Below, piece by piece: positions 1 to 64,000 of a DNA stretch of 64,000 nucleotides. The notes under the pieces are model-generated. The model made no database searches, had not been told where the DNA came from, and saw only the letters and a list, made by a program, of their open reading frames with translations. The position numbers and the translations under genes are program-made. How positions within the stretch are numbered: position 1 is the stretch's first letter; each line of letters begins with the position of its first letter. The stretch comes from Escherichia coli (lineage in GTDB: Bacteria; Pseudomonadota; Gammaproteobacteria; Enterobacterales; Enterobacteriaceae): NCBI GenBank assembly GCA_902500125.1, contig GCA_902500125.1_4132.1, one strand, 5' to 3'.

Positions 1-168
1 GGTTATAAGAAAGAAGTACAGAAGATTGATGTATTTGTTCGTGCATTAAGTCCAACACATGCACTATTTAAATTGTTTGATGAAGTAACTAAGTACAACA
101 CACCAAAAACACAACGCTATATTGAAACAGTACATAGTGTAATACTCACTGAATATGATGGAGAATGA
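1..168 (+). CDS. hypothetical protein, 3' end (partial)
   Basis: Open frame from window start to TGA at 166-168; next gene's RBS follows immediately. Confidence 0.5.
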   Translation, partial: GYKKEVQKIDVFVRALSPTHALFKLFDEVTKYNTPKTQRYIETVHSVILTEYDGE

Positions 169-171
169 CAA

Positions 172-390
172 ATGAATTTATATCTAGTTGAAGGGTCAGT
201 ACAAGTATCCAAGCAAGACGGAGAAGGGTATCGTTTTTCACATGTAGAATATTTTAAGTACGTAGTAAAGGCCGATGGTCAGTACGACGCAGAAATTCAG
301 GTTGAAGAATCATTCCGTAAGAAGAATGATATTGGTAAATTTGAATACCAAGACTTACAATTCACTGTATGGCCTAGCATTAATGACTAA
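172..390 (+). CDS. hypothetical protein (72 aa)
   Basis: ORF track; ATG preceded by GGAGAATGAC purine-rich stretch. Confidence 0.5.
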   Translation: MNLYLVEGSVQVSKQDGEGYRFSHVEYFKYVVKADGQYDAEIQVEESFRKKNDIGKFEYQDLQFTVWPSIND

Positions 391-595
391 GATGTGGTGG
401 TGTCATGGTGTCTACAATGTCTATGAATATGGTAGATTCAAAATGAGCAGCACCTATGCCAGACGTGTTAATGCGAAAAACCAAGTTGATGCTGCTTGTG
501 AGATTGTAGAGTGGTATGCAGAGTTCAATGCAATTGATTTTATGTACGAAATAGTTACAATAAATGTTGTACAAATTGACACGTCTTTGATATAA
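383..595 (+). CDS. hypothetical protein (~70 aa)
   Basis: Internal Met of ORF 275..595 just upstream of the preceding stop (overlapping); no clear SD. Confidence 0.35.
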   Translation: MTKMWWCHGVYNVYEYGRFKMSSTYARRVNAKNQVDAACEIVEWYAEFNAIDFMYEIVTINVVQIDTSLI

Positions 596-629
596 TAACT
601 GTATCAAAACAACCGCAACTGAGGATACT

Positions 630-1292
630 ATGTTAGTTAATCTTAATTTCATCACTTCTCCTGATTGGGCATTGCGTGGTGTTTCTTTGAACTTTAAAGA
701 AACTAATTTCGACTACATTGGTGATTGTACTTTAGTTAATGCTACATTTGATCCTCATCATCCTTTTTGGGCTGAAATTCATGATCCTAATGTAAACAAT
801 AGTACATCTGTTATGACTATTGTACAGACGAAACATACAGGTATCCTCGCAGGTTACAGACCAGGACATGCGATTGAACACTTCACTGATTATGATGTAG
901 TAGATGAGTATCCAATGATCCATGAAGATGGAAGTTTATACACGTCAGAAGACTTCCGTGCTATCTTTAATAGTACTGATGACATTCTACCAAGTGGTCG
1001 TCCACGCCCTGAGTCTTATCTTATGCACTCGTCTTATGGTGTAGCAGATACGCTTGAACAGATTTTGACGAAGTACAAGAACCTTATTGAAGGTCCTGAA
1101 GAAATTGTCATGTGCTATCATCCAGTACTGAAGTCTGACCAACCAGAGAGTGGTGGGTGGCGTTGGCATAAGAATGGTGAGTACATCGGTACTAAGCGTA
1201 GTAAAGAACGCTTTGAGTACTTGTATGATGAGCCAGATGTTGAGGTTGTTTTATGTTATAATTTTCTTAAGGTGAAAAAGAAATGTATCTAG
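630..1292 (+). CDS. hypothetical protein (220 aa)
   Basis: ORF track; RBS-like GAGGATACTATG. Confidence 0.6.
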   Translation: MLVNLNFITSPDWALRGVSLNFKETNFDYIGDCTLVNATFDPHHPFWAEIHDPNVNNSTSVMTIVQTKHTGILAGYRPGHAIEHFTDYDVVDEYPMIHEDGSLYTSEDFRAIFNSTDDILPSGRPRPESYLMHSSYGVADTLEQILTKYKNLIEGPEEIVMCYHPVLKSDQPESGGWRWHKNGEYIGTKRSKERFEYLYDEPDVEVVLCYNFLKVKKKCI

Positions 1293-1525
1293 TATTGAGT
1301 TTTGTAGTTGCATTATTGTTTATGTTCTACCCTACACTAGTAGCAGTAGCCACTAAACGAAAGCTGGTGGATATCACTACTGTATTCTTGCTAAACGTGG
1401 CACTCGTTCTAGTGTCTATTATCATTCCCGTGAGCTTTACGGTTATTGATATTATTTCGGTATTACTCTTCGTGTTAAGTTATCTTATGCTTATTGAAGA
1501 AACAAATGTTGACAAACGTTCGTAG
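1283..1525 (+). CDS. small membrane protein (80 aa, hydrophobic)
   Basis: ORF track; two or three hydrophobic helices. Confidence 0.5.
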   Translation: MYLVLSFVVALLFMFYPTLVAVATKRKLVDITTVFLLNVALVLVSIIIPVSFTVIDIISVLLFVLSYLMLIEETNVDKRS

Positions 1526-1582
1526 TACTGTATAATGGTTCCTGTAGTCTGAAACTTAACACTTAAACTTGAGGTAAAAAAT

Positions 1583-1909
1583 ATGCTATCAGTACTAATT
1601 TCAATTCCGTCTTTAATTCTGATTTGGCTTCTGGTTTACGAATGCTTTATTACTGATGATAATGATAAAAAAGAGTTCTCTGAGTTGTTTATGCTTGATT
1701 CACCGATTGTGCGTATTTTCTATACAGTCGTTGTGGTTTCAGTAATTGTATGGGTTTTGAGTTTTATCTTCCCACTCGGTGCAGTAGTTAAAACTTTGGA
1801 TTTAGTTGAGAACTTTGTTGCAATTATGTGGCTAATCAAAGCACTATTTGCAGGAAATGTTAAAATTTGGATTGATATTATCAAATTCAAGTTCACGAAT
1901 AAGATGTAA
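1583..1909 (+). CDS. membrane protein (108 aa)
   Basis: ORF track; RBS TGAGGTAAAAAATATG; hydrophobic segments. Confidence 0.6.
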   Translation: MLSVLISIPSLILIWLLVYECFITDDNDKKEFSELFMLDSPIVRIFYTVVVVSVIVWVLSFIFPLGAVVKTLDLVENFVAIMWLIKALFAGNVKIWIDIIKFKFTNKM

Positions 1910-1987
1910 CAGTGAAAATATCTCTATAGTATTAAATACTTCTGTACATATATATAGTACAGAAGTATTTCTCGTTAGAGGTTTGTT

Positions 1988-2347
1988 ATGAAGAGTTATA
2001 TAAAATTAATAGCACTTGTGTGTGCATTATTTTCATGTTTTAGTTATGGTGCAGCAGCAGAAACATATTGTCGTAGTACTAAGGGAACGTGGCATGTATT
2101 GACTAACGACCCTAGAAATGGTAAAAATATAGTTGTTGATGGTGTGATTTATCGTTTTAAAGTAGCAAGTATTATCGGTAATAAAAAAATCTCGACTTAT
2201 AGAGATGATTCTGGTACATTAGCAAACGTAATATTAATTGTAGACCCAAGAACTGGTAATGGTGATATCTATATAGTAATTTACTTGGACTCATCGGTAC
2301 GCCGTGACCTAGATATAGATAAATTGAACTTACACTGTGAAATATAG
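1988..2347 (+). CDS. secreted/periplasmic small protein (N-terminal signal peptide)
   Basis: MKSYIKLIALVCALFSCFSYGAAAE signal-like N-terminus; RBS GAGGTTTGTTATG. Confidence 0.6.
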   Translation: MKSYIKLIALVCALFSCFSYGAAAETYCRSTKGTWHVLTNDPRNGKNIVVDGVIYRFKVASIIGNKKISTYRDDSGTLANVILIVDPRTGNGDIYIVIYLDSSVRRDLDIDKLNLHCEI

Positions 2348-2358
2348 GACTTAAAAAA

Positions 2359-2736
2359 ATGGTAAACACTATTTTACTTTTGTTGTTGAATATTCCAATT
2401 ATTCTGTCTTTTTTAATTTCTATTTTTATGGCAGGATATTGTTTAGTTGCAGTAATTCATTTCATTTTAACAAACAAATATGTCCTAATTTCTAAGCTTG
2501 ATTCTATTTTTGCTTGCGATTCGATTGCTTATAACTTGTGGTTAATTTGTTCTTGCATTATGGGAGTAACTTTCCTTCTGTATGTATTTGATGTCCTTGA
2601 CCAAAAGTTCGTATATATCAGTACTGGATTGGCTCTTTATCCTGCTACGTGGTACTTGATTTACGTTGGTGATATATGGTATAGTACTTATAAAGAATAT
2701 CAGTACAAGAAATCACTTAACGTTGGAGGAAAATAA
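2359..2736 (+). CDS. membrane protein (125 aa)
   Basis: ORF track; multiple hydrophobic helices. Confidence 0.55.
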   Translation: MVNTILLLLLNIPIILSFLISIFMAGYCLVAVIHFILTNKYVLISKLDSIFACDSIAYNLWLICSCIMGVTFLLYVFDVLDQKFVYISTGLALYPATWYLIYVGDIWYSTYKEYQYKKSLNVGGK

Positions 2737-2738
2737 TC

Positions 2739-3089
2739 ATGAAAATTATTTTATTTTTTGTATGTATGTTAATGTGTGGATTGTCATATGCTGAACCATT
2801 GGAAGGTTTAGTTTGTACAGATGGTAATATTAAACATATCTATCAAGGTGATAGTGACGATCGAGATATTGTATATATTGATGGACAATCATATACGTTT
2901 GTTAAAGAGCATACAGTAGGCGACATTAGCTTCACTGAGTTTTCTAACGACACAGACCCTAACTTCTTAGCGTTTATTGAAGTAGATGTATATGAAGATA
3001 GTAATGGTACACAATATGCTAAATTAGTTATGATGCGTCGTGGTGCTAAAGAAACTAGTTTTGGTGGCTTGTGTAAATATAAGGATTGA
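2739..3089 (+). CDS. secreted small protein (signal peptide)
   Basis: MKIILFFVCMLMCGLSYAEP signal-like start; RBS GGAGGAAAATAATCATG. Confidence 0.6.
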   Translation: MKIILFFVCMLMCGLSYAEPLEGLVCTDGNIKHIYQGDSDDRDIVYIDGQSYTFVKEHTVGDISFTEFSNDTDPNFLAFIEVDVYEDSNGTQYAKLVMMRRGAKETSFGGLCKYKD

Positions 3090-3093
3090 TATT

Positions 3094-3285
3094 ATGTTGA
3101 TTTATCAAAGTGATAATATTCGTGTTATGCAGCATCCCTACTTACAAATCTTTGATGTGCAGCAGTATATGGAAGGTGATGACCCAAGAACCTATGGTCG
3201 TAAGTATGATTACTTCACTGTAAAGCAGTGTAATAATATTAACGAAGTACGACAATTAGTTCAAGAACTTCAAAACAAAGGTTGA
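3094..3285 (+). CDS. hypothetical protein (63 aa)
   Basis: Internal Met of ORF 3040..3285 with RBS AAGGATTGATATTATG. Confidence 0.5.
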   Translation: MLIYQSDNIRVMQHPYLQIFDVQQYMEGDDPRTYGRKYDYFTVKQCNNINEVRQLVQELQNKG

Positions 3286-3305
3286 CTTCGGTCAGCCTTT
3301 TTTGT
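3277..3305 (+). terminator. rho-independent terminator, class T1 (GGTTGAC-TTCG-GTCAGCC + T-tract); also carries promoter-like TTGACT..TATAAT
   Basis: Hairpin with UUCG loop followed by TTTTTTG; same element repeated five times in 3-14 kb. Confidence 0.7.
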
Positions 3306-3339
3306 TATAATTCTCTTAATAAATTAGAGGATTTTAATT

Positions 3340-3780
3340 ATGTATGTATATCGTTTTGAACTTAAATTTAGTTACATTGAACCTAACTTAGATCCTGCAC
3401 GAACTGTAGGTCCGTTTGCACGGTATTCAACCAGATACAGTACTAAAAATGGATTTGACCGTTTGCTTATGACTACACCTTCTCAATTCCAACCTGAACC
3501 AACTGAGGATGGGATCTATTCAATCAAAAGTGGATGGGTATTTGGCTGTCAAAGTTTGAAAGATTTGTTCAGATTCTTCACTATGGACTTAGGTAAATTG
3601 CATCGTGCTGGGTTTGCTATATCTGTATATGAAGTTCCAGACCACCATGTAGACATTGGTCGTAATCAGGTTCAGTACTATTGCGGTAGTGCTAAATTAG
3701 TTCGTATCATGTCAGTTAAGGAAGCAAAGGATGAGTTCCGACAAAGTAAAAGAGAAACACATGAGGTAATATATGGATAA
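3340..3780 (+). CDS. hypothetical protein (146 aa)
   Basis: ORF track; RBS AGAGGATTTTAATTATG. Confidence 0.6.
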   Translation: MYVYRFELKFSYIEPNLDPARTVGPFARYSTRYSTKNGFDRLLMTTPSQFQPEPTEDGIYSIKSGWVFGCQSLKDLFRFFTMDLGKLHRAGFAISVYEVPDHHVDIGRNQVQYYCGSAKLVRIMSVKEAKDEFRQSKRETHEVIYG

Positions 3781-4117
3781 AACTCAAATAGAATTAAAGA
3801 AATTTGTTTCATTCTATCTTCCTGATGACCCACGTAATTCACAAAAAGATATTGAATATTATAATATCCTATCTAAACAGTTAATGAGAAAGTTTCAACA
3901 GTGTTTAACTATATTCAATACAGATGGAAGACGTAGATACCGAATCGTTTCAATGAATGATGAAAACGCAAATTTCTTTGATTACGATGTAGTTTTTAGA
4001 GCATATAATGATGATCGTATAAAATTAAATTATGATCAAATTATACTTGACCTGAATGTTATATGTGTTATAATCACTCACGTAGCCGAACTTAATGGTT
4101 TTAAAGAATGGTATTGA
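3773..4117 (+). CDS. hypothetical protein (114 aa)
   Basis: ORF track; overlaps the upstream stop (coupled). Confidence 0.55.
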   Translation: MDKTQIELKKFVSFYLPDDPRNSQKDIEYYNILSKQLMRKFQQCLTIFNTDGRRRYRIVSMNDENANFFDYDVVFRAYNDDRIKLNYDQIILDLNVICVIITHVAELNGFKEWY

Positions 4118-4131
4118 ATAGAGGATAACAT

Positions 4132-4398
4132 ATGAAGCTTAAATTACAATATAATGGATTTACTTTACGTAATGATACTGAATTTATTAATCGTTCTCCT
4201 GGTGCTGAACTGTTTTTACGAGAGATGAACATTCCTTTCATCATTACTACAGTGGGCGACCGTGAAGTTCTACAATATGCAGAGCATCCGATTATTGATG
4301 TTCCTTGGTACTCTGAGCATATGTACATGGATATGGCACGTCGCTACAACTGTAAGTTCGTAGTTGAAGGTGATAAAATTACAGTCGAATTTAAATAA
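4132..4398 (+). CDS. hypothetical protein (88 aa)
   Basis: ORF track; RBS AGAGGATAACATATG. Confidence 0.55.
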   Translation: MKLKLQYNGFTLRNDTEFINRSPGAELFLREMNIPFIITTVGDREVLQYAEHPIIDVPWYSEHMYMDMARRYNCKFVVEGDKITVEFK

Positions 4399-4409
4399 GG
4401 TAAATTAAA

Positions 4410-4703
4410 ATGATCAGTACTTCAGTTAATGAAAGCATCGTCGCTGACGTAGAAATGGTTAAAGAATGTGCAGATGAAACTCTTCGTGATATGTACATTA
4501 ATGATTTAATTACTGAATACGGTAGTCGTGGTGTACACGAATTTATTCGTTTAAGTGGAGAGTTGATGAAAAATCGAATTCGTATGAAGCTTAACGTACA
4601 TCCAAAAGCATGGGCATTTACATTAAAATACGCAGAAGATATTGTGAATTTGCGTCGAACTGAAGTATATGAACGTTTACACAATGGTATGTTAGATAAA
4701 TGA
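4410..4703 (+). CDS. hypothetical protein (97 aa)
   Basis: ORF track; RBS AAGGTAAATTAAAATG. Confidence 0.55.
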   Translation: MISTSVNESIVADVEMVKECADETLRDMYINDLITEYGSRGVHEFIRLSGELMKNRIRMKLNVHPKAWAFTLKYAEDIVNLRRTEVYERLHNGMLDK

Positions 4704-4713
4704 TTGTAAAATA

Positions 4714-4740
4714 GGAATTCTTAAATGAATTCCTTTTTGT
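4714..4740 (+). terminator. rho-independent terminator (AGGAATTC-TTAAAT-GAATTCCT + TTTTT)
   Basis: Perfect 8-bp stem followed by a T5 run. Confidence 0.65.
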
Positions 4741-4755
4741 TTATAAGGTATAGTA

Positions 4756-4977
4756 ATGAAATATATAGTACTTGTACTGATATTATTCAGTACTGTTGTA
4801 AGTGCTAAACAAAAAGAATATATTAAATGTATAAATTATGAAGAGAAATATGTTGAAACATATAAAAAAAGTATAATTAAAAACGTTTCGATTACTAACA
4901 GAGCAACAATCATTGTACTTAAAAATGGGTTAATTATGCTATATAAACCACACGTTAAATGTGAAATTATTAATTGA
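4756..4977 (+). CDS. secreted small protein (signal peptide)
   Basis: MKYIVLVLILFSTVVSA signal-like N-terminus. Confidence 0.55.
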   Translation: MKYIVLVLILFSTVVSAKQKEYIKCINYEEKYVETYKKSIIKNVSITNRATIIVLKNGLIMLYKPHVKCEIIN

Positions 4978-4984
4978 GGAAATT

Positions 4985-5557
4985 ATGAATCGTAAAGGTC
5001 GTTTTAAAGTATCAAAAAAGAACAAAAGTTCTAGGTTTAAACCTATTGTTTTAACAGTTAAATCTAACAAAGATTTAACTGCACTTAGTAAAAAGATAAT
5101 TTCATCTAAGATTGAAGTATCATACGTAAATTCATTAAAATATATGAATGTCAAACCACTGGACCAACTCATTTCACTTATATTTGAACGTAATGATTTT
5201 GAGATATCAGTAGATGATTATAGAGCCTATAATGCTGGTTTCATTAATGTTACTTGTAATAAAAAACTAACTGAGTTGGAAAATTTGTCATGTATAATAA
5301 ATCTAGATAAAGGTGTTGTGAAGTACCATTTTGTACATTTCACTAATATCAATAATGGAATGGGTGTACAATCCAGACCTATAGTGCCTACGTGTGATGT
5401 TACTAAATTAGCAAAGCTCAATGATGAAGAATATTTTCAAGAAAGCATTGTAACTGAGCATTTAGATGATATAATAGCTACTTACAAAGAATGCATATGG
5501 GTGTTGAATGCTATAAAACCTAAATTGTGTTTAATGAATATTGTTCGTGATTTATGA
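4985..5557 (+). CDS. hypothetical protein; distant member of the EEYFQxS[LI] family (array 3)
   Basis: Internal Met with RBS TTGAGGAAATTATG; contains LNDEEYFQESIV motif shared with the 59-63.7 kb paralogs. Confidence 0.55.
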   Translation: MNRKGRFKVSKKNKSSRFKPIVLTVKSNKDLTALSKKIISSKIEVSYVNSLKYMNVKPLDQLISLIFERNDFEISVDDYRAYNAGFINVTCNKKLTELENLSCIINLDKGVVKYHFVHFTNINNGMGVQSRPIVPTCDVTKLAKLNDEEYFQESIVTEHLDDIIATYKECIWVLNAIKPKLCLMNIVRDL

Positions 5558-5570
5558 ATGGGGAATCGTA

Positions 5571-6014
5571 ATGAGTTGGGTAAATGTTAATAGTATTGAA
5601 CTTAACGAACAAGATATTTTTGCATTTGTAAATTTAACTAATAACACAGTACTAAAAGGGCGTTTGTTCAGTGCGAGTGATGGATATAAATGGATCTCTT
5701 TGATGGATGATAGTGGTGTGATTTATAATGTAATGCAATTACCCCAATGGGTATATAGTAACACTGCCGACGATGTTCTTGCCGCAGTTATGCGTGAGTT
5801 TGAAAAACTCCCAGGTGGTGATATCAAAAACAAAGTTTTTAATGCAGAACGGAAAAATTATACAGCACAGCAGTTGGAATCCCTTGCCATTGCTGCTTAT
5901 CAAGCTGCTATTAAGAAGCCAGAGTGCGTTATTCTTAAGTATGTACCAGACTTAAAACTTACGTTGGAAGACATGGATGCATTCATTTTTACATCTGAAC
6001 TTGATCAGTACTAA
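5571..6014 (+). CDS. hypothetical protein (~147 aa)
   Basis: Internal Met of ORF 5541..6014 with RBS GGGGAATCGTAATG. Confidence 0.5.
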   Translation: MSWVNVNSIELNEQDIFAFVNLTNNTVLKGRLFSASDGYKWISLMDDSGVIYNVMQLPQWVYSNTADDVLAAVMREFEKLPGGDIKNKVFNAERKNYTAQQLESLAIAAYQAAIKKPECVILKYVPDLKLTLEDMDAFIFTSELDQY

Positions 6015-6129
6015 TTTAACTTTGGGACAACCATTCTTATTATGATATAATGTTTTATGTCATTCGATATAAATGACAACGGAACTATAAATATTATAGT
6101 AAAATTTATCTCTTATAGGAGTTATAAAA

Positions 6130-6513
6130 ATGGTTGGTAAATGGAATAAGAAAGATCCATCACATGATGTTGATATTTCTGGTCTAGACAATGCACATAA
6201 GCACAAGTATCTAGATTCACTAGGTCTTCTAAAACCAGACCAAAGTCTTGCACATGATCGTCCATCCCGTGAAAAAGCATTTAGCCTAGAATCACTAGGC
6301 CATGAGCTTAATCGTGTGTTTGAGGATCACCCAATCTATGTACGTGATATTATCGAGAAACTTAAAGTAACTCCTAAAGAGCACTTTAAAGCAACTGTAC
6401 ACTCTGCATTCCGTGCATTACATGAATCTCTAAAGAAAACTCACAATCTTCGTAAAATTCATGATGAAATCGTGAATGCAATCGAAAGTGAAAAACATAA
6501 GTTCAAGAAGTAA
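6130..6513 (+). CDS. hypothetical protein (127 aa); N-terminus paralogous to 7859..9118
   Basis: RBS TAGGAGTTATAAAAATG; shares a KxKYLDSLGLL motif with the 419-aa gene. Confidence 0.6.
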   Translation: MVGKWNKKDPSHDVDISGLDNAHKHKYLDSLGLLKPDQSLAHDRPSREKAFSLESLGHELNRVFEDHPIYVRDIIEKLKVTPKEHFKATVHSAFRALHESLKKTHNLRKIHDEIVNAIESEKHKFKK

Positions 6514-6518
6514 TAAAA

Positions 6519-6545
6519 ATGGTTGACTAAGGTCAGCCCTTTGTT
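6519..6545 (+). terminator. rho-independent terminator, class T1 variant
   Basis: GGTTGAC-TAAG-GTCAGCC hairpin followed by CTTTGTTG. Confidence 0.55.
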
Positions 6546-6581
6546 GTATCATAACTTCTCAATATAACTGAGGTATCATAT

Positions 6582-6695
6582 ATGCAAGGTTTGAAATTTG
6601 TAGTTGCTGCCCTAATCGCTGCTGTTGTAGTGGGTACAGTATGTTATTCAATTGACACCTATATCAATACACCTAGTGTTGAACAAACCAAATAA
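6582..6695 (+). CDS. small hydrophobic peptide (37 aa)
   Basis: RBS ACTGAGGTATCATATATG; MQGLKFVVAALIAAVVVGTVCYSIDTYINTPSVEQTK; below the ORF-track cutoff. Confidence 0.3.
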   Translation: MQGLKFVVAALIAAVVVGTVCYSIDTYINTPSVEQTK

Positions 6696-6703
6696 GGGAT
6701 ATC

Positions 6704-6967
6704 ATGGCTGAAACATTATCACTATATGCGTTAGTACTGTTATTTGTCGGATTTCTTCCCGCACTCATTACAGCCATTCGTGTTGTTAAACATGAAGCTG
6801 CATTGATTGTATGTAGTATTGGGTCGAACATTCTATTGTATTTCTTTTTGACAAATACTATTGTACTGTTTGCTTTCTTTATCATGATTCTGTGGGTACT
6901 TGTAATTCTCGGATTCTTCATTTGGTCATTGGTTGATCCTAAGAAAAAATCAGGAGAAGTGAAATGA
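6704..6967 (+). CDS. membrane protein (87 aa)
   Basis: ORF track; RBS AAGGGATATCATG; hydrophobic. Confidence 0.55.
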   Translation: MAETLSLYALVLLFVGFLPALITAIRVVKHEAALIVCSIGSNILLYFFLTNTIVLFAFFIMILWVLVILGFFIWSLVDPKKKSGEVK

Positions 6968-7260
6968 AATTAATTATAGCAATGATAATGTGTTTGGCTT
7001 TCCCTGTACTGGCTACTCCTAATCTGGACTGCACACTGTTGCGTTCAGATGGTGACACACTTGAAATCAACACATATGAACTCTTTGGTCCAAGTGTAGT
7101 GGAGAATGAAACCACCTACAATTTCAAAGCTATTGACTTTGAAGGTAATGTTCCAGTACTAACTACAATGACTATTGACAAAACTACTTTACTCGGACGA
7201 ATCACCACACAACGCGGAGAAAGTAAAACATTCACAGCGAAAGCTGACTGTAACTACTAA
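6964..7260 (+). CDS. secreted small protein (signal peptide)
   Basis: MKLIIAMIMCLAFPVLATP signal-like start; ATGA overlap with the upstream gene. Confidence 0.6.
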   Translation: MKLIIAMIMCLAFPVLATPNLDCTLLRSDGDTLEINTYELFGPSVVENETTYNFKAIDFEGNVPVLTTMTIDKTTLLGRITTQRGESKTFTAKADCNY

Positions 7261-7282
7261 TGGTATAGTACAGTGAAAATAG

Positions 7283-7306
7283 GGTTGACTTCGGTCAACC
7301 TTTATA
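7283..7306 (+). terminator. rho-independent terminator, class T1
   Basis: GGGTTGAC-TTCG-GTCAACC followed by TTTAT. Confidence 0.6.
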
Positions 7307-7325
7307 TATAATGGAAGAAATAAAC

Positions 7326-7883
7326 ATGGAACGTTGGAAATTAATTCCTGATTATGACTATTCAATTTCTGATCATGGAAGAGTAAGAAACGAACAAACT
7401 GGATATATAAGTTGTGGATTTAAAAATAAAGATGGGTATGTGAAGGTCGATTTGTATCGCAATTCTGTGAAAAATAGAAAGGCGATTCATCGACTAGTAG
7501 CTGAAGCATTTTTACCACCACCCACACAGAAACAGTTACAGTGGGCGAGTAGAACAAAGAAAAAAGTTGTTCACATAAACCATAAAGATTGTAATAGAAG
7601 TAACAATCACTATTTGAATTTGGAATGGAACACAGCATCTGAAAACGTACTATATTCTTATTCACATGGTAACGCAACAACTAATCGTGGTGCTGCTGTG
7701 TTGACATGGGAAATTGTAAGAGAAATAAGAAAAGATTATAATGATAATTATAATGATGTGATAGAATATGCACGAGAAAATTGTAATAAATACCGTGTAT
7801 GTAAAAAAAACAATACGTCGTATTTTATACAATCAAACATGGATAGAGGATTAAAAATATGCCACAAGATAATGGGGATATGA
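7326..7883 (+). CDS. HNH homing endonuclease (NUMOD4 + HNH_3)
   Basis: MERWKLIPDYDYSISDHGRVRN (NUMOD4 motif) and HRLVAEAF...HINHKDCNRSNNHYLNLEWNTASEN (HNH motif). Confidence 0.85.
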   Translation: MERWKLIPDYDYSISDHGRVRNEQTGYISCGFKNKDGYVKVDLYRNSVKNRKAIHRLVAEAFLPPPTQKQLQWASRTKKKVVHINHKDCNRSNNHYLNLEWNTASENVLYSYSHGNATTNRGAAVLTWEIVREIRKDYNDNYNDVIEYARENCNKYRVCKKNNTSYFIQSNMDRGLKICHKIMGI

Positions 7884-9118
7884 AACATCGTAATGGTGGA
7901 CTAGTACAACACTCGGATAAATGGGCCGACCGAAATCGTCGCAAAAATAGTTATCAAGCAGGACAAGGTTCACGTGGTTCCAGAAACCAAGGAACGGGAC
8001 TTGCTGGTAAGGCAAACGCAGAAGCAGGTGAAGTTAAGAGTACTGAGAACATGACTGAGCTAGAAAAGCTACGTTATGTTAATTCATTGGGACTTCTTAA
8101 TGCTACACAAAAACAACGTCTAGCTGATATGGAACGTGAAGAAAAAGAAAAGTCTGCTCCTGCGAAAGAAGAACCAAAACAAGAAGCACCAAAGGCGGTT
8201 AACCCTGTCAAAGAACTGTCTGATAAGTTAGGTAAGATTTTTGCTAATAAACCACAACTTATCCAAGGTATTGTGAAAGAATTGCAATCTGTACCTAAAG
8301 AAGAATTAAAAGTCAAAGCACAAGCTGTACTTGATGCAATGAGTGGAAATACCAGTACTGAACCAACTGAAGTATTCAGTACTATAATGCGTGCACTTGA
8401 AGGTACGCAACAAGGTGATGTGCCTGCACAAGAGGAAGTAAGTCTTGAAAGCGTACTTAAAACATTTGATAGTATTGGTAAAGAAGACCGTGCTAATGCT
8501 CAACAAGTTAAGAATGTACTAGCTAAGTTAGAAAACCGTCTGGAAGGTAAAGACGATAAGATTAAATTAGTATCTGATGCAGTTAACGATGCACTTAAAT
8601 CTTATGTACAAGGTGAAAAGAGTCGTTTTGTAACTGCAATGGATGCTGCATTCAATACTATGAAAAAGTATGAAGCTGATCATGGTGAGAAGGTTACACG
8701 AGATGGTTATCTGATGCGTGATGATGAAGAAGGTGCAGTAGAACAGAATGATGTTCATTCAGACGAAGAAATTGATGACATGGAAGCTGAACTGTCACAA
8801 GACCGCCAAATGACTGAAAAATCCCATAACGAACTACAGAAATTAATGCAATGGGTTGCAGATGTTGGTGAAAAAGCTGGTGCTGATAAGAAGAGTATAA
8901 ACCGAAATCTTAGTTGGATTAAAGATAAAGTTGGTAACAACGCTCGTAAACTACAAAAAGCGTGGACTGATGTAGTGAATGGTGCTGTTGACATTGATGT
9001 TGAATCCGGTGAGGCATATGATTATGCATTGACTACACTTGATGACTCTTTCCGTGATTACGAAAATGGAAATGTAACTCCTTGGGAAAAGGATATCATG
9101 AGCAAATACGGTAAATGA
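7859..9118 (+). CDS. acidic, coiled-coil-rich protein (419 aa)
   Basis: ORF track; RBS AGGATTAAAAATATG; E/K/D-rich; N-terminal region paralogous to 6130..6513. Confidence 0.65.
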   Translation: MPQDNGDMKHRNGGLVQHSDKWADRNRRKNSYQAGQGSRGSRNQGTGLAGKANAEAGEVKSTENMTELEKLRYVNSLGLLNATQKQRLADMEREEKEKSAPAKEEPKQEAPKAVNPVKELSDKLGKIFANKPQLIQGIVKELQSVPKEELKVKAQAVLDAMSGNTSTEPTEVFSTIMRALEGTQQGDVPAQEEVSLESVLKTFDSIGKEDRANAQQVKNVLAKLENRLEGKDDKIKLVSDAVNDALKSYVQGEKSRFVTAMDAAFNTMKKYEADHGEKVTRDGYLMRDDEEGAVEQNDVHSDEEIDDMEAELSQDRQMTEKSHNELQKLMQWVADVGEKAGADKKSINRNLSWIKDKVGNNARKLQKAWTDVVNGAVDIDVESGEAYDYALTTLDDSFRDYENGNVTPWEKDIMSKYGK

Positions 9119-9127
9119 TAAAACAAA

Positions 9128-9152
9128 AGGTTGACTTCGGTCAGCCTTTTTT
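9128..9152 (+). terminator. rho-independent terminator, class T1
   Basis: AAGGTTGAC-TTCG-GTCAGCCTT followed by TTTTTG. Confidence 0.7.
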
Positions 9153-9188
9153 GTTATGATGTTGGTATTAACTACAGAGGATAAAGTA

Positions 9189-9830
9189 ATGACTAAGCAA
9201 GACATATTCAAAACTTTAATTGACATTTTGCGTCCATCAAAAACTCGTTGTGCGATGGAGTTTGATATTCCTTATGCTGAACGCGTAATCTTTCCACAAG
9301 TTAAAGCTGCTGGACTTACTTTGCTTGGAATGGGGATGTACTCTGTAGTAGTTGAACATAAAAACTATCCTGGACGTGCATTTAAAGTAACCACTTCACG
9401 CTGGGATGGTTTTCGTGCTTATGCAAAGTACTGCATTGAAAACGCAGGAACCAAGTTTCTTCCAGTGATCTACAGTGCCAACGAACAAGGAAACTTTGGA
9501 TGGTATGAGATGGACAAGTACTATCCTATAATTAAACAAAAAAATAATTATGATGACTTTGTTAGTACTAAAATTGGAGATTTATATTCTTATGCACATG
9601 CTGGTCAGTACGCTACTTCAGTGAATGATATGCGTGGAAATTCTGAAGAGATTGCTATTGCAACGGTCGCTGCTAACATCATGAAAGAGTTTCACGGGCG
9701 TTTTGTACCAGACATTCATTCAAGTAATGTGATGATGGATAAAGATGGCAATGTATTCATTACTGATCCTCTTTCGTGTGATGTACGTAGAGAAATACCA
9801 GTTACTGAAGAAGATCCAGTTTTTTATTGA
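9189..9830 (+). CDS. protein-kinase-like protein (atypical, ~213 aa)
   Basis: RBS GAGGATAAAGTAATG; G-loop-like LGMGMYSVV, AFKV (VAIK-like), catalytic-loop-like DIHSSNVMMDKDGNVFITD. Confidence 0.55.
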   Translation: MTKQDIFKTLIDILRPSKTRCAMEFDIPYAERVIFPQVKAAGLTLLGMGMYSVVVEHKNYPGRAFKVTTSRWDGFRAYAKYCIENAGTKFLPVIYSANEQGNFGWYEMDKYYPIIKQKNNYDDFVSTKIGDLYSYAHAGQYATSVNDMRGNSEEIAIATVAANIMKEFHGRFVPDIHSSNVMMDKDGNVFITDPLSCDVRREIPVTEEDPVFY

Positions 9831-9891
9831 CAGAACTGATGTTCTGGTGTATTCTTAATAAACCATAAAAATTGCGGTAAAGGATAAAATC

Positions 9892-10173
9892 ATGCGTTCA
9901 TTTGAAAACTTAATAGGTAAGCATCTTTTATCTGAAATTGATGCAGACGTTAAAGAATTATCCAAATCAAAAAGTTACATTCATTTGGATGAACTGTTTA
10001 TTAAGTACGGTGAGATTGGTTTTAAGTCATTATTTGTTTTTACTATGAAAGTACATAGTTTAAAGTACTTCGATTTGAGTTCTAAAGATGGTGAACCGAA
10101 TCTATATTACATGTATTACCTTAAGAACAAAGATGAAGCTAATACATTACTCTCTGAATATATATTGGGGTAA
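9892..10173 (+). CDS. hypothetical protein (93 aa)
   Basis: ORF track; RBS AAAGGATAAAATCATG. Confidence 0.55.
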   Translation: MRSFENLIGKHLLSEIDADVKELSKSKSYIHLDELFIKYGEIGFKSLFVFTMKVHSLKYFDLSSKDGEPNLYYMYYLKNKDEANTLLSEYILG

Positions 10174-10175
10174 AA

Positions 10176-10514
10176 ATGGAACAATATTTTGAATTAATAA
10201 ACAAAGTATCATTTTATGTAGTATCTTTGGTTTGGGTGTATTATATGTTTTGCTATATTATTGCATTCTTCCGATATACTACTTTATATGAACGTATCTA
10301 CTATGATGCCCCAATTTCATTCTTGATGTTTTGTGCATGTACGTGGGGAATATTAGAAGTACTGATATGTGGGTATAGTACTGATGAATTAAATCTGGTA
10401 TCGGTGTTGACTGGGTTTTCATTTGTTGTTATGATAGCTGCCGTTCCAGTATGGTTGTTCTTTGGACTAGTTCATCGCATTGATATATGGCGTTCTAATA
10501 TCCCTGAAAAGTAA
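10176..10514 (+). CDS. membrane protein, family M paralog (4 TM, C-terminal R-x-N-[ILM]-P-E)
   Basis: Hydrophobic; C-terminal WRSNIPEK tail shared with nine other paralogs. Confidence 0.6.
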   Translation: MEQYFELINKVSFYVVSLVWVYYMFCYIIAFFRYTTLYERIYYDAPISFLMFCACTWGILEVLICGYSTDELNLVSVLTGFSFVVMIAAVPVWLFFGLVHRIDIWRSNIPEK

Positions 10515-10517
10515 GGA

Positions 10518-10865
10518 TTGGAAATGATTTATTACACTAACATGTTTGCCTATGCTGTTGCTTGCATTTACATTGTTTACTTCTTATTCGGTGGAGTACT
10601 GTGCTTCTTTAAGTACAAAACGTTGTTCAACCGAATGTACCCAAATCATCCAATTGTAGTTGTACTTTTGATTCTTTCAGTTTCTCAAATAATCGTTGAA
10701 ACTACAATGGGTATCAGTAGTGTACATTATAGTTTTGGCACTATAGTAATTATTACTATGCTTATTGCATACATTTTAGTACTTGGATATGGTATCTTTG
10801 GTAATATTGGTATGAAAATGTATCATCGAATTAAAACATTACGTGATAATCTACCGGAGCGTTGA
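10518..10865 (+). CDS. membrane protein, family M paralog
   Basis: C-terminal LRDNLPER; RBS AAGGATTGGAAATG. Confidence 0.6.
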   Translation: MEMIYYTNMFAYAVACIYIVYFLFGGVLCFFKYKTLFNRMYPNHPIVVVLLILSVSQIIVETTMGISSVHYSFGTIVIITMLIAYILVLGYGIFGNIGMKMYHRIKTLRDNLPER

Positions 10866-10866
10866 T

Positions 10867-11211
10867 ATGTATAATTTGAACCTAATCTCATATATTATAA
10901 CAACACTGTTTACATTCTATGCCTTTGTTGGTATAATCCTACTGTACTTTAAATTTTATAAAGTGTTTAACCGTTTCTATCCTTCAATGGAGAATGAGTT
11001 TTTCTTTGTGTTGTACGTAGGTTACACATTAATGGCTACATGTTTCACTGTAGCCGATGGTGTCATCGGCATTAAAACTGATTCCCCAAATGGTAGTACG
11101 CTGGTTGCATTTATTCTTACTGGATTCCTTGCAACTTATATTGCCTTCATTACAACATGGTCAGTGGTTGAATTTCTCTTGCGACTACGAAAGAATATGC
11201 CGAATCGATAG
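10867..11211 (+). CDS. membrane protein, family M paralog
   Basis: Internal Met after the upstream stop; C-terminal LRKNMPNR. Confidence 0.55.
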   Translation: MYNLNLISYIITTLFTFYAFVGIILLYFKFYKVFNRFYPSMENEFFFVLYVGYTLMATCFTVADGVIGIKTDSPNGSTLVAFILTGFLATYIAFITTWSVVEFLLRLRKNMPNR

Positions 11212-11220
11212 GAGACATAT

Positions 11221-11475
11221 ATGTTTGCGTTGCGTAATAAAAACACTAAAGAATTATTATGTATTGATACCGTATGGGATTGTGCGGGATCAACTACAGT
11301 TCTTGAAGAAGGAACTGGATATTGCGTGTTTGTTGTTCATGATAGGAATGAACTCGAATTATTACTTGCTGAGTTCAATGCTGGTGGTAATCCTAACAGT
11401 ACTGAATACCCTGAGATTATCAATCCAGCACCACCAGGCTCTTATGAAATTCTACAACTGTGGGAGTTGAAGTAA
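11221..11475 (+). CDS. hypothetical protein (84 aa)
   Basis: RBS ATAGGAGACATATATG. Confidence 0.55.
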   Translation: MFALRNKNTKELLCIDTVWDCAGSTTVLEEGTGYCVFVVHDRNELELLLAEFNAGGNPNSTEYPEIINPAPPGSYEILQLWELK

Positions 11476-11855
11476 TGCGTCAAATGCACAAAGTAACCGA
11501 GCTAAACAAGCGTCTGGTTAAACAATCAATGTTCGAGGATAAAGAGTCTTATTATAACTTTAAACGTGCTGTAGAGGCTGCTATCCACATTCAGAAGCTT
11601 AAAGAACGTGGTTGTATTATTCTGGAAAATGGGTCGGAAGTTGTAACGGATGACTTTAGTGTAGCGTTTGATGTTTCACCTGACGGGACGCTATCAATGC
11701 CCCGCTTAGGAACTGGAAACATGACTGTTTGGGTTGGCTTCACTATGGGGAATGTACCTGGTACTGTGTACGTAGATGATGCGGAATTGAAAGACAGTTT
11801 CAAAAACTTATCTTATCTTGAACCACAATACGCACATGAAATGAATTTATTTTGA
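11475..11855 (+). CDS. hypothetical protein (~126 aa)
   Basis: Internal Met with RBS GGGAGTTGAAGTAATG overlapping the upstream stop. Confidence 0.5.
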   Translation: MRQMHKVTELNKRLVKQSMFEDKESYYNFKRAVEAAIHIQKLKERGCIILENGSEVVTDDFSVAFDVSPDGTLSMPRLGTGNMTVWVGFTMGNVPGTVYVDDAELKDSFKNLSYLEPQYAHEMNLF

Positions 11856-11860
11856 GTTGA

Positions 11861-11890
11861 CAAACACATTCAGTACTGTATAATGCTTAT
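11861..11890 (+). promoter_or_regulatory. sigma70-like promoter (TTGACA-N16-TGTATAAT)
   Basis: TTGACAAACACATTCAGTACTGTATAATG upstream of gene 11932. Confidence 0.6.
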
Positions 11891-11931
11891 CAAGGGGATG
11901 AACTTCTCATCCCTACAATCGAGGAACTACC

Positions 11932-12486
11932 ATGATTACTTTTAAGAAAACTGCTAACCACATCCATGAAATCTACATTAACGGTCACAAAGCTGGCCTT
12001 CTTCGTTTACTCGCCCATCATCCTGATGTTACCGTATCTGATAATGAACCTAAAGATTGGCGTGTATTTTTCTTTGGAAAGTACAGTGATTTTCAAGTAT
12101 CAAACCTGAAGAACATTCGTTCAGTATGCACGTTAACTGAAATTAAAGAAAAGTTAGAAAAAGCATTGAAAACTAATCCAGATGGTGTTCTTCCACCTGA
12201 TAACTTTGTAGAGAAAGGTTATGCATTAGCTCATTTCAAAGATGGTACTATTCAATCTATCAGTACTGAATATGAATATCAATGGACTGAGTACTTCACT
12301 TATGGATCGCGTAATACATTGATGGCTTCACGTAGTAAATTGGAAGAAGTACTGACTCGTATGAATGAACGCGAACGTCAATTTTATGACAAACCAGAAA
12401 TGTGGAGTTCAACTTACATTGACCGTATTGACTATGTTATTATGACTCCAATCTTTGACACTGCTTACTATGATTCTTTGAAATAA
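11932..12486 (+). CDS. hypothetical protein (184 aa)
   Basis: ORF track; RBS GAGGAACTACCATG. Confidence 0.65.
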   Translation: MITFKKTANHIHEIYINGHKAGLLRLLAHHPDVTVSDNEPKDWRVFFFGKYSDFQVSNLKNIRSVCTLTEIKEKLEKALKTNPDGVLPPDNFVEKGYALAHFKDGTIQSISTEYEYQWTEYFTYGSRNTLMASRSKLEEVLTRMNERERQFYDKPEMWSSTYIDRIDYVIMTPIFDTAYYDSLK

Positions 12487-12497
12487 GGATAACTTAT

Positions 12498-12674
12498 ATG
12501 AAACTACGTACTCGTAATCGACTGATGGATGCACTGTACCATGAACAGCTTTCACTGAATGAAGTGAAGCGACAGTTAATGTACACATATCTGTTACCCG
12601 ATCGCATTGCAAAACAACGTGCTAAAGAATTGCTGAAAGAAGCAATCGAGTACTGGGAATCTGATTCGTACTAA
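12498..12674 (+). CDS. small hypothetical protein (58 aa)
   Basis: RBS TAAGGATAACTTATATG; below the ORF-track cutoff. Confidence 0.4.
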   Translation: MKLRTRNRLMDALYHEQLSLNEVKRQLMYTYLLPDRIAKQRAKELLKEAIEYWESDSY

Positions 12675-12702
12675 TTGTCACGTTAATTAAGTGAGGCGAT
12701 AA

Positions 12703-12954
12703 ATGAAAATTTTATTAGTTCTAATACTACTAATTGTTTTACCATTTACGTTAGTATCCCCTGAACTTGCATGGAATGTGTTTGTGTACTTAGTATGTAC
12801 TATTGTAGTAAATGGTATCTTGTTCTTAGTTCTATTCATAAATGGAATAGGACACGGTGGAGGATGGACCAGTACTGCTGATATTGTACATAAAACCACT
12901 ATGTCTTTATTTGTAATGTGGAATTTATTCTGGACTTGGTTTGTGTTCTTCTAA
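12703..12954 (+). CDS. membrane protein (83 aa)
   Basis: RBS AGTGAGGCGATAAATG; hydrophobic. Confidence 0.55.
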   Translation: MKILLVLILLIVLPFTLVSPELAWNVFVYLVCTIVVNGILFLVLFINGIGHGGGWTSTADIVHKTTMSLFVMWNLFWTWFVFF

Positions 12955-12962
12955 TTAAAAAT

Positions 12963-13334
12963 ATGAATATAGATTTGAAAGGTGCAACCCGAACTGTCAT
13001 ACTCATTGGGGAATATGCTATCAAGATTCCAACCTTTAAAAGTTGGAAGCTATTCTTAACAGGGATGATAGCTAACCTCAATGAACGTTCGTGGATGCAG
13101 TACTCCAATCGTAGTGATAGTAGTATCTGTCCTACGTTGTGGTCATCATGTACTGGACTAGTAACTGTACAGAAACGTTGTAAGCCAGTGCAACATAGGG
13201 GTTTATTTTGGGTGGAGTTGTGTGCTTTAGCATTGAATTCAGAGTTAAGTACTGACTTCTTCTATTCAGATGCGAAGCCAGAAAACTTTGGGTATCTGTG
13301 TGGTAAGTTGGTTAAACTTGATTATGGAGATTAA
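12963..13334 (+). CDS. mini protein-kinase-like protein (~123 aa)
   Basis: ILIGEYAIKIP (G-loop/AIK-like), YSDAKPENFGYLCGKLVKLDYGD (D-x-K-P-E-N catalytic loop plus DYG). Start could instead be 12918. Confidence 0.5.
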   Translation: MNIDLKGATRTVILIGEYAIKIPTFKSWKLFLTGMIANLNERSWMQYSNRSDSSICPTLWSSCTGLVTVQKRCKPVQHRGLFWVELCALALNSELSTDFFYSDAKPENFGYLCGKLVKLDYGD

Positions 13335-13335
13335 T

Positions 13336-13605
13336 ATGTACGCATTGTATAATAAAGAAAAGAAACGATTTGCTAAGGTTGAAATTTCGATTGATACATT
13401 TGACATGTTGGAGTACTGTATTGTAACGGACTTATATGCTAACTTGTATTACGTTCTTGATGACGTATCAGTACTGCAACGATTGCTTGAGAATTCCAAA
13501 AGTCAATGCCAGGACATCCATGATGGTTCATCTTATGAAACACCTGAGTGTCCCCACGGGCAACTCGATGGGTATGAGATTGTTAAGTTGGGAATTGTTG
13601 AGTAA
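13336..13605 (+). CDS. hypothetical protein (~89 aa)
   Basis: Internal Met with RBS GGAGATTAATATG immediately after the upstream stop. Confidence 0.5.
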   Translation: MYALYNKEKKRFAKVEISIDTFDMLEYCIVTDLYANLYYVLDDVSVLQRLLENSKSQCQDIHDGSSYETPECPHGQLDGYEIVKLGIVE

Positions 13606-13610
13606 AAGGT

Positions 13611-13640
13611 ATTGACACCGTACTCATTTAACTGTATTAT
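13611..13640 (+). promoter_or_regulatory. sigma70-like promoter (TTGACA-N17-TATTAT)
   Basis: TTGACACCGTACTCATTTAACTGTATTATG upstream of gene 13671. Confidence 0.5.
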
Positions 13641-13670
13641 GTATGTACACCAACTAATGAGGAATCGGAA

Positions 13671-14030
13671 ATGGCATCTTTATCTGAAATCACTGAACTG
13701 AATCCACTGGTAATTAGTACTGTTCAACGCACCAAGACGTTTTACTTCCGTCCTGCTGATGGATGGAAACGTGGAATGAATGGTGACTATCGAGTACTGG
13801 AAGATTCGCTCATCGAGCGTATCAACTCTGAACTACAGAAGTATGAAGGTGTTAAAGTTGTCCGTTCAACTTCTCGTTATTTTGAGTACTACATTGAGTC
13901 TTCAACTGTAAATGAAAACTCATCATTCTCGGTGGATAACACTGATATTCTTCGCAATGCAGTTGGTTTGCTATGCAACATTGCAGAAGAAATGGGATTA
14001 ACTATCACCACAATGAGTGAGTTAGAATAG
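13671..14030 (+). CDS. hypothetical protein (119 aa)
   Basis: ORF track; RBS GAGGAATCGGAAATG. Confidence 0.6.
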   Translation: MASLSEITELNPLVISTVQRTKTFYFRPADGWKRGMNGDYRVLEDSLIERINSELQKYEGVKVVRSTSRYFEYYIESSTVNENSSFSVDNTDILRNAVGLLCNIAEEMGLTITTMSELE

Positions 14031-14040
14031 AATAAAAAAA

Positions 14041-14066
14041 GGGTTGACTTAGGTCGGCCCTTTTGC
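14041..14066 (+). terminator. rho-independent terminator (T1/T2-like) followed by TTGCTATTATATC
   Basis: GGGTTGAC-TTAG-GTCGGCCC followed by TTTTG. Confidence 0.6.
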
Positions 14067-14100
14067 TATTATATCTATATCGAAACGAAGGAGACAAACC

Positions 14101-14874
14101 ATGACCCGTCAAGAGAAAGCAATCCAAATCGAAAAAAACTTCAATAGCATGATGGCTGCACTGGAATGCCTTCTTGATACACAAGCTAACTCTATCAACT
14201 CTCTGATCGTATCAGGTAAAGGTGGTGTTGGTAAAACTTATAACGTTGACCAACGGTTGCAGAAAGCTGATGATAACTTTGAAATCGACTACAAGAAAAT
14301 CAGTGGTAAAGTAACTACTTTGGGTCTGTACGAAGCACTGTATCGTTCACGTCATGCCGCATCAGTACTGTTACTTGATGACGTTGATATCTTCTCTGAC
14401 GAGACTAATATTGATTTGCTTAAAGCTGTGTTGGATACGTCAGAGAAGCGTGTAGTTTCTTACGCGACTTCTGCTAAGTACCTGGAACAGCAGGGTATCC
14501 CTAAGCAGTTTGAATTCCGTGGTAAAGTAATCTTTCTGACTAACAAAAACCTGTCACAGATTGCTAAAGGTAAAAGCAGCTTAGCACCACACATCGATGC
14601 ACTGATCACTCGTAGTATCTTTGTTGACCTGCAACTGTTCACCAACGAAGAAGTGATGATTCACATTGAGAACATCATGAACAAAACTAACATCCTTGAA
14701 AACAATGGTGTTAACAAAAATGGTTGTAAAGCAATCCTGAATTGGATGCTGAACAACGAAGAACGTTTGCGTAGTCCATCACTGCGTATGCCAGTACTGA
14801 TCGCTGGTTTGTATAATAAATTCCCATACGATTGGGAATCAATGGCAGAGAATATGTTCCTTGAGAAAATTTAA
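14101..14874 (+). CDS. P-loop ATPase with deviant Walker A (ParA/MinD/Mrp-like)
   Basis: RBS AAGGAGACAAACCATG; VSGKGGVGKT Walker A and VLLLDDVD Walker B-like; 257 aa. Confidence 0.5.
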   Translation: MTRQEKAIQIEKNFNSMMAALECLLDTQANSINSLIVSGKGGVGKTYNVDQRLQKADDNFEIDYKKISGKVTTLGLYEALYRSRHAASVLLLDDVDIFSDETNIDLLKAVLDTSEKRVVSYATSAKYLEQQGIPKQFEFRGKVIFLTNKNLSQIAKGKSSLAPHIDALITRSIFVDLQLFTNEEVMIHIENIMNKTNILENNGVNKNGCKAILNWMLNNEERLRSPSLRMPVLIAGLYNKFPYDWESMAENMFLEKI

Positions 14875-14941
14875 TTACATGTATTGACAGTACTACACTA
14901 TGGTAGTACTATAACTTAATATTCACCACCGGAGATACGAT

Positions 14942-15280
14942 ATGCTTGAGTTTTTTAATTCAGATACAATGATTAGTATTACTTTGATTTATCTGTTTGG
15001 TTTTTTCTTTTATCATGCACTGGTTGTAGTACTGTGGTATTTTAAAAAGAAAATTGTTTTTAAACTGTATCCAGTAAGGAATTCATCACTAGTTCTTTAC
15101 ACACTAGTTCAAGGTTTGTTTGCAATTGTTGGTCTTATGGCACACTTAATTTATTGTGCCAATCCTCACTTGAACTCAATCTCACAATATATTGTATTCT
15201 TTGGGTTGTTCATTTGGTTAGTTGTATACTTAATCCATCTCATTATTCATGGTAGAGATAAAATTCGCGGAGACTTCTAA
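14942..15280 (+). CDS. membrane protein, family M paralog
   Basis: RBS CCGGAGATACGATATG; 3-4 TM helices. Confidence 0.55.
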   Translation: MLEFFNSDTMISITLIYLFGFFFYHALVVVLWYFKKKIVFKLYPVRNSSLVLYTLVQGLFAIVGLMAHLIYCANPHLNSISQYIVFFGLFIWLVVYLIHLIIHGRDKIRGDF

Positions 15281-15627
15281 TGTTTGAAGCTTATCTTGAG
15301 TTTTTAAGGAGTAGTTCAGTTGCACATTCACTTGCAGGGATTATTCTAACAACTTATGTATCATTTTGGGTAGTTATGTTTCTAGGATGGTATTTTAAAC
15401 GACAATTCTATAAACGTAATGGTGAAGATTTTATGAATTCTGCCATTAATCAATCGTTGTTTGCATCAACATTGATTGCATGTATTGTAGCAACACTCAC
15501 AGGAAAGGTACTACCAGCTTTTTCCGCAGTTTACGGCACACTTGGGATGATATGTTTAACTTTTATATTGACCATTAAAATTTGTTGTGTTATGATTGAA
15601 CTTCGAAATAAGATACCGGAGGAATGA
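15280..15627 (+). CDS. membrane protein, family M paralog
   Basis: C-terminal LRNKIPEE; ATGA-type coupling. Confidence 0.6.
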   Translation: MFEAYLEFLRSSSVAHSLAGIILTTYVSFWVVMFLGWYFKRQFYKRNGEDFMNSAINQSLFASTLIACIVATLTGKVLPAFSAVYGTLGMICLTFILTIKICCVMIELRNKIPEE

Positions 15628-15962
15628 TGGAGTACTTTATTGATTTACTGCCGTGGTATATGAAAGTTAGTACCATGTACTATATTATTAGTGCTGGATT
15701 CTACTTTCTGATGTGGTTCTTTAAACGACCAATTTCAGTATTCATCGCTGATAACATGCTGCAATTAAAATTACACGCATGGTTTGGTATGGCGATGATT
15801 ATGCCTATTATTCACTACTCAATGATTAGTAGAGGTTTCCGTTCTAATGGTGAACCAATTGTATTAGTATTCTATTGGGGTTCAACTATTGCATATGTAA
15901 GTTTGTTGTTGTTCCCAGTCGTTCATAAGTTACGTGCTAAAGTTCCTGATGCGAGGTACTAA
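15624..15962 (+). CDS. membrane protein, family M paralog
   Basis: C-terminal LRAKVPDARY; overlaps the upstream stop. Confidence 0.6.
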   Translation: MMEYFIDLLPWYMKVSTMYYIISAGFYFLMWFFKRPISVFIADNMLQLKLHAWFGMAMIMPIIHYSMISRGFRSNGEPIVLVFYWGSTIAYVSLLLFPVVHKLRAKVPDARY

Positions 15963-16276
15963 TGGATATAGTAACATTGATTTACACGTTGTATTCATTC
16001 TATTTCATTATGTGTTGGGTTGGATTTTTATTTGTACTCAAGATGTTTGATTATGTTGAAAAACAGATAAAAGAATTTTGTATTCCTTTTATCGGTTCAA
16101 CCATTATTAGTGTTTCTTGTGTGTATTTTTTGGTTTTTGATCCACCAGATAACACTGCAATGATTGACTTGATGTTACTACCAACAACTGTTACTTTTTT
16201 ATGTAGTCTGATGCCGCCGATTAGCCGTGGACTAACAGAATTTAGACGCAATCAAAAGCGTAAACGAGGGATGTAA
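15962..16276 (+). CDS. membrane protein, family M paralog
   Basis: Hydrophobic; C-terminal FRRNQKRKRGM; coupled. Confidence 0.55.
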   Translation: MDIVTLIYTLYSFYFIMCWVGFLFVLKMFDYVEKQIKEFCIPFIGSTIISVSCVYFLVFDPPDNTAMIDLMLLPTTVTFLCSLMPPISRGLTEFRRNQKRKRGM

Positions 16277-16644
16277 TGGAAATTGCTCTTATTATCTTAA
16301 CTGCTATGCTGTTTATTAGTACTGTGGTTATAATTGGTAAATTCTTTTGTGTATCATTTTTAGAAACGGTATACGATGAAATTGCTGATGATTATGAATT
16401 ACAAGCCGGATTTTTCATTACGTATTGGCTTAGTTTATTTTGTCTAGTCATTGCTTGGATTTTACATATCTTTAAATGGGGTATGGTAGACGGTGATCCT
16501 ATTATGGCAATTATTGTTCTAGTGTTTGGTATCCTTGGTGGTGCAGTGCATAATCTAATGGTTATCTGGCAAACTGTTCAATATGTTTTGGTTCCCTATT
16601 TCGAAAAGATGCACAGTACAATTAAAAAACGTAAACGAGGTTAG
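16276..16644 (+). CDS. membrane protein, family M paralog
   Basis: Hydrophobic; C-terminal KKRKRG; coupled. Confidence 0.6.
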   Translation: MEIALIILTAMLFISTVVIIGKFFCVSFLETVYDEIADDYELQAGFFITYWLSLFCLVIAWILHIFKWGMVDGDPIMAIIVLVFGILGGAVHNLMVIWQTVQYVLVPYFEKMHSTIKKRKRG

Positions 16645-16645
16645 T

Positions 16646-17008
16646 ATGAACGGGATAGAATTATCTTTCGTTGGTCAATTACTAGTAATGGCGTATACAT
16701 TTATCTTCTCACTGAATGCATTCGTGTGCATTGGGAAGTACTTCCATAAGCGACCATTATCAAATATATATGATGTAATCCAAAAGAGATATAGTCCAGC
16801 ATATACTGTGTTGGGTACAGTATTCAATTTTGGTTTTATTGTATTAATAATTGGACTGTTCACATCCTCTTTGAATACAATAACCTTCGGTCTTATGATA
16901 TGTTCATTGGTATTAGCCGTAATTATATGTTGTTTAGTACTGCACCTTGTGGTACTATTGTATATAAAGATCTCTGAAATCCACCAACGTTTGGGTATGA
17001 GGAAATAA
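16646..17008 (+). CDS. membrane protein, family M paralog
   Basis: Internal Met with RBS ACGAGGTTAGTATG directly after the upstream stop. Confidence 0.55.
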   Translation: MNGIELSFVGQLLVMAYTFIFSLNAFVCIGKYFHKRPLSNIYDVIQKRYSPAYTVLGTVFNFGFIVLIIGLFTSSLNTITFGLMICSLVLAVIICCLVLHLVVLLYIKISEIHQRLGMRK

Positions 17009-17009
17009 T

Positions 17010-17381
17010 ATGAGTTACCGTGAGATATTTTCCATTATTTCAATTATTATGTTCAGTACTGGAACACTGGTATGGTTATTATACTTCTTCTGTATTAATC
17101 CAGTGTATAATATGTTATGTAATATTAAATCAAGTGCCGGATATATCACTTTTATGGTCTTTATGGGATATTATTGTCTAAGCATTTTAGGTGTTGTTTT
17201 GGTTGTTATATTTGATGTGGGACCAAATAGTGATGGTATGGAAATACATGAATTAATAACCATGTTTGGATGTATGATACCAACAGCACTACTGTTTGTA
17301 GCTACTGGTAGTGGATTGATAAAATTATATAATTATTTAAAATCCATTCATAATTCCATTCATAATAAGCGTATGTCATAA
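17010..17381 (+). CDS. membrane protein, family M paralog
   Basis: RBS GAGGAAATAATATG; hydrophobic. Confidence 0.6.
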   Translation: MSYREIFSIISIIMFSTGTLVWLLYFFCINPVYNMLCNIKSSAGYITFMVFMGYYCLSILGVVLVVIFDVGPNSDGMEIHELITMFGCMIPTALLFVATGSGLIKLYNYLKSIHNSIHNKRMS

Positions 17382-17423
17382 TAAAAAATCCAGTACTATT
17401 AAGTACTGGATGTATAAGGAGTT

Positions 17424-18086
17424 ATGATGAAATCAAAATTAGGTTTGTTTTATAAAAACTATTTTGTTAAACAACGTAAATTTATAAAAAAATATTTCTC
17501 TGGCGAGAAGTCTAGTCCTATAATCTTTAAAAGACCAAGTTATAATACTTACTTAGCTGGTGCTAAACAGTCTAAGAAATTTATTACTCTTTTACATAAA
17601 AACAAAATTAAAGCTTCTTATGTTGAAACGAGAAGAAACTCATCAATAACTCCTGGTGATTTTATTGAGTACGGATGTTTCAATATTAAGTACAATGATA
17701 ATACATACTTTATGGATATTGATTGTAATACATCCAATCTTTTTAACATTGTAGTAAATCCATTAAAACAATATAATGTTTATGGTGATTCTATTATCAA
17801 ATTAATCAAAAACAAAGATAGCTTTGATTTTGAAATAAATGTTTTAGATGATAATTTTGACGAAGTACCAGTAAACCCTGAAATCTGTGATATTTTAAAC
17901 AGTTTAAAAGGTAGTACCTACACTATATCATCTGATTTAATGTTTCAGTACTCATTAATCCATAAAGATATTGAAAAGTATATTGAATGCTCCAAAATTT
18001 TGAATTATCTTTACGATGAATTTAAAAAGAGTTCTAAAATAACCGCATACACTTTGTACAATATTCCTAAAATGGTGAATCTTTGA
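17424..18086 (+). CDS. hypothetical protein (220 aa)
   Basis: RBS TAAGGAGTTATGATG; converges on the minus-strand array, with a 20-nt 3' overlap. Confidence 0.55.
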   Translation: MMKSKLGLFYKNYFVKQRKFIKKYFSGEKSSPIIFKRPSYNTYLAGAKQSKKFITLLHKNKIKASYVETRRNSSITPGDFIEYGCFNIKYNDNTYFMDIDCNTSNLFNIVVNPLKQYNVYGDSIIKLIKNKDSFDFEINVLDDNFDEVPVNPEICDILNSLKGSTYTISSDLMFQYSLIHKDIEKYIECSKILNYLYDEFKKSSKITAYTLYNIPKMVNL

Positions 18087-18490
18087 CAAATACAGTACTG
18101 GCAACTCCACCGTCTGTAACATATTGTCCAGTACTGTAAATTTGTATACCATCGGTTAAGTAAGTTCTGTATAAAGTTGCTGTAACATATACGTTATTCA
18201 TATTCATCTCTATTGGTAGTACACATTTGGTATAGGCTGAGACATCTGTTTGTGTACCTATACCTAATTGACCTGCGTTATCGCCTGTGTTATAACCAGT
18301 TGCGTAAACACCTAATGAAGTTATAATATGATTAGAAAAATATGAATAACCCAAACTCTTGAGATTCTCTACTGTACAACGTACCATCTGACATAAGGGC
18401 AAAAACTGTTGTATCAGATGAAGCTATTTTTGTTACAGAAGGTTGTATGTTCTGTTTTGATGATGTGATAATTCTTCGAAAGGGTAGCAT
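18067..18490 (-). pseudogene. truncated/frameshifted RCC1-like paralog (MLPFRRII... N-terminus, family-like C-terminus)
   Basis: GGAGGATACAATG then MLPFRRIITSS for 48 codons to a stop; ORF 18067..18402 in another frame ends ...STVFVKDSPF like paralog 26650. Confidence 0.4.
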
Positions 18491-27894: not shown

Positions 27895-27919
27895 AGAATG
27901 AATATAAGGAGAACTGCAC

Positions 27920-28147
27920 ATGACAAATACTTTTAAGTACTACCTCAATACTCTAAATGAACTAGAGTACGCGAAGTTTCTCGCGGATTGTTCGTGGCTA
28001 ATTGAGCTAAAAAAATATAACAGTACTGGATGTAACCTTATGCTGAACAATGCACTTGATACCCTTGTAGTGAGCATTTTACACAACAACATCTGCGGGG
28101 ATAGAAACAAACAATTATCAAAAATCTTAGTACTGCTATCTATATGA
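27920..28147 (+). CDS. array-1 small paralog (75 aa)
   Basis: RBS ATAAGGAGAACTGCACATG; YY...L motif. Confidence 0.55.
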   Translation: MTNTFKYYLNTLNELEYAKFLADCSWLIELKKYNSTGCNLMLNNALDTLVVSILHNNICGDRNKQLSKILVLLSI

Positions 28148-28347
28148 ATATCGAACAGTACTACATCGATGCACTACCAACAAAAGGTCTACGTGAAAGC
28201 CTACTGCATACACAAACTAATTTCAAACACCTCAAACGTAGCCCTAAACTCCTGAACTCGTACAGGAATAATAACATAAGAAATGCTTTACAAGGGGTAG
28301 AATGTATGCAATACTATTACATCCTTACCCTATTAATCGAGTACTAA
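28144..28347 (+). CDS. array-1 small paralog
   Basis: ATGA overlap; MNIEQYYIDALP. Confidence 0.55.
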   Translation: MNIEQYYIDALPTKGLRESLLHTQTNFKHLKRSPKLLNSYRNNNIRNALQGVECMQYYYILTLLIEY

Positions 28348-28348
28348 T

Positions 28349-28558
28349 ATGAATACTGAACATAAAGAATTCTACACCAAATACCTTAGCAACGAAGAAC
28401 AATTGTTTCTAAGGAGTGTATCACCTGTAAGTACCAATACTCAATTCGGTAGAGATTGCTTTAATAATTGTATACGTAGTACTCTAGAAGCAATCGAATG
28501 CAATAACAAAAATATTATGTACTCAGGTTTAATAGGACTAATATATTTCTATGAATAA
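28349..28558 (+). CDS. array-1 small paralog
   Basis: MNTEHKEFYTKYLS...; near-duplicate of 31333. Confidence 0.55.
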   Translation: MNTEHKEFYTKYLSNEEQLFLRSVSPVSTNTQFGRDCFNNCIRSTLEAIECNNKNIMYSGLIGLIYFYE

Positions 28559-28745
28559 TCATAAAGATTTCTATTGTAGTAAACTACCCAAACAAGAACA
28601 GCTATCATTCTCTTTAGCACCACCTATGAGAAAGGATAATCTGTATTATAATTACGATTTCAGGATGGTGACACGTTATGCAATAGAACATCAATTTCCT
28701 GAAACTAAGTACTTATCTATCATGAACATCATCTTTAAGTTCTAA
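28551..28745 (+). CDS. array-1 small paralog
   Basis: MNNHKDFYCSKLP; overlaps the upstream stop. Confidence 0.55.
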   Translation: MNNHKDFYCSKLPKQEQLSFSLAPPMRKDNLYYNYDFRMVTRYAIEHQFPETKYLSIMNIIFKF

Positions 28746-28756
28746 AAGAGTACTAT

Positions 28757-28969
28757 ATGAAAACTATGAACATTCATCAGTACTACTTGGATATTCTCCC
28801 TAAAGATGTACAGTTCATCCTTAAACAAGAATACAGTACTTTAAAAAACCTTAAAAGAACCGCACCGAATGTATTAATCCTGCACCAAGAAAATGTAGTT
28901 GATAATATTCTACAAGGTGTACCAGGAACCGAGTACTTTAACATAATAAGGCTAATTACATTACCATGA
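28757..28969 (+). CDS. array-1 small paralog
   Basis: MKTMNIHQYYLDILP. Confidence 0.55.
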   Translation: MKTMNIHQYYLDILPKDVQFILKQEYSTLKNLKRTAPNVLILHQENVVDNILQGVPGTEYFNIIRLITLP

Positions 28970-29151
28970 ATCATATATTATACTATTACCAAAATCTATC
29001 CGACAGGGACAAGTACACCCACAACTCCCATGTATGGTACTACAAACGCGGTAGTATAAGGGACAAACAACATTACTTCAGTACTGCTATAAAAGAAACA
29101 CTAACAACTAAGTACACGTACAGAGCAGTACTGAAACTTATTGATATGTAA
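28966..29151 (+). CDS. array-1 small paralog
   Basis: ATGA overlap; C-terminal YTYRAVLKLIDM. Confidence 0.55.
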   Translation: MNHILYYYQNLSDRDKYTHNSHVWYYKRGSIRDKQHYFSTAIKETLTTKYTYRAVLKLIDM

Positions 29152-29161
29152 AGAGAATACT

Positions 29162-29347
29162 ATGAATACATTTGAGTACTATACAAATAAACTATCTATG
29201 CCAGAAAGATCTCATCTCTATGTGTGGAGAAATGCGTATAAAAGCGGCAATAAACTTATACAAAGAAATTCCCTTACAGTGTGTACAAATTTAATTAAAG
29301 CAGAGTACCGCACATATATTGAAGTACTGAAACTAATCTCTATCTAA
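29162..29347 (+). CDS. array-1 small paralog
   Basis: Internal Met MNTFEYYTNKL; C-terminal EVLKLISI. Confidence 0.5.
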   Translation: MNTFEYYTNKLSMPERSHLYVWRNAYKSGNKLIQRNSLTVCTNLIKAEYRTYIEVLKLISI

Positions 29348-29355
29348 GGTACTCT

Positions 29356-29535
29356 ATGCAAGAATTCTATATCTATAAACTTCAGCACAAAGATAGATAC
29401 AACTATAATAAATTCCAAAGGTACTACACAGTCGGGAACAAAAGAGATAAAAAACGATACTTTCTATCATGTACAGTAGAAGCACAAAACGAAAAGTACA
29501 CGTACAGAGAAGTACTGAAACTCATCTCTATGTAA
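29356..29535 (+). CDS. array-1 small paralog (59 aa, below track cutoff)
   Basis: MQEFYIYKLQ...YTYREVLKLISM, paralogous to 28966. Confidence 0.45.
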   Translation: MQEFYIYKLQHKDRYNYNKFQRYYTVGNKRDKKRYFLSCTVEAQNEKYTYREVLKLISM

Positions 29536-29543
29536 GGAATAAT

Positions 29544-29723
29544 ATGCAAGAATACTATATAGAACACATAAACATTAAAGACCGTTTCATGTACGACACC
29601 TTCGTGAAGTACTACAACCTGGCAACTAACAGTACTAAAAATATTAATCTCAATAGCTGCATTCATCACGCACTAACAAAAGATAATCCCTTCAGGGAAA
29701 TCCTCGCACTAGCATCTGTATAA
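29544..29723 (+). CDS. array-1 small paralog (59 aa)
   Basis: Internal Met MQEYYIEHINIKDRF; family-like. Confidence 0.45.
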   Translation: MQEYYIEHINIKDRFMYDTFVKYYNLATNSTKNINLNSCIHHALTKDNPFREILALASV

Positions 29724-29733
29724 AGGAAACCAA

Positions 29734-30393
29734 ATGAAACTTAATGCACACAGCAAACAATACCTTAAGCACTTTAAGTACCTCAACAGTATTCAAGCAG
29801 AATCTATTACATCTGCATATACGTATCACCCTAATGTACTAAAGAAACGAAATAAAAAGAAAAAATCCAGAAATGTTCTCGTATCTAAGAACCTCAAATC
29901 GTACTTGAAGAAAAATAATATAGCTCTTGCTTTTATTAATATCTATCATACTGATTTAAAAGTATTGAGTACTAATACCAGCACAAAAGCACTAAAGAAT
30001 GCATCTATCTATATACACATGGATAATATCCCGTGCACTATAATTCTATCTTTCGGGAATGTATACTTCTTCGGGAATTGTAATAGCACCCATGATATCA
30101 GTACTGCACAATTCCAAATCGGCGATATGTACTGCATGGGTTCAGAAAAAATACACGATAACATGCACTTCTTCCAAAAGCAACGTACTAACGAAACTGA
30201 TACAGTACTGCAATTCCTCAAAGAACTACAAAACAAAGAATTAACACCAGAAGAAGAATTCATGTACAGTACTGTAATCGATAATCCAGAACTCTATAAA
30301 AACGCGTACAAACTAACAAAACATGTACAGGAACTTATCAGTACTGATAAGAAATTTCATAACCTCATTACGTATATTACAAACTATGTATAA
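29734..30393 (+). CDS. hypothetical protein (219 aa) embedded in array 1
   Basis: ORF track; RBS AAGGAAACCAAATG. Confidence 0.6.
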   Translation: MKLNAHSKQYLKHFKYLNSIQAESITSAYTYHPNVLKKRNKKKKSRNVLVSKNLKSYLKKNNIALAFINIYHTDLKVLSTNTSTKALKNASIYIHMDNIPCTIILSFGNVYFFGNCNSTHDISTAQFQIGDMYCMGSEKIHDNMHFFQKQRTNETDTVLQFLKELQNKELTPEEEFMYSTVIDNPELYKNAYKLTKHVQELISTDKKFHNLITYITNYV

Positions 30394-30571
30394 AGAATAC
30401 TACATAGAGAAACTCCCAATGTATCTCCAACACCTTCTACCAACAGAACCATTGGGTATAGAAAAAAACTACGAAAAAGACTACTTCATTCAGTGCACTA
30501 AATCCTCGATATATATTGAAGACTATAATCGAGTACTGTATCACATCCTTTTACTAATATATAGGTACTAA
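30386..30571 (+). CDS. array-1 small paralog
   Basis: Internal Met MYKEYYIEKLP...LLLIYRY. Confidence 0.5.
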   Translation: MYKEYYIEKLPMYLQHLLPTEPLGIEKNYEKDYFIQCTKSSIYIEDYNRVLYHILLLIYRY

Positions 30572-30572
30572 T

Positions 30573-30755
30573 ATGCACAAAGAATACTACACACAATTTC
30601 TCCCCAGCATTTTTGAACACTACGCCAGATACAAAGTCCCTATGGATAACGATTTGGCAGTACTGGGATTCAATAACTGCATAGAACGAAGTATAGAAAA
30701 TAGTAGTAGTTATGACCAGCTATATAACACTATCCTACTTATATTCAGGTACTAA
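30573..30755 (+). CDS. array-1 small paralog
   Basis: MHKEYYTQFLP...ILLIFRY. Confidence 0.55.
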   Translation: MHKEYYTQFLPSIFEHYARYKVPMDNDLAVLGFNNCIERSIENSSSYDQLYNTILLIFRY

Positions 30756-30756
30756 T

Positions 30757-30945
30757 ATGCATAAAGAATACTACACAAAATATTTCCCAATGTACCTCAG
30801 TACTAATCTATTAGATAAACCTCGCGGTATCAATGCACAAAACGATAAAGTGTACTTTACTATGTGCACTAAAGCATGTATACTAGATTTTGACAGCTAT
30901 CATCGAGTACTGTATCATACCCTGTACCTAGCTTTCGTATTCTAA
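30757..30945 (+). CDS. array-1 small paralog
   Basis: MHKEYYTKYFP...YLAFVF; starts directly after the upstream stop. Confidence 0.55.
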   Translation: MHKEYYTKYFPMYLSTNLLDKPRGINAQNDKVYFTMCTKACILDFDSYHRVLYHTLYLAFVF

Positions 30946-30954
30946 AAGAACAAT

Positions 30955-31140
30955 ATGCATAAAGAATTCTACTTAAGCCATCTCGATCTAAACTCCCAAA
31001 TGCTTATACCACTAATCCCAATAGATATCAAGGATAAGAAAAATACCGAACAATTCATTTACCATACACAGTGTGCGATCACCCCAAATTACATTCCATA
31101 TGAATTGTACTACATTATCGCCCTAATATATAGGTACTAA
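30955..31140 (+). CDS. array-1 small paralog
   Basis: MHKEFYLSHL...IALIYRY. Confidence 0.55.
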   Translation: MHKEFYLSHLDLNSQMLIPLIPIDIKDKKNTEQFIYHTQCAITPNYIPYELYYIIALIYRY

Positions 31141-31141
31141 T

Positions 31142-31327
31142 ATGCATAGAGAATACTACACACAATTTGTTAAAGGGAACTACAAACATGCCGTACCCAG
31201 AACCCCTTTAAATTCTCATGACCCAAGTACTATATTCTTGTTTAATGACGCAATACGTACAGTACTCAATACTAAAGATGAACAAGTGCAGTACGTATTC
31301 TTACTATTACTTATATACAGACACTAA
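31142..31327 (+). CDS. array-1 small paralog
   Basis: MHREYYTQFV...LLLIYRH. Confidence 0.55.
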   Translation: MHREYYTQFVKGNYKHAVPRTPLNSHDPSTIFLFNDAIRTVLNTKDEQVQYVFLLLLIYRH

Positions 31328-31332
31328 CTAAT

Positions 31333-31542
31333 ATGAATAAAGAACATAAAGAATACTACTCCAAACACCTCAGCCCCTCAGAACAAATGTTTCTAAGGAC
31401 TACTCCACCTTTAAGTACTAATACATTTTTCGGCAGAGTATGCTACAATAATTGTATTCAAATGACTTTAAACGCAAACGAAGATGGTAACAGTACTAAC
31501 CTGTACTCAGGTATCATAGGTATACTATTCCTGTATGAATAA
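31333..31542 (+). CDS. array-1 small paralog
   Basis: MNKEHKEYYSKHLS...; paralog of 28349. Confidence 0.55.
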   Translation: MNKEHKEYYSKHLSPSEQMFLRTTPPLSTNTFFGRVCYNNCIQMTLNANEDGNSTNLYSGIIGILFLYE

Positions 31543-31723
31543 TTACAAAGACTTCTATTTGAATACACTACCTACTGTACTTTCTCTAAGTGCTCAATGT
31601 AAAATCCCGCTGGATAATGCTTACGCCAGATATAGCTATTCCATAACTGTTAATCGATGTATAGAGAATCATTGCAGTACTAACCAGTACTATAACATAA
31701 TCCTACTTATATTCAGGTACTAA
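31535..31723 (+). CDS. array-1 small paralog
   Basis: MNNYKDFYLNTLP...ILLIFRY. Confidence 0.55.
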   Translation: MNNYKDFYLNTLPTVLSLSAQCKIPLDNAYARYSYSITVNRCIENHCSTNQYYNIILLIFRY

Positions 31724-31724
31724 T

Positions 31725-31907
31725 ATGAATAAAGAACATAAAGAATTCTATATACGAAAACTAACATTCGTCCCCGTAAGAATATATAAAGAATGCGACC
31801 CAAGATTATACCTATGGCACTTCAATGAGTGCATAAAAGATTCTATATACCATAAGAACTATAAAGAACAATTGTGCTCAGTACTAACACTAGTACTATC
31901 ATATTAA
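31725..31907 (+). CDS. array-1 small paralog
   Basis: MNKEHKEFYIRKL. Confidence 0.55.
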   Translation: MNKEHKEFYIRKLTFVPVRIYKECDPRLYLWHFNECIKDSIYHKNYKEQLCSVLTLVLSY

Positions 31908-31922
31908 TTAATAGAGAATACT

Positions 31923-32114
31923 ATGTATAAAAACTTCTATATAAGTAAACTAAAAGAAAATGAACAAGTATGGATTAGATCTATAATTCCACTGGCATTT
32001 AATAGATATGCATTTAACAGATGTACCGAGATTGCTATAGACCCTTATAATATTAAAGAGAATGTACAGTATAATCAGTACTACTATATCTTAATGCTTA
32101 TATATAGAAAGTAA
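31923..32114 (+). CDS. array-1 small paralog
   Basis: MYKNFYISKL...ILMLIYRK. Confidence 0.55.
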   Translation: MYKNFYISKLKENEQVWIRSIIPLAFNRYAFNRCTEIAIDPYNIKENVQYNQYYYILMLIYRK

Positions 32115-32290
32115 TTAAACACATAGAGACAGGGGAAGCTCCTAGTGAACAACCTTTATGTACAGGCGAATTGTTAAAATTCAGCCTGGACAAATGCGAT
32201 CACTAGGATTCTCCCCAGGCTAAACCCCGTAATCATAGGTAGTCATAAGTAATCATATATAAACATTTATATGAGCACCGTAGAATCACA

Positions 32291-32388
32291 GAATGATTAT
32301 ATATGATTCAGTACTGATTAGTATAGACAAGATTGCTCAAGAATGCACGGAAATGTGTGTGAATGATTATATATGATTCAGTACTGAT
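32291..32388. repeat. two direct copies of GAATGATTATATATGATTCAGTACTGAT (28 bp) 70 bp apart
   Basis: Exact duplicates at 32291-32318 and 32361-32388 in the non-coding zone. Confidence 0.7.
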
Positions 32389-32762
32389 ATGCCACTAAGT
32401 AGGCAGAGGAAGTCTGCCGTACTTTGTAGTTTCCAAGCTCCTTTTCCATTTTGCAAATTACATCAAATGTAATCAAAAGTAATCACACAATGATTAGTAC
32501 TGAATTATTACTTTCACCTTAATTACAATTACCCTTTTACCCTTCGGGGTAAAATTCCATTACCCCTTGAGGCTCCAGCAAAAAGTTGGTTAGTACTCCA
32601 TCCTAAATCTCGATCCTAAAAATTTTGGAGTACCTATGAAATAAAAGTTGGATCTTCGAAAGTTGAAATTTACGTTGGGACGTTTATGATTTGTGGGATA
32701 TAATGATGTTTGTAGTCGGGTAGTTCTCAAGAATATCAGTACTGAATAATGAAAGAAAGCTA

Positions 32763-32790
32763 TTGACATTATGATTCAGTACTGTATAAT
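32763..32790 (+). promoter_or_regulatory. orphan strong promoter (TTGACA-N16-TGTATAAT) with no downstream ORF
   Basis: TTGACATTATGATTCAGTACTGTATAATG followed by a cassette-like leader ACATAGAGAG and a T-rich stretch about 110 nt later. Confidence 0.5.
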
Positions 32791-33192
32791 GTTCTACATA
32801 GAGAGATGAGTTGCCGCAAACAATTCATTCACTCTACCTCCTGTCGTGAGACAGTACTGAAAGGATAGTTCCTCCTATGGGTGGTACATCTTTTTATAAC
32901 CTCTTTTTTCGTAATATAAACAGTACTGATATTAACAGAATGGTGTCAGTACTGATTTTAATCTAAAGCATTATGCCACCAGCTTGTGCTGGTGGATTCC
33001 CTCTAACAGTATTCAGTACTACATGATGGTCTTCATCCTCCTAGGGTAACATAGTGAGGGCTATGATGGCAGTACTGAATACTCCCTTTCAAAAGATAGA
33101 TCTATGGTATAGTACTGACGGATTTTGGGTGTAGTTACCCTGGGTGGATTTTGGACGTAGATATGTCTAGCCCTCCAGAAGTCTGGAAGTAA

Positions 33193-33332
33193 AGATGGCT
33201 ATCCATCTAGACGGCTAAACGGCTAGATTTCTGGATGGCTGGATGGCTAGATTTCTGGATGGCTGGATGGCTAGACGTTTGGACGGCTAAACGGCTAGAT
33301 GGTTACACGTCTGGAAGTATAGACGGCTAAAT
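33193..33332. repeat. iteron array of about 12 copies of an 8-bp unit GRWYGGCT (GGATGGCT/GACGGCTA/AACGGCTA)
   Basis: GACGGCTAAACGGCTAGATTTCTGGATGGCTGGATGGCTAG... tandem short repeats. Confidence 0.7.
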
Positions 33333-33949
33333 CAAAATTTTATTTTGTTTTTTCCAATAGTTCCCCTACCGCGTGGGGATAGTTTCCCCGCAGTATCTGG
33401 AGTTAGATTTTTCTGAATCTGGAATCATTATCTTATAAACTGGGGGCAATGTCAACGGCCTGGACGGATATTTTTAAAAATTTTTTCAGTACTGAATTTT
33501 GGGCGTAACTATGCACCCGGTGGGCTTGAGTCTTTCTCGACTTGATGGAACTATTATACAGTACTGAAAAAATAAAGCAATACCCTGGAAGCAAAAAAAT
33601 TTTAATTAATTTGCTTGCTATCCTGGGCCGGACTATGGTACTATATTTCAGTACTGAGAAAGTGCGTTTGCCTGCTAGGGTGCGGGAGTGTATCCTTTTT
33701 TTATATCTTGAATTTTGGGCGTAATTCCGCACCCCCTGGGGTTTCCGCTTTCTCGCGTCTATGTAGTAATTATACGCTTTTTCAGGATCAAGTCAATACC
33801 TAAAAACAAAATAATTGAAAATAATTTAACGCGTTTAAACGGCCCGTAAAGCCCTGGAATGATTAGAATGGTGCAAATGTATAGCTTAGGTGTATTAATG
33901 CGTTAGAATGCGTCTGAGGCCGTTTTACGGGGTATAGGGATGATTTAGT

Positions 33950-34104
33950 GGATTGATTCAGTACTGAATAATAGTACTCCTATATAGAAAGATAGTTCCC
34001 CTGGATTGATTCAGTACTGAATAATAGTACTCCTATATAGAAAGATAGTTCCCCTGGATGGTTGCAGTACTGAATGATAGTACTGAATAATAGTTCCCCT
34101 ATAT
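33950..34104. repeat. three tandem copies (~52 bp) of GGATTGATTCAGTACTGAATAATAGTACTCCTATATAGAAAGATAGTTCCCCT
   Basis: Copies 1 and 2 identical; copy 3 degenerate. Confidence 0.75.
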
Positions 34105-34142
34105 AGAAAGAAAACTATTTTAAAAGTATTTGTAGAAAGTAC

Positions 34143-34201
34143 TTGCAAACTAAGTTTAACGGCGTATAATGTTTTACATCGAGAGCGGGAACACTTCCCG
34201 C
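34143..34201 (+). promoter_or_regulatory. early-type cassette: A-tract/AGTACTTGCAA -35, TATAAT, 5' leader hairpin GCGGGAA-CAC-TTCCCGC
   Basis: AAAGTACTTGCAAACTAAGTTTAACGGCGTATAATGTTTTACATCGAGAGCGGGAACACTTCCCGC. Confidence 0.65.
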
Positions 34202-34225
34202 TACATATTACGAGAGATTAAAACG

Positions 34226-34588
34226 ATGGCGACTCAAATCACTAAAATTATTGCTAACCTGGTTAACTTTCGCGACGAGATGAAAGATCTTCCGGCAGAA
34301 ACGGTAAAAATTCACATTTCAGCTTATCGGGAACTTATTGCAATGTTACCGCTTAAGCGTGAACAATACGCCGCGACCGTGATGCTTGATGCGATGATCC
34401 ATAAGATGATCGCCAGTGATTTAACGATGGTTTATCAGTATATGGGCGAAAATTTCGCGGTGTATAGTAAACCAGTACCAGGAATGGAAAGTACAGAAGT
34501 ATTACACGGTTTAAATTTAAAACAAGATGCATGGGATAATATGCCTCGTTTCCTGGTATGGGCTGACAGTGGCAAGATTTACGAATAA
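34226..34588 (+). CDS. hypothetical early protein (120 aa)
   Basis: Start placed after the leader hairpin (MATQITKII); the ORF-track N-terminus would span the promoter. Confidence 0.55.
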   Translation: MATQITKIIANLVNFRDEMKDLPAETVKIHISAYRELIAMLPLKREQYAATVMLDAMIHKMIASDLTMVYQYMGENFAVYSKPVPGMESTEVLHGLNLKQDAWDNMPRFLVWADSGKIYE

Positions 34589-34602
34589 GTTTTAGAAAGT
34601 AC

Positions 34603-34659
34603 TTGCAAACTAAGTTTAAAAGCGTATAATGTTTTACATCAGGTGGGGAATAGTTCCCC
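34603..34659 (+). promoter_or_regulatory. early cassette promoter + leader hairpin GGGGAATAGTTCCCC
   Basis: TTGCAA-N16-TATAAT; hairpin 34645-34659. Confidence 0.65.
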
Positions 34660-34681
34660 ACTATATAAGAGGATTAAAAAA

Positions 34682-34921
34682 ATGGCTAAATCAAAAATGT
34701 TCTTAGGTCACAAAAACAAAACTCATTGGAATGTAAGCCTTTGGATTAATAACGATGAGTCATTGTACCGGTTGGCCCAGGACTTTATTAACGATAGCAC
34801 TAATCGCAATGATGCGGCCCGTCATATGATGTTATTTTTAGAACAGACTGGACAAGATAAAACACCGGACGGATTCAAATATAGCACTACTGCGATCCGT
34901 GCGGCTATGGTTGGAATGTAA
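34682..34921 (+). CDS. hypothetical early protein (79 aa); paralog of 36724..36963
   Basis: RBS AAGAGGATTAAAAAAATG; MAKSKMFLGHKNKTHWNVSLWINN shared with its paralog. Confidence 0.6.
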   Translation: MAKSKMFLGHKNKTHWNVSLWINNDESLYRLAQDFINDSTNRNDAARHMMLFLEQTGQDKTPDGFKYSTTAIRAAMVGM

Positions 34922-34947
34922 TAGAATAGAATTTATTTAAAGTACTA

Positions 34948-34972
34948 TTGCACGGGGATAGTACTTTATAAT
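34948..34972 (+). promoter_or_regulatory. putative weak promoter (TTGCAC ... TATAAT, short spacer)
   Basis: ATTGCACGGGGATAGTACTTTATAATAG; spacing is non-canonical. Confidence 0.3.
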
Positions 34973-35009
34973 AGTGTTTTATTCATACACCAACGATAAG
35001 GGCAACAGC

Positions 35010-35276
35010 ATGAATATTAAGTATTTTGCGACGCGTGAACAAGCTCGGATCGCCGCTCGCCAGGACGGGGCAACGTTTAAAGATATGGGCGTACAATCGG
35101 AACGTGGTAAACGTTGGGCCATTGTAAAGCGTAGTACAGCCAGATCATTACAGTACTGGTTAGCGGCGTTAAAAAGTCCCGATAGTGTATCGCGTCGAGT
35201 GGTAGAAATAAAGCTCGACCGAAAGGGCAACCGCGTGACCGTGTACCGTACTAAAAAGATTGCAGTACTTGAATAA
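35010..35276 (+). CDS. hypothetical early protein (88 aa); paralog of 46942..47337
   Basis: MNIKYFATREQARIAARQDGATFKDMG...DRKGNRVTVY shared with 46942. Confidence 0.55.
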   Translation: MNIKYFATREQARIAARQDGATFKDMGVQSERGKRWAIVKRSTARSLQYWLAALKSPDSVSRRVVEIKLDRKGNRVTVYRTKKIAVLE

Positions 35277-35284
35277 AAAGTACT

Positions 35285-35341
35285 TGCACCGTACTGATAA
35301 AAGCGTATAATGTTTTACATCGAGAGCGGGAACTCTTCCCG
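35285..35341 (+). promoter_or_regulatory. early cassette promoter + leader hairpin GCGGGAACTCTTCCCGC
   Basis: TTGCAC-N15-TATAAT; loop variant of cassette 1. Confidence 0.6.
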
Positions 35342-35363
35342 CCTATAACCTGGAGTAATGAAA

Positions 35364-35594
35364 ATGACTAATATGTATATGACTGAAGTTAAAACCGTAA
35401 AAGATACTACCACGAATAAAACTACTTACTTACAGCGGATCTGTGGTGTATGGCAACGTATCAGCAAATCAAAGTACTTTAAATTAACATCATATGCAAA
35501 CCGTTCGGATTCATTCAGTACTGAAATAAAAGGTAATAAAGTACACCAATACGGCACTTATTATTATTACAGCCTGGACGCGATTGCAGTATAA
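35364..35594 (+). CDS. hypothetical early protein (~76 aa)
   Basis: RBS CTGGAGTAATGAAAATG, second ATG chosen. Confidence 0.5.
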   Translation: MTNMYMTEVKTVKDTTTNKTTYLQRICGVWQRISKSKYFKLTSYANRSDSFSTEIKGNKVHQYGTYYYYSLDAIAV

Positions 35595-35624
35595 GCAGTT
35601 TACAAATCTTTACAATTGCCGGTA

Positions 35625-35653
35625 TTGACTTATTTTGTCAGTACTGGCATAAT
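35625..35653 (+). promoter_or_regulatory. promoter TTGACT-N17-CATAAT with no ORF for ~370 nt
   Basis: TTGACTTATTTTGTCAGTACTGGCATAATG; the transcript would cover intergenic elements A and B. Confidence 0.45.
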
Positions 35654-35843
35654 GTATTCATTGGCAGATAAGCCGTAGCCCATAGGGTGCGGGAGTGTAT
35701 CTATAGAAAAATTAGTTTAGTATAGTTACAATTGTGCACCCGGTGGGTTAGCTGTTGTCATGGGGTATATTATGCCAGTACTTGATAATGCTGTCAATAC
35801 TTTTTTTTAATATTCAGTACTGAAAACTATTTTTAAAAAGTAC

Positions 35844-35871
35844 TTGTAAACTATGTTTAAAGGCGTATAAT
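35844..35871 (+). promoter_or_regulatory. early promoter (TTGTAA-N16-TATAAT), upstream one of a tandem pair
   Basis: AAAAAGTACTTGTAAACTATGTTTAAAGGCGTATAATG. Confidence 0.6.
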
Positions 35872-35880
35872 GTTTTACAT

Positions 35881-35960
35881 CAGGACGGGGAACGAAATAA
35901 GTAACTTCCCGTTAAGTAGCCCAGGAGTAAGGCACACGAAAAACTCCCCTGATAAAATAG
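35881..35960 (+). ncRNA. ~80-nt structured leader/candidate small RNA between tandem promoters (copy 1)
   Basis: CAGGACGGGGAACGAAATAAGTAACTTCCCCGTTAAGTAGCCCAGGAGTAAGGCACACGAAAAACTCCCCTGAT; duplicated at 46021-46100 with stem-preserving changes. Confidence 0.35.
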
Positions 35961-35961
35961 T

Positions 35962-35989
35962 TTGACAATAGAAAGTAAAAGCGTATAAT
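35962..35989 (+). promoter_or_regulatory. promoter TTGACA-N16-TATAAT (downstream of the tandem pair)
   Basis: TTGACAATAGAAAGTAAAAGCGTATAATAC. Confidence 0.6.
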
Positions 35990-36021
35990 ACTTACATCAA
36001 CTACTGAATGAGGGTTACAAA

Positions 36022-36633
36022 ATGAAAACTATCACTACTACTACTTTTGTTATGGCTTTTTCTGAACTGAACGCAGAACAAAAAACGGCGGCTATCGAAC
36101 TGGTTCGGGATCGTGAGCGTTCATGTGAGGATAATTTCTTTGCTGAGGGCGTTATCGAGTACTATAAAGAAACAGTACTACCAGAATACGGCATAGATGA
36201 AGCTGAATTGCAATACAGTGGTTTTTGGTCGCAAGGTGACGGTGCATCAATCAGTACTAACCACGTTGACGCTGAGAAGTTTTTACGCAAGGTTAAGGCG
36301 TTAACGAAATATCGTTCAATCCGTCACCTGTTGAACGAGGATGATTTAGAAATGAGTGTAGAACGTTTCCAATCACGCTACGCACACGAAAACACGGTAG
36401 GCGGTTGCGTTGATACTCGCTACACTGATTTAACTGTAAAACAGGCGGCATTGGCTGAGGATCTGGAAAACTTACTGACTGATGCGATCCGTGAATTATC
36501 TCGTAAGTTGTACCGTGATTTAGAGAATGCATATGAGGATCAATTCACTACTGAAAACATTACTGCACTGATTGAGGGTAACGAATATCAATTCAATGTT
36601 ATTGATGGCGTAGTGGAATCAATCGAATATTAA
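36022..36633 (+). CDS. acidic hypothetical protein (203 aa)
   Basis: ORF track; RBS TGAGGGTTACAAAATG. Confidence 0.65.
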   Translation: MKTITTTTFVMAFSELNAEQKTAAIELVRDRERSCEDNFFAEGVIEYYKETVLPEYGIDEAELQYSGFWSQGDGASISTNHVDAEKFLRKVKALTKYRSIRHLLNEDDLEMSVERFQSRYAHENTVGGCVDTRYTDLTVKQAALAEDLENLLTDAIRELSRKLYRDLENAYEDQFTTENITALIEGNEYQFNVIDGVVESIEY

Positions 36634-36645
36634 TTTAAAAAGTAC

Positions 36646-36704
36646 TTGTAAACTAAGTTTAAAAGCGTATAATACTTTACATCAAGGCGGGGAGTGGTTC
36701 CCCG
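36646..36704 (+). promoter_or_regulatory. early cassette promoter + leader hairpin CGGGGAGTGGTTCCCCG
   Basis: TTGTAA-N16-TATAAT. Confidence 0.6.
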
Positions 36705-36723
36705 CTCAAACGAGGATTTAAAA

Positions 36724-36963
36724 ATGGCTAGTACTAAAACTTACAACGGACACAAAAACAAAACTCATTGGAATGTAAGCCTTTGGATTAATAACGGTGA
36801 GTCATTGTATCGGCTTGCTCAAAGTTGCATCGCACAAAGTAGAACTAAAGATATTGCTGCGGAATGTATGTACCGCAGATTAAAAGCCAACGGTACTACT
36901 ACAACGCCGGACGGCTTTAAGTATAGCACTACTGCGATCCGTGCTGCAATGGTTGGAATGTAA
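36724..36963 (+). CDS. hypothetical early protein (79 aa); paralog of 34682
   Basis: RBS ACGAGGATTTAAAAATG. Confidence 0.6.
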   Translation: MASTKTYNGHKNKTHWNVSLWINNGESLYRLAQSCIAQSRTKDIAAECMYRRLKANGTTTTPDGFKYSTTAIRAAMVGM

Positions 36964-37020
36964 TATTCAGTACTGAGATAATGGCGGGTAATAGTTCCCG
37001 CCTTTACTGAGGGTTATCTA

Positions 37021-37281
37021 ATGAGTAAAGTAATTAGCTATACAGCACTAAGCAAGTCATTATCTATTAGCCAGTGCACCGATGGTTATTGGCTTTATGA
37101 TGAAACGCGTGGAATGAATTTAGCTATGCGTGCAAAAACTGCTGAGGCGGCGTATCTTGAGGCACTGGAATACTACCAGGAACGTTTAACGGAAGTAGAA
37201 GAAGATTATAAAAGCCTCAAAGCGAAAGTAGATCATTTCGTCGGTCAATTCATCGAGGAAGACGACGATAAACAATACTGA
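37021..37281 (+). CDS. hypothetical protein (86 aa)
   Basis: Preceded by hairpin GGCGGGTAATAGTTCCCGCC and RBS TGAGGGTTATCTAATG. Confidence 0.55.
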   Translation: MSKVISYTALSKSLSISQCTDGYWLYDETRGMNLAMRAKTAEAAYLEALEYYQERLTEVEEDYKSLKAKVDHFVGQFIEEDDDKQY

Positions 37282-37291
37282 AAAAAAGTAC

Positions 37292-37350
37292 TTGCAATTA
37301 GTTTTCAGTACTGTATAATGGTTTACATCAAAGGGAGAAATGGTTCTCCC
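37292..37350 (+). promoter_or_regulatory. early cassette promoter + leader hairpin GGGAGAAATGGTTCTCCC
   Basis: TTGCAA-N16-TGTATAAT (extended -10). Confidence 0.65.
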
Positions 37351-37369
37351 TGGTAATGAGGAAAATAAA

Positions 37370-37591
37370 ATGGCTAATATCACTACTCTTTCCCAACTGG
37401 AAGCACTGGTGAAATCTATGCGGGAACATGCCGACAAAATCGGCGTACAAGATCCAGCCGTTTGCTTCTGCGACGAATTGAATGATGATACCCTGGTAAT
37501 AGCAGAAGTCCAGGACGTTTCTAACTATTCATCGCGTTACACTGGCGGCGTAGCAAATAAAGGCGACTTCTGTTTATACCTTACAAAATAA
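37370..37591 (+). CDS. hypothetical early protein (73 aa)
   Basis: RBS TGAGGAAAATAAAATG after the hairpin. Confidence 0.55.
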   Translation: MANITTLSQLEALVKSMREHADKIGVQDPAVCFCDELNDDTLVIAEVQDVSNYSSRYTGGVANKGDFCLYLTK

Positions 37592-37595
37592 CAAC

Positions 37596-37626
37596 GCGGG
37601 GAGATAATAACTCCCCGTTACTTTTT
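37596..37626 (+). terminator. rho-independent terminator (CGGGGAG-ATAATAA-CTCCCCG + T-tract)
   Basis: Hairpin followed by TTACTTTTT. Confidence 0.65.
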
Positions 37627-37768
37627 CAGTACTGAATCATTTAATAGACGGATCTCGGCACCCGGTGGGTTAGTGACTGTTTCGTCTTGATGTAGTAATT
37701 ATGCCAGTACTGGATGCACTTGTCAACAACTATTTTTCAAATACTTTTTATTAAAATACTTGCAATTA

Positions 37769-37825
37769 GTTTTTAAACGCGTATAATGTTTTGCATAGGG
37801 GGAGCGGTTCCCCCTGGTAACTAAG
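37769..37825 (+). promoter_or_regulatory. early cassette promoter + leader hairpin GGGGGAGCGGTTCCCCC
   Basis: TTGCAA-N16-TATAAT. Confidence 0.6.
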
Positions 37826-37835
37826 GAATAATAAA

Positions 37836-38072
37836 ATGCTTGAACAAATCAAATCAACGACTTCGAATGTAACGGGAACGGTAGCACACTTTACTAGTGA
37901 TGAATCGCGGGGCGTACCCTATTGTGCTGTACATGTAAACACTGATGGCAACTACTGGTTTACTGTTTACGGATCATATTCCTTTGGACGACCAGGGCAT
38001 CAAAAAATTCTGGATAAAGTACAGCCAACGGGTAAAAATATCACTGCTGAAATGTTTTATAAAAAATCATAA
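37836..38072 (+). CDS. hypothetical early protein (78 aa)
   Basis: RBS CTAAGGAATAATAAAATG. Confidence 0.6.
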   Translation: MLEQIKSTTSNVTGTVAHFTSDESRGVPYCAVHVNTDGNYWFTVYGSYSFGRPGHQKILDKVQPTGKNITAEMFYKKS

Positions 38073-38077
38073 AGTAC

Positions 38078-38136
38078 TTGATAATAGTTTTTAGTACTGT
38101 ATAATATTTTACATCGCAAGGGGGAGCGGTTCCCCC
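38078..38136 (+). promoter_or_regulatory. early cassette promoter (TTGATA-N16-TGTATAAT) + leader hairpin GGGGGAGCGGTTCCCCC
   Basis: Same hairpin sequence as the preceding cassette. Confidence 0.6.
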
Positions 38137-38156
38137 TGGTAACTAAGGATAATCAA

Positions 38157-38456
38157 ATGAAAATTGCAATCATCGCCCTGGCTTTATCTGTTTCCTCTTT
38201 CGCTGTTAATGCGTCATTAGATGTAAGTAGTGAAAAATTCATTCAGTGCACTGTTGCAATGACCGATGAAAGTACTGGCGAGATTGTATTAAAGGATCTG
38301 GAGATTCAGCCGGAAGCATTTAAAAACGGCCCGTTCCATGAAGAAGACGAAAACGGTAGCACGACAATTTATTATGATGCCAGTACTAAACGCGGTTCGG
38401 TCACTGTAATGGATACTGAGAAAGTAACGCATACCGGCGTTATTAATTGCCGTTGA
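38157..38456 (+). CDS. secreted early protein with signal peptide (99 aa)
   Basis: MKIAIIALALSVSSFAVNASLD; RBS CTAAGGATAATCAAATG. Confidence 0.6.
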   Translation: MKIAIIALALSVSSFAVNASLDVSSEKFIQCTVAMTDESTGEIVLKDLEIQPEAFKNGPFHEEDENGSTTIYYDASTKRGSVTVMDTEKVTHTGVINCR

Positions 38457-38477
38457 TAGATACTACGGGGTAACATC

Positions 38478-38708
38478 ATGACTAAGCGAATTGTTTTACT
38501 TAACGAAAGCAGTACTACACAACTACTTAACGCCGTGCATTATGATATTGAAACGAGCGTTAATCTTATCAGTACTGTAGTACTGTTGGACACTGGAAAG
38601 GTCGCCAATGATAAAGCGATTGCAGGTATATTAACGGATCTTGAGCCTGGTAGCAGTGCACCAATAACGTTAAATGGTAAAGTGTTTAATATTTTACTCA
38701 CTGATTAA
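38478..38708 (+). CDS. hypothetical protein (76 aa)
   Basis: ORF track; weak RBS; no promoter of its own. Confidence 0.5.
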   Translation: MTKRIVLLNESSTTQLLNAVHYDIETSVNLISTVVLLDTGKVANDKAIAGILTDLEPGSSAPITLNGKVFNILLTD

Positions 38709-38714
38709 GTACAT

Positions 38715-38737
38715 AGCCCACCTGGTGGGCTTTTTTG
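38715..38737 (+). terminator. rho-independent terminator (AGCCCACC-T-GGTGGGCT + T6)
   Basis: Perfect stem followed by TTTTTTG. Confidence 0.7.
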
Positions 38738-38790
38738 TTTTTGTAGTATCGTAGTACTGAGATACTTTGAAAATAGTTTTAAGAAAGTAG

Positions 38791-38819
38791 TTGACATTAC
38801 CGCAGAAAAGCGTAGAATG
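38791..38819 (+). promoter_or_regulatory. promoter TTGACA-N17-TAGAAT with ~110-nt structured leader
   Basis: Leader 38825-38925 is related to the 35881/46021 elements (ACGGGGA..AAGTAG..AGTAAG..ACGAAAAACT). Confidence 0.55.
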
Positions 38820-38941
38820 TATTACATCAAGACGGGGAGCACTAAGTAGACCGCCAGTAAGTCGAACGAAAAACTGGACACGTCGAGAAAACTTTGATAC
38901 ACTAATAAACGTAAACTAAACTTTAATTGAGGATTTATAAA

Positions 38942-39424
38942 ATGGCTAATGTAAAATCATTCATCAAAGCACTGGTAGCAAATGAAACTAACGTCGCGGC
39001 TGAGATCCTGGCTGAACTGGATAACGATACCATGAAAGCGGTACGCAATAATTTTAACATCGCGTACAGTACTGCGAAAGAACTACAAGCAAATAAAGCG
39101 GCAGAGATTGAAGCAGCGAAGGCGGCCCGTGAAGCAGAACTACAAGCAACAATTGAAAGTATCCAGGCGGCAGTAGTTGGGCTGGATCTGGAAGTAGTTA
39201 CCGAGATGGCACAAAAAGCCCTGGCGGTTAAGTACGGGGAAGATAAGCCGGAATCTAAGCCTAAAAAATGGATTCAAGAACGTGTAGCGGTAGTACTTGA
39301 TAACGGGGAAGAATATCTGATTCCGGTGCGTGGTAACTGCATTGCGGTAGTACTGGATGCTATCAAAGAAAGCGGATTGACTCGCGAGGAATGGATCGAA
39401 GCTCATCGCAAAGTTGAAGCATAA
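38942..39424 (+). CDS. Ala/Glu-rich coiled-coil early protein (161 aa)
   Basis: RBS ATTGAGGATTTATAAAATG. Confidence 0.6.
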   Translation: MANVKSFIKALVANETNVAAEILAELDNDTMKAVRNNFNIAYSTAKELQANKAAEIEAAKAAREAELQATIESIQAAVVGLDLEVVTEMAQKALAVKYGEDKPESKPKKWIQERVAVVLDNGEEYLIPVRGNCIAVVLDAIKESGLTREEWIEAHRKVEA

Positions 39425-39445
39425 CAATTAAAGTACTGAATCATT

Positions 39446-39472
39446 AGCCCACTTATACAGTGGGCTTTTTTG
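39446..39472 (+). terminator. rho-independent terminator (AGCCCACT-TATAC-AGTGGGCT + T6)
   Basis: Hairpin followed by TTTTTTG. Confidence 0.7.
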
Positions 39473-39625
39473 TGTTTATCGTTTACCAGGCCACCAGCAC
39501 CGCCTAGAAACGATTCTAACGTATTAAACTGTTTATCTGATGCATTGCCCTAGCTGGTGGCGTTAAAGTCGTTAGAATGCGATTGAGTGCGTTTAAAGTA
39601 TTTTGCAAAAAGTAATAAAAAGTAC

Positions 39626-39685
39626 TTGCACGATTAAGAGATTAGCGTATAATGTTTTACATCGAGAGGGGGAAACGGTTCTCCT
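39626..39685 (+). promoter_or_regulatory. early cassette promoter + leader hairpin GGGGGAAACGGTTCTCC
   Basis: TTGCAC-N16-TATAAT. Confidence 0.6.
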
Positions 39686-39708
39686 TCCAAATCAAAGGAA
39701 TCAAAACA

Positions 39709-39936
39709 ATGGCTATCGTAATCGCTTATGTAACTGGTACTACTGGCACTTCTTCTACTGTTGCTGTAATTACCAACAAGAAAGGTGCGGAATTACATTC
39801 TGCAATGGATACCTGGGCGGTAAATGAGTTCGGTCAGTGGGCAAGTGTAGCATATGTTGAAACCTATCAAGTGCCAACCATTAGCTTAACGGATCTCGGT
39901 GTAGATCGTATCCTTTGCCTGGATGAATTAAATTAA
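39709..39936 (+). CDS. hypothetical early protein (75 aa)
   Basis: MAIVIAYVTGTTGTSS; RBS AAAGGAATCAAAACAATG. Confidence 0.55.
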   Translation: MAIVIAYVTGTTGTSSTVAVITNKKGAELHSAMDTWAVNEFGQWASVAYVETYQVPTISLTDLGVDRILCLDELN

Positions 39937-39944
39937 AAAAGTAC

Positions 39945-40005
39945 TTGCAAAGTAAGTTGGATAAAGTATAATACATTACATCAAGGGGAGAAAATGGTTC
40001 TCCCC
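39945..40005 (+). promoter_or_regulatory. early cassette promoter + leader hairpin GGGGAGAAAATGGTTCTCCCC
   Basis: TTGCAA-N16-TATAAT. Confidence 0.6.
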
Positions 40006-40023
40006 ACTAAGAGGAAACTAAAA

Positions 40024-40167
40024 ATGAAAACTTGTCAATGTGGTAAAAAATCTATTACTGGTTTGAAACGGGGCGTTGCTCTTTGTCAGTATCACTATAA
40101 CGCTCAGGTATGGGGTAAAGAGTGGGCCGACCAGGTGGAAGCAGTAAAGAAAGCAAAAAGTAAGTAA
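40024..40167 (+). CDS. small Cys-rich protein (47 aa, CQCG...CQYH zinc-ribbon-like)
   Basis: RBS AAGAGGAAACTAAAAATG; the antisense ORF 40018..40227 was rejected. Confidence 0.45.
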   Translation: MKTCQCGKKSITGLKRGVALCQYHYNAQVWGKEWADQVEAVKKAKSK

Positions 40168-40186
40168 AATTATTATCACAGTACTA

Positions 40187-40215
40187 TTGACATAGATTGA
40201 TAGTACTGGCATAAT
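40187..40215 (+). promoter_or_regulatory. class-2 promoter AGTACTATTGACATAGATTGATAGTACTGGCATAAT (flanking inverted AGTACTAT/ATAGTACT)
   Basis: TTGACA-N17-CATAAT; same block at 40481, 43338 and 50987. Confidence 0.55.
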
Positions 40216-40248
40216 AGATTTTATCAAGACAACTAAGAGGAAACAATA

Positions 40249-40461
40249 ATGGCTATCATCACAAAAATCAAAGTAAACAAATCACTGGTTAAGCTGGAAG
40301 AAGTGAAAGAAGGTTATAAAGTATCGTGGTGCGGCATGTATCGGATTTTTACAGATGTTGACGATGCAATCAATTACTACACTGACACGGTAAAAAACTT
40401 TGTTCGTGCTGATGTGGTTATGGCAGTGGCAACACACAAAGCATCGAAAGAAAGTAAGTAA
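40249..40461 (+). CDS. hypothetical early protein (70 aa)
   Basis: RBS CTAAGAGGAAACAATAATG. Confidence 0.6.
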   Translation: MAIITKIKVNKSLVKLEEVKEGYKVSWCGMYRIFTDVDDAINYYTDTVKNFVRADVVMAVATHKASKESK

Positions 40462-40480
40462 AAATATTATCACAGTACTA

Positions 40481-40509
40481 TTGACATAGTTTGATAGTAC
40501 TGGCATAAT
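40481..40509 (+). promoter_or_regulatory. class-2 promoter (duplicate of 40187 block)
   Basis: About 80 bp duplicated almost exactly, including the downstream RBS region. Confidence 0.55.
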
Positions 40510-40542
40510 AGATTTTATCAAGACAACTAAGAGGAAATTAAA

Positions 40543-40887
40543 ATGGCTAATATCAACACTATCGCAAAACAAAATATCAACCTGTCTTCTGTTGAAGTTG
40601 TACATATTGCCGCTCGGCGTTGGTTCCAGGCTTCATATGGTAACACTTATTTCTCTTTAAGTGTAGACGTAGAAATTGATGGTAATTTTATTGAAGTAGT
40701 AAACGTGCCGTTCCAATATGGATACGGGGATCACTTTGACACTGTAGCAATGGAAGAATTTAGCAAGGTTATTAATATGGAAGATAAAGAGTTTTTACGC
40801 GGTTCTTATCTTTCCCGTTTTTGCCGTGACAATAATATCACTGTTTACAGTTCGGTAACTGATGTTAAACGCAAAAAAGATCTTTAA
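40543..40887 (+). CDS. hypothetical early protein (114 aa); paralog of 46523..46846
   Basis: Shared NTY..S and C-terminal VKRKKD[LM]. Confidence 0.6.
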   Translation: MANINTIAKQNINLSSVEVVHIAARRWFQASYGNTYFSLSVDVEIDGNFIEVVNVPFQYGYGDHFDTVAMEEFSKVINMEDKEFLRGSYLSRFCRDNNITVYSSVTDVKRKKDL

Positions 40888-40967
40888 TTAGCTTTACTTT
40901 ATGCAGATACTTTGATATAGTGTCTGCATAGGGGAAAGAAATTAAATTAACTTAAGAGGATCGTATA

Positions 40968-41237
40968 ATGAAAAATATCAGTACTTTAATCGATGCAGGT
41001 ACACATGTTCGGCGGTCTATGGTTGCAACCAGTACTACAAAACAAGTAGCGAGCGGTTATCTTGTATTTGTGCACGATGGTAAACTCCTGGAACGTTCAA
41101 TCAATTTTGATGTTAAAAACAATTGCCGTTTTATTATCTTTCGCCGTGAACAATATAAGATCGACATTCCAGCGAAGCCCATTAGCGGTGCGTACAATGT
41201 GCAATCATTGTTTGAGCGTCAACCATACACCTATTAA
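40968..41237 (+). CDS. hypothetical protein (89 aa)
   Basis: RBS TAAGAGGATCGTATAATG. Confidence 0.55.
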   Translation: MKNISTLIDAGTHVRRSMVATSTTKQVASGYLVFVHDGKLLERSINFDVKNNCRFIIFRREQYKIDIPAKPISGAYNVQSLFERQPYTY

Positions 41238-41288
41238 TCAAAACATCGTTAGCGGTCGATTCAGGCCGCTTATATTGGGGATTATACC

Positions 41289-41561
41289 ATGAACGTTAAT
41301 CAAGTACTGAATGAGATCGAAAGCATCATTAAACCGATGAAGCGTACTGATGCTATGTTAACACCGGAAGAATGCCGCCTTTATGAGCGTTACAGCGTCG
41401 AACAAGTCCAGGCAATGGCTATGGCTACCCCAGCCGTTAAACCGCCTGAGAATGCGTTACAGGACGTTACAGGGGATTATATCATCAATCCAGTACTAGG
41501 GAAGATGGCTGCAATCACCGAAGATCAACAAGACTACTTAAGCCAGTACTTAAAAGGTTAA
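41289..41561 (+). CDS. hypothetical protein (90 aa)
   Basis: ORF track; RBS TGGGGATTATACCATG. Confidence 0.55.
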   Translation: MNVNQVLNEIESIIKPMKRTDAMLTPEECRLYERYSVEQVQAMAMATPAVKPPENALQDVTGDYIINPVLGKMAAITEDQQDYLSQYLKG

Positions 41562-41566
41562 TTAAT

Positions 41567-41776
41567 ATGCTTACTGTACAGGATAAGATCGACATCTTAA
41601 AGGTTAATATGTATGTGATTGATGCCGTACCTGGTAAAGTATTTGCATACGATGACACTACTGTAAGCGATTTCTACTATAGCCAGGCCGTGGGGGATCT
41701 TTCTGTACAGTCGGTTATTGAAAACGTAGTTAATGCAGCGTATGAGCATTTACTTTCAAATAGTACTTGCAATTAG
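41567..41776 (+). CDS. hypothetical protein (69 aa)
   Basis: ORF track; its 3' end overlaps the next promoter. Confidence 0.5.
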   Translation: MLTVQDKIDILKVNMYVIDAVPGKVFAYDDTTVSDFYYSQAVGDLSVQSVIENVVNAAYEHLLSNSTCN

Positions 41777-41826
41777 TTTTTAAACGCGTATAATGTTTTA
41801 CATGAAGGGGAGAAATGATTCTCCCC
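41767..41826 (+). promoter_or_regulatory. early cassette promoter + leader hairpin GGGGAGAAATGATTCTCCCC
   Basis: TTGCAA-N16-TATAAT. Confidence 0.6.
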
Positions 41827-41845
41827 ACTAATTAAGGAATATGAA

Positions 41846-41992
41846 ATGAAAGCATCAAAAAAGAGTAATACTAAGAAAGCACGTTCACCTTTCGCTGGGG
41901 TATTCCCTTTACGTTTCGTTGATGAAGTAGTTTCCTACCCGCCGGGCCTTACTCCTGAGATGGTAGAAAGTTTGCGTAAATCTAAAAAATAG
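41846..41992 (+). CDS. small basic protein (48 aa)
   Basis: RBS TTAAGGAATATGAAATG; below the track cutoff. Confidence 0.4.
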   Translation: MKASKKSNTKKARSPFAGVFPLRFVDEVVSYPPGLTPEMVESLRKSKK

Positions 41993-41995
41993 TAC

Positions 41996-42055
41996 TTGCA
42001 ATTAGTTTTTAGTACTGTATAATAGTTTACATGAAGGGGAGAAATGATTCTCCCC
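41996..42055 (+). promoter_or_regulatory. early cassette promoter + leader hairpin GGGGAGAAATGATTCTCCCC
   Basis: TTGCAA-N16-TGTATAAT; hairpin identical to the previous cassette. Confidence 0.6.
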
Positions 42056-42073
42056 AATAACAGGAGAAACAAA

Positions 42074-42226
42074 ATGAAACAATACAACGCTCGGTTTGAT
42101 GTTACTATCGGTAACGGCAAAGGTCAATTCTCTTTCAGTACTCGCAAAAGTTATACAGAAAACTTCCTGCGTAATTGTGCACTGACCGCCGCTCAAATTA
42201 AACATTATTTTCAGGCTAAAAAATGA
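42074..42226 (+). CDS. small hypothetical protein (50 aa)
   Basis: RBS ACAGGAGAAACAAAATG. Confidence 0.5.
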   Translation: MKQYNARFDVTIGNGKGQFSFSTRKSYTENFLRNCALTAAQIKHYFQAKK

Positions 42227-42312
42227 AATCATTAGCTTATTACAGTTCAGCGGTGATCGGTGCATTGATCGCGGCATTGTTAGTAACCTATCTATTCTTT
42301 ATGGTGATTTAA
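42223..42312 (+). CDS. 29-aa hydrophobic peptide
   Basis: ATGA-coupled; MKSLAYYSSAVIGALIAALLVTYLFFMVI. Confidence 0.3.
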   Translation: MKSLAYYSSAVIGALIAALLVTYLFFMVI

Positions 42313-42453
42313 ATGAATCCTAACGGTTTAATTTACAGTACTCCTAAAACGAAAGCAGATAAAGCGAAAGCACGTAAAGCGAAAGTAAAGGAGTACATTA
42401 AGCAAGGCATGACGCGAAAGGCCGCACTACTCAGAGTAAAGGCTGAAAAATAA
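42313..42453 (+). CDS. 46-aa basic peptide
   Basis: Starts right after the upstream stop; K/R-rich. Confidence 0.3.
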   Translation: MNPNGLIYSTPKTKADKAKARKAKVKEYIKQGMTRKAALLRVKAEK

Positions 42454-42461
42454 TTGAAAAA

Positions 42462-42492
42462 AGGGTTGACTCCGGTCAGTCCCTTTGCTATT
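42462..42492 (+). terminator. class T2 terminator/promoter element (AGGGTTGAC-TCCG-GTCAGTCCCTTTGCTATTAT)
   Basis: Hairpin followed by TTTG; TTGACT within the stem lies 17 nt from TATTAT. Confidence 0.65.
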
Positions 42493-42588
42493 ATATATAC
42501 ATACCAGCGATACACTGGCGGCCCATAGGGTGCACAAATGTATCTATTATATAAGTATTGAGTACTGAAAACTATTTTTAAAAAGTAC

Positions 42589-42647
42589 TTGCAAACTATC
42601 TCAATAAGCGTATAATGTTTTACATCGAAAGGGGAAACGGTTTCCCC
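42589..42647 (+). promoter_or_regulatory. early cassette promoter + leader hairpin GGGGAAACGGTTTCCCC
   Basis: TTGCAA-N16-TATAAT; preceded by intergenic element A. Confidence 0.6.
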
Positions 42648-42667
42648 TGGTAATAAGGAAACAAATC

Positions 42668-43009
42668 ATGACTATCTCAATTGCTCAATCTAACTTTGAA
42701 AATGAAATCATCGCCCAGGCACTGCGTTTAAATGATGGTCGGGCCGAAATTAATTACGGTTTCAATTCAGGCGGTTGTGAAAAATATCAGTACTTTGTAA
42801 CGGCTGATGGCGGTGTCCTGGGTATCAATACAGTTATTGTAAACATCCAAAAAATTAATTTCAATGATCCAGACGATAGCCAGTTTTACATCACGGGCGT
42901 AGACGTGAACTATGAGGATGACTCACTAACTGATGACTACACTGGTGAAACGTTAGAAAGTGCATACTGTGAAGATGATTATCAGTCCGGTCCAGAAGAT
43001 TTCGAATAA
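42668..43009 (+). CDS. acidic hypothetical protein (113 aa)
   Basis: RBS TAAGGAAACAAATCATG. Confidence 0.6.
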   Translation: MTISIAQSNFENEIIAQALRLNDGRAEINYGFNSGGCEKYQYFVTADGGVLGINTVIVNIQKINFNDPDDSQFYITGVDVNYEDDSLTDDYTGETLESAYCEDDYQSGPEDFE

Positions 43010-43024
43010 TATAAAAAAATAGTT

Positions 43025-43084
43025 TGACAATAGATTATAGTACTGTATAATAGTTTACATCAAGGGGAGAAAAACTTCTCCCCA
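43025..43084 (+). promoter_or_regulatory. early cassette promoter (TTGACA-N16-TGTATAAT) + hairpin GGGGAGAAAAACTTCTCCCC
   Basis: Consensus-like promoter. Confidence 0.65.
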
Positions 43085-43105
43085 CTAACAGAGAGAGAAA
43101 ACAAA

Positions 43106-43318
43106 ATGGCTAATATCTGCACTGTACTGAAAAATGCAAAACAAGTTTTATTTTCTGATCACGATCATTTAAACAAGGATATTACTGGCGTTCGGAATAT
43201 CAAAGATGTAAAAAGTGTTATGGGTATCTATTGCAATATGAAACGTGTTGGAACGTTCGGCGACAAAGTACTATACCAGGCAGGGGATTACAATTTTACA
43301 CTGACTATCATTAACTAA
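43106..43318 (+). CDS. hypothetical early protein (70 aa)
   Basis: RBS AGAGAGAGAAAACAAAATG. Confidence 0.55.
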   Translation: MANICTVLKNAKQVLFSDHDHLNKDITGVRNIKDVKSVMGIYCNMKRVGTFGDKVLYQAGDYNFTLTIIN

Positions 43319-43337
43319 AAATATATTACCAGTACTA

Positions 43338-43365
43338 TTGACATAGTTTGATAGTACTGTATAAT
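43338..43365 (+). promoter_or_regulatory. class-2 promoter (AGTACTATTGACATAGTTTGATAGTACTGTATAAT)
   Basis: TTGACA-N16-TGTATAAT. Confidence 0.55.
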
Positions 43366-43409
43366 AAGTTTTATAAACAGTAGTTAACTTAACCTAAGAG
43401 AGAAATAAA

Positions 43410-43553
43410 ATGATCGCACTGGATTCATTCATCGACGCAGTACTGGCAAAAACTGGCGAGGATCTGACCGCAGAACAATACGCGATGATCGAGCAATGTC
43501 AGCAAGACGGTAAATCGGTGAAAGATACTGTTAAGATTATCCGCAAGATGTAA
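43410..43553 (+). CDS. small acidic protein (47 aa)
   Basis: RBS TAAGAGAGAAATAAAATG; below the track cutoff. Confidence 0.4.
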   Translation: MIALDSFIDAVLAKTGEDLTAEQYAMIEQCQQDGKSVKDTVKIIRKM

Positions 43554-43560
43554 TATTATA

Positions 43561-43590
43561 GCCCACTGGTCAACGCTGGTGGGCTTTAAT
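43561..43590 (+). terminator. terminator-like hairpin AGCCCACTGG-TCAACG-CTGGTGGGCT
   Basis: 10-bp stem; weak T-tract (TTTAATCC). Confidence 0.45.
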
Positions 43591-43652
43591 CCTTTACCCT
43601 ATACAATGCCAGTACTAAACCGTTTATCTCGTTAGAATGCGTTACAGGACGT

Positions 43653-43856
43653 TTGACAATGATTAGCATGAAATCAGTACAAAAACAAATAGAAACATTA
43701 TCAAAAATTAAACGTAAACAGTACTCGTTAGAATATACAATCAATGGTAACTATCATCTAATGAAAGAGAATAATTTTATTGTCATTGATGAATCATTGC
43801 AAATCATTAGTATAGTACTGAAAGCATTAATCAATGACAGAAAAAAATTAAAATAA
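43653..43856 (+). CDS. hypothetical protein (67 aa)
   Basis: ORF track; weak RBS; AT-rich. Confidence 0.35.
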   Translation: MTMISMKSVQKQIETLSKIKRKQYSLEYTINGNYHLMKENNFIVIDESLQIISIVLKALINDRKKLK

Positions 43857-43860
43857 TCTA

Positions 43861-43889
43861 TTGACAATATCATCCAGTACTGGCATAAT
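43861..43889 (+). promoter_or_regulatory. promoter TTGACA-N17-CATAAT with ~295-nt leader
   Basis: TTGACAATATCATCCAGTACTGGCATAAT; the leader holds element A and a cluster of GATCAA/TGATCA motifs. Confidence 0.55.
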
Positions 43890-44185
43890 ACTTACATCAA
43901 GACGAGAACGTCACTAACCCATAGGGTGCACAAATGTAACTATATAATATCGATCAATAAATGATCAAAAAAGTACTGGATCAATTTAACATAAGGAGTA
44001 TAATTCTGATCAATTCTTGATCAAAGGCAATATACGCAGTTGAATTTATATAGACATTACAAAGGCGTTACTATCCGTGGTAATGCTGGTGGATATGTAG
44101 TATCATATGGTTTGAATAAGATTAGCACTAGTAGTATTATTGTAGCATTACAGTACTATAGTATTTTTATAATGAGGTTAAAATA

Positions 44186-44443
44186 ATGGCAGTAGGATAC
44201 GCGAAAGACGGGGCCGAACAAGACGAGATTCACGCAGTGATTCAGGCCGCCGTTAACCACGCTAGAAAGCAAATTAACGCACAAAGAGAATCACTGGTAC
44301 ATTGCCTCGACTGCGGCGATAAAATCCCTGAGAATCGACGCCAGGCCGTTATAGGGTGCATGTATTGTATTACTTGCCAGGAGGATCATGATAGTACTTT
44401 TAAAAGAGATCCGCGTAATTGTTGGCATAGATCTATGAGATAA
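44186..44443 (+). CDS. DksA/TraR-family C4 zinc-finger protein
   Basis: HCLDCGDKIPENRRQAVIGCMYCITCQ (C-x2-C...C-x2-C with a P-x-x-RR motif); RBS TGAGGTTAAAATAATG. Confidence 0.75.
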   Translation: MAVGYAKDGAEQDEIHAVIQAAVNHARKQINAQRESLVHCLDCGDKIPENRRQAVIGCMYCITCQEDHDSTFKRDPRNCWHRSMR

Positions 44444-44450
44444 AAAGTAA

Positions 44451-44478
44451 TTGACAGTACTGAAAGATAGTGTATAAT
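44451..44478 (+). promoter_or_regulatory. promoter TTGACA-N16-TGTATAAT
   Basis: TTGACAGTACTGAAAGATAGTGTATAATG. Confidence 0.6.
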
Positions 44479-44507
44479 GTTTTATATCTTAACTGAGGAT
44501 AGTAATC

Positions 44508-44864
44508 ATGGGAATACAACATATCACGCGTACTACTGACAATGGAGAGATCACTGGTTATCAGGTACAGGGCAAAGTAGCACAATTGCAGTACTGGTTT
44601 GTTAAACGTGGAATCATTGCACCGGATCTTGATTATGACCGTGTAGCGTTTATTGATTCTCTTTATGTTGATCCTGATAGTCGGGGCAATGGTGAAGGTA
44701 ACGAATTAATGAATGCCTTTATCGATGCCGCCGATGATTCAGATTGTATCATCTTAGAATGCGATACGGGAGAAGATAACGCCTTTAATCTTAAAGAATG
44801 GTACGAAGGTTTCGGATTCGAGGTATTGATAGATAGTGAATATCCTATCATGATTTTATCATAG
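44508..44864 (+). CDS. small GNAT-family acetyltransferase-like protein (118 aa)
   Basis: VDPDSRGNGEGNELMNAF (acetyl-CoA motif A-like R/Q-x-x-G-x-G) and ...KEWYEGFGFE; RBS TGAGGATAGTAATCATG. Confidence 0.5.
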   Translation: MGIQHITRTTDNGEITGYQVQGKVAQLQYWFVKRGIIAPDLDYDRVAFIDSLYVDPDSRGNGEGNELMNAFIDAADDSDCIILECDTGEDNAFNLKEWYEGFGFEVLIDSEYPIMILS

Positions 44865-44867
44865 TAC

Positions 44868-44924
44868 TTGCATTTAGTTTTCAGTACTGTTATAGTACTT
44901 GCATCAAGGGGAAACATCTTCCCC
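44868..44924 (+). promoter_or_regulatory. early cassette promoter (TTGCAT...TATAGT) + hairpin GGGGAAACATCTTCCCC
   Basis: -10 non-consensus. Confidence 0.45.
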
Positions 44925-44942
44925 TACTAAGAGGAAATAAAA

Positions 44943-45131
44943 ATGGAAAACTTATCAAGTATTTTAGTACAAGATGATTTCGGTAATCCTGGAAGTGCTA
45001 TCATTGTTCGGGGCAATAAAGCAACGTTTGTTATTGCTGGTGGACCCGTACAGCGTAGCATTAAAAATAATGCTGTTACCATTAATAATGTACGCTATCG
45101 CTTAGATAAAGAATTAATTCATAAACTGTAA
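44943..45131 (+). CDS. hypothetical early protein (62 aa)
   Basis: RBS TAAGAGGAAATAAAAATG. Confidence 0.55.
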   Translation: MENLSSILVQDDFGNPGSAIIVRGNKATFVIAGGPVQRSIKNNAVTINNVRYRLDKELIHKL

Positions 45132-45138
45132 AAAAGTA

Positions 45139-45200
45139 CTGGATAATAGATTATAGTACTGTATAATAGTTTACATGAAGGGGAGAAATGATTCTCCCCA
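45139..45200 (+). promoter_or_regulatory. early cassette promoter (weak -35, TGTATAAT) + hairpin GGGGAGAAATGATTCTCCCC
   Basis: Extended -10; third occurrence of this hairpin sequence. Confidence 0.5.
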
Positions 45201-45216
45201 CTAAGAGGAAAGAAAA

Positions 45217-45429
45217 ATGCAAGGTCAACTAATCGTTCGTAAATGGTCTGATACTAACGAAAAACCGTGGGATGTACAATACATCGCCCCCAATGGTGAA
45301 TCCAGATATCAACCAGGTGTAACGCATAGTACTGAGCAATTCGCCGCCGCTCATCGCGAACGTCTGTTACAATCAATGCAGCAAGGTTTCGGTGAAAAAT
45401 TCATTCAGGATCATTGGCTGAAAGATTAA
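45217..45429 (+). CDS. hypothetical early protein (70 aa)
   Basis: RBS TAAGAGGAAAGAAAAATG. Confidence 0.55.
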   Translation: MQGQLIVRKWSDTNEKPWDVQYIAPNGESRYQPGVTHSTEQFAAAHRERLLQSMQQGFGEKFIQDHWLKD

Positions 45430-45436
45430 AAAGTAC

Positions 45437-45494
45437 TTGCACTGTACTGAATAAAGTGTATAATGTTTTATATCGGAAGGGGAATAGTTCCCCT
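45437..45494 (+). promoter_or_regulatory. early cassette promoter + hairpin GGGGAATAGTTCCCC
   Basis: TTGCAC-N16-TGTATAAT. Confidence 0.6.
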
Positions 45495-45515
45495 CCTAAC
45501 AAAGAGGAAAGTATA

Positions 45516-45689
45516 ATGGTCCAGGTAGAATTAACAGTACTGAAAGATCTGTTTTATCGGATTGGTACTACTGGCGAATATCCGAAGGGTGATAATGCAA
45601 AACTTTACGTATCACTCGACTTATGGCAACGCGAACAATTAGCAACGGCCTGGCGTAAAGGCAAAGCAGATAGCGAGGTGAAAGCATGA
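45516..45689 (+). CDS. small hypothetical protein (57 aa)
   Basis: RBS AAAGAGGAAAGTATAATG after the hairpin. Confidence 0.5.
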   Translation: MVQVELTVLKDLFYRIGTTGEYPKGDNAKLYVSLDLWQREQLATAWRKGKADSEVKA

Positions 45690-45835
45690 AAGAATTCTTA
45701 TTTGAAGTAGTGTTTCAAGGTGTCGGTAGTAACCAACTGATTCGCTCAAGTGGTTATAATGTTAACCAGGCATGGAATAACATTAAACAAATGTACCCGA
45801 ACGCTATCACCTATCGCAACCCGAAAGAAGTTTAA
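45686..45835 (+). CDS. small hypothetical protein (49 aa)
   Basis: ATGA-coupled ORF MKEFLFEVVFQG...; below the track cutoff. Confidence 0.35.
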   Translation: MKEFLFEVVFQGVGSNQLIRSSGYNVNQAWNNIKQMYPNAITYRNPKEV

Positions 45836-45848
45836 AAATAATTGAAAA

Positions 45849-45880
45849 AGGGATTGACTCCGGTCAGTCCCTTTGCTATT
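45849..45880 (+). terminator. class T2 terminator/promoter element
   Basis: AAAAAGGGATTGACTCCGGTCAGTCCCTTTGCTATTATATACGCATAG. Confidence 0.65.
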
Positions 45881-45982
45881 ATATACGCATAGAAACAAAT
45901 TAGCCCACCGGGTGCATAAATGTATCTATTGTTTGCTGGTGGCTAGTACTATCAAGTACTGAAAACTATTTTTAAAAAGTAC

Positions 45983-46010
45983 TTGCATTGTAATTAGAAT
46001 CAAGTATAAT
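45983..46010 (+). promoter_or_regulatory. early promoter (TTGCAT-N16-TATAAT), upstream of tandem pair
   Basis: Part of a ~170-bp block duplicated from 35823-35990. Confidence 0.6.
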
Positions 46011-46020
46011 GTTTTACATC

Positions 46021-46100
46021 AGGACGGGGAACGAAACAAGTAACCCCGTTAAGTAGTCCAGGAGTAAGACATACGAAAAACTCCCCTGATAAAATAGTTT
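46021..46100 (+). ncRNA. structured leader/candidate small RNA (copy 2)
   Basis: Copy of 35881-35960 with stem-compatible substitutions (ACGGGGAACGAAACAAGTAACCCCGTT). Confidence 0.35.
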
Positions 46101-46126
46101 GACAATAGAAAGTAAACGAGTATAAT
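46099..46126 (+). promoter_or_regulatory. promoter TTGACA-N16-TATAAT (downstream of pair)
   Basis: TTGACAATAGAAAGTAAACGAGTATAATAC. Confidence 0.6.
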
Positions 46127-46159
46127 ACTTACATCAACCACTGATAAGGAAACATTAAA

Positions 46160-46435
46160 ATGCGGATTCTACTGACAGCTAACGAAATCGAACAAGTACT
46201 GACTACTAACCTGGAACAATGGAAACGTGATGCAGATATCCAGGCGGTTCAATGGCTTAACGATAAGTTAACGCCGGATGACTTAAGCAAGATTGTAGAT
46301 CCTCAATTCTACGAAGATATTCACGACACGGCTTTAAGCGTCGAGGATGTACTTGATAAGCATTACATTAATACCGATTTACAGGTTTACGGGCGTAAAA
46401 ACTTTATCACTATTCACGACATTTACAATACTTAA
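46160..46435 (+). CDS. hypothetical early protein (91 aa)
   Basis: RBS TAAGGAAACATTAAAATG. Confidence 0.6.
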   Translation: MRILLTANEIEQVLTTNLEQWKRDADIQAVQWLNDKLTPDDLSKIVDPQFYEDIHDTALSVEDVLDKHYINTDLQVYGRKNFITIHDIYNT

Positions 46436-46438
46436 GTA

Positions 46439-46497
46439 TTGACAAAGTATCTTAGTACTGTATAATAGTTTACATCAAGGCGGGGAAATGGTTCCCC
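46439..46497 (+). promoter_or_regulatory. early cassette promoter (TTGACA-N16-TGTATAAT) + hairpin CGGGGAAATGGTTCCCCT
   Basis: Consensus promoter. Confidence 0.65.
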
Positions 46498-46522
46498 TCC
46501 TAACAAAGAGAGAGAAATAAAA

Positions 46523-46846
46523 ATGGCTATGATCCTTACCCAGAAAGTGGAATTGAAAATTGTAACCTCCTTTGACATTAAAGTTAATCGCTGGACTGAT
46601 CGGAACGGCAATACTTACCACTCTTGCTACGTGTCTGCGTTAATTGGCGACCGCTGGGAAGACCTGGGACACGAAACCTTTACATACGGTTACGGTACGC
46701 AAGGCGAATACACTGGTTTGGAGATCATTAAAGAAACCGTTATAGGTTTCAACCCGAAAGAAAAAGTTATGCACCGCATCGAAAAAGAGATTAACAAAGA
46801 AATAACAGTTCGCTACTACGATGTAAAACGTAAGAAAGACATGTAA
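46523..46846 (+). CDS. hypothetical early protein (107 aa); paralog of 40543
   Basis: RBS AGAGAGAGAAATAAAAATG. Confidence 0.6.
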   Translation: MAMILTQKVELKIVTSFDIKVNRWTDRNGNTYHSCYVSALIGDRWEDLGHETFTYGYGTQGEYTGLEIIKETVIGFNPKEKVMHRIEKEINKEITVRYYDVKRKKDM

Positions 46847-46868
46847 TAGAATCCATTTAAAGTACTAT

Positions 46869-46897
46869 TTGACATTGCCCAGATAGTACTTTATAAT
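46869..46897 (+). promoter_or_regulatory. promoter TTGACA-N17-TATAAT
   Basis: TTGACATTGCCCAGATAGTACTTTATAAT. Confidence 0.6.
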
Positions 46898-46941
46898 AGA
46901 CTCTAACTTGTAGTACTAACTCAACTAATAGGATGTATACC

Positions 46942-47337
46942 ATGATTACTAAATTCTACGCTACCCGTGAAGCTGCCCGTATTGTTGCACGCGAGGAAGG
47001 AGCAGCATTTAAAGACATGGGAACGACAGCACCGAAAGGTCAACGCTGGGCCGTACAGTTCAAAGAAATCTCTGATATTGTGAATTCACCTGAGCCAGTA
47101 CTAACAGCAGCAGAACTAAAACGAGCGGATATGCTGGCGGCAATACTTGACGCACAAGATGAGTTTATCGCTGATTCTGATATCAAAGTACAGGTAAACC
47201 ACACCGCATGGACTCACGCGGATCACCTGGCAAACCTTAAGCGTCCAAGTGAACTGATTCGCAACCAGAAAGAGATCCGACATGATCGTAAGGGTAATCG
47301 TGTAACAGTATACAGTAAACGCCGCCAGGTTATCTAA
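46942..47337 (+). CDS. hypothetical protein (~131 aa); paralog of 35010
   Basis: MITKFYATREAARIVAREEGAAFKDMG...DRKGNRVTVY; RBS TAGGATGTATACCATG. Confidence 0.55.
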   Translation: MITKFYATREAARIVAREEGAAFKDMGTTAPKGQRWAVQFKEISDIVNSPEPVLTAAELKRADMLAAILDAQDEFIADSDIKVQVNHTAWTHADHLANLKRPSELIRNQKEIRHDRKGNRVTVYSKRRQVI

Positions 47338-47359
47338 TAACTTGCAGTACTAACAACAC

Positions 47360-47385
47360 GGCGGGATCAGTTCCCGCCTTTTTTA
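47360..47385 (+). terminator. rho-independent terminator (GGCGGGA-TCAG-TTCCCGCC + T6)
   Basis: Hairpin followed by TTTTTTA. Confidence 0.7.
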
Positions 47386-47398
47386 TAGGACAAACAAA

Positions 47399-47653
47399 AT
47401 GATTAAGGTTCAACTATATAAAGATAACATCTTACGGGTACACTATAAAGCACCGAAGAGAATCATCACAAAGGCCGTACAGCTTGCTAATGAGTTTATT
47501 AATGGTAACCTATTACCAAGGAAGTTAAGCAACGGGAAACTGCGTGTAATCGACGTGGACACTAACAACAGGATAGTAATCGAGAACACAGGAAAAATAA
47601 ACCTTTATGAGCATCAACAATACAATAAGAAAATAAAACTAATATCACGTTGA
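47399..47653 (+). CDS. hypothetical protein (84 aa)
   Basis: RBS ATAGGACAAACAAAATG. Confidence 0.55.
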   Translation: MIKVQLYKDNILRVHYKAPKRIITKAVQLANEFINGNLLPRKLSNGKLRVIDVDTNNRIVIENTGKINLYEHQQYNKKIKLISR

Positions 47654-47679
47654 CAGTACTCAAATGTTTTAGTATTATG
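47650..47679 (+). promoter_or_regulatory. promoter TTGACA-N18-TATTAT (duplicated block, copy 1)
   Basis: TTGACAGTACTCAAATGTTTTAGTATTATG. Confidence 0.5.
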
Positions 47680-47706
47680 TACACATACCAACACGGGAGA
47701 AACAAA

Positions 47707-47925
47707 ATGAAATTATCTAAAATCGAAAAGAAAACTATTGATGAAGCAGTTAAGCACGGTTATACCTTTCGTAATGATTCACATTTTACCAATTTTCAAC
47801 AGGGGTATCGTACTATTAAAAAACTAATTGACAAAGGTTTATTAGTTGAAGTCAATAATGGGAACGGTATCGAGTATCAGCCAACCCAAGACGCATTATC
47901 TTTAAAGAAATATAATATTATCTAA
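47707..47925 (+). CDS. hypothetical protein (72 aa)
   Basis: RBS ACGGGAGAAACAAAATG. Confidence 0.55.
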   Translation: MKLSKIEKKTIDEAVKHGYTFRNDSHFTNFQQGYRTIKKLIDKGLLVEVNNGNGIEYQPTQDALSLKKYNII

Positions 47926-47953
47926 TTGACAGTACTCAAATGTTTTAGTACTA
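47926..47953 (+). promoter_or_regulatory. promoter (duplicated block, copy 2)
   Basis: TTGACAGTACTCAAATGTTTTAGTACTAT. Confidence 0.45.
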
Positions 47954-47983
47954 TATGTACATACCAACACGGGGAAAAACAAA

Positions 47984-48226
47984 ATGATTACTTTAGAAAA
48001 ACGTATCAAAGAAACTACATCGCTGGTGGAATTGTTAACAGTACTCAAATGTAAAACAACACCATTCAGCACGCCGGACTTTATTAATATGGTTGATGTT
48101 AATGGTCGCTATCGTATCACGGTCGAACAAGGAGCGGCGAAAGTATTCAGTACTAAAAACACGAAGGAAGTGATCCACGCCGTTAATGTTAAAAAAGTAG
48201 TTGCCATTGATAGTAAAGTACTGTAA
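47984..48226 (+). CDS. hypothetical protein (80 aa)
   Basis: RBS ACGGGGAAAAACAAAATG. Confidence 0.55.
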   Translation: MITLEKRIKETTSLVELLTVLKCKTTPFSTPDFINMVDVNGRYRITVEQGAAKVFSTKNTKEVIHAVNVKKVVAIDSKVL

Positions 48227-48257
48227 TATAGTTTCATTAACTCAAGGAGAACATGCA

Positions 48258-48842
48258 ATGCGTAATTATACTAAATTCATCCGTACACTGTCAGAAATGG
48301 AAACCAACAAAGAGATCCTTTCAGCTTGTCGGTTAGCTGGCCTGGAGATCATCGGTGCTGGTTCTTCCCGTATAGTTTTCGCTTTAAATGATCGGTTAGT
48401 GATTAAGGTCGCGAATTGTGATGCGGGTGTAGAACAAAATGAAACTGAATGTAAGGTATGGAATTTTTTAGACTATGACCGCCCTCAGTTGAAACAGTAC
48501 TTTGCAAAGGTGCATATGCATTTATGCGATCCTGATAATATGTTTATCGTTATGGATCGGTTGAGTACTGCAAGCAAAGGTAGTGTGAAGCACGTAAACG
48601 CGTGCAATGAATTAAAGTACAATATTAAACGTAATGCAATCGAACGCCAGCACCGCTTTGCTGATGCACTACAACACGTCGATGATACATTATCAACACT
48701 AACGATAAGAGATATCAGAAAACAGAATATCGGCCAGGATCGTAATGGCCTTATTAAAGTACTTGATTACGGTTTAACCTGCAATATCTGGAATCAGTAC
48801 TATAAAAAGCGTGATGTGGCAGCAAGTAAGGTAACACGATAA
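48258..48842 (+). CDS. small protein-kinase-like protein (~194 aa)
   Basis: RBS AAGGAGAACATGCAATG; IIGAGSSRIVF (G-loop), VIKVA, IRDIRKQNIG (catalytic-loop-like), KVLDYG (DFG-like). Confidence 0.6.
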   Translation: MRNYTKFIRTLSEMETNKEILSACRLAGLEIIGAGSSRIVFALNDRLVIKVANCDAGVEQNETECKVWNFLDYDRPQLKQYFAKVHMHLCDPDNMFIVMDRLSTASKGSVKHVNACNELKYNIKRNAIERQHRFADALQHVDDTLSTLTIRDIRKQNIGQDRNGLIKVLDYGLTCNIWNQYYKKRDVAASKVTR

Positions 48843-48855
48843 AAAAGATTAAAAA

Positions 48856-48890
48856 AGGGATTGACTCCGGTCAGTCCCTTTGCTATTATA
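48856..48890 (+). terminator. class T2 terminator/promoter element
   Basis: AAAAAAGGGATTGACTCCGGTCAGTCCCTTTGCTATTATATA. Confidence 0.65.
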
Positions 48891-48983
48891 TATCCATTGA
48901 GAGATAACTCACTGACCCATAGGGTGCGGAAGTGTATCTATTATATAAGTATTCAGTACTGAAAACTATTTTTTAAAAAGTAC

Positions 48984-49046
48984 TTGCATTGTACTTAGAA
49001 TCAAGTATAATGTTTTATATCGAGAGGGGGAAATGGTTCTCCCTGG
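48984..49046 (+). promoter_or_regulatory. early cassette promoter + hairpin GGGGGAAATGGTTCTCCC
   Basis: TTGCAT-N16-TATAAT; preceded by element A. Confidence 0.6.
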
Positions 49047-49065
49047 TATATTAAGGAATAAAATC

Positions 49066-49287
49066 ATGACTACAATGACTTGCATTTACGCTTCCAATCG
49101 TCTGAATGATGCGGCCTTTAATGTTGATTCAGAATATCAATGTTATCGGGATGAAAATAAAAAAGTTTTTGTAGTTGATAATAATGGTTTCCATATTGAA
49201 TTACAATCCGGCTTCACTGGTGTTGATGGTAAATCAGTATGGGGCGTACAGGATGATAAAGGTACATATCATTTTAAACGTAATTAA
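49066..49287 (+). CDS. hypothetical early protein (73 aa)
   Basis: RBS TTAAGGAATAAAATCATG. Confidence 0.55.
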   Translation: MTTMTCIYASNRLNDAAFNVDSEYQCYRDENKKVFVVDNNGFHIELQSGFTGVDGKSVWGVQDDKGTYHFKRN

Positions 49288-49291
49288 GTAT

Positions 49292-49353
49292 TTGACAAAG
49301 TATCTTAGTACTGTATAATAGTTTACATCAAGGGGAGAATAGTTCTCCCCGAT
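49292..49353 (+). promoter_or_regulatory. early cassette promoter (TTGACA-N16-TGTATAAT) + hairpin GGGGAGAATAGTTCTCCCC
   Basis: Consensus promoter. Confidence 0.65.
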
Positions 49354-49371
49354 ACTAAAAGGAATAAAATC

Positions 49372-49776
49372 ATGACTACTACTAATCTTGCTCGGAATAT
49401 CGCCAACGATAAAAATCATGCTGCAATGGTCGCTGGTTACATTGAAGCTATGCAATTCAGTACTGTACATAATGATAACGGCGATTACCTGGAAGATTAT
49501 GAGTTATCTGATGAAGCACGTCAAGCGGCGGTGATTGCATGTTCTCGCTTCATTGAGAAACACGGTAATGATCTGGAAGTAGTTCGCGGTATGTTTATTG
49601 ATTACGGTTATGAGCAAGCTGGTCATGATCTGTTCCTTACCCGCGAAGGTCACGGAACTGGTTTTTGGGATCGTGGTTTAGGTCACTATGGCGATGTATT
49701 CACGAAGTACTGCGAAGAAATCAACGTTTGCGATCCCTATGTAGGCGATGATAACTTAATCTATATGGGCGAATAA
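49372..49776 (+). CDS. hypothetical early protein (134 aa)
   Basis: RBS AAAAGGAATAAAATCATG. Confidence 0.6.
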   Translation: MTTTNLARNIANDKNHAAMVAGYIEAMQFSTVHNDNGDYLEDYELSDEARQAAVIACSRFIEKHGNDLEVVRGMFIDYGYEQAGHDLFLTREGHGTGFWDRGLGHYGDVFTKYCEEINVCDPYVGDDNLIYMGE

Positions 49777-49782
49777 AAGTAT

Positions 49783-49843
49783 TTGACAAAGTATATCAGT
49801 ACTGTATAATAGTTTACATCAAGGGGAGAATAGTTCTCCCCAA
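49783..49843 (+). promoter_or_regulatory. early cassette promoter (TTGACA-N16-TGTATAAT) + hairpin GGGGAGAATAGTTCTCCCC
   Basis: Near-duplicate of the 49292 cassette. Confidence 0.65.
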
Positions 49844-49863
49844 TACTAAAAGGAAACAAAATT

Positions 49864-50136
49864 ATGTCCAGCTACTCCGCTACTATGATCATTAAAGATA
49901 TGAACGGTAATCCTACTTCTGCTGGTGGATCATTTGGAAATATTAACTTAGATGGGCGGTTATCCATGCAATCAGCCATCGATGCAGCGAAAGAAGTTTT
50001 TAAGAATGAATGTACTGTTAGTAAGCTGGATTATATGGGTTTCGCTATCGAGAAAACTACTCGTTTTGTGAACTACAAAAATCCACTGATGATTGATACT
50101 AACCTGAAAGCTAACGAAGTGGGGTACTTATTATGA
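49864..50136 (+). CDS. hypothetical early protein (90 aa)
   Basis: RBS AAAAGGAAACAAAATTATG. Confidence 0.6.
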   Translation: MSSYSATMIIKDMNGNPTSAGGSFGNINLDGRLSMQSAIDAAKEVFKNECTVSKLDYMGFAIEKTTRFVNYKNPLMIDTNLKANEVGYLL

Positions 50137-50324
50137 CAGTAGAAGAAGTAAAAAAAGTACTGGCAGTACTACGATATCATAATCATTGCAAGGTGAAGAA
50201 TGATCCTGATTATCTTGATTCATCCCTGGAGGAAGACACCTTGAACGCTATAAGCCATATGCAGACATTAGCAAAGCGTATGACTGAAAAGAACATGCCG
50301 GACTATATCGGAAATAAAATTTAA
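50133..50324 (+). CDS. hypothetical protein (63 aa)
   Basis: ATGA-coupled. Confidence 0.5.
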   Translation: MTVEEVKKVLAVLRYHNHCKVKNDPDYLDSSLEEDTLNAISHMQTLAKRMTEKNMPDYIGNKI

Positions 50325-50331
50325 AAAGTAC

Positions 50332-50393
50332 TTGCATTGTAGTTAGATTAACGTATAATGTTTTATATCGAGAGGGGGAAATGGTTTCCCCTC
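50332..50393 (+). promoter_or_regulatory. early cassette promoter + hairpin GGGGGAAATGGTTTCCCC
   Basis: TTGCAT-N16-TATAAT. Confidence 0.6.
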
Positions 50394-50411
50394 AAGTCCA
50401 GGAGATACACA

Positions 50412-50675
50412 ATGAACACTATCGAAATCACTATCAATGCACACGTATACGACAACGTAGTACTGCAAACTACTATGACCGCTAATGATACCAGTACTTT
50501 GCGGAATACTGTTATTAGTGCCGTATGTGCTGCAATCGGTGATGTATCCCTGGAAAATGCAGAACATATCAACAACGGTTTCACTATGTGCAAGCGTGAT
50601 AACGCAAAACATATCATCGTGGAAGGTTACGGCGGTGTAGAATTTAATGTTTATATGAAAAAAGTACTTGCATAA
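50412..50675 (+). CDS. hypothetical early protein (87 aa)
   Basis: RBS CCAGGAGATACACAATG. Confidence 0.55.
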   Translation: MNTIEITINAHVYDNVVLQTTMTANDTSTLRNTVISAVCAAIGDVSLENAEHINNGFTMCKRDNAKHIIVEGYGGVEFNVYMKKVLA

Positions 50676-50724
50676 TAACTAAAACAAAGTATAATGTTTT
50701 GCATAGGGGGAGATATCCTCCCCC
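50668..50724 (+). promoter_or_regulatory. early cassette promoter + hairpin GGGGGAGATATCCTCCCCC
   Basis: TTGCAT-N16-TATAAT; overlaps the 3' end of the upstream gene. Confidence 0.55.
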
Positions 50725-50742
50725 ACTAAAAGGAGTAATAAA

Positions 50743-50967
50743 ATGGCTAACTTTGATGAACTGATGCGGGAAGTAGCTAACCTGGCAGAAGAGAAGAAAT
50801 CATTCGATTCTATCTATAACACCGCTCACCGTGATTCAGTACTGGCATGTAACCAGGATCAAAAAGATGAACTAATCGCCACCTATCATGAAGCATGGAA
50901 GTACTACCGACAATGGGAGAAAGAAGAAAGTGAGTCTACCATTGACGGCCTCAATAATCTAATCTAA
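50743..50967 (+). CDS. hypothetical early protein (74 aa)
   Basis: RBS AAAGGAGTAATAAAATG. Confidence 0.6.
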   Translation: MANFDELMREVANLAEEKKSFDSIYNTAHRDSVLACNQDQKDELIATYHEAWKYYRQWEKEESESTIDGLNNLI

Positions 50968-50986
50968 AAGTTTTATTTCAGTACTA

Positions 50987-51016
50987 TTGACATAGCTTGA
51001 TAGTACTGATGTAATA
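50987..51016 (+). promoter_or_regulatory. class-2 promoter (AGTACTATTGACATAGCTTGATAGTACTGATGTAAT)
   Basis: TTGACA-N17-TGTAAT. Confidence 0.5.
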
Positions 51017-51043
51017 ACTTTACTAACTACAAGGGGAAACATA

Positions 51044-51301
51044 ATGGATCAGTTCACACAATATCGGGTAAATCCTCAAGCTATGGCCTACGTAGAAGAC
51101 CATAAAACGTTACCAGTACTGCAACCAGTTAAAGGCCATATCTATCGTGCAATGTCGTGGTGTGCGGCCCAGGATGGCTATAAAACCGTAGCCGTTGGTA
51201 TGTACTGCGGTAATGGTGAATGGTTTGATCCAAATAATCCGGTATCCATTGACAGTACTGAAAAAATGAAATGGGCCGACTACATCGAAGATATTTCATA
51301 A
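51044..51301 (+). CDS. hypothetical protein (85 aa)
   Basis: RBS AAGGGGAAACATAATG. Confidence 0.55.
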   Translation: MDQFTQYRVNPQAMAYVEDHKTLPVLQPVKGHIYRAMSWCAAQDGYKTVAVGMYCGNGEWFDPNNPVSIDSTEKMKWADYIEDIS

Positions 51302-51308
51302 AAACTAT

Positions 51309-51370
51309 TTGACAGTACTAACCAGTAATGTATAATGTTTTACATAGAGCGGGGGAATAGTTCTCCCGCC
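51309..51370 (+). promoter_or_regulatory. early cassette promoter (TTGACA-N16-TATAAT) + hairpin GCGGGGGAATAGTTCTCCCGCC
   Basis: Consensus promoter. Confidence 0.65.
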
Positions 51371-51391
51371 AATAGTTTGGAGTAAAACATT

Positions 51392-51592
51392 ATGTCTATC
51401 GCTATCGCCCTGGTTGAAGTACTGAAAGAAGCTAAAGCCAACCAGATCGACGTAAAGATCCAGGAACTACAAAACGGCTTAATCGGCTGTACTTGTACCG
51501 CTGGTGGAGCGGCAGACTATCGAGAACACGAATCACTCGAATCACTGGTTCGGTATCTTACCATGATCGTTGATGATTGGAGAATCATCTAA
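51392..51592 (+). CDS. hypothetical early protein (66 aa)
   Basis: RBS TTGGAGTAAAACATTATG. Confidence 0.55.
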   Translation: MSIAIALVEVLKEAKANQIDVKIQELQNGLIGCTCTAGGAADYREHESLESLVRYLTMIVDDWRII

Positions 51593-51608
51593 CAAAAAAG
51601 AATAAAAA

Positions 51609-51640
51609 AGGGATTGACTCCGGTCAGTCCCTTTGCTATT
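51609..51640 (+). terminator. class T2 terminator/promoter element
   Basis: AAAAAGGGATTGACTCCGGTCAGTCCCTTTGCTATTATATACGCATAG. Confidence 0.65.
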
Positions 51641-51754
51641 ATATACGCATAGACAAAAACTAGCCCACAGGGTGCATAGGTGTATCCAAAATATATAGTT
51701 AATAACGGTGAGTAACTATCTGCTGGTGGAACTAAAACTATTAATAAAAAAGTA

Positions 51755-51783
51755 TTGACAAAGTATATCAGTACTGCAATAAT
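51755..51783 (+). promoter_or_regulatory. promoter TTGACA-N16-CAATAAT
   Basis: AAAAAGTATTGACAAAGTATATCAGTACTGCAATAATG. Confidence 0.45.
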
Positions 51784-51836
51784 GTATCTCGTAGGGCGGC
51801 AATGGTGCGACGGCCCACAAAGTTAGGAGATTCAAA

Positions 51837-52169
51837 ATGACTACTTCAATCGCTATCGTTAAAGCTTTCATCCGTACTAATGTTTCCTCTGTATTCATCG
51901 ACGGCCTCGACCGTAACGTAGAATACTCAATCATTATCGCACAAACGGCAAACGGTTCTCGGTACATCCTGAATGATAGTGAAGCAAATCACTACTACTT
52001 CACTAAAGCCACTGGCTTTAAACGCATCGATGCTGATGTAGTATACGCTAAGATGAATAAGCTGGTAGACAAGATTAACGCGAAAGGTACTATCGATTTA
52101 CAGTACTGGACCGAAACCGATCCAGAATATGGATCTCACCGCTACCTGAATCCAGGTATTAAAATGTAA
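51837..52169 (+). CDS. hypothetical protein (110 aa)
   Basis: RBS TTAGGAGATTCAAAATG. Confidence 0.6.
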   Translation: MTTSIAIVKAFIRTNVSSVFIDGLDRNVEYSIIIAQTANGSRYILNDSEANHYYFTKATGFKRIDADVVYAKMNKLVDKINAKGTIDLQYWTETDPEYGSHRYLNPGIKM

Positions 52170-52176
52170 AAAGTAC

Positions 52177-52236
52177 TTGCATAGTACTTAGAATCAAGTA
52201 TAATGTTTTACATAGAGAGGGGGAAATGGTTCTCCC
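52177..52236 (+). promoter_or_regulatory. early cassette promoter + hairpin GAGGGGGAAATGGTTCTCCCTC
   Basis: TTGCAT-N16-TATAAT. Confidence 0.6.
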
Positions 52237-52258
52237 TCCTAAATTAAGGAGTTTTATC

Positions 52259-52660
52259 ATGACCTTCTCAATCAATTCCTTCGCTGACGTTTTAGTACTG
52301 GCCCGGACTTTTGGTAAAGCTGGCCTTGAACACGCTGTAAGTAATGGTCATATGCACCCTGAATATTGCCGCATCATTGGAAGCTGTAAACGTTGGGCCG
52401 TGTCCCGTAACATTGAGATTGAAAACTTCAATGACGGTAACAACGAATATACAGTTGATGCAGTATTCGAATCCGTTGATCTCGGCGGTATCTATAACAC
52501 TAACCTGAATGATGTGCGTATCGTTCGCACGGGGTTCGGTGCTTATGATGTATCTATCCGTGAAGCTATGGACAAGGGATACATTAGCAAGGACCAGTTA
52601 GCTTACATCATGCAGCAAACTAAGGAACGTAACGAAGCACGTACTATCTTAGGGCTGTAA
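52259..52660 (+). CDS. hypothetical early protein (133 aa)
   Basis: RBS TTAAGGAGTTTTATCATG. Confidence 0.6.
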   Translation: MTFSINSFADVLVLARTFGKAGLEHAVSNGHMHPEYCRIIGSCKRWAVSRNIEIENFNDGNNEYTVDAVFESVDLGGIYNTNLNDVRIVRTGFGAYDVSIREAMDKGYISKDQLAYIMQQTKERNEARTILGL

Positions 52661-52685
52661 GCAATACACATCACCAAACATCATA

Positions 52686-52708
52686 GGCCGCTCTCTAGCG
52701 GCCTTAAC
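52686..52708 (+). terminator. terminator-like palindrome AGGCCGCTCTCTAGCGGCCT
   Basis: 8-bp stem; weak T-tract. Confidence 0.35.
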
Positions 52709-52728
52709 TATATCAGGAGGGCATACAT

Positions 52729-52938
52729 ATGTTCTATACAGTATACAGCGTTCTAGGCACTATTGCAGGCGTACATGATAACGTCGATAGTGCTATGCGT
52801 ACAGTACTGCAACAGGTTCCACTAAAGCCTAAGACCATTAAGCAGATGACAGCACGACTAACCAGGGCGACGGCTGGCGTGGAAGTATGGCAGGACTATG
52901 GGGATACACAGATAATCGTAAGCGTAACGAAGGATTAA
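52729..52938 (+). CDS. hypothetical protein (69 aa)
   Basis: RBS TCAGGAGGGCATACATATG. Confidence 0.55.
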   Translation: MFYTVYSVLGTIAGVHDNVDSAMRTVLQQVPLKPKTIKQMTARLTRATAGVEVWQDYGDTQIIVSVTKD

Positions 52939-53129
52939 TGCGTAAAAGGATTTAGTACTGAATCATAAAAAAGTCAAGGCATTTTTAAAAATCAGCGTTA
53001 AAAAAATGCATAGGTAATCCCTTGACTTTTATGAATAAAAAGGGATTGGACTATGGCAAAATGCGTAGGGGGCTTAACTGCGGGTAACCTTAGCGACTTC
53101 GATAAAGGGGTATTACTAATAAAATGTTA

Positions 53130-53158
53130 TTGACTTTTTATACGAATCGTATATTATA
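53130..53158 (+). promoter_or_regulatory. promoter TTGACT-N17-TATTAT for array 2
   Basis: TTGACTTTTTATACGAATCGTATATTATAGG about 30 nt before the first array gene. Confidence 0.5.
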
Positions 53159-53187
53159 GGATTGATATTATTTTTAATGGAGTCCCT

Positions 53188-53385
53188 ATGCGTATTTTAA
53201 CTCAAGCAGAACATCACGAAAGACTTATCAATAACATGGCATATATCCTACATATGTCACATATCCGTGGTATTGCATATAAGCGTGAATTGGTTATGGC
53301 ACTATTCATTGGAACTAACTTTCAGGAAAGGTATGTCAAGGATTGGATTTCATATTTAATTGAAGATATAACGGGTAAACTATGA
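53188..53385 (+). CDS. array-2 small paralog (LGTN[YF]QE motif)
   Basis: RBS-like GGAGTCCCTATG; ...FIGTNFQERYVKDWISYLIEDITGKL. Confidence 0.55.
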   Translation: MRILTQAEHHERLINNMAYILHMSHIRGIAYKRELVMALFIGTNFQERYVKDWISYLIEDITGKL

Positions 53386-53589
53386 AAATTATCACACAAT
53401 TTCAACTATATAATCTTATGATCGAATATAGAAAGAATATATATATATACCAGATGAGTTATCTAGGGATGAAAAAAAGTTTATTCTATCGGAGTGGTGG
53501 ATGATGGCTGGACTGGGAACCAACTTCCAAGAAAGTTTTGTTAATGATTGGATTTTACATTTAATAAAAGATATAAAGAGTAAACAATG
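53382..53589 (+). pseudogene. array-2 paralog with frameshift at a (TA)n tract
   Basis: MKIITQF... then AATATATATATATAC run (~53438-53449); the C-terminal family motif WWMMAGLGTNFQESFVNDWILHLIKDIKSKQ is in another frame. Confidence 0.45.
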
Positions 53590-53796
53590 AAAACTATAAC
53601 ACGAACCCAATCATTAGGTCTTATCTTGAAATACATGGACTTAATGTTGGATATCAGCAAAGACCTTCCTAAAACTGAAATCCAAGTTGCAAGAGCAGAG
53701 ATCCGCATGTTGGCTGTACTGAACACAAACCATCAGGAAGATTATGTTGAAGAATGGATTCGATTTTTAATAGAAGATATAAAGAGTAAATTATGA
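53587..53796 (+). CDS. array-2 small paralog
   Basis: ATGA overlap; LNTNHQEDYVEEWIRFLIEDIKSKL. Confidence 0.6.
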   Translation: MKTITRTQSLGLILKYMDLMLDISKDLPKTEIQVARAEIRMLAVLNTNHQEDYVEEWIRFLIEDIKSKL

Positions 53797-54008
53797 TTAT
53801 TATAGAAAACTCATATCAATATACTGAACGCATCGCTGCCAGACAACTTGAAATCCTCATAATATACGAAGAGACTTCTGATTTAAACTTAGCCGAGGTA
53901 TTGGAAAATGATATACTATTGGGTGCATTCTTAGGAACAGACTATCAGAAGTATTATGAGGAAAAGTATTTGTCATCTCTTGAGAAATATATCAGGAGCA
54001 AATTATGA
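53793..54008 (+). CDS. array-2 small paralog
   Basis: ATGA overlap; FLGTDYQKYYEEKY. Confidence 0.6.
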   Translation: MIIIENSYQYTERIAARQLEILIIYEETSDLNLAEVLENDILLGAFLGTDYQKYYEEKYLSSLEKYIRSKL

Positions 54009-54217
54009 TTTTTTTAACACCAGAAGAATATAAGAAACGTTTCAATTCCGCACAGGGTGAAATCTTACTTATATACCTTTCAAATGCAGACCTTAACTTA
54101 TCAAGGGTATTAGAAAAAGATTTACTTATGGGTGCATTCCTTGATACAGACTTTCAGGTGTATTATGTAGGGGAATACTTAATTGCACTTCAGAATTATA
54201 TCAGGAGTAAACTATGA
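54005..54217 (+). CDS. array-2 small paralog
   Basis: ATGA overlap; FLDTDFQVYYVGEY. Confidence 0.6.
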   Translation: MIFLTPEEYKKRFNSAQGEILLIYLSNADLNLSRVLEKDLLMGAFLDTDFQVYYVGEYLIALQNYIRSKL

Positions 54218-54441
54218 AACATTTAAGTAATTCCGAGAAGAATAAAATTATCATTGCTGCAATAAACAAATATTTTACACTTCCTCACAAAGAAGGTTTA
54301 TGTATAAGAGAACACAGGATAAACACCACCGATATACGCATGATGGCTGTACTGGGGACGAACTTCCAGGAAGAGTATGTTATTGCACACATAGTTGCAC
54401 TCAAGAATTACATTATGGACAAATGTAATGAACATCATTAA
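54214..54441 (+). CDS. array-2 small paralog
   Basis: ATGA overlap; VLGTNFQEEYVIAH. Confidence 0.6.
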   Translation: MKHLSNSEKNKIIIAAINKYFTLPHKEGLCIREHRINTTDIRMMAVLGTNFQEEYVIAHIVALKNYIMDKCNEHH

Positions 54442-54652
54442 TAACTTTGAATACGAGGCCCGTGCTAAGAGTGCCAGAAAAAAAGAGAACACCATTTACT
54501 TCACTATGATGTACTTACAATGGACTGAAATTGAAGAAAAGGTTGCTGAAGTATGGATGTTGGAATTCATGGGGACGCAGTATCAGAATAGGTTTGCGGG
54601 TGAGTATATCAATGTTCTTATGAAACAAATAGAAAGAAAGGAAAAGAACTAA
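54428..54652 (+). CDS. array-2 small paralog
   Basis: Internal Met; FMGTQYQNRFAGEY. Confidence 0.5.
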   Translation: MNIINNFEYEARAKSARKKENTIYFTMMYLQWTEIEEKVAEVWMLEFMGTQYQNRFAGEYINVLMKQIERKEKN

Positions 54653-54810
54653 TGGTTTTCATTAACATATCTGACCAACTCGATACTAAACTAGAAGTCG
54701 AGCAGAGTGAGGGATGGATGTTGTACTTTCTTGGAACTTCTCATCAGAATTTTTATATCCATGAACACATAGTTGCACTCACAAATCTAATAAGGGATAA
54801 ATGTAAATGA
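54652..54810 (+). CDS. array-2 short paralog (52 aa)
   Basis: TAATG overlap; FLGTSHQNFYIHEHIVAL; below the track cutoff. Confidence 0.4.
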   Translation: MVFINISDQLDTKLEVEQSEGWMLYFLGTSHQNFYIHEHIVALTNLIRDKCK

Positions 54811-55064
54811 AACACTTGACGAACGATGAATATTCACTTAGAATTCGAAAGCTCACCCCAGAAGCAAGAGTAATCTACGATGACGATGCACTTTCATGGA
54901 ACGAGATGAAAGTTAAAGTTCATGAGCTATGGTTGCTGTACTTTGTGGGAACCCAATATCAAGAGAAATATTGTACCGATTATCTTGAACAACTAATGGA
55001 TCTTATACAGATAAAACTAAATGAACGAATTGTGGAAAAATATGAAAACTTTATCAAGCACTGA
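54807..55064 (+). CDS. array-2 small paralog
   Basis: ATGA overlap; FVGTQYQEKYCTDY. Confidence 0.6.
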   Translation: MKHLTNDEYSLRIRKLTPEARVIYDDDALSWNEMKVKVHELWLLYFVGTQYQEKYCTDYLEQLMDLIQIKLNERIVEKYENFIKH

Positions 55065-55293
55065 GTATCAAACTGCCCTCTTCTCCCTTCTAAACACCCT
55101 CCGCACGAACAATAAACTTTATAATTCCCGTGAAGCTGATATCGTCAACGCTGATGTATATCTTAATAAATTCATAGGGACTAACTATCAAGAACTGTTC
55201 ACTCTACGATATATCGCTGCATTGAGAAACGAAATATCAGATAAAACCCGTCAAGCCAGAAGAGAATGGAATAAACAATGCGACAAAGACTAA
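55042..55293 (+). CDS. array-2 small paralog
   Basis: FIGTNYQELFTLRY; start ambiguous (55021 or 55042). Confidence 0.5.
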   Translation: MKTLSSTEYQTALFSLLNTLRTNNKLYNSREADIVNADVYLNKFIGTNYQELFTLRYIAALRNEISDKTRQARREWNKQCDKD

Positions 55294-55514
55294 ATCACAA
55301 AATGTATTGTAAACTATTGCAGACACTGGCACAGAAACACTATGACACTGTATCTGAAATATTACCCTATGATATCATGCGTTTAATTCATAGTGAGGCA
55401 GAGATGCTTGTACTGATGACAGGCACTGATAAAAAAGCAATTGCCAAATCAATAGATATGTTCATCGAAGCACAATGTCAACACATTAGAACCGAGATAT
55501 GGAGACGAGAATGA
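55278..55514 (+). CDS. array-2 small paralog (divergent)
   Basis: LMTGTDKKAIAKSIDMFIEAQCQHI. Confidence 0.5.
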   Translation: MRQRLNHKMYCKLLQTLAQKHYDTVSEILPYDIMRLIHSEAEMLVLMTGTDKKAIAKSIDMFIEAQCQHIRTEIWRRE

Positions 55515-55726
55515 TAACACTAAATGAGTTTCAGTATCATTGGAGGTTACAAACTATCAAATCAAAAGTGTATAGTATTGTGTTAAACAAATCTATTGCA
55601 CAAGAGGACAAATGTGTTATAATAGCTGAAATGAAGTTGGGTGCTTTCGTAGGGACAAACTATCAAAACATCTACACTGACGTATTGTTAAGTGCCTTAC
55701 GTAACAAGGTGGTATCCAAAATATGA
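55511..55726 (+). CDS. array-2 small paralog
   Basis: ATGA overlap; FVGTNYQNIYTDVL. Confidence 0.6.
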   Translation: MITLNEFQYHWRLQTIKSKVYSIVLNKSIAQEDKCVIIAEMKLGAFVGTNYQNIYTDVLLSALRNKVVSKI

Positions 55727-55941
55727 GAAATTTACAAGGCTTTGAATACATCAGACTCCTGAAAACATGCACCAGCAGAAGGAAAATCTTATCAAGCGAT
55801 AAGAGCATCCAAGCTAACCTTAAGCACGCACTAGTAACTGAACTCTATGTAGGTGCACTCTTAGGCACAAACTATCAACAAATGTATGTGGATCTATGGA
55901 TTGACGCTCTACAGAAAGAGGTTAAAAGTAAATGCAAATGA
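55723..55941 (+). CDS. array-2 small paralog
   Basis: ATGA overlap; LLGTNYQQMYVDLW. Confidence 0.6.
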   Translation: MRNLQGFEYIRLLKTCTSRRKILSSDKSIQANLKHALVTELYVGALLGTNYQQMYVDLWIDALQKEVKSKCK

Positions 55942-56150
55942 TTAATTTAAGTAAAGATGAATATTATGAACGTCTTGCAAAAACTTATCCAGCACGTAAG
56001 GCCGTTTATGATAGTCACATTATTGAACGCTCAAAGAAGTTGATTGTAGTAAATGAGATTAAGATGCTTTCAGTCTTAGGAACAAACTATCAAGAGAATG
56101 CTGTACTGTTGTTAATTGATGCCCTCCAGAGAGAGATACAAAGTAAATGA
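55938..56150 (+). CDS. array-2 small paralog
   Basis: ATGA overlap; VLGTNYQENAVLLL. Confidence 0.6.
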   Translation: MINLSKDEYYERLAKTYPARKAVYDSHIIERSKKLIVVNEIKMLSVLGTNYQENAVLLLIDALQREIQSK

Positions 56151-56395
56151 TTCATTTATCTTACCATGATTATCAAAAACGTTTAAATGCATCAAGGGAT
56201 ATAAGGATTCAAATCTTCAATAACAAAAAATTGAAACCTGACACCAGAAGAATCAAAATGATAGAAGCAGAGTTATGCAACTTCCTGGGGACGAACTATC
56301 AGGCAGGTAAGGTAAAAAACTATCTTAGAGAACTAATGATTTGTATCGAAAATAAATGTGAGGTTGATGAACATGCAAATGATCAATTTAAGTAA
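56147..56395 (+). CDS. array-2 small paralog
   Basis: ATGA overlap; FLGTNYQAGKVKNY. Confidence 0.6.
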   Translation: MIHLSYHDYQKRLNASRDIRIQIFNNKKLKPDTRRIKMIEAELCNFLGTNYQAGKVKNYLRELMICIENKCEVDEHANDQFK

Positions 56396-56636
56396 AGATG
56401 AATATACCGAGCGTATGACAAAAATTACGCACAAACGTAATACAATCTATCACAACCCAGAAATTCAACACAGTAAGAAAATGATTATGATGCGTGAGTT
56501 AAAGATGGGTGTATTCTTGGGAACAAACTATCAAGAGCCAGAAGTAAATCGATTAATTGCTGAGTTACTATTGGAAATCAAAGGTAAGCTGTACTTTCAT
56601 CAAATGACCCAGCCACTGAGGTGTACTGATCGATGA
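56379..56636 (+). CDS. array-2 small paralog
   Basis: MINLSKDEY start by analogy with 55938; FLGTNYQEPEVNRL. Confidence 0.5.
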   Translation: MINLSKDEYTERMTKITHKRNTIYHNPEIQHSKKMIMMRELKMGVFLGTNYQEPEVNRLIAELLLEIKGKLYFHQMTQPLRCTDR

Positions 56637-56884
56637 ATGCGATGAATATTGTGAATAACATCAGATTAGCAGAAAGATTTGATAGAATTGGGGAAGCACT
56701 GAGAAGATACGATAAAGAATATGGTCATTTGAGCTTTTCTATAGAAAAGAGATATGAACTTGAAGCAGAGTTTAAAATGCAGAGTCTCTTAGGCACACAG
56801 TATCAAAACCAATATATTCAAACTTGGATTGATTGTTTAATCCAGACAATTTACGTAAGAAACATTAAATGCAAAATGAAATGA
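56633..56884 (+). CDS. array-2 small paralog
   Basis: ATGA overlap; LLGTQYQNQYIQTW. Confidence 0.55.
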   Translation: MNAMNIVNNIRLAERFDRIGEALRRYDKEYGHLSFSIEKRYELEAEFKMQSLLGTQYQNQYIQTWIDCLIQTIYVRNIKCKMK

Positions 56885-57129
56885 TATACTTAACCTATAA
56901 TGAATACGTCGAGAGATTAGTTCGTGCCAAGAGATATACCAATAAACGTCCAATTGACCTAAACCAAACCCCAGCAGAAAGGAGTGCAGAAGTATTATTC
57001 CAATCACTACCATATCTTCTGGGAACTGATAGACAAGAGGAATATGTTGCACGTATGATTAGATATCTTAAAATCACTATTAAGGAAAAAGTAAATGCAA
57101 ATGCAAATGAAATACTTAACAGACGATGA
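56881..57129 (+). CDS. array-2 small paralog (divergent, LGTDRQEEY)
   Basis: ATGA overlap; paralog of 57107. Confidence 0.5.
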   Translation: MIYLTYNEYVERLVRAKRYTNKRPIDLNQTPAERSAEVLFQSLPYLLGTDRQEEYVARMIRYLKITIKEKVNANANEILNRR

Positions 57130-57352
57130 GTTAAAAGAACGACTAATTAAATCCAGAAAACTTACAAATCAACTTCCAAACGACACAAACAAGTCACATG
57201 CCGAAAGGAGTGCAGAAGTTTTATACATTCAACTCATGTACTTTCTTGGTACTGACAGACAAGAGTATTACATTGAAAGTATGCTTCGATATCTTAAATT
57301 CTCTATAAAGGAAAAGATACATGCTCAAGAATTTAAAAATCCTAACAGTTAA
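57107..57352 (+). CDS. array-2 small paralog (LGTDRQEYY)
   Basis: MKYLTDDEL; near-duplicate of 56881. Confidence 0.5.
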   Translation: MKYLTDDELKERLIKSRKLTNQLPNDTNKSHAERSAEVLYIQLMYFLGTDRQEYYIESMLRYLKFSIKEKIHAQEFKNPNS

Positions 57353-57563
57353 TGAATATCATAAGATTGTAATGAAAACTAATAGTGAAATTTCTAAAAA
57401 ATCAAACCCAAAGTACATACTGGAACACACATTCGAAGAACGTCAATTAGCTCTAGTTGAAGCAAAACTTCTTGCACTCCTAGGGACTAACTATCAAGAA
57501 GAATACATCAGAAAACTAATATACCTTTTAACTAAACATATAAGAAAAAGAAAAAATGCATGA
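57321..57563 (+). CDS. array-2 small paralog
   Basis: LLGTNYQEEYIRKL. Confidence 0.55.
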   Translation: MLKNLKILTVNEYHKIVMKTNSEISKKSNPKYILEHTFEERQLALVEAKLLALLGTNYQEEYIRKLIYLLTKHIRKRKNA

Positions 57564-57790
57564 AACACTTGACAGATGATGAACATGGGCTTATAGTAAT
57601 GGATGTAATCAACATCGAATACAAAAAGTTGATACGCTACCGTTGTTATGAAGATAAGCAACTCGTTCTAGCAGAACAGAAGTTGTTTCGACTCTTAAAC
57701 ACAAACTTCCAAGCACAATACGAAGAATCGTATATGTACCTTTTGGCGAGGAAAGCAAAAAGAGATTATGAAAATTTTAAGCAAAGGTGA
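57560..57790 (+). CDS. array-2 small paralog
   Basis: ATGA overlap; LLNTNFQAQYEESY. Confidence 0.55.
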   Translation: MKHLTDDEHGLIVMDVINIEYKKLIRYRCYEDKQLVLAEQKLFRLLNTNFQAQYEESYMYLLARKAKRDYENFKQR

Positions 57791-57983
57791 TTCAGTAATA
57801 TTACTTATAGAGAGTTCAAGTAAATTCTTAAACATAACACTGTCTGATATAGATGAAGATGACAAAGAAGTACTGAGAGCAGATTTAAGAGTACTGTTAC
57901 ATATCGGAACAAACCTACAAGAAGAATATGTAGAGTGCTACATCAATGAACTTAAAGAATTAGTACTGAGAAAATGCAAATGA
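57768..57983 (+). CDS. array-2 small paralog
   Basis: HIGTNLQEEYVECY. Confidence 0.55.
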   Translation: MKILSKGDSVILLIESSSKFLNITLSDIDEDDKEVLRADLRVLLHIGTNLQEEYVECYINELKELVLRKCK

Positions 57984-58201
57984 AAATCATTACCGATGCA
58001 GAATACCTAACAATCATAAATGGACTGTTTTTGAAGCTCTTCGTCATTAACACATCAGATATACCAGATATGGATAAAATTATTAAGAGAAATGAAGTCT
58101 ATGTTCTAGCTACCCTTGGAACGAACTATCAAGAACACGACATTAAAGATTATATTAATACACTTAAACGAGCGATTGAACTAAAATGCCAAAACCACTA
58201 G
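57980..58201 (+). CDS. array-2 small paralog
   Basis: ATGA overlap; TLGTNYQEHDIKDY. Confidence 0.55.
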   Translation: MKIITDAEYLTIINGLFLKLFVINTSDIPDMDKIIKRNEVYVLATLGTNYQEHDIKDYINTLKRAIELKCQNH

Positions 58202-58401
58202 GAACAGCAGAATACATTGAACTAATGGGATTACACTTCTCATCCTTTCAGAAACTTATGCGAGAATCAAAGAATGATTTAGAATATACCATCAGAGGTT
58301 CCGATTTAAGAATGCTTCTCACCCTAGACACAGATTCCCAAGAGCGATTTGTCAATGAGCATATTAGAGCACTTTTAATGGAAATTCAAAGTAAACTATG
58401 A
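58186..58401 (+). CDS. array-2 small paralog
   Basis: TLDTDSQERFVNEH. Confidence 0.55.
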   Translation: MPKPLGTAEYIELMGLHFSSFQKLMRESKNDLEYTIRGSDLRMLLTLDTDSQERFVNEHIRALLMEIQSKL

Positions 58402-58613
58402 AGGTAATATCAAATCAAGAGTACTTGGCACTATTCAGGAAGAATAATCACAAATATATGGCACTTGATTCAAGAACTGATATAAGTGAACTTGAAAAAA
58501 ATCTTTTGCGTTCAGATATGATAGTACTGACACTCTTAGGAACACAGCATCAAGAGAGAACTGTTAATTCACACATAGGGATTCTAATGCAGATAGTACA
58601 GGAAAAGATATGA
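58398..58613 (+). CDS. array-2 small paralog
   Basis: ATGA overlap; LLGTQHQERTVNSH. Confidence 0.55.
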   Translation: MKVISNQEYLALFRKNNHKYMALDSRTDISELEKNLLRSDMIVLTLLGTQHQERTVNSHIGILMQIVQEKI

Positions 58614-58831
58614 GAATCATAACACAACAAGATATTCTTAAGTTCACAAGGGTTCATGCATCTGAATTTGATGCTATATTATCAAAAAGTTACAACAACC
58701 CTTATACAGAAGATGTACACTACAATGAATTATGGGTGTATATACTTTTAGGTACAGATCATCAAGAGCAAGCAGTACAGAAGTATTTGTTAGCTTTACG
58801 TGATGCTACTGCTAATGGAGTACGTGTTTAA
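58610..58831 (+). CDS. array-2 small paralog
   Basis: ATGA overlap; LLGTDHQEQAVQKY. Confidence 0.55.
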   Translation: MRIITQQDILKFTRVHASEFDAILSKSYNNPYTEDVHYNELWVYILLGTDHQEQAVQKYLLALRDATANGVRV

Positions 58832-58832
58832 T

Positions 58833-59075
58833 ATGAAAGTACTGACAGAACTAGAAATGTATCATAGATTTAATAAGTACTATCATTTACTTAAGCCTAT
58901 ACAGAGGATTAAATGTCCATTTGAAGAGAAACAGGTATTAATTTATGAGCATAAGTTATTTGTATCATTAGGTACAGATCAACAAGAGTACTATTTGACG
59001 TTGTACTTGATTACATTAATAGATTTAATTTACTATAAAACCAAACAAGCTAATAAAGAGAAATATGAAAACTAA
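58833..59075 (+). CDS. array-2 small paralog
   Basis: Internal Met MKVLTELEMY; SLGTDQQEYYLTLY. Confidence 0.5.
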   Translation: MKVLTELEMYHRFNKYYHLLKPIQRIKCPFEEKQVLIYEHKLFVSLGTDQQEYYLTLYLITLIDLIYYKTKQANKEKYEN

Positions 59076-59409
59076 TATACAACTCAAGGTATATAAATCA
59101 TTTGAACATACATATATCAAAAGTAGTCTATGTAGAGATGTAATGGATTACAAGGGTAAGCCATTCACAATTACTTATGATTCTTATGTTGATGATTTAT
59201 ATATATCATTTGTTAATTACGAAAATAAAATATACAAGCACGTTGATATTAAAGATTTAAGTACTTTATCACCAGAGGAATACTTCCAGGAATCATTAGT
59301 ATGGGATTTAGAGTTCCCTATGCCATTAGTACATAAGATGATAGTACTAATGAAAGAATCTAAACAGGAGCCTAATAGTGCTTATGAAGAACACATTATT
59401 GAGTATTAA
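59065..59409 (+). CDS. array-3 paralog (EEYFQxSL family, 114 aa)
   Basis: LSPEEYFQESLVWDLEFPMPLVHKMIVLMKE. Confidence 0.55.
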   Translation: MKTNIQLKVYKSFEHTYIKSSLCRDVMDYKGKPFTITYDSYVDDLYISFVNYENKIYKHVDIKDLSTLSPEEYFQESLVWDLEFPMPLVHKMIVLMKESKQEPNSAYEEHIIEY

Positions 59410-59779
59410 GAGTACTGATAATATTAAGAGTTATACAAGCTCAAGTACTGTGACAATCGAAGTGAATTCTATTAATGCTGGTAATGCAGTAGATAAGTTC
59501 TTTATTGCTCAAGGGTACAGGAAAGATATTCATCAATATTGTTCAGTATATGGGGAGTACAATAGTACTGAAGATATAATTTATTGGTCAACACATCAAG
59601 ATTATCTAACTAAAATTGGAGTCCCAGATGTTAGTACTTTATCTGAAGAAGAATACTTTCAGTACAGCTTAATATGTGATGTACCTATACCTTTAGGGTT
59701 AATCAAGGGTATACAGGAAGAGGTTCATAAGCTTAAATCCATGAGTAAAGGTACTTTCATTAGAACAGTGCAATACTAG
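59378..59779 (+). CDS. array-3 paralog (133 aa)
   Basis: LSEEEYFQYSLICDVPIPLGLIKGIQEEVHKL. Confidence 0.55.
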   Translation: MLMKNTLLSIKSTDNIKSYTSSSTVTIEVNSINAGNAVDKFFIAQGYRKDIHQYCSVYGEYNSTEDIIYWSTHQDYLTKIGVPDVSTLSEEEYFQYSLICDVPIPLGLIKGIQEEVHKLKSMSKGTFIRTVQY

Positions 59780-59838
59780 CTTGACAGTACTTTTCATTAC
59801 TGATATAGTACACTAACGTTAATCATAGGGTAAAAATT

Positions 59839-60084
59839 ATGTTAAATTTTTTAAATTTCCTTATCGTTTTGTGTATTGTTCTTGGGATTGCACCATTTGT
59901 ATTGTATTTCATGGATTCAGATGAAATGCAGAAGATGAATTGTACAAGGACAGGACAGAGTAGAGAAGAGACGATTCTTATGCCTGTTACGGTTATTGTT
60001 AACAACATGCCCATTACAAACATGGTCCCTACCCTAACGACAACGTACCAGTACTCTTGTGCTGACGGAGAGAGGTGGAGATGA
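59839..60084 (+). CDS. small membrane/Cys-containing protein (81 aa)
   Basis: RBS ATAGGGTAAAAATTATG; hydrophobic N-terminus. Confidence 0.5.
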   Translation: MLNFLNFLIVLCIVLGIAPFVLYFMDSDEMQKMNCTRTGQSREETILMPVTVIVNNMPITNMVPTLTTTYQYSCADGERWR

Positions 60085-60401
60085 AATTTAATATAGCAAA
60101 AACATCGAGTATATGTATTTTTGGTTATGCAGAAGAGTTAGGTGATATTGACATTCTTTTGTACAAAAAGGATGGTGTTATGCATTTCAAGTACCAGGAT
60201 GAAGAGGCAGACAATTATCTTTTACCTAATTTAGTACAAATGCAGGAAGAGGAATTATTCCAGTACAGCTTAGTATACGACATTGATATTTGCACGATGC
60301 CAGTACTAATTAGTATTCAAAAAGTGATGCTCGATATGTATGATAAGCTAATACAAGGTACATCAGGGAGAATCATTGAAATCGATATACAAGACAATTA
60401 A
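60075..60401 (+). CDS. array-3 paralog (108 aa)
   Basis: MQEEELFQYSLVYDIDICTMPVLISIQKVMLDMYDKL. Confidence 0.55.
   Translation: MEMKFNIAKTSSICIFGYAEELGDIDILLYKKDGVMHFKYQDEEADNYLLPNLVQMQEEELFQYSLVYDIDICTMPVLISIQKVMLDMYDKLIQGTSGRIIEIDIQDN

Positions 60402-64000: not shown

Follow-up and report, generated by a model that had tools for sequence, protein, structure and literature searches.

Repeated terminator-like hairpins that embed a promoter sequence: probable compact PeSL-type cassettes in an Asteriusvirus jumbo phage

The stretch of DNA analysed here (64 kb, hereafter the window) belongs to an Escherichia coli jumbo phage, an Asteriusvirus of the 121Q/PBECO4/G17 type. It carries nine copies of a cassette of ~45 bases, all on the + strand, and the string TTGACNNNNGTCA occurs in it 10 times against 0.5 expected. 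Each cassette consists, in order, of an A-tract of 3–7 A, a GC-rich stem, a UNCG-type tetraloop and a T-tract, followed by a TATNAT hexamer 16–18 nt 3′ of a TTGACT hexamer. TTGACT itself forms the inner 5′ arm of the stem and the first base of the loop in all nine copies, and TG stands two bases 5′ of the −10 hexamer in seven of them. Coordinates and spacers are collected in Table 1, in which each copy is named by the first base of its TTGACT.

An earlier sequence-only reading of this DNA had described hairpins that embed a promoter, with TTGACT in the 5′ arm, in two families of near-identical repeats, T1 and T2. The repeats and the place of TTGACT within them are real, although the positions quoted were 1–5 nt off. 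All four T2 copies lie within 2 mismatches of the 41-mer given for that family. The T1 copies share a core, but only the matches at 3277 and 9126 come within 3 mismatches of the corresponding 28-mer; the other three have different loops (TAAG, TTAG), 3′ arms (GTCAA, GTCGG) and tails. The two types exist as the ends of one continuum rather than as separate families; copy 14044 joins a T1-like stem to the T2 tail GCTATTATAT. A spacing of exactly 17–18 nt is too narrow by the 16 nt of copy 7285, and the TATAAT or TATTAT ascribed to the repeats is found in most copies but is replaced by TATCAT, the weakest −10 of the nine, in copy 6523 and by TATGAT in copy 9131.

A stop codon lies 0 to ~20 nt 5′ of every copy; in copy 3282, the TGA (3283–3285) of the ORF at 3040–3285 falls within TTGACT. 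The genes around the cassettes are mostly annotated as hypothetical; the gene 3′ of copy 9131 is annotated as a protein kinase in relatives, and an HNH/NUMOD4 homing-endonuclease gene (7311–7883) is inserted immediately 3′ of copy 7285. All five T1 copies have a Shine-Dalgarno sequence and a start codon at their 3′ edge, with the ATG 25–45 nt after the −10 (at 3340 for copy 3282). None of the four T2 copies does. They border ~3 kb blocks in the early region, and what separates them from the next gene is a conserved leader with another promoter after it.

Table 1. Cassette copies, leader motifs and ordinary promoters in the window.
Feature	Positions	Strand	Hairpin	−35	Spacer (nt)	−10	Remarks
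T1 copy 3282	3273–3311	+	3277–3300, loop TTCG	3282–3287	18	TGT + TATAAT 3306–3311	
T1 copy 6523	6514–6552	+	6521–6538, loop TAAG	6523–6528	18	TATCAT 6547–6552, without TG	
T1 copy 7285	7276–7312	+	7283–7300, perfect palindrome GGTTGACTTCGGTCAACC	7285–7290	16	TATAAT 7307–7312	
T1 copy 9131	9122–9160	+	9125–9150, loop TTCG	9131–9136	18	TGT + TATGAT 9155–9160	
Intermediate copy 14044 (counted with T1)	14035–14072	+	14037–14064, loop TTAG, 3′ arm GTCGG	14044–14049	17	TGC + TATTAT 14067–14072	
T2 copy 42466	42457–42494	+	stem GGGTTGAC/GTCAGTCCC, one bulge, loop TCCG	42466–42471	17	TGC + TATTAT 42489–42494	
T2 copy 45854	45845–45882	+	45847–45874, 12 pairs, −19.5 kcal/mol	45854–45859	17	TGC + TATTAT 45877–45882	T-tract of 3 T
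T2 copy 48861	48852–48889	+	48854–48881	48861–48866	17	TGC + TATTAT 48884–48889	
T2 copy 51614	51605–51642	+	51607–51634	51614–51619	17	TGC + TATTAT 51637–51642	
Leader motif	42520–42551	+					26 nt 3′ of the −10 of T2 copy 42466; next early promoter ~40 nt on
Leader motif	45902–45933	+					−10 of copy 45854 ends 20 nt upstream
Leader motif	48914–48945	+					3′ of T2 copy 48861
Leader motif	51662–51693	+					3′ of T2 copy 51614
Ordinary promoter, no hairpin	35625–35705	+		TTGACT	17	CATAAT, with TG	leader motif at 24 nt, GGGTGC 35685
Ordinary promoter, comparison case	43861–43944	+		TTGACA	17	CATAAT, with TG	leader motif at 27 nt, GGGTGC 43924

As RNA, the cassettes are predicted to fold into hairpins of −12.1 to −19.5 kcal/mol, with z-scores of −2.8 to −6.5 relative to shuffled sequences, and they combine the GC-rich stem of at least five pairs, the loop of 3–8 nt and the U-rich tract of intrinsic terminators. 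Eight of the nine copies pass a + strand terminator scan; copy 7285 is listed on the − strand only (7300–7283). With that exception, the cassettes rank top among the + strand terminator-like sites at window positions 1–18000 and are also listed for 33000–52900. The T1 copies have canonical U-tracts of 5–6, and the T2 copies pass the scan with only three consecutive T, a run so short that their termination efficiency is uncertain. A very stable stem followed by just three U would also suit a signal for 3′-end stabilization or processing, which, especially at T2, would shield the mRNAs upstream against 3′ exonucleases once read-through and cleavage have occurred. We consider this role very improbable, given the canonical T1 tracts, the scoring of both types as terminators by ARNOLD in phage G17, and the finding that the stem-loops of the related PeSL elements, discussed below, reduce expression of a downstream lacZ to roughly the extent seen with the rrnB T1 terminator (PMC2839356).

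The inverted repeat could instead be read in DNA, as an operator TTGAC-N4-GTCA(A/G) bound over the promoter by a dimeric FNR/CRP-like or phage-encoded regulator. Its core resembles FNR-type half-sites, copy 7285 is a perfect palindrome, and the exact string TTGACTTCGGTCAA appears in a paper on global transcription factor regulons. Most copies, however, are imperfect as DNA palindromes (GTCAG, GTCGG, GTTGG) and perfect, on the + strand only, as RNA with G·U pairs; beyond the core, the outer stems covary and pair, as do the A/T tracts, and the loops are UNCG-type tetraloops. The location just past stop codons, in an orientation fixed with that of the genes, is likewise typical of terminators, and we regard an operator as extremely improbable.

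Read as duplex DNA, the nine copies match the sigma-70 promoter consensus at 10–11 of 12 positions with spacers of 16–18 bp. The same composite is present in RaK2, a putative KVP40 and other large phage contigs, and 121Q carries seven T1-type copies inside one 14-kb locus. We scanned IMG/VR with the pattern GGTTGACTNNGGTCRRCC, from which the −10 was left out. Among 84 unique matches in terminator context, at loci ascertained on TTGACT itself, 76 carry TAnnnT (at least 4/6) at a spacer of 16–18, compared with 3, 8 and 3 at control offsets; these and the other counts and p-values overstate independence because the copies have a common descent and have probably undergone gene conversion as well. 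When the range was widened to 12–24 nt, the spacer was 17 or 18 in 140 of 154 unique copies, so that the −10 is locked to TTGACT in related and unrelated large phages alike. Moreover, stem and T-tract compensate for each other (Spearman ρ −0.61): where the stem ends 10, 11 or 12 nt from TTGACT, the −10 lies 7–8, 6–7 or 5–6 nt from the stem and the T-run measures 5–6, 4–5 or 3, respectively. T2 thus sacrifices U-tract length for its 17-nt spacing. A strong −10 starts 4–10 nt past the stem in 119 of 151 terminator-like hairpins with a TTGAC stem and in 27 of 290 other hairpins of the same loci. Unrelated stems in several cases likewise contain a −35 at 17 nt; one reads GTACTTGCA-TTCG-TGTGAGTAC and is followed by TTTGT and TATTAT.

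The two arms of the hairpin are unequally conserved. In 37 copies ascertained by their 3′ half only, the 5′ arm contains TTGAC without exception, while the 3′ arm occurs as GTCAG, GTCAA, GTCGG and GTTGG, all of which keep pairing by virtue of G·U. In the flanks of the IMG/VR loci, eight copies that depart from the scan pattern have TTGAC in seven cases and TTGAT in one. The T-to-C change that would strengthen the stem was never seen in the 5′ arm among the compared copies. The outer stem varies on both sides in concert (G-C, A-T, C-G and T-A pairs), and one relative (L042) has GTAC/GTAC in place of GGGA/TCCC.

These patterns bear on the simplest alternative, that the hairpins are terminators and nothing else, with TTGACT retained as part of a copied module and TATNAT an AT-rich by-product or the mark of unrelated promoters. 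The invariance of TTGAC could indeed be inherited, since the copies share ancestry. Two Rak2-group sources, the G17 record and the tables of the CBB paper, give these hairpins as terminators and nothing more, as does the annotation of the phage UE-S1 hairpin orthologous to copy 48861. In addition, a few copies in relatives, overlooked in the sequence-only reading, have no usable −10 (G17 L003 11295 and 121Q L075 6295, TTTTTTTGTAAATA; RaK2 L037), and a TTGACT hairpin can therefore serve for termination alone. In relatives, the site that corresponds to copy 7285 has TATACT, then the late-type motif TATAAATA and a virion structural gene, and a sigma-70 reading may be irrelevant there. As a general account, termination alone nevertheless seems unlikely: it does not predict the position-locked −10, a T-tract that shrinks as the stem grows would be costly for a pure terminator, only the 3′ arm drifts, and other terminators of the same loci seldom adjoin a −10.

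A further argument against it comes from the sequence that follows the T2 copies, a conserved leader motif (RCCC-N3-GGGTGC-N4-RTGTATCTAT) with 37 unique instances. A promoter matching at least 10 of 12 positions ends 20–27 nt upstream of 36 of these, compared with 5% of random controls, and 13 of the 36 promoters do not match the hairpin pattern TTGAC-N4/5-GTYR. Two such ordinary promoters lie in the window (Table 1). Ordinary promoters thus share the leader slot with T2, which supports the T2 elements as promoters. A second strong promoter ~115 nt 3′ of the T2 promoters counts against a clear role for T2 in expression. The sequence-only reading had overlooked that a conserved leader, and not a gene, is what the T2 promoters feed.

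The repeats might alternatively serve mainly as portable homology that shuffles genes, as in the mini-circle model for PeSLs, with the transcription signals secondary. Homology to relatives breaks within elements or at their borders, at 7303 (twice), 9152, 14028–14035, 14072 and 51595. Copy 14044 (14028–14072) marks the start or end of homology to several relatives, and the break at 51595, by copy 51614, is with phage TH47. At a site occupied by one element in the window, G17 has a two-gene cassette with an identical hairpin on either side, and G17 also has a half-element that consists of the 5′ arm and loop only. Measured against the whole sequence, breakpoints are enriched at the elements (p = 0.01) and at the other promoter repeats (p = 8e-10), but this enrichment disappears against an intergenic-only null (p = 0.13 and 0.17), and the break at 7303, in copy 7285, is accounted for by the homing-endonuclease insertion. 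Shuffling would also leave the spacing compensation and arm asymmetry unexplained. As the main explanation we find it quite improbable; it is compatible with a terminator-promoter element and is no true alternative to one.

We therefore favour, as the probable interpretation, a composite transcription punctuation element of the PeSL type, terminator and promoter in one. The earlier proposal that termination and re-initiation signals overlap in a single compact element is supported by the comparative evidence, namely the locked −10, the stem/T-tract compensation, the arm asymmetry and the association of −10 hexamers with TTGAC stems. Termination, initiation, the start-site position and any recombination role are inferred here from sequence. 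In RNA, the incoming transcript would fold A-tract, G-rich outer stem, UUGAC, tetraloop (c(UUCG)g or c(UCCG)g in most copies), GUCAG and C-rich outer stem, followed by the U-tract, and RNA polymerase would terminate intrinsically just 3′ of the upstream stop codon. In duplex DNA, the host sigma-70 polymerase could use the identical bases as a near-consensus early promoter, with the A-tract as an UP-like element, TTGACT as the −35, the rest of the hairpin and the T-tract as the 17–18 bp spacer, and TGn-TATNAT as an extended −10. Transcription would start ~6–8 nt past the −10, in typical cases at a conserved CA. Because this start lies 3′ of the hairpin, the new transcript would lack the hairpin, and with terminator and restart in one cassette the downstream unit would be insulated from read-through and its expression reset. 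T1 copies would drive the next gene directly, whereas T2 copies would drive the leader (in RNA, RCCC-N3-GGGUGC-N4-RUGUAUCUAU) 5′ of the next gene's own promoter. By their repetition, the elements probably also offer homology through which cassettes are gained and lost, a role that has been proposed for PeSLs.

Parts of this arrangement have precedents. Intrinsic (Rho-independent) terminators with c(UUCG)g tetraloops were reportedly noted in phage T4 by Tuerk et al. in 1988. The cassettes share with such terminators the GC-rich stem, the UNCG tetraloop closed by C-G, the U-tract, the complementary A-tract upstream and the site just past a stop codon. They differ in that the stem must spell a −35 and in a U-tract cut short (3 U in T2) to keep the promoter spacing.

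The closest known system, which the sequence-only reading had missed, is that of the promoter-early stem-loops (PeSLs) of the T4-like phages RB49/phi1, T4/PST and KVP40/nt-1 (Arbiol et al. 2010, PMC2839356; Comeau et al. 2014, PMC4122927). PeSLs are intergenic cassettes of ~50–100 bp with a strong sigma-70-type early promoter accompanied by a stem-loop terminator. They follow a stop codon, precede the next Shine-Dalgarno/ATG and have AT-rich sequence upstream, and many copies occur where the genes are small and of unknown function. The present cassettes share these features, apart from the Shine-Dalgarno/ATG edge, which only the T1 copies have, and their hairpin agrees with the stem consensus A3-4 G3-loop-C3 T3-4 of nt-1/KVP40. 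Stem-loops that overlap the −35, or lie between −35 and −10, are named PeSL subclasses (PMC2839356; PMC4122927), and the cassettes are thus a compact form of a known class, not a new kind of element. They differ from described PeSLs in occurring in a jumbo phage of ~350 kb, outside the T4 subfamily; in using, almost exclusively, one hairpin sequence, whose 5′ arm invariably holds TTGACT and which is common to several phage groups; and in feeding, at T2, a conserved leader instead of a gene. PeSLs are further marked by promoter and terminator activity, both shown by lacZ fusions for RB49/phi1 (PMC2839356), and by the formation of mini-circles; the link of the present cassettes to recombination is statistically indistinguishable from a general intergenic preference. 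The morons of lambdoid phages (Hendrix et al., via PMC2839356) are similarly single genes or small cassettes with their own promoter and terminator, but these signals are separate and are not conserved repeats, whereas here both are fused in one repeated element shared by neighbouring cassettes.

The T2 leader has no match in Rfam. It resembles lambda nut (boxA/boxB) and HK022 put in its short GC hairpin (RCCC-N3-GGGU) near early promoters, in its fixed short distance from the promoter and in belonging to units that contain terminators. Lambda nut comprises boxA and the boxB hairpin, is bound by an N-like protein and mediates read-through of terminators. Unlike nut, the T2 leader has no boxA-like sequence, and its loop differs; we take the likeness to nut and put as a lead, not as membership. 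Separately, the hexamer AGTACT occurs in extreme excess. Together with the promoter-locked leader motif, this excess is a more novel point than the cassette itself.

The window contains nine repeated hairpins with TTGACT in the 5′ arm, all on the + strand and all included in repeat family D17; the table identifies each by its TTGACT start. TTGACNNNNGTCA occurs 10 times in the window, against 0.5 expected. The sequence-only reading had sorted the copies into two families of near-identical repeats, T1 and T2, each with a −10-like hexamer exactly 17–18 nt downstream. Copy 14044 (repeat family D11) bridges the two. The 41-mer quoted for T2 finds four matches at ≤2 mismatches, but the 28-mer quoted for T1 finds only two copies at ≤3 mismatches, the remaining three T1 copies sharing the common core and differing in loop, 3′ arm and tail. 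The downstream hexamer is present, at a spacer of 16–18 nt. With these small corrections, the observation of repeated hairpin/promoter elements is confirmed.

Positions of repeated elements and neighboring features in the window, with the loci in which the leader motif recurs
Feature	Position	Strand	Remarks
T1 element	3282	+	TATAAT; TGA stop of upstream ORF inside TTGACT
T1 element	6523	+	TATCAT
T1 element	7285	+	TATAAT
T1 element	9131	+	TATGAT
T1 element	14044	+	TATTAT
T2 element	42466	+	TATTAT
T2 element	45854	+	TATTAT
T2 element	48861	+	TATTAT
T2 element	51614	+	TATTAT
Leader motif	33678	+	ends in U7
Leader motif	35685	+	after non-hairpin promoter 35625
Leader motif	42528	+	
Leader motif	43924	+	after non-hairpin promoter 43861
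Leader motif	45910	+	
Leader motif	48922	+	
Leader motif	51670	+	
Leader motif, other loci	L007-L010, L035, L042, L045, L072, L080, L086, L097		relatives or IMG/VR
Terminators	38715, 39446, 47360		
HNH/NUMOD4 homing-endonuclease gene	7311–7883		breakpoint 7303
Homology ends at elements	7303, 9152, 14028–14035, 14072, 51595		
Homology ends at other repeated early promoters	43318/43377, 46422, 49383/49777		
Early-promoter family	34136–52237		≥23 copies; e.g. 34596–34663, 48974–49070
Tandem paralogous genes	18562–27816	−	seven genes, ~245–410 aa; families D8, D12, D16
Overlapping ORFs, 60–90 aa	27920–32114, 53500–59000	+	families D10, D14, D15, D20
ORF-poor region	32115–34168		~2 kb

From 5′ to 3′, an element consists of an upstream stop codon (within ~20 nt of every copy), an A-tract, the 5′ strand of an outer stem (GG, GGG or GGGA), the TTGAC inner stem, a tetraloop, GTCAG, the complementary strand of the outer stem, 3–6 T forming the T-tract, a G followed by C or T, TATNAT, 5–7 nt and a conserved CA. 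Most copies have the tetraloop TTCG or TCCG, giving c(UUCG)g or c(UCCG)g, and TG lies two bases 5′ of the hexamer in 7/9 copies. The RNA hairpins of the nine copies have stabilities of −12.1 to −19.5 kcal/mol (z-scores −2.8 to −6.5). In the TTGAC/GTCAG pairing, the two T of TTGAC lie opposite A and G, the T–G pair being a U·G wobble; the first loop base is the last T of the −35 hexamer, and the T-tract forms the 3′ part of the promoter spacer.

That termination and re-initiation signals overlap in these elements is an interpretation supported by comparative evidence and published precedent. Copies for comparison were collected from nine homologous loci of relatives and from an IMG/VR scan for GGTTGACTNNGGTCRRCC, a pattern that leaves out the −10; because all comparative counts include related copies, p-values are nominal. 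Among unique terminator-context hits, TAnnnT (≥4/6 matches) was found at a spacer of 16–18 in 76/84, with 3, 8 and 3 at control offsets, and among chance hits of the scan outside a terminator context only 8/35 had a −10. When the search range was opened to 12–24 nt, the spacer was 17 or 18 in 140 of 154 unique copies. Where the stem ends 10, 11 or 12 nt from TTGACT, the hexamer follows the stem at 7–8, 6–7 or 5–6 nt and the T-run measures 5–6, 4–5 or 3, respectively (Spearman rho −0.61). The short U-tract of T2 is thus the cost of its 17-nt spacer.

The two arms also differ in what they retain. Where copies were ascertained from the 3′ half alone, the 5′ arm carries TTGAC in 37/37 cases, with GTCAG, GTCAA, GTCGG or GTTGG in the 3′ arm; among the eight copies in IMG/VR flanks that depart from the scan pattern, TTGAC is kept in seven and the other has TTGAT. 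No copy shows the 5′-arm T-to-C change that would convert the wobble to a G–C pair. The outer stem covaries on both sides (G-C, A-T, C-G, T-A), and in one relative (locus L042) GTAC/GTAC stands in place of GGGA/TCCC, with TTGACT and the 17-nt spacer intact. Together these data form an unusually clean dual-constraint signature, in which stem and U-tract exchange length while promoter spacing is held, and drift is free only in the arm opposite the −35. A reading of the repeat as an FNR/CRP-like operator was rejected, because pairing holds at the RNA level only (G·U) and the outer stem covaries.

A strong −10 starting 4–10 nt past the stem accompanies 119 of 151 terminator-like hairpins with TTGAC in the stem and 27 of 290 other hairpins from the same loci. 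Some hairpins without TTGAC contain another −35 with identical spacing, as in GTACTTGCA-TTCG-TGTGAGTAC followed by TTTGT and TATTAT. The three terminators of the window listed in the table have neither TTGAC nor an adjacent −10.

Promoter-early stem-loops (PeSLs) are conserved intergenic cassettes of T4-like phages, each joining a strong sigma-70-like early promoter to a stem-loop terminator; they fall into five subclasses by stem-loop position, including overlap with the −35 and placement between −35 and −10, and a role for them in modular shuffling via mini-circles has been proposed (Arbiol 2010, PMC2839356; Comeau 2014, PMC4122927). Both terminator and promoter activity were shown by lacZ fusions (PMC2839356). 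The window hairpin fits the stem consensus of the PeSL of nt-1/KVP40, A3-4 G3-loop-C3 T3-4. Since both anatomy and stem consensus match the PeSL description, we classify the element, from its sequence, as a PeSL-type cassette.

Three copies with the architecture of the window element are found on a 244,834-bp IMG/VR contig, apparently KVP40, and several copies each on contigs of 345,809 bp (apparently RaK2) and 348,532 bp (apparently 121Q). Further copies are on IMG/VR contigs of 358,663 bp, which we take to be GAP32, of ~230–247 kb and of ~110–160 kb. A near-identical hairpin with a built-in −35 is common to several large-phage groups. In the literature searched, PeSLs were unreported for the Rak2/121Q group, nothing was found on Asteriusvirus promoter/terminator elements, on RaK2 early promoters or under wordings for an overlapping terminator and promoter, and the hairpin sequence appeared in one unrelated paper only. 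The G17 GenBank record and the supplementary tables of the CBB paper give the same hairpins only as Rho-independent terminators, apart from the promoter lists. The element extends the PeSL idea beyond T4-type phages, into the Rak2/121Q group of 350-kb phages. As PeSL-type cassettes, the fused terminators/promoters would insulate and reset each small gene unit, and would define transcription units where early genes have almost no assigned function. For annotation practice, a promoter should then be called at these "terminators", and the element may be of use to synthetic biology as an off-the-shelf insulator/restart part of 45 bp.

The promoter reading need not apply to all copies. Hairpins without a usable −10 occur in G17 (locus L003, 11295), 121Q (L075, 6295) and RaK2 (L037). 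At the position of copy 7285, relatives have TATACT and then TATAAATA, a T4-type late motif, before a virion structural gene; in the window, the homing-endonuclease gene is inserted immediately 3′ of this hairpin. The few copies lacking a −10 and the context of copy 7285 indicate that the TTGACT hairpin can serve as a plain terminator.

The two classes are followed by different sequences: T1 copies by a Shine-Dalgarno sequence and start codon, T2 copies by a leader motif, RCCC-N3-GGGTGC-N4-RTGTATCTAT, with the next early promoter ~40 nt on. The motif also follows two ordinary non-hairpin promoters of the window at the same distance as in T2. Across all loci, a promoter scoring ≥10/12 with its −10 ending 20–27 nt upstream precedes 36/37 unique leader instances versus 5% of random controls, and in 13 of the 37 the upstream region falls outside the TTGAC-N4/5-GTYR hairpin pattern. 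The TTGACT-17-TATTAT of T2 shares this slot with ordinary promoters, which gives independent support to the predicted initiation by T2.

The leader motif recurs in phages of the Asteriusvirus type and in further large phage contigs (~355–378 kb). Its RNA has two alternative possible hairpins, with the GGG common to both; consensus folding yielded only a G·U-rich hairpin of 7 bp, in which the changes are one-sided and no compensatory pair is convincing. The motif had no match in Rfam. In the metagenomic contig L097, it lies between a promoter and a strong terminator, an arrangement that would suit a small RNA. It is conceivable, if improbable, that T2 is a three-part unit of terminator, promoter and promoter-locked RNA signal, the last being an undescribed cis-acting RNA or a ~50–90 nt RNA. 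The leader might license or attenuate transcription from its promoters, as a nut/put-like antitermination signal or an attenuator, or might be a phage small RNA. As an independent motif, CTATTATATA was not retained, being in mild excess only (32 versus 18.6 expected), and its exact copies are the T2 tails and two leader copies. Its reading as a separate late or middle promoter was dropped; the spacing is unlike that of a MotA-box-type promoter, and T2 elements lack TATAAATA.

By megablast, the 42–52 kb and 1–18 kb parts of the window match E. coli jumbo myophages of ~350–385 kb at 87–97% identity (121Q, PBECO4, G17, slurp01 and others, genus Asteriusvirus). Homology between the window and relatives often ends at elements, and still more often at other repeated early promoters. 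In a local blastn test against nine loci from relatives, breakpoints are enriched at both relative to the whole sequence (p = 0.01 for elements, p = 8e-10 for other promoter repeats); relative to intergenic DNA, they are enriched at neither (p = 0.13 and p = 0.17, respectively). In place of a single element of the window, G17 has a two-gene cassette between identical hairpins; it also has a half-element (L003, 17458) between denV and the next gene, AAAGGGTTGACTTCGGTTACACAAAGG, which keeps the 5′ arm and loop and has lost the 3′ arm, resembling the degraded "1/2 PeSLs" (PMC4122927). A role of the elements in shuffling is plausible.

The 33–53 kb region is dense with very small genes, each with a strong sigma-70-type promoter. 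Its highly conserved early-promoter family, AAAGTACTTGCA-N16-TATAAT-GTTTTACAT, has a 5′-UTR hairpin at ~+3 (GGGGAGAAATGGTTCTCCCC and variants) followed by a Shine-Dalgarno sequence, resembling the PeSL subclass with the stem-loop downstream of the −10. These repeats contain many of the points at which homology to relatives breaks off. AGTACT stands 5′ of the −35 in early promoters (AAAGTACTTGCA), and the 8-bp palindrome CAGTACTG directly 5′ of the −10 in many (CAGTACTGTATAAT). AGTACT occurs 278 times in 64 kb, against roughly 20 estimated from base composition, and CAGTACTG 65 times in the whole window against 0.8 expected, most densely at 32100–34200, with 37 of the 65 sites in coding sequence. 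These counts and positions point to a signal acting at the level of DNA, for instance for a regulator, modification or packaging; the literature searched for CAGTACTG gave primers only. This large excess and the promoter-locked leader motif are the more unusual features.

The tRNA/tmRNA scan found no such genes within the window, and no Rfam family reached the gathering threshold in it, the sole match in the T2 region, a snoRNA at E = 2.5, being judged meaningless. The seven tandem paralogues, conserved in their 5′ ends and upstream regions, carry the annotation RCC1-repeat or "DNA condensation" protein in relatives. Most of them have an annotated terminator just 3′ in G17; within G17 bases 1–50000, these terminators lack the TTGAC-N4-GTYR core. 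The 60–90 aa ORFs form long runs of paralogue families, and in the 28–32 kb block GC skew is negative despite their + strand orientation. "Direct Terminal Repeats" are annotated in one relative among the features under the 42–52 kb match. In the ORF-poor region, no ORF reaches 100 aa and few shorter ones occur; it contains numerous CAGTACTG boxes as well as tandem repeats of iteron-like type (GGATGGCTAGATTTCTGGATGGCTGGATGGCTAGA, CGGCTAAACGGCTAGA). GC skew changes sign there, and the region could be a replication origin or a terminal-repeat boundary.

Follow-up and report, generated by a model that had tools for sequence, protein, structure and literature searches.

The window analyzed here, a 64,000-nucleotide stretch of DNA, originates from a 121Q/PBECO4-like (Asteriusvirus) jumbo coliphage. 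Ten small open reading frames, which we call m1–m10, had been proposed in it by a first-pass annotation, and all ten were found in place on the + strand, as a cluster of three and a cluster of seven. We corrected the starts of m2, m3, and m9 (to 10524, 10867, and 16646) from orthologues and deposited annotation. The genes and neighboring features are as follows, where 3-TM denotes three predicted transmembrane helices.

9827..9855, + strand: sigma-70-type promoter-like site, TTGACA-17-TATTCT (10/12 consensus matches, intergenic; consensus match only)
10176..10514, + strand: m1, 112 aa, 3-TM, tail WRSNIPEK, group I, phrog_19285
10524..10865, + strand: m2, 113 aa, 3-TM, tail LRDNLPER, group I, orthologue P0032; start moved from TTG 10518, matching the CRJP21 gp_545 start
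10867..11211, + strand: m3, 114 aa, 3-TM, tail LRKNMPNR, group I, orthologue P0035; start moved from GTG 10843, matching the gp_546 start
14037..14072, + strand: hairpin and promoter cassette directly 5' of the ATPase gene, AAAAGGGTTGACTTAGGTCGGCCCTTTT, then TATTAT
14101..14874, + strand: AAA+ ATPase, 257 aa, T4 NrdC.10 homologue
14884..14912, + strand: sigma-70-type promoter of m4–m10, TTGACA-17-TACTAT, with a spacer inverted repeat GTACTAC...GTAGTAC
14942..15280, + strand: m4, 112 aa, 3-TM, tail GRDKIRGDF, group III, phrog_19454; orthologue RaK2 ORF311 (profile comparison, 97%)
15280..15627, + strand: m5, 115 aa, 3-TM, tail LRNKIPEE, group III, phrog_19046; its start shares 1 nt with the m4 stop; orthologues RaK2 ORF309/310 (profile comparison, 95%)
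15624..15962, + strand: m6, 112 aa, 3-TM, tail LRAKVPDARY, group III, phrog_27396; overlaps m5 by 4 nt; FYFLMWFFKR invariant in alignments at the cytoplasmic end of TM1
15962..16276, + strand: m7, 104 aa, 3-TM, tail FRRNQKRKRGM, orphan subfamily, phrog_33258; orthologue RaK2 ORF313 (profile comparison, 96.7%)
16276..16644, + strand: m8, 122 aa, 3-TM, GKFFCV after TM1, tail MHSTIKKRKRG, group II, phrog_26405
16646..17008, + strand: m9, 120 aa, 3-TM, GKYFHKRP after TM1, tail IHQRLGMRK, group II; start moved from ATG 16583, orthologue P0011 beginning MNGIEL
17010..17381, + strand: m10, 123 aa, 3-TM, YFFCINPVY after TM1, tail IHNSIHNKRMS, group II, phrog_27618
17388..17411, no strand assigned: 10-bp-stem hairpin at the array end, with a T-run on the minus strand only

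We regard m1–m10 with high confidence as genuine genes for inner-membrane proteins of 104–123 amino acids. Each has a GGAG/GAGG-type Shine-Dalgarno site 5–9 nt before its start, and dN/dS against phage TH47 is 0.10–0.42 for m4–m10; judged by these ratios, purifying selection acts on all seven of the downstream genes in the comparison. Nine of the ten proteins matched PHROG profiles, at E values of 1e-51 to 1e-70, with m3 matching weakly (2e-4); no PHROG match was found for m9, which is also absent or mis-stranded in one deposited annotation. PHROGs 19285, 19454, 19046, 27396, 33258, 26405, and 27618 already hold these proteins under 'unknown function', but as seven unrelated clusters, with m9 in none and with no record of paralogy or of a conserved ordered array. 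Some family members are mislabeled in deposited genomes as 'endonuclease V' or 'regulator of chromosome condensation'. No fold match, no homologue of known function, and no literature was found for these membrane proteins.

All ten proteins have hydrophobic helices, as the first-pass annotation had stated, with exactly three Kyte-Doolittle peaks each (at roughly residues 3–36, 41–78, and 66–108) and never the four it had allowed for. The AlphaFold model of m1 (pLDDT 72) has helices at residues 2–33, 45–65, and 74–108. In the eight proteins tabulated, 58 lysines and arginines fall in loop 1 and the C-tail versus 4 in the N-tail and loop 2, a distribution that predicts N-out/C-in topology throughout. 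The proteins thus very probably have a periplasmic acidic N-terminus, three transmembrane helices, and a cytoplasmic basic C-terminal tail; the predicted inner-membrane topology is the same in 10 of 10, so the membrane part of the first-pass proposal stands. The best-conserved parts are the aromatic/basic stretch behind TM1 and the C-tail, which takes the form hydrophobic-[R/H]-x-[K/N]-hydrophobic-P-[D/E] or hydrophobic-H-x-x-hydrophobic-x-x-K-R. Because both are predicted to be cytoplasmic, the working surface probably lies on that face, although aromatic and basic interface residues are generic in membrane proteins, so that this conservation may be structural and not mark a binding surface.

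The genes m4–m10 are tightly packed, each start overlapping or abutting the preceding stop, and almost certainly form an operon behind their own sigma-70-type promoter. This promoter sits in the 67-nt gap ahead of m4, and its –35 and –10 boxes are conserved in phages TH47, CRJP21, and Turkey5, with a variable spacer interior. The site at 9827..9855, which has a small inverted repeat within its spacer, lies upstream of a 93-aa open reading frame (9892–10173) that continues straight into m1. The cassette ahead of the ATPase gene is one copy of a repeated element with 10 matches in the window versus 1.4 expected. The hairpin after m10 has its T-run on the minus strand alone and so does not qualify as a canonical + strand terminator. 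A single T4 late-promoter octamer, TATAAATA, is present in the 64 kb, where 13.5 would be expected, and it lies away from both clusters. Adjoining the m1 cluster is a gene for a T7 gp0.7-like kinase. The sigma-70-type promoters, the rarity of the late octamer, and this kinase neighbor predict early-type expression of the array, a timing based on consensus promoter matches, which in this region number 59 versus 54.6 in shuffled sequence and so are not above expectation. A further gene, at 12918–13334, had been called mini-kinase-like; it shows kinase-like motifs on visual inspection, yet searches of Pfam, NCBIfam, and the PDB gave no match.

We sampled five related jumbo phages of Asteriusvirus and Alcyoneusvirus (CRJP21, TH47, A4, Turkey5, and RaK2), among them Klebsiella (RaK2) and Salmonella phages, and all five keep m4–m10 in order. 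Each paralogue has one orthologue in every one of them, and the deviations are local swaps in RaK2 and local duplications (m4', m7', and m5'). The m1–m3 cluster behaves as a satellite whose copy number varies between phages. As tblastn queries, two family members hit 37 and 45 records, and no relatives outside these phages were found among 1.84 billion representative proteins. In Turkey5 the ATPase is 95% identical to that of the window and m4–m10 only 31–51%; in A4 a neighbor gene is 98% identical and m4–m10 only 31–67%. Such sharp divergence beside conserved neighbors looks conflict-like in these alignments, but the ATPase too shows deep allelic divergence (60% versus 95%), so the pattern may simply reflect regional mosaicism.

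Do the ten genes form one family, as the first-pass annotation proposed on the basis of similar C-terminal tails? The motif R-x-[NK]-[ILVM]-P-[DEN] is present in 5 of the 293 stop-to-stop open reading frames of the window versus 0.18 expected, always C-terminal and only in m1, m2, m3, m5, and m6; m4 has a degenerate version, and m7–m10 have a separate basic tail, [RH]...K/R-K/R. In profile-profile comparisons, hhalign scored m1-m2 at 97.6%, m1-m3 at 87.5%, and m2-m3 at 89.5% within group I, m8-m10 at 95.4% and m8-m9 at 94% within group II, and group I (m1–m3) against group III (m4–m6) at 93.9% across 99 columns, where reversed controls reached about 15. By these profiles m1–m6 are one family, and m8–m10, with a moderate link, are probably a second branch related to it; a single family of ten says more than the comparisons bear out. 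For m7, no full-length link to the other groups was found, only 14 tail columns to group II. That result would suit a reading in which two or three unrelated sets (m1–m6, m8–m10, and m7) share no function and resemble one another in size, topology, and basic tail by convergence, as would the confinement of the group I–II alignment (63.5%) to TM3 and the tail, the comparison of groups III and II, which did not count as exceeding its reversed-sequence control (29.4 against 25.5), and the presence in the window of other, unrelated small multi-TM open reading frames (1283–2736, 6704–6967, and 12703–12954). We consider convergence unlikely, however. Secondary cross-subfamily HMM matches recur in independent phages (A4 m5 to m9, 18.3 bits; TH47 m4 and m10 to m1, 13–14 bits), m1 aligns with P0039 of group II at 34% over 78 columns, lengths are near-identical and helix spacing is equal, the genes are contiguous in one operon, and five unrelated small multi-TM (Kyte-Doolittle-predicted) open reading frames of the same phage score 15.5 or less. 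Moreover, arginine and histidine interchange at an equivalent tail position in RaK2 ORF309/310 and in m7 orthologues, which links the tails of all groups. Old tandem duplications, in our judgment, very likely gave rise to m1–m10.

The ATPase gene between the clusters is present and encodes the string GKGGVGKT, but its assignment to the ParA/MinD family was mistaken. KGGVGKT in the window allele is the only likeness; homologues carry a classical Walker A (GAPGVGKT or GAxGxGKT) in which the signature lysine of 'GKGG' is missing, the 50 best PDB matches of the AlphaFold model (pLDDT 92) are all AAA+ proteins (CbbQ, RuvB, DnaA/Hda, dynein AAA, and RFC), the model has a helical lid rather than a SIMIBI fold, and the Pfam CbiA/ParA match spans 12 residues (E=0.42). 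The protein therefore belongs to a different P-loop class, and, as homologous sequences indicate, its "deviant Walker A" reflects a substitution specific to its lineage. It matches phrog_1250 (E=2e-100, profile positions 77–326) and is ~40% identical to T-even NrdC.10 over 96% of the protein, sharing an AAA+ fold whose Walker A/B, sensor 1, Arg finger, and sensor 2 positions do not vary among homologues (K45, D93, D94, N148, R171, and R229), but the window allele has GKGG instead of GAPG in the P-loop and the jumbo-phage ATPases lack the first ~75 residues, an N-terminal extension, of the T-even proteins. With its class corrected, the ATPase might still assemble, remodel, or extract the m proteins, or be tethered by them. 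Loss of the ~75-aa domain could speak for such coupling, as could the position of the array downstream of an NrdC.10 homologue in every family-bearing phage (the window, CRJP21, TH47, A4, Turkey5, and RaK2), directly or after one small open reading frame (A4_227 in A4, ORF308 in RaK2). We nevertheless think coupling improbable. Beyond the loss of the ParA/MinD assignment, homologues of NrdC.10 were matched in 1,310 phage records, against 37 and 45 for the two family members; no member of the membrane-protein family lies beside the ATPase in T6 or XaC1, the two non-family-bearing phages with loci examined; a conserved promoter stands between the ATPase and m4; the alleles swap independently, as in Turkey5; and m1–m3 lie 2.9 kb off, behind eight unrelated genes. 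Because the array has its own promoter and the ATPase occurs elsewhere without it, there is no evidence for the ATPase-centered localization module that had been suggested. The ATPase, we are confident, adjoins the array by descent.

Two further readings concern what the m proteins do. Class I holins such as lambda S are about 105–125 residues long, cross the membrane three times in N-out/C-in orientation, and end in a short, highly basic tail in the cytoplasm. The m proteins match this anatomy, shared by lambda S105 and P22 gp13, and could be pore formers or regulators that set permeabilization and lysis timing. This seems to us a poor fit: no Pfam or PHROG holin family was matched at permissive thresholds, ten copies in fixed order resemble no lysis cassette, the promoter is of the sigma-70 type with no T4-type late promoter, and no endolysin or spanin gene was found among the neighbors examined. 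The published Rak2-like endolysin homologue of 121Q, gp532, lies far from gp211–232. A BFVD match labeled 'Holin' was meaningless (E=8.2). Alternatively, each paralogue might act alone and inhibit its own, distinct target in the host inner membrane, for instance a transporter through which competing phages' DNA enters, a component of division or secretion, or a membrane defense effector, with no complex among the paralogues. Each paralogue does form its own orthologue line with diagnostic motifs, divergence between phage lineages is high, and lineage-specific duplications and variable m1–m3 copy number occur. We rate independent inhibitors as unlikely all the same, given the complete lack of presence/absence variation of m4–m10 among the five relatives, the fixed order and tight packing, and the fact that the most conserved segments are predicted to face the cytoplasm and not the bilayer or periplasm. 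That every paralogue is strictly retained is compatible with a complex and argues against a simple arms-race family; tight packing, however, is common in phages and is no proof of stoichiometric assembly.

Another functional parallel may be T4 Imm and Sp, small phage proteins of the inner membrane that are synthesized ahead of late gene expression and protect the envelope of the infected cell. The m proteins are similar in size class and predicted early expression, but have no PHROG or Pfam match to the Imm/Sp families, and each of Imm and Sp comes from one gene and has one or two membrane segments, unlike this ten-member, three-pass array. Superinfection exclusion, as the first-pass annotation also envisaged, or membrane takeover is a reasonable guess at a candidate role. 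Our tentative model is that the m proteins would be expressed early, from promoters read by the host RNA polymerase, and would insert into the inner membrane of the host; there they may act as a set, plausibly a hetero-oligomer, that probably works at the cytoplasmic face; joint action is itself a possibility to which we give about the same, less than even, weight. Of the roles considered, the likeliest would be that they take over the envelope of the infected cell early or protect it, for instance by excluding superinfecting phages or neutralizing membrane-acting host defenses, a slightly more doubtful candidate still.

All ten ORFs that the first-pass annotation had placed in two clusters on either side of an ATPase gene were present in this stretch of a 121Q/PBECO4-like jumbo coliphage:

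10176-11211, + strand, m1–m3, the upstream cluster of membrane-protein genes
14101-14874, + strand, 257-aa AAA+ NrdC.10-type ATPase, directly before m4–m10
14942-17381, + strand, m4–m10, the downstream array of membrane-protein genes

Based upon orthologs and one deposited annotation, we moved the starts of m2, m3, and m9 to 10524, 10867, and 16646, respectively, and a GGAG/GAGG-type ribosome-binding site lay 5′ of every start (10/10). For m4–m10 compared with phage TH47, dN/dS was 0.10–0.42. These ribosome-binding sites and ratios indicate that the ORFs are real genes under purifying selection. The ten proteins are 104–123 aa long, and hydropathy analysis revealed three hydrophobic segments in all of them; three or four helices had been proposed, and a fourth was found in none. 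An AlphaFold model of m1, of modest confidence (pLDDT 72, pTM 0.39), contained helices at residues 2–33, 45–65, and 74–108 as well as a short loop helix. In the eight proteins tabulated, loop 1 and the C-terminal tail held 58 Lys and Arg residues compared with 4 in the N-terminal tail and loop 2, and all are therefore predicted to be N-out/C-in. The consistent topology expected of paralogs was thus seen both as three hydropathy peaks in 10/10 proteins and as the Lys/Arg bias in the eight tabulated.

The reported similarity of the C-terminal tails proved statistically real for five members. Of the window's 293 ORFs, 5 carried the pattern R-x-[NK]-[ILVM]-P-[DEN] (0.18 expected), each time in a family member and at its C-terminus; a looser version, [RH]xx[ILVMQ] close to the C-terminal end, matched 30 of the 293 and was not discriminating. 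Across orthologs, the best-conserved segments were the C-terminal tail and the cytoplasmic end of TM1 together with loop 1, as exemplified by FYFLMWFFKR in m6 (invariant), GKFFCV in m8, and YFC-x-x-PVY in m10, and the most variable were TM3 and the periplasmic loop.

Do these proteins form one family? Pairwise BLAST among the ten supported only the m1–m2 and m2–m3 relationships. We therefore built one profile per paralog, using orthologs from public proteins and five related phages, and compared the profiles by hhalign with composition-matched reversed alignments as controls (highest control score 19.9). Three groups emerged, with m7 apart: group I (m1, m2, m3) at 88–98% probability; group II, with m8–m10 at 95%, m8–m9 at 94%, and m9–m10 at only 23.5%; and a weaker group III (m4, m5, m6) at up to 54%. 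Merged profiles of groups I and III matched over their full length (93.9%, E=1.6e-7, 99 columns; controls ~15), and those of I and II matched at 63.5% in a region limited to TM3 and the tail. The III–II comparison scored 29.4, no excess over its reversed control of 25.5, and m7 was linked to group II through 14 tail columns only. As natural negative controls, we used five small ORFs from the window that also encode multi-TM proteins and are unrelated (1283-1525, 1583-1909, 2359-2736, 6704-6967, and 12703-12954); they scored ≤15.5 and were rejected as members.

Weaker pointers to a single origin came from cross-group HMM matches seen repeatedly in other phages, a shared tail position where Arg and His alternate in RaK2 ORF309/310 and m7 orthologs, an acidic-aromatic N-terminus (M-x-E-[FY]-F) common to groups I and III, and identical helix spacing throughout the ten proteins. 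Our reading of these profile comparisons is that m1–m6 are one family, of which m8–m10 and m7 are probably distant branches. The description of a ten-member family is supported in part, by shared length and topology and by I–III homology; the III–II comparison, at control level, and the tail-only link of m7 speak instead for convergent, unrelated families, an alternative that we judge unlikely.

Among the rejected multi-TM ORFs, we noted a separate arrangement of repeated "membrane protein + secreted protein" pairs at 1283-3089 and 6704-7260. Three of the four ORFs at 1283-1525, 1583-1909, 2359-2736, and 6704-6967 (all +) are each directly followed by a ~98–119-aa ORF (1988-2347, 2739-3089, and 6964-7260, all +) whose product starts with a signal peptide and carries a Cys close to either terminus. 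A 73-aa ORF at 4756-4977 resembles these partners. Two of the secreted partners are weakly similar to each other (E=8e-5), and the membrane partners are unrelated to the m family.

The family is narrowly distributed. When 1.84 billion representative proteins were searched exhaustively with a HMMER profile, the hits were 24 clusters of 89–127 aa, with no match outside the family. A word-indexed search of 5.8 billion proteins gave 29 hits with the family alignment and 14 with the group II alignment, all of 99–141 aa; those with names or long contigs all came from the same jumbo-phage group, on ~350-kb phage contigs. With two divergent members as queries, tblastn matched 37 and 45 phage records, every one of them an Escherichia, Salmonella, or Klebsiella jumbo phage, and a scan of IMG/VR with the m6 alignment found 121Q and RaK2 only.

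Gene order within this group was well preserved. In the related phages CRJP21, TH47, A4, Turkey5, and RaK2, the m4-m5-m6-m7-m8-m9-m10 series comes after the NrdC.10-type ATPase gene, with at most one small ORF in between (A4_227, RaK2 ORF308). Changes in the array were limited to local duplications of m4 (CRJP21), m7 (Turkey5), and m5 (RaK2) and minor order swaps in RaK2, so that the m4–m10 paralogs were retained complete in 5/5 phages of this Asteriusvirus and Alcyoneusvirus sample. The upstream cluster varies in size, with three genes in the window and CRJP21 and one each in the fetched parts of A4 and Turkey5; in RaK2, the 7 kb preceding the ATPase gene yielded no upstream-cluster gene. The sequences of m4–m10 diverge steeply. 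Compared with the window, Turkey5 has an ATPase that is 95% identical and m4–m10 proteins that are only 31–51% identical, and A4 has a neighboring gene that is 98% identical and m4–m10 proteins that are only 31–67% identical. The ATPase is mosaic too (60% identity in TH47 and A4), with two deeply diverged alleles (95% versus 60% identity) among otherwise similar phages.

The ATPase had been taken for a ParA/MinD-like protein because of its GKGGVGKT P-loop, an assignment that our results refute. The lysine of the ParA/MinD signature, KGGxxGK[ST], is not conserved: the corresponding sequence is GAPG[VI]GK[TS] in TH47, RaK2, and XaC1 and GAAGIGKT in T6, and across 25 homologs only G39 (near-invariant), G42, G44, and K45 are conserved in the P-loop. 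Judging from this alignment, the "signature" lysine of the window protein is a lineage-specific change. An AF2 model (pLDDT 92, pTM 0.86) showed an alpha/beta core and a helical C-terminal domain, and its top 50 PDB hits were all AAA+ proteins, with no ParA/MinD (SIMIBI) fold among them. Foldseek gave 117 hits at E≤1e-3, including CbbQ (5c3c; E=6e-6, TM 0.56–0.60), RuvB, DnaA, Hda, dynein AAA modules, RFC, and ClpX. No ParA/MinD family HMM matched, with Pfam CbiA aligning to residues 35–46 only (E=0.42); Pfam AAA-type families matched only below their cut-offs, and PDB searches by phmmer and profile gave only P-loop-level matches. Residues invariant in the 25 homologs suit the AAA+ motifs, with K45 in Walker A, D93/D94 in Walker B, N148 at sensor 1, R171 as the Arg finger, and R229 at sensor 2, the last two roles assigned by position.

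The closest known likeness is to T4 NrdC.10. The ATPase matched phrog_1250 (E=2.2e-100, profile positions 77–326 of 327), and tblastn showed 40–41% identity to NrdC.10 of T4, T6, and T2 over 96% of the window protein, which lacks the N-terminal ~75 aa of the T-even proteins. We found homologs in 1,310 phage records. Because the ATPase has no m-family member nearby in T6 and in Xanthomonas phage XaC1, the best explanation of its adjacency to the array is shared descent in the Asteriusvirus/Alcyoneusvirus lineage; despite this constant adjacency, functional coupling of the m proteins to the ATPase appears very unlikely. Removing the misleading ParA/MinD positioning lead places the protein in a very widespread, still uncharacterized T4 NrdC.10 AAA+ family.

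The window has a G+C content of 30–41%, and region 10000-17500 shows 96–98% identity to the 121Q/PBECO4 group of Escherichia jumbo phages (genus Asteriusvirus, ~350 kb). The region matched 44 phage records, which come from Escherichia, Salmonella, Klebsiella, and Erwinia, and lies in a + strand block (7.8–18 kb) of small genes, mostly without annotation. Several neighboring features were noted:

9156-9830, + strand, 224-aa T7 gp0.7-like serine/threonine protein kinase (phrog_15752, E=2.5e-97), just upstream of m1–m3
11211-14101, interval between the two membrane-gene clusters, an insertion hotspot in relatives
12918-13334, + strand, 138-aa protein (phrog_4301)
18562-24000, − strand, RCC1-like repeat-protein paralogs (~400 aa), directly downstream of the array

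The gp0.7-like kinase beside m1–m3 is consistent with a host-takeover region. Among the four loci compared, including CRJP21, insertions in the counterparts of 11211-14101 include denV, homing-endonuclease-like genes of the HNH and other types, and the gene of a 500–565-aa Cys-rich repeat protein. The 138-aa protein, described earlier as mini-kinase-like, has kinase-like motifs by eye (AIKIP, DAKPENFG, KLDYGD), and no sequence match in Pfam, NCBIfam, or PDB confirmed the kinase idea. The RCC1-like paralogs have near-identical 5′ ends and upstream regions that cross-match among copies and among phages; in XaC1, too, this cluster comes immediately behind the NrdC.10 gene. The deposited annotation of CRJP21 (also L001; OQ708376.1, 3176-13545) names m1 "endonuclease V" and the ATPase and m4–m6 "regulator of chromosome condensation" or "DNA condensation protein," and omits m9, where an opposite-strand ORF is called in its place; these labels look like annotation-transfer errors.

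The array resembles a promoter-headed operon. The 67-nt gap before m4 contains TTGACA-17-TACTAT followed by a GGAGA ribosome-binding site, and the genes from m4 to m10 are spaced by 1–4-nt overlaps or 1-nt gaps. Both hexamers are kept in TH47, CRJP21, and Turkey5 (TACAAT in Turkey5), and the spacer interior differs. Within this promoter (14884-14912), an inverted repeat (GTACTAC...GTAGTAC) fills the −35/−10 spacer; its arms are kept and its interior is changed in four phages, which makes it a candidate operator or 5′ hairpin of the RNA. A second candidate promoter, TTGACA-17-TATTCT, precedes a 93-aa ORF leading into m1–m3. The total of promoter-like sites in the region was not above shuffled expectation. 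The T4-type late-promoter octamer TATAAATA was absent near either membrane-gene cluster and occurred once on both strands of the 64 kb, at 6086-6093 (+), compared with 13.5 ± 3.4 expected, a strong avoidance suggesting that it is a functional signal in this phage. Together, the promoter matches, the rarity of TATAAATA, and the gp0.7-like kinase suggest that host polymerase would transcribe this takeover region early in infection, as far as consensus matches can indicate.

We also observed a repeated hairpin-plus-promoter cassette, AAAAGG(G)TTGACTTnGGTCnGCC(C)TTTT, in which the −35 box lies inside a terminator-like stem and a TAT(T/G)AT box follows ~17 nt after TTGACT. There were 10 matches compared with 1.4 expected, with copies at 3277, 6518, 7280, 9126, 14039, 42461, 45849, 48856, and 51609 (+), and further copies occur in the A4, Turkey5, TH47, and RaK2 loci.

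What might the m proteins do? No function emerged from the database families, folds, or literature searched: all ten gave only sub-threshold hydrophobic noise or PHROGs annotated without a function in Pfam, PHROGs, NCBIfam, and PADLOC; the m1 model matched nothing below E=1.6 in BFVD or PDB; and the RaK2, CBB, and fEgEco12 genome papers and a jumbo-phage comparative review do not mention the family. The same sources and literature on "nrdC.10" give no function for NrdC.10. Class I holins share with the m proteins three TMDs, N-out/C-in topology, a basic C-terminal tail, and a length of about 90–125 aa, a likeness of architecture only. No m protein matched holin families in Pfam (E≤1) or PHROG (E≤0.01), and, unlike a holin lysis cassette, the array has a sigma-70-type promoter, no TATAAATA nearby, and no endolysin among its neighbors. 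With these mismatches in copy number, promoter type, and context, a class-I-holin-like role is highly improbable.

The full retention of m4–m10 in five phages, in an order kept except in RaK2, and the tight packing of the genes suggest that the proteins act jointly, perhaps in a hetero-oligomer; such joint action is a possibility that we entertain with some reserve. Independent inhibitors, each with a single target, would need no joint action and seem to us rather improbable. The early-type promoter, together with the deep allelic divergence, points to a possible role at a conflict interface. We tentatively favor an early role in taking over or protecting the inner membrane, in which the m proteins would act from the cytoplasmic face in superinfection exclusion or in neutralizing membrane-acting defenses, doubtful as this still is; none of them matched T4 Imm/Sp-type exclusion proteins in PHROG, Pfam, NCBIfam, or PADLOC. 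The retention of every paralog in five related phages and the failure to detect relatives elsewhere also led us to a more specific and quite doubtful proposal, that m4–m10 could assemble into a single hetero-oligomeric complex, built by the phage in the inner membrane, for example a channel, scaffold, or docking platform with a cytoplasmic working face. If true, this complex would be a dedicated viral membrane machine without known counterpart in other phages.

The initial observation was largely correct and reflects more than chance. The m genes are a lineage-restricted, previously undescribed paralog array of small phage membrane proteins, useful to define and not very surprising for a jumbo phage, where about 10% of genes are paralogs according to the RaK2 paper (PMC3622015). 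Seven disconnected "unknown" clusters and one protein without a PHROG match now become one defined set, an ordered, promoter-headed operon of three-pass membrane proteins, for which gene starts have been corrected and a topology predicted, and which phages of three host genera retain. Rak2/121Q-group jumbo phages serve phage-therapy and biocontrol work, and functions have been assigned to less than half of their genes. The set offers a handle for experiments on how giant phages reshape the host inner membrane, and, if the proteins are exclusion or anti-defense factors, the deep diversity of their alleles in near-identical phages would bear on the design of phage cocktails.

Follow-up and report, generated by a model that had tools for sequence, protein, structure and literature searches.

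A polycistronic array of small paralogous genes beside the terminal repeat of Asteriusvirus jumbo coliphages is a genus-specific multigene family

Positions 27920-32114 (+ strand) of the 64,000-nucleotide stretch of DNA analysed here (the window) belong to an Asteriusvirus jumbo coliphage (121Q/PBECO4 group) and carry 19 genes in one polycistronic unit of 4.2 kb. Seventeen of its 18 small genes encode diverged paralogs of one protein, about 60 aa long and confined to the genus, with pairwise identities of 10-57%. The array is a genuine multigene family specific to this genus; families of this kind had been noted before in jumbo phages. The explanation that we favour, tentatively, is that of an early-made operon of host-protein binders, which would have arisen by tandem duplication.

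ORF listing and start refinement resolved the array into 19 back-to-back genes, 18 small ORFs (59-75 aa) and one 219-aa gene. The first-pass annotation had counted about 20 small ORFs of roughly 60-70 aa; the dense array was real, with 19 genes against that count. Gene-to-gene gaps range from -8 to +15 nt. The two junction types described at that stage were both recovered, ATGA overlaps at 28144 and 28966 and TAATATG junctions with a gap of 1 nt at 28349, 30573, 30757, 31142 and 31725, while 8-nt overlaps of the ATGAATAA type occur at 28551, 30386 and 31535. Internal ATG starts were adopted for four mechanically called ORFs, at 29162 (from TTG 29141), 29544 (from 29469), 30386 (from 30323) and 30757 (from 30712). 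A Shine-Dalgarno sequence, AAGGAG (27907..27912, +), lies 7 nt ahead of the first ATG and precedes the first array gene only. The annotation of phage G17 places no terminator within the array, whereas almost all neighbouring genes have one after them.

The robust family, or core, comprises 11 of the 18 small ORFs, and six more join it by profile-profile comparison. All 11 core genes match PHROG 11711 over their full length (E 1.7e-12 to 7.9e-28 for five scanned individually). They are m03 (28349..28558, 69 aa, E 1.7e-12), m04 (28551..28745, 64 aa, E 1.3e-22), m10 (30386..30571, 61 aa, E 7.9e-28), m11 (30573..30755, 60 aa), m12 (30757..30945, 62 aa), m13 (30955..31140, 61 aa), m14 (31142..31327, 61 aa), m15 (31333..31542, 69 aa, also in repeat D1), m16 (31535..31723, 62 aa), m17 (31725..31907, 60 aa) and m18 (31923..32114, 63 aa, E 7.1e-24), the last gene of the array, all on the + strand. 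HMMs built with one group left out regained the omitted core members (E 2e-10 to 1e-4) when run against the complete set of 755 six-frame ORF fragments from the window, and gave no other significant match in that search. The shared sequence motif reported from the first inspection was borne out for the core, where it reads M-H/N-K-E-F/Y-Y ... F-N-x-C-I/T ... Y-x-x-I-L-x-L-I-Y/F-R-Y.

Two further groups tie to the core over their full length in hhalign comparisons. Group B (85% probability, E 6e-6) consists of m02 (28144..28347, 67 aa, +) and m05 (28757..28969, 70 aa, +), the latter missing from some relatives. Group C (28966-29723; 69% probability, E 4.5e-5) consists of m06 (28966..29151, 61 aa), m07 (29162..29347, 61 aa; E 1.2e-5 with group C left out), m08 (29356..29535, 59 aa) and m09 (29544..29723, 59 aa), all on the + strand. 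The first gene of the operon, m01 (27920..28147, 75 aa, +, group A), resembles the family in the C-terminal helix motif only (hhalign E 0.003-0.005, probability about 10%). The original view that the small ORFs are paralogous thus stands for the 17 genes linked by HMM or hhalign, and homology of m01 is not established. This gene has a pN/pS of 0.52 and occupies the same place in every relative, the divergent type II phages described below among them.

The genes m03 and m15, first taken for near-duplicates, are the closest pair in the array, yet they share only 57% aa identity and 74% nt identity over 246 nt. Each is paired with its neighbour, m04 and m16 being paralogs as well, and the resulting two-gene units (28349+28551 and 31333+31535) point to segmental duplication. 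PHROG 11711 is the same family as the core, already catalogued, and carries no function. It is matched by 33 of the 40 sequences of alignment A2 and end to end by 22 of 22 database relatives tested, whereas the seven window genes of groups A to C do not match it; for B and C, the tie to the core is established only here, by profile-profile comparison. No small ORF has a domain match in Pfam, NCBIfam or PADLOC. The initial impression that no domain is recognisable therefore holds for these three collections, with the qualification that the core belongs to a PHROG family without assigned function, and homology searches assigned the family to no characterised one.

The family is confined to one phage genus. 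Searches returned 61 matches in 5.8 billion proteins, all on contigs of Asteriusvirus size, and 34 clusters among 1.84 billion representative proteins. Among 50,697 phage records the array family was found in 36, all of them Escherichia or Salmonella Asteriusvirus, and none of these 36 Asteriusvirus records has lost the array. Copy number, whose comparison among related phages had been proposed at the outset, varies from 15 to 22 in 12 relatives, with individual units gained or lost on a conserved framework. The paralog expansion first described is genuine and lineage-specific. A second version of the array was found in JNE01, Turkey5 and a metagenomic contig (type II), in which reading frames and architecture are preserved although protein identity to the window versions is only 25-59%. 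From 54 bp past the array, the DNA of the same three sequences is 91% identical over 4.5 kb, which defines a sharp boundary. Judged by these sequence comparisons, the locus is a hyperdivergent cassette.

The array lies between a divergent array of RCC1-like paralogs and the direct terminal repeat (DTR) of the genome, in unique sequence immediately inside this repeat of roughly 20.7 kb. Repeat search and record ends place two perfect 28-nt direct repeats (32291-32318 and 32361-32388) 10 nt before the inner DTR boundary at 32398, which is 284 bp beyond the last array stop codon. The G17 record ends, and the E9.1 record begins, at the base that corresponds to window position 32398. Could the small proteins be chaperones, adaptors or regulators of the adjacent RCC1-like beta-propeller paralogs, the two arrays co-evolving as one host-range module? 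The two arrays share a divergent intergenic region of 104 bp, both are multi-copy and variable, and they were replaced together in the JNE01/Turkey5 lineage, in which the DTR side is still 91% identical. In phAPEC6, moreover, the neighbouring RCC1-like gp549 and gp551 are among the 62 proteins of the virion proteome, from which the array products gp540c-gp548c are absent (PMC7247149). This absence speaks against a partnership, and also led us to reject virion structural proteins as a candidate, with the reservation in both cases that very small proteins are easily missed. The gene counts do not correspond either (8 RCC1-like versus 18 small genes in the window, 12 versus 17 in G17, 11 versus 18 in phAPEC6), and the small genes form one operon with a DTR-type sigma-70 promoter, whereas nearly every RCC1-like gene of G17 is followed by its own annotated terminator. 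We consider such a partnership unlikely.

Modelling of a family member, another check suggested by the first-pass annotation, gave a confident result: the AlphaFold model of m11 has four helices and a pLDDT of 93.5, from an alignment of only 40 sequences, and this fold has no structural or sequence relative beyond the family among PDB sequences, PDB folds and a viral fold library. Across 208 unique members the conserved positions are 33, 36/37, 40/41, 50, 53/54 and 56/57, with i,i+3/4 spacing inside the predicted helices. A hydrophobic core and an N-terminal H-K-E-[FY]-Y motif are conserved across the family; helix 2 and the central loop are highly variable, as are helices 3 and 4 on their outward faces. 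The proteins are predicted to be soluble. All of the 18 except m01 (+0.13) have a negative GRAVY, and none has a transmembrane segment of about 20 hydrophobic residues. Hydrophobic runs reach 9-10 residues at most, in the C-terminal helix motif, and in the model this motif is buried in the bundle. These observations speak against membrane or holin-like proteins.

One hydrophobic scaffold common to all members, purifying selection on every ortholog, and stop and start codons that overlap or abut throughout the array would also suit paralogs that co-assemble into a hetero-oligomeric ring or filament of the phage, coupling fixing their stoichiometry. A fixed assembly would poorly tolerate 15-22 copies with members gained and lost, however, and isoelectric points, which run from 5.3 to 9.6, show no complementary pattern. 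We find an assembly of this kind improbable.

Upstream of the array, a sigma-70-type promoter is predicted at 27866..27894 (+) from its sequence and shared architecture (TTGACA-17 nt-TACTAT), with the palindrome CAGTACTG in its spacer. Conservation of this region is still about 80% in the type II phages, divergent as they are. The same architecture, TTGACA-N-CAGTACTG-TATAAT, recurs at 9-10 sites on the + strand, mostly within the DTR, where promoters of this class predominate, while promoter-like sites in the region as a whole are at chance level. The palindrome occurs 65 times in the 64 kb, and TCAGTACTG, one base longer, has 63 matches against 0.5 expected by chance. In PA5oct, a Rak2-like relative, the DTR genes are early and dependent on host RNA polymerase (PMC7318152), and the authors of the CBB study drew the same early-class inference (PMC5259590). 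Early expression of the array would follow from its promoter resemblance and from the distant relative PA5oct. A promoter of the DTR class, together with early DTR genes in PA5oct, fits an early, host-directed role of the array.

Over-represented as it is and located in promoter spacers, the palindrome is probably read by some protein, and the small proteins might themselves be DNA- or RNA-binding regulators that time phage transcription, for instance through CAGTACTG. Basic members (pI above 8.5) make up about half of the set, and the group C loops are K/R-rich. On the other side, several members are acidic, the m11 model shows no similarity to helix-turn-helix or other DNA-binding folds, and 17 divergent paralogs are hard to square with one invariant 8-bp site. 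Little credence is given to a regulatory role of this kind.

Head-to-tail paralogs, copy-number polymorphism and conserved junction homology, the features expected of a multigene family formed by tandem duplication, are all present. The most conserved DNA of the array is the gene junction (...ATATAGGTACTAATATGCATAAAGAATACTAC...), which encodes the C-terminal R-Y-stop and the next M-H-K-E-Y-Y and supplies the gene that follows with a Shine-Dalgarno-like AGG; junction repeats of 69-82 nt fall into families D2, D3, D7 and D10. The anatomy suggests an origin by tandem duplication followed by birth-and-death evolution. At the conserved junctions the homology is in register, so that unequal crossing-over there would insert or delete genes as complete units, and such exchanges would account for the 15-22 copies among relatives. 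The locus had been described as rapidly evolving, which is not seen at short range: among close orthologs the pooled pN/pS is 0.37, indicating purifying selection, every gene is below 0.7 and the small genes range from 0.13 to 0.63. Conserved-core positions (0.33) and all others (0.35) are alike, so that variable positions are as constrained as the core, and no positive selection was seen in close orthologs. Change occurs instead through gain or loss of units and cassette replacement.

Tandem arrays of similar small genes have been described in jumbo phages 121Q and G by Hua et al. (2017, mBio; PMC5646251), who took the 121Q array of >30 similar genes as genome expansion by duplication to fit a large capsid, and a 2026 review repeats these small-gene arrays (PMC13282480). 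Their array comes from the same phage group and likewise consists of head-to-tail small paralogs read as tandem duplication, but its sequence is unrelated to the present one. The present array could on that model be near-neutral filler with little current function, as would suit members that are individually dispensable by their presence and absence among isolates. We regard this as improbable in view of the pN/pS values, the confident conserved fold predicted, and retention of the array with the same architecture in 36 of 36 records and in both diverged versions. That the small genes are real follows from the pooled pN/pS of 0.37, from frames kept in the 25-59%-identical version and from the pLDDT of 93.5.

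The embedded 219-aa gene, X219 (29734..30393, +), matches PHROG 29152, a group without assigned function. It has no sequence relation to the small-gene family, in agreement with its early description as unrelated. Its homologs occur in Asteriusvirus only, at the same position in every array examined, and the type II copies are 37-40% identical; its AlphaFold model (pLDDT 37.6) is too poor for a judgement of fold. Many tandem small genes with one larger conserved gene recall RiPP-like precursor peptides and their modifying enzyme, a reading that can be set aside almost entirely, as Pfam, NCBIfam and PHROGs show no signature of an enzyme in X219 and the small proteins are predicted compact four-helix domains conserved at both ends rather than a conserved leader with a variable core.

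Three known kinds of locus resemble the array. The MGF100/110/360/505 families of ASFV and the gene 'accordions' of poxviruses are tandem paralogs near a genome end whose copy number depends on the isolate through unequal recombination, and these terminal families act on host range and host immunity. The present array is likewise near a terminus, tandem and copy-variable, an analogy of organisation only: there is no homology, the array is from a bacterial virus, its proteins are much smaller and its host-directed role is a proposal. The host-takeover module of SPO1, the pre-early genes of T5 and the terminal-repeat genes of Kayvirus are early host-takeover blocks at phage terminal repeats. Like these and the PA5oct block, the array has many small ORFs at or beside long direct terminal repeats and a strong host-type promoter (predicted here), and expression is early in those systems; they differ in holding mainly unrelated genes in promoter-gene-terminator modules inside the repeat, whereas here a single paralog operon lies just outside. 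Anti-CRISPR and anti-defence operons encode small proteins (50-150 aa) together with an Aca-type regulator and, to our knowledge, rarely hold 17 paralogs of one fold. Their proteins are small, restricted to a lineage, without fold relatives and clustered, as in the array, and lie behind a strong early promoter such as is predicted here, but no similarity to a known inhibitor emerged from the sequence and fold libraries named below and Pfam found no helix-turn-helix (Aca-like) signature in X219 or any small ORF.

In the host-binder explanation, sigma-70 RNA polymerase of the host would transcribe the operon early, using a promoter of the class seen in the DTR, and translational coupling would ensure that all members are made together. 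Each of these small members may then bind a host protein with a specificity set by its own surface, and the array may be a repertoire for host takeover or for neutralising defence. Several points weigh against it: an ongoing arms race should mark the variable positions, and 0.35 versus 0.33 shows no such mark; the early timing is taken from promoter resemblance and a distant relative; and tight translational coupling is also typical of the subunits of one complex. A host-interaction or anti-defence role is plausible. Searches of Pfam, PHROGs with function, NCBIfam, PADLOC, PDB sequences, PDB folds and the viral fold library returned nothing that connects the array with a defence or anti-defence family. 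A more specific form of the proposal is possible though doubtful: duplication and cassette exchange may have turned one stable 60-aa four-helix scaffold into some 17 small inhibitors, expressed together and each directed against a different host defence or host-factor variant. The array would then be a bacterial-virus counterpart of the ASFV and poxvirus terminal families and, with the RCC1-like array, the host-range island of the genus. If this reading is true, the proteins would add a new fold to those known for anti-defence, and further families could be sought by looking for arrays of paralogs beside phage terminal repeats.

The plus strand between 27920 and 32114 carries 19 consecutive genes (array 1; genes are named here by their start coordinate), of which 18 encode small proteins of 59-75 aa and one, X219 (29734-30393), a protein of 219 aa. 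The first-pass annotation had counted about 20 small ORFs; the tandem array is real, and the number has to be corrected to 18 small genes plus X219. Four ORFs of the mechanical list begin too early, the family-consistent ATGs being at 29162, 29544, 30386 and 30757. Intergenic gaps range from -8 to +15 nt, and the ATGA and TAATATG junctions reported previously were both found again, together with ATGAATAA junctions. A canonical Shine-Dalgarno sequence (AAGGAG) precedes only the first gene; the internal genes have AGG or GAG 8-11 nt upstream, often supplied by the last codons of the gene before (...AGG TAC TAA T ATG). In the well-annotated relative G17, no terminator is predicted within the array, yet one follows almost every neighbouring gene. 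Together, the small gaps and overlaps, the sole first-gene Shine-Dalgarno and the lack of an internal terminator in G17 mean that the array reads as a single translationally coupled operon.

Pairwise identity among the small proteins is low (8-57%). Genes 28349 and 31333, described earlier as near-duplicates, do form the closest pair, yet they are only 57% identical; they open the two copies of a duplicated two-gene unit (28349+28551 and 31333+31535, 246 nt at 74% identity). Homology was tested by leaving one group at a time out of the HMMs and searching all 755 ORF fragments from the six frames of the window. Eleven genes (28349, 28551 and nine from 30386 to 31923) constitute a core, whose left-out members were regained at E-values of 2e-10 to 1e-4; no other fragment among the 755 scored with the core HMMs. 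An additional candidate at 14315-14452 (E 2.5e-4) proved to be an out-of-frame match of 24 residues inside a longer ORF and was therefore discarded as chance. Profile-profile comparison, using orthologs from eight related phages, joined group B (28144 and 28757) to the core over its full length (85% probability, E 6e-6), and likewise group C (29162, 29356, 29544 and 28966; 69%, E 4.5e-5). Gene 27920 has only the C-terminal "ILVLLSI" helix motif in common with the family and gave no significant relation to it in this comparison, even when divergent orthologs were added. The earlier statement that X219 is unrelated to the small genes was borne out by non-significant hmmsearch and hhalign results. 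The N- and C-termini of X219 are faintly alike by eye, and the idea that it is a family member enlarged by fusion or expansion was considered and rejected (best E 0.015-0.017 without database correction); its AlphaFold model was unusable (pLDDT 37.6).

The array region and its upstream neighbour matched 36-37 phage records in megablast (85-97% identity), none of them identical to the window. All belong to the 121Q/PBECO4 group (genus Asteriusvirus) and are jumbo phages of Escherichia or Salmonella, ~310-386 kb long. The window is Asteriusvirus DNA, of the Rak2-like myovirus group; a nucleus-forming (Goslar-like) phage was ruled out, since the BLAST and taxonomy lines lead to this genus. Structural RNA content was dismissed as well, the 64-kb window having neither tRNA genes nor Rfam matches. 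A profile search of 5.8 billion proteins returned 61 sequences, all of them orthologs on Asteriusvirus-sized contigs, and when 1.84 billion representatives were scanned exhaustively with HMMER, only 34 clusters matched, all of 57-69 aa. Among 50,697 phage records, tblastn detected the family in 36, every one an Asteriusvirus; RaK2, GAP32, CBB and PA5oct gave no match. The array is carried by every member of the genus, in variable copy number. That no domain is recognisable, as first noted from the sequence, agrees with Pfam, NCBIfam and PADLOC, none of which gave a match. In PHROGs, all core members fall into phrog_11711 and X219 into phrog_29152, both of unknown function, and groups A (gene 27920), B and C matched no PHROG. 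A profile search of PDB sequences had no match, and Foldseek against the PDB and viral models returned only the family itself.

Upstream, beyond a divergent region of 104 bp that precedes the first small gene, lies a minus-strand array of eight RCC1-like (beta-propeller) paralogs (18562-27816, 245-411 aa, PHROG 4219), whose copy number also varies (8 in the window, 11 in phAPEC6 and 12 in G17). Downstream, position 32398 is where the linear record of G17 ends and that of E9.1 begins. The direct terminal repeat (DTR) of G17 measures 20,668 bp from the record structure (~20 kb from read coverage, PMC6563267), and that of Sharanji 20,668 bp by PhageTerm (PMC11895373). From these record ends and repeat lengths, we infer that the DTR spans 32398-53090 (~20.7 kb). 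Between the end of the array and the inner DTR boundary there are 284 bp. A 28-nt sequence, GAATGATTATATATGATTCAGTACTGAT, is perfectly repeated there in direct orientation (32291-32318 and 32361-32388); the two copies, which have no other occurrence in the 64-kb window, stop 10 nt before 32398 and could be a terminus-generation signal. According to the G17 annotation, the DTR (plus strand) consists of many short promoter-gene(s)-terminator modules with small ORFs on one strand, whereas both flanking arrays are terminator-free operons. For ~2 kb downstream of the array (32115-34168) there are no convincing ORFs, and G+C rises from 33% to 38%. No Rfam family matches this stretch. CAGTACTG palindromes are numerous in it, a perfect TTGACA-16-TATAAT promoter lies at 32763-32790, and a 53-bp sequence is duplicated exactly in tandem (33949-34001 and 34002-34054), a third copy being degenerate. 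The stretch may encode a non-coding RNA or act as regulatory DNA.

A second small-gene array (53188-59075, plus strand) begins ~100 bp past the other DTR boundary (53090) with its own sigma-70-like promoter (~53130-53158). Its ORFs, at least 25 in number and 65-92 aa long, directly adjoin one another and carry a "GTNYQE" signature (PHROG 4148/28039, unknown function). Kinship between the two arrays was ruled out (hhalign E > 0.1). Hua et al. 2017 (PMC5646251) devoted a single sentence to tandemly arrayed, similar small genes in 121Q, a remark taken up again in a 2026 review (PMC13282480); most probably it refers to this larger, unrelated array. All database relatives of the array 1 genes are deposited as "hypothetical protein". 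Considering these entries, the existing PHROG and the earlier remark, the kind of feature is already known: the core is catalogued, and array 1 is an uncharacterised case of the paralog arrays of large viral genomes.

The promoter upstream of array 1 (TTGACA-17 nt-TACTAT, 27866-27894) has the 8-bp palindrome CAGTACTG in its spacer, and the TTGACA-N-CAGTACTG-TATAAT arrangement recurs at 9-10 plus-strand sites, mostly within the DTR. The palindrome occurs 65 times in 64 kb, and TCAGTACTG has 63 matches in the window where 0.5 would be expected. About ten copies of the palindrome lie in the spacer of a consensus sigma-70 promoter, immediately upstream of the -10 box (TTGACA-N7/8-CAGTACTG-TATAAT), for example at 11857-11884, 27866-27894, 32763-32792, 35625-35655, 37292-37319, 43861-43889, 49783-49810 and 51755-51785; a dense cluster at 32309-34072 falls within the ORF-poor DNA next to the DTR boundary. 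The palindrome probably serves as a promoter or operator element specific to the phage. In PA5oct, a Rak2-like relative, the genes of the terminal repeat are the early ones and the phage relies on host RNA polymerase for transcription (PMC7318152), and the authors of the CBB study drew the same inference for RpoD-like promoters (PMC5259590). As array 1 shares the promoter class of the DTR, it is reasonable to infer that it is transcribed early, by host RNA polymerase.

Comparison of copy number among related phages, proposed in the first-pass annotation, was carried out on 12 loci. Each has 15-22 family members in a conserved framework (first gene, group B, core pair, group C, X219, run of core members), and gain and loss of individual units are concentrated in the group C run and the core run that follows X219. 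Partial megablast coverage had suggested a left-half deletion in Salmonella phages; this was discarded, as SD-15_S21 has a full 15-member array whose left half is more divergent, not missing. The most conserved array DNA is the gene junction (69-82-nt repeat families), which would give in-register homology for unequal crossing-over. A diverged version (type II, as opposed to type I of the window) was compared over window positions 27758-36645 in JNE01, Turkey5 and a metagenomic contig (ERR2737941). The architecture is shared, down to an X219 homolog that is 37-40% identical, and the type II DNA is almost unalignable with the window array; the promoter region is ~80% identical, and from 32168, 54 bp past the array stop codon, identity leaps to 91% over 4.5 kb. 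This sharp mosaic boundary indicates that cassettes were exchanged by recombination at the conserved flanks. With nearly unalignable arrays between well-conserved anchors, the locus behaves as an exchangeable, deeply diverged cassette. These results show that tandem duplication, the gain and loss of units and the exchange of cassettes have shaped the array.

The array ORFs are real genes, as judged from their pN/pS, the persistence of their frames and a confident structure prediction. Pooled pN/pS against orthologs in seven relatives was 0.37 (0.04-0.63 for the small genes; highest, 0.68, for X219), and reading frames are preserved in an array version with just 25-59% protein identity. The rapid evolution suggested at first was not observed: within type I, pN/pS at variable positions (0.35) is close to that in the core (0.33), so positive selection on the former was rejected. 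Lacking such a surplus of amino-acid change, the array diversity is old or imported and not the product of fast recent substitution. AlphaFold2, with only 40 family sequences, predicted the 30573 product to be a compact four-helix protein (residues 2-7, 12-20, 28-42 and 46-58; mean pLDDT 93.5, pTM 0.79). Across 208 unique family sequences, one conserved set is hydrophobic or aromatic with i,i+3/4 spacing in helices 3 and 4 (F33, C36, T/I37, A40, L/I41, Y50, I53, L54, L56, I57 and Y/F58), L10 and P23-L24 being conserved too. A second is the polar N-terminal motif H-K-E-[FY]-Y plus Q15, with tyrosine 6 invariant. Variability is high in helix 2, in the central loop and on the remaining faces of helices 3 and 4. 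The overall pattern is that of a single stable scaffold with diversified surfaces.

Array 1 is thus a single operon at the border of the terminal repeat; it encodes a multigene family of small four-helix proteins specific to this genus. The small proteins lack a signal peptide and any hydrophobic segment long enough to span a membrane, and GRAVY is below 0 in 17 of 18. We tentatively favour the reading that they would act in soluble form, each paralog binding host proteins through a surface of its own, in host takeover or anti-defence. Partnership with the RCC1-like proteins is unlikely, although the RCC1-like array was replaced together with array 1 in the JNE01/Turkey5 lineage, where it too is almost unalignable with the window. 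The phAPEC6 virion proteome contains two neighbouring RCC1-like proteins and none of the array proteins (PMC7247149). That these co-transcribed, single-scaffold products are subunits of one assembly, in loci of such variable copy number, seems quite improbable; equally so a role as nucleic-acid-binding regulators, for small proteins whose isoelectric points spread from 5.3 to 9.6. Variation in unit number might also be expected of near-neutral filler, a highly improbable reading for an array in which every copy is under purifying selection. Modified-peptide precursors, conceivable for genes this short, are scarcely credible beside a confidently predicted compact fold.

More than 80% of Asteriusvirus genes are without function, and array 1 is among the clearest organised blocks of them, being one operon with one confidently predicted orphan fold. 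For annotation, the analysis provides true start codons, family membership of the ORFs, the promoter class and the position of the DTR boundary. If the proteins are not binders, the array still records how a jumbo-phage genome grows, by in-register tandem duplication at conserved junctions. Its interest would rise considerably if its products turned out to be a repertoire of inhibitors acting on the host or on defence systems. As host-directed binders, they would form a compact natural library for finding new phage-host interaction targets or anti-defence activities, and could help to account for host-range differences of therapeutic jumbo coliphages.

Follow-up and report, generated by a model that had tools for sequence, protein, structure and literature searches.

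A repeated promoter-proximal element in the terminal repeat of Asteriusvirus jumbo coliphages: a candidate small RNA or leader family

Why should a short intergenic motif be repeated many times among the small genes of a phage? The initial annotation of a 64,000-nt stretch of DNA (the whole stretch analysed, hereafter the window) described such a motif, element A, in at least seven copies. A repeat search showed that the seven plus-strand copies form one 33-nt family, with starts at 33669, 35676, 42519, 43915, 45901, 48913 and 51661, from which the positions originally assigned were 1-11 nt off. Four minus-strand copies had been overlooked, so the window holds 11 (Table 1). The repeat itself is thus real, but the 27-mer proposed for it, CCCATAGGGTGC(N3)A(N)GTGTATCTAT, has 0 matches even at 3 mismatches, because GGGTGC and TGTATC are set one base too far apart in it. 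The core CCCATAGGGTGC gave 10 matches in the window at ≤2 mismatches versus 1.8 expected, and the corrected consensus, CCCAYNGGGTGC-N5-TNYRYCY, gave 10 versus 0.04 expected, a number reached in 0/100 shuffles. As RNA, the corrected motif reads RCCC-AYN-GGGUGC-N5-U-N-YRYCY. The copy at 33.67 kb is degenerate (CTGCTAGGGTGC). A model trained on the sequences of the 11 copies alone recovered exactly those 11 in the window at E<10. A spacer said to follow four copies was also found, at 35816, 42561, 45955 and, with a 1-nt insertion, 48953; that at 35816 is parted from its plus-strand copy by a minus-strand twin.

The window derives from an Asteriusvirus jumbo coliphage of the 121Q/PBECO4 group, with 90-96% identity to UE-S1, SHEFM2K, PBECO4 and others. 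All 11 copies lie where the window matches the direct terminal repeat (DTR) annotated in Escherichia phage vB_Ec-M-J. The DTR, ~20 kb long, is made up of small genes that each have a promoter, and is probably the pre-early or host-takeover region of the Rak2-like jumbo phages. Restriction to the DTR was also seen in vB_Ec-M-J itself (11/11 copies within the annotated DTR) and in Klebsiella phage fENko-Kae01, of a different genus (about 10/10 within the PhageTerm-defined DTR). In 121Q, 11/11 matches fall at 136.5-153.9 kb of 348.5 kb, that is, within 5% of the genome, in keeping with the earlier expectation that the motif would exceed chance genome-wide. Synteny of all 11 is conserved among the window, 121Q and vB_Ec-M-J. 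Altogether we collected 103 distinct copies from phages of Escherichia, Klebsiella, Cronobacter, Pectobacterium/Erwinia and Yersinia, with about 10-11 per DTR even in distant genera. Element A had no match in Rfam or in 185,579 bacterial and archaeal genomes, and we found no public annotation of it and no description in the databases and papers searched. The region that contains it is a mosaic of small ORFs, and the DTR carries a kinase-like gene (a weak Pkinase match, below the Pfam cut-off). A different gene outside the DTR, gp205 of 121Q, is recorded, by annotation only, as a kinase regulating RNase III and RNase E.

Table 1. Copies of element A and associated features in the window
Feature	Position	Strand	Promoter and 5' side	Core and 3' side
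Match to annotated DTR (1-21525) of vB_Ec-M-J	32398-53090			contains all 11 copies
Copy 1, degenerate	33615-33697	+	weak promoter TTGCTA-18-TACTAT	core CCTGCTAGGGTGC at 33671-33683
Copy 1 hairpin	33677-33696	+		AGGGTGCG/TGTATCCT then T7; terminator-like
Copies 1 and 2, convergent twin		+/-		GGGTGC to GCACCC distance 51 nt
Copy 2	33715-33796	-	TTGACT-16-TATAAT (33796->33769); 5' hairpin CGC/GCG	core CCCCAGGGGGTGC at 33741->33729; tail TTACGCCC
Copy 3	33499-33580	-	TTGCTT-16-TATAAT (33580->33553), directed toward left end of terminal repeat; SL1 AGUC-GAGAAA-GACU	core GCCCACCGGGTGC at 33525->33513; tail TTACGCCC
Copy 4	35625-35704	+	TTGACT-17-(TG)CATAAT at 35625-35653; SL1 UGGC-AGAUAA-GCCG	core GCCCATAGGGTGC at 35678-35690; tail GTGTATCTAT
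Copy 5, convergent twin of copy 4	35722-35797	-	TTGACA-17-(TG)CATAAT (35797->35769)	core ACCCACCGGGTGC at 35748->35736
Copy 6, predicted stand-alone small RNA gene	37592-37726	-	TTGACA-17-(TG)CATAAT (37726->37698); SL1 GAC-GAAACA-GUC	core ACCCACCGGGTGC at 37670->37658; AGUACUG; bidirectional terminator 37618-37596
Copy 7	42459-42547	+	composite terminator/promoter: hairpin GGGTTGACTCCGGTCAGTCC contains -35 TTGACT, then TG-n-TATTAT, 42466-42494; SL1 CCAG-CGAUACA-CUGG	core GCCCATAGGGTGC at 42521-42533; shared spacer, then cassette promoter 42589-42616
Copy 8	43861-43943	+	TTGACA-17-(TG)CATAAT at 43861-43889; SL1 GACG-AGAA-CGUC	core ACCCATAGGGTGC at 43917-43929; tail ATGTAACTAT
DksA-like gene	44186-44443			downstream of copy 8
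Copy 9	45847-45929	+	composite terminator/promoter AAAGGGATTGACTCCGGTCAGTCCCTTT + GCTATTAT (45847-45882); short leader UAG-AAACAAA-UUA	core GCCCACCGGGTGC at 45903-45915
Copy 10	48854-48941	+	composite terminator/promoter (48854-48889); SL1 UGAG-AGAUAA-CUCA	core ACCCATAGGGTGC at 48915-48927; shared spacer, cassette promoter
Copy 11	51607-51689	+	composite terminator/promoter (51607-51642); leader UAG-ACAAAAA-CUA	core GCCCACAGGGTGC at 51663-51675; tail GTGTATCC

Element A is tied to promoters. For 10/11 window copies the upstream sigma70-type promoter scores 9-11 of 12, with the -10 box ending 20-27 nt before RCCC, and of the 92 regular copies from all phages, 91 have a -10-like hexamer at 18-30 nt upstream, with peaks at 20 and 26-27. 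With its start 20-27 nt beyond a -10 box in every window copy, element A is predicted to span about +3 to +50 of a transcript. The placement first described, after a terminator and before the next cassette promoter, holds only roughly: in four cases the terminator hairpin ahead of the copy itself contains a promoter, and all 11 share the spacing from the -10 box. The hairpin upstream of these four is of the form A3G3-loop-C3T3, fused to a sigma70 promoter (45847-45882 and three relatives). What follows the element differs: among 101 copies from all phages, 31 lie in twins, at least 30 are followed by the next promoter and at least 15 by their own terminator, which ends 63-69 nt after GGGUGC and predicts an RNA of ~100 nt. 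The candidate RNA of copy 6, of this length, would cover 37592-37692 on the minus strand. Most plus-strand copies in the window have no terminator of their own and occupy the position of a cis-acting leader. However, units occur in both orientations and the genes downstream belong to six different PHROGs, which argues against a gene-specific cis role.

We then considered whether the element behaves as RNA. A hairpin at the 5' end, SL1, was present in 79% of 75 copies in a model-free scan, versus 37% (maximum 51%) in shuffles. Across 103 distinct copies, both sides of each of the 4 pairs vary and 90% of cells are paired, counts that come from an alignment fitted to SL1 and with which the model-free test agrees. 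The covariation score for these copies was 0.385, versus 0.130 in shuffles (0/500) and ≤0.071 in slid controls. Since SL1 shows so many compensatory changes, the unit must be transcribed in that direction. A 5' hairpin is, however, a general feature of all cassette transcripts in the window, so SL1 attests transcription and orientation, not that the core acts as RNA.

The core itself barely varies: none of 92 regular copies departs from CCC, A, GGG, U or G. The R at -7, opposite U, would form GU in 49 and AU in 45, and the variable tail positions stay compatible with wobble pairing (Y at 13 and R at 14, 100%; Y at 15-17, 90-97%). GGGU(G) has two alternative predicted partners: the upstream RCCC, giving SL2 (about -3.7 kcal/mol for all copies), and the downstream YRYCY, giving H2 (-8.8 to +4 kcal/mol). 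H2 is 87.8% paired versus 31-51% in slid controls, and the G-U pairs of SL2 and H2 are possible on the transcribed strand only. SL2 showed no two-sided covariation, its stem never varying, and H2 is predicted to be unstable in about half of the copies, which makes a two-state model weak. The core may thus be a two-state hairpin or a sequence-specific platform for a protein.

Taken together, we tentatively propose a family of short RNAs, encoded in multiple copies and transcribed from DTR promoters, whose conserved 5' domain is element A and which most likely act in trans; this would be a new pre-early small RNA or leader family, with element A probably a protein-binding module. The earlier suggestion of a small-RNA 5' region is supported by the sigma70-type promoter directly upstream, the compensatory changes of SL1 in the transcribed orientation and the related copies with terminators of their own. 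A binding site for a regulator, likewise suggested, is a possibility, since a protein could recognise the invariant core as RNA or as DNA. In this scheme, host sigma70 RNA polymerase would transcribe each unit from its DTR promoter, starting ~7 nt after the -10 box, to give SL1 (a 4-5 bp stem with a purine-rich loop of 6-7 nt), a linker of 2-4 nt, RCCC-AYN-GGGUGC and N5-U-N-YRYCY, in that order. The RNA might end at its own terminator, as a ~100-nt small RNA; continue as a long leader into the next cassette promoter and gene; or run into a mirror-image twin at fixed spacing, generating complementary RNAs or one long hairpin. In abundance it could bind, or titrate, a conserved host or phage protein. 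Action in trans appears most likely because the units lie in either orientation, share no gene on their downstream side and lack a complementary target in the rest of the phage. Targets reached by base-pairing are disfavoured: the complement of the core occurs nowhere else in 121Q, and the pairing of the core with rrnH rRNAs and tRNAs was no better than that of shuffled cores.

Such a family would resemble multi-copy sRNAs and protein-sequestering RNAs (for example Qrr1-5, CsrB/CsrC and phage RNA decoys such as RNA anti-CRISPRs), which likewise have paralogous genes with a shared domain, their own promoters and, in some cases, their own terminators. Unlike the Qrr1-5 and CsrB/CsrC type, element A has no Rfam similarity and no conserved GGA-loop repeats, and many of its copies form leaders or twins, not discrete genes. 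Another comparison is with the host-takeover modules in terminal redundancies (SPO1, the T5 pre-early region, the Kayvirus long terminal repeats). These too are terminal repeats full of small genes that have strong early promoters of the host type, but to our knowledge they are not described as carrying a repeated promoter-proximal RNA motif.

The most serious competitor, although we consider it unlikely, is a cis-acting elongation element like lambda nut or HK022 put, in which the nascent leader, by itself or together with a factor, would alter its own RNA polymerase to read through terminators or Rho sites, or in which SL2 and H2 would form a pause or attenuator. The element is always within about 50 nt of the predicted start, and its leader is predicted to form two hairpins, the first with a purine-rich loop. 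Five plus-strand copies are spaced 2-3 kb apart over the right two-thirds of the DTR, four of them directly behind a strong promoter-containing terminator, so that each gene block would restart with a transcript bearing element A. In a few copies H2 and a U-run make a terminator with which SL2 would compete, and GGGUGC-N5-UG would fit the G-10/Y-1/G+1 elemental pause consensus. The nut and put sites are also short structured RNAs, encoded immediately after early phage promoters and present at more than one of these, with a small hairpin, a purine-rich loop and a conserved segment; put itself has a two-hairpin, ~70-nt form. However, element A has 10-11 copies rather than 2, and in about one-third to one-half of cases the unit faces away from any gene or terminates 30-40 nt later, which makes little sense for an antiterminator. 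Moreover, none of the 103 copies has a boxA-like GCUCUU, the SL1 loops are of 6-7 nt and not GNRA-like pentaloops, no Rfam family matches, and we identified no gene resembling N, Q or RfaH.

It is somewhat less probable that the element works as DNA, either as a phage or host protein site just downstream of certain promoters (roadblock, repressor or architectural) or as a site for DTR packaging, end duplication or replication, with SL1 as the usual protective 5' hairpin. Eleven bases invariant across genera are typical of a protein site, restriction to the DTR fits such a role, and the twins are ~100-bp palindromes at a fixed spacing of 51 or 69 nt, the 69-nt class having a second palindrome, AATGATnATCATT, at its centre. 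Nevertheless, the core is not a DNA palindrome, every copy is bound in position and orientation to a promoter, and variation in the tail and the SL2 closing pair almost only preserves G-U/G-C pairing on the transcribed strand, which is hard to reconcile with recognition of duplex DNA.

Alternatively, the twin could be the functional unit, its face-to-face promoters, about 125 bp apart, yielding complementary RNAs as an insulator by polymerase collision, an RNase III site or a source of short dsRNA, and single copies being half-units. We think this improbable. Only three spacings occur among the 31 twin copies, a twin lies within ~1.3 kb of the left DTR end in 3/3 DTRs scanned (window, vB_Ec-M-J, fENko-Kae01), and RNA spanning copies 4 and 5 (35660-35762) folds as one long hairpin (-42.7 kcal/mol, z -6.3 on the plus strand; -28.8, z -5.2 on the minus strand). 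The kinase-like DTR gene and the gp205 annotation were also counted in its favour. Yet two thirds of the copies are single and equally conserved, and SL1 covaries within each arm, for which a simple palindrome has no need.

Finally, a recombination joint or a selfish mobile promoter cassette (PeSL- or MITE-like), kept by cassette shuffling or self-copying, is very improbable: the mosaic setting, the two orientations and the four copies adjoining a PeSL-type composite terminator/promoter would suit it, but the conserved synteny and the similar copy number per DTR in distant genera do not, an unsystematic look revealed no transposase or target-site duplication, and homology breakpoints versus two close relatives, CRJP21 and vB_Ec-M-J, fall at ordinary cassette promoters and never at element A, contrary to the recombination hotspot first suggested. 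PeSLs are composite terminator/early-promoter motifs of T4-like phages (PMC2839356, PMC4122927), and resemble the present arrangement in that they are conserved and occupy the gaps between the small ORFs of an early region that is plastic, and in the fusion of hairpin and promoter upstream of four copies. PeSLs have no counterpart to element A, an additional module that is conserved, transcribed and placed downstream of the promoter, and the location of breakpoints also sets it apart from them; in addition, the -35 box here lies inside the hairpin.

Element A is a repeated promoter-proximal motif that reads, as RNA, RCCC-AYN-GGGUGC-N5-U-N-YRYCY. The 27-mer consensus given for it in the initial annotation matches nothing in the window, even at three mismatches, and carries one surplus base between GGGTGC and TGTATC; we therefore corrected the spacing. 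The corrected consensus, CCCAYNGGGTGC-N5-TNYRYCY, has ten window matches against 0.04 expected, and the 12-mer core CCCATAGGGTGC, at up to two mismatches, has ten against 1.8 expected. The seven plus-strand copies originally listed were recovered by a repeat search as one 33-nt repeat family, and with GGGTGC as anchor four more were found on the minus strand. A search of the window at E<10 with R1, a sequence-only model built from these 11 copies, returned the same 11 and no others. One of them, at 33.67 kb, is degenerate (CTGCTAGGGTGC). The common spacer described earlier was also recovered (about 33-60 nt, four occurrences, one carrying a 1-nt insertion).

A sigma70-type promoter lies upstream of all 11 window copies, scoring 9-11 of 12 in ten of them, and several of these promoters have an extended -10 TG. 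Between this -10 box and RCCC lie 20-27 nt, and the start is predicted about 7 nt past the box, usually at the A of CAU or CAA. Predicted starts include window positions 35660, 42501, 43896 and 48896 on the plus strand and 37691, 35762, 33762 and 33546 on the minus strand. The RNA would then open with a 5' hairpin, SL1, followed by a linker of 2-4 nt (CUA, UUG, CAA or UUA), RCCC-AYN-GGGUGC, five variable bases and U-N-YRYCY-RU. Four plus-strand copies use a composite module, AAAGGGATTGACTCCGGTCAGTCCCTTT-GCTATTAT, in which a 12-bp terminator hairpin encloses the -35 box (TTGACT-17-TATTAT), such that the 5' arm of the hairpin is the -35 box of a TG-extended promoter. Among the window copies, only the degenerate one (33677-33696) itself has the form of an intrinsic terminator, with a G+C-rich hairpin and a direct U-run, the others having A/U-mixed tails; terminator-like copies also occur in a few relatives (locus L068 at 8955 and L039 at 3177).

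Asteriusvirus jumbo coliphages, among them UE-S1, SHEFM2K, PBECO4 and G17, match the window at 90-96% identity. Starting from a pattern scan of IMG/VR, searches with R1 and nhmmer yielded 73 matches in 186 kb of jumbo-phage loci, and annotated genomes brought the set to 103 distinct copies. The genome-wide motif scan suggested in the initial annotation revealed a concentration: the 11 copies that R1 locates in complete 121Q all lie at 136.5-153.9 kb, or 5% of the genome. In Escherichia phage vB_Ec-M-J the annotated direct terminal repeat (DTR) measures 21,525 bp and maps to window positions 32398 to about 53090; all 11 copies of that phage lie at 1078-20132 of this repeat and the following 8.5 kb contains none. 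Similarly, the Klebsiella aerogenes phage fENko-Kae01 has about ten copies at 983-18790 of its 19,736-bp DTR and none in the following 6 kb. Since copies are confined to the DTR, in similar number in distant genera, element A is a DTR-specific feature. The left part of the repeat holds a cluster of leftward copies and twins (two units in convergent mirror image), and the right part holds rightward copies every 2-3 kb. Every small gene in the DTR stretch of the window has its own promoter, and past about 53 kb the genes are tightly packed. The DTR of a close relative, fEgEco12, has been confirmed experimentally (PMC13070987). Element A is absent from the more distant Pseudomonas relative PA5oct, and the RNA-seq data that define DTR non-coding RNAs in that phage are therefore unusable as evidence here. 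A near-consensus 26-mer had no match among 185,579 bacterial and archaeal genomes, on which ground a host or prophage origin was rejected; metagenomes contained the same 26-mer in 17 stretches, of which two belong to contigs of 361,872 and 366,160 bp.

The strongest evidence that element A is made as RNA comes from SL1. In a model-free scan, a hairpin ends 0-5 nt before RCCC in 79% of 75 copies, compared with a mean of 37% and a maximum of 51% when leaders were shuffled 200 times. The stems, of 4-5 bp, are highly varied (UGAG/CUCA, UGGC/GCCG, AGACA/UGUCU, AGCA/UGCU, ACCG/CGGU, GGAG/CUCC, ACAAA/UUUGU, UCCA/UGGA and others), with loops of 6 nt (23 copies), 7 nt (13) or 8 nt (4). We also aligned the 103 distinct copies to R2, a model containing SL1 alone; this alignment leans toward SL1, and the model-free test is concordant with it. 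All four pairs vary on both sides and 90% of cells are paired. Covariation scores 0.385, compared with 0.130 in shuffles (0 of 500) and no more than 0.071 with slid partners. A 5' hairpin also opens the ordinary cassette mRNAs of the region, so that SL1 proves transcription in this orientation and not that the core acts as RNA.

In the core itself, CCC, A, GGG, U and G are invariant in 92 copies of regular geometry, and the base 5' of CCC is a purine in 93%, its partner being the U after GGG (GU 49, AU 45) if the hairpin SL2 forms (4 bp, 3-nt loop, -3.7 +/- 0.3 kcal/mol). Downstream, position 11 is U (96%) and positions 13 to 17 are Y (100%), R (100%), Y (90%), Y (97%) and Y (91%), exactly the changes under which the invariant GGGUGC(R) keeps a wobble or Watson-Crick partner. 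The alternative hairpin so formed, H2, shows 87.8% pairing, compared with 31-51% for slid partners, and all of its variation is one-sided. SL2 and H2 are mutually exclusive over GGGU, and the predicted energies of H2 range from -8.8 to +4.1 kcal/mol, stronger than SL2 in 44 of the 92 copies. Because of this competition, element A may be a two-state hairpin; alternatively, some other constraint may act on the YRYCY tract. Several minimum-free-energy folds join the tail (UAUCU) to the 5' leader or to the SL1 loop (AGAUA), but such long-range pairing was rejected, cognate combinations showing no advantage over non-cognate ones (permutation p = 0.12). A mini-ORF was also rejected: AGGGUG with AUG or GUG 5 nt on occurs in fewer than half of the copies, and the frames are not conserved.

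The downstream context was classed for 101 distinct copies. Of these, 31 are convergent twins, in which the distance from GGGTGC to the partner GCACCC takes three values only, 51 nt (20 copies), 69 nt (9) and 62 nt (2). The next cassette promoter follows in at least 30 copies. At least 15 have their own intrinsic terminator, whose end lies 63-69 nt past GGGUGC in 12 of the 15 and 82-94 nt past it in three; such an ending predicts a discrete RNA of about 100 nt. About 25 were left unclassified, most of which appear to precede weaker CTTGCA-type promoters. The original placement of the element, between a terminator and the next cassette promoter, thus roughly holds, with the amendment that units lie there in either orientation. 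The genes 3' of plus-strand copies fall into six unrelated PHROGs, which rules out a gene-specific leader or riboswitch.

Known relatives of the element were sought among RNA classes. Rfam 15 gave nothing at gathering thresholds over the whole window, and in E-value mode over 33300-52000 gave two unrelated weak matches elsewhere in the region; ARAGORN found no tRNA or tmRNA gene in the window. A known RNA family, tRNA or tmRNA was rejected on these grounds, and the resemblance of SL2 to the anticodon stem of tRNA-Ile(GAU) (CACCC/GGGUG) looks like coincidence. The element is unannotated in the records of UE-S1, 121Q, vB_Ec-M-J, CRJP21 and fENko-Kae01, and is not mentioned in the CBB, PA5oct and fEgEco12 papers, which treat promoters or terminal repeats. 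It is established that element A is confined to the DTR, is conserved across genera, and has no counterpart in Rfam 15, these annotations or these papers. Judged from sequence, it is equally established as a promoter-coupled, transcribed and orientation-specific module. It is a new RNA motif, multi-copy, DTR-restricted and promoter-locked, that has an invariant core, which may be two-state, and forms mirror-image twins at fixed spacing. Structured non-coding RNAs or leaders encoded by phages are, as a general kind, already known.

As to function, we tentatively favour a family of small RNAs or leaders, pre-early in timing, that would bind a conserved protein in trans through the invariant core; we are more confident of the RNA family by itself, and less so of the mode of action, than of the statement as a whole. 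This reading is suggested by the independence of the units from orientation, the existence of stand-alone promoter-RNA-terminator units, base-by-base invariance and a lack of complementary targets in phage or rrnH RNAs. Neither the complement of the core nor, outside the 11 copies, the core itself occurs elsewhere in the complete 121Q genome, and rrnH rRNAs and tRNAs pair with it no better than with shuffled cores, so that seed pairing with the phage or with these stable host RNAs was considered unlikely.

The main rival, which we consider unlikely, is a leader acting in cis on the model of lambda nut or HK022 put. This would suit those plus-strand copies that restart each gene block past a terminator; units facing away from genes would not fit. 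HK022 put consists of two stem-loops of about 70 nt in total just past an early promoter and acts on RNA polymerase without a protein; element A is similar in position and rough size. A lambda-type nut site has a boxA-like sequence (CGCUCUUA / GCUCUUUA) beside a hairpin, boxB, with a 5-bp stem and GNRA-like pentaloop, and a cognate N-like antiterminator. In contrast, element A lacks boxA (GCTCTT is absent from -40 to +60 of all 103 distinct copies), and its loops are of 6-8 nt in SL1 and 3 nt in SL2. No N-like protein was found among ten DTR proteins compared with Pfam or in sixteen protein scans against PHROGs. A type III RNA antitoxin (ToxI-like) also differs, comprising short repeats in a tandem array directly 5' of a toxin gene, whereas element A copies are separated by 56 nt to 7 kb and have individual promoters; the nearest copy to the ParE-like gene of the window is about 1.5 kb away.

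Somewhat less likely again is a protein site at the DNA level. The core may also be a regulator binding site, as proposed in the initial annotation. Invariance of the core and the presence of a 5' hairpin on ordinary mRNAs would both be compatible with a site on DNA; however, the G-U pairs of the core can form only on the transcribed strand, which favours a constraint on RNA.

A device based on twins, for convergent transcription or double-stranded RNA, seems improbable. Read-through RNA of the twin at 35660-35762 would fold into one hairpin, of -42.7 kcal/mol (z = -6.3) on the plus strand and -28.8 kcal/mol (z = -5.2) on the minus strand. The 69-nt (and 62-nt) twins contain a central palindrome, AATGAT(N)ATCATT, in loci L001 (about 8050-8075), L011 (about 1290-1330), L021 (about 340-380) and L089 (about 6100-6130). 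One such palindrome, AAATGATAATCATT, fits the core of the E. coli Fur box, and half-sites ATGATTCAGTACTG recur in the window, for example at 32290-32390 and 37625-37640.

A mobile or recombination element is very improbable, and a recombination joint, like the hotspot of the initial annotation, was rejected, since homology with CRJP21 and vB_Ec-M-J breaks at ordinary cassette promoters and none of eight breakpoint zones falls at the element A core. In T4-like phages, shuffling is mediated by PeSLs, motifs that combine a terminator with an early promoter (PMC4122927). The module 5' of copies 7, 9, 10 and 11 likewise joins a stem-loop to a sigma70-type early promoter in intergenic DNA of a plastic region, whereas element A itself lies downstream of the promoter; given the position of the breakpoints, the PeSL concept suits the cassette promoters and the P1 composite and not element A. 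The region would have two architectural layers, with cassette promoters as recombination joints, like PeSLs, and element A as a distinct functional RNA module.

Taken further, the trans-acting reading leads to a new class of phage RNA, which we put forward as speculation: a burst of some 10-20 near-identical structured RNAs, the DTR being present twice per genome, whose core, possibly two-state, would capture a conserved host factor. Candidates would be a defence nuclease, an RNase, an RNA chaperone or RNA polymerase itself. If the DTR enters the cell first, these RNAs would appear within seconds of entry, and twins would supply a double-stranded or hairpin form of the same decoy. Were this true, it would represent an RNA-based step of host takeover or anti-defence with no need for translation. 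Should the RNA prove to be a decoy, or a leader that modifies the polymerase, host takeover by RNA would be extended to one more group of phages.

Rak2-like jumbo phages (121Q, PBECO4, RaK2, GAP32, CBB and others) are candidates for phage therapy. Their terminal repeats of about 20 kb, so far annotated as rows of hypothetical genes, now gain a conserved promoter-coupled motif in about ten copies. It is kept across genera whose genomes are less than 30% identical in nucleotide sequence, which implies an important early function, and offers a concrete object of about 55 nt for experiment.

Coordinates of element A and other features (window positions unless stated)
Feature	Position	Strand	Remarks
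Element A, 33-nt repeat family	33669, 35676, 42519, 43915, 45901, 48913, 51661	+	
Element A, further copies	33518, 33734, 35741, 37663	-	
Composite terminator/promoter AAAGGGATTGACTCCGGTCAGTCCCTTTGCTATTAT	42459-42494, 45847-45882, 48854-48889, 51607-51642		near-identical; upstream of copies 7, 9, 10, 11
Stand-alone predicted small RNA unit	37692->37592	-	ends at bidirectional terminator 37618-37596
Cassette promoter family AAAGTACTTGCA-N16-TATAAT-gttttACAT	34136-52237		23 copies
Breakpoint zones (eight)	36.7/37.3, 40.0/40.2, 40.5/40.9, 41.8/42.0, 43.34/43.38, 45.13/45.15, 46.43/46.53, 49.38/49.78 kb		window against CRJP21 or vB_Ec-M-J
43-bp stretch	32592-32634; fENko-Kae01 (L104) 86-128		about 200 bp inside predicted left DTR end
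Short direct repeats GGATGGCTAGA / GACGGCTAAACGGCTAGA	33120-33330, 33949-34054		about 0.7-0.9 kb from predicted left terminal-repeat end
84-aa protein, ParE-like toxin domain	47399-47653		PF24732, E = 4.6e-11
134-aa protein, phrog_8127	46933-47337		5' of ParE-like gene; paralogue 35010-35276
194-aa DTR protein	48258-48842		weak Pkinase match, E = 0.0035, under Pfam cut-off
Array of small, tightly packed paralogous genes	53296-58143		just past terminal repeat; common coding motif ..TTAGGAACAAACTATCAAGA..
Repeated units of about 30-70 nt, ..ATATGCATAAAGAATACTACAC..	30383-31951		leftward-transcribed region, other side of predicted genome end

Several further features were noted. Directly 3' of the cassette promoters lies a covarying G+C-rich 5'-UTR hairpin (GGGGAGAA..TTCTCCCC and variants), followed by a Shine-Dalgarno sequence. 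The palindromic hexamer AGTACT occurs 278 times in the window, against about 22 expected from base composition, and is densest at 28000-52000; it lies just 5' of many -10 boxes (CAGTACTGTATAAT, CAGTACTGGCATAAT), beside -35 boxes (AAAGTACTTGCA) and 25-50 nt past most element A copies, and may represent a site for a regulator or a feature built into the promoters. The 43-bp stretch near the left DTR end is 93% identical to the corresponding site in fENko-Kae01, a different genus, and may serve as a signal for packaging or end recognition. A perfect 53-bp tandem duplication accompanies the direct repeats near the same end. For both the ParE-like and the phrog_8127 protein, tblastn gave matches in each of the six groups of related loci searched, suggesting that the terminal repeat carries a conserved toxin-antitoxin-like pair. 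Finally, the 194-aa protein is conserved in RaK2 and in fENko-Kae01; the annotation of the latter phage names it a putative protein kinase.
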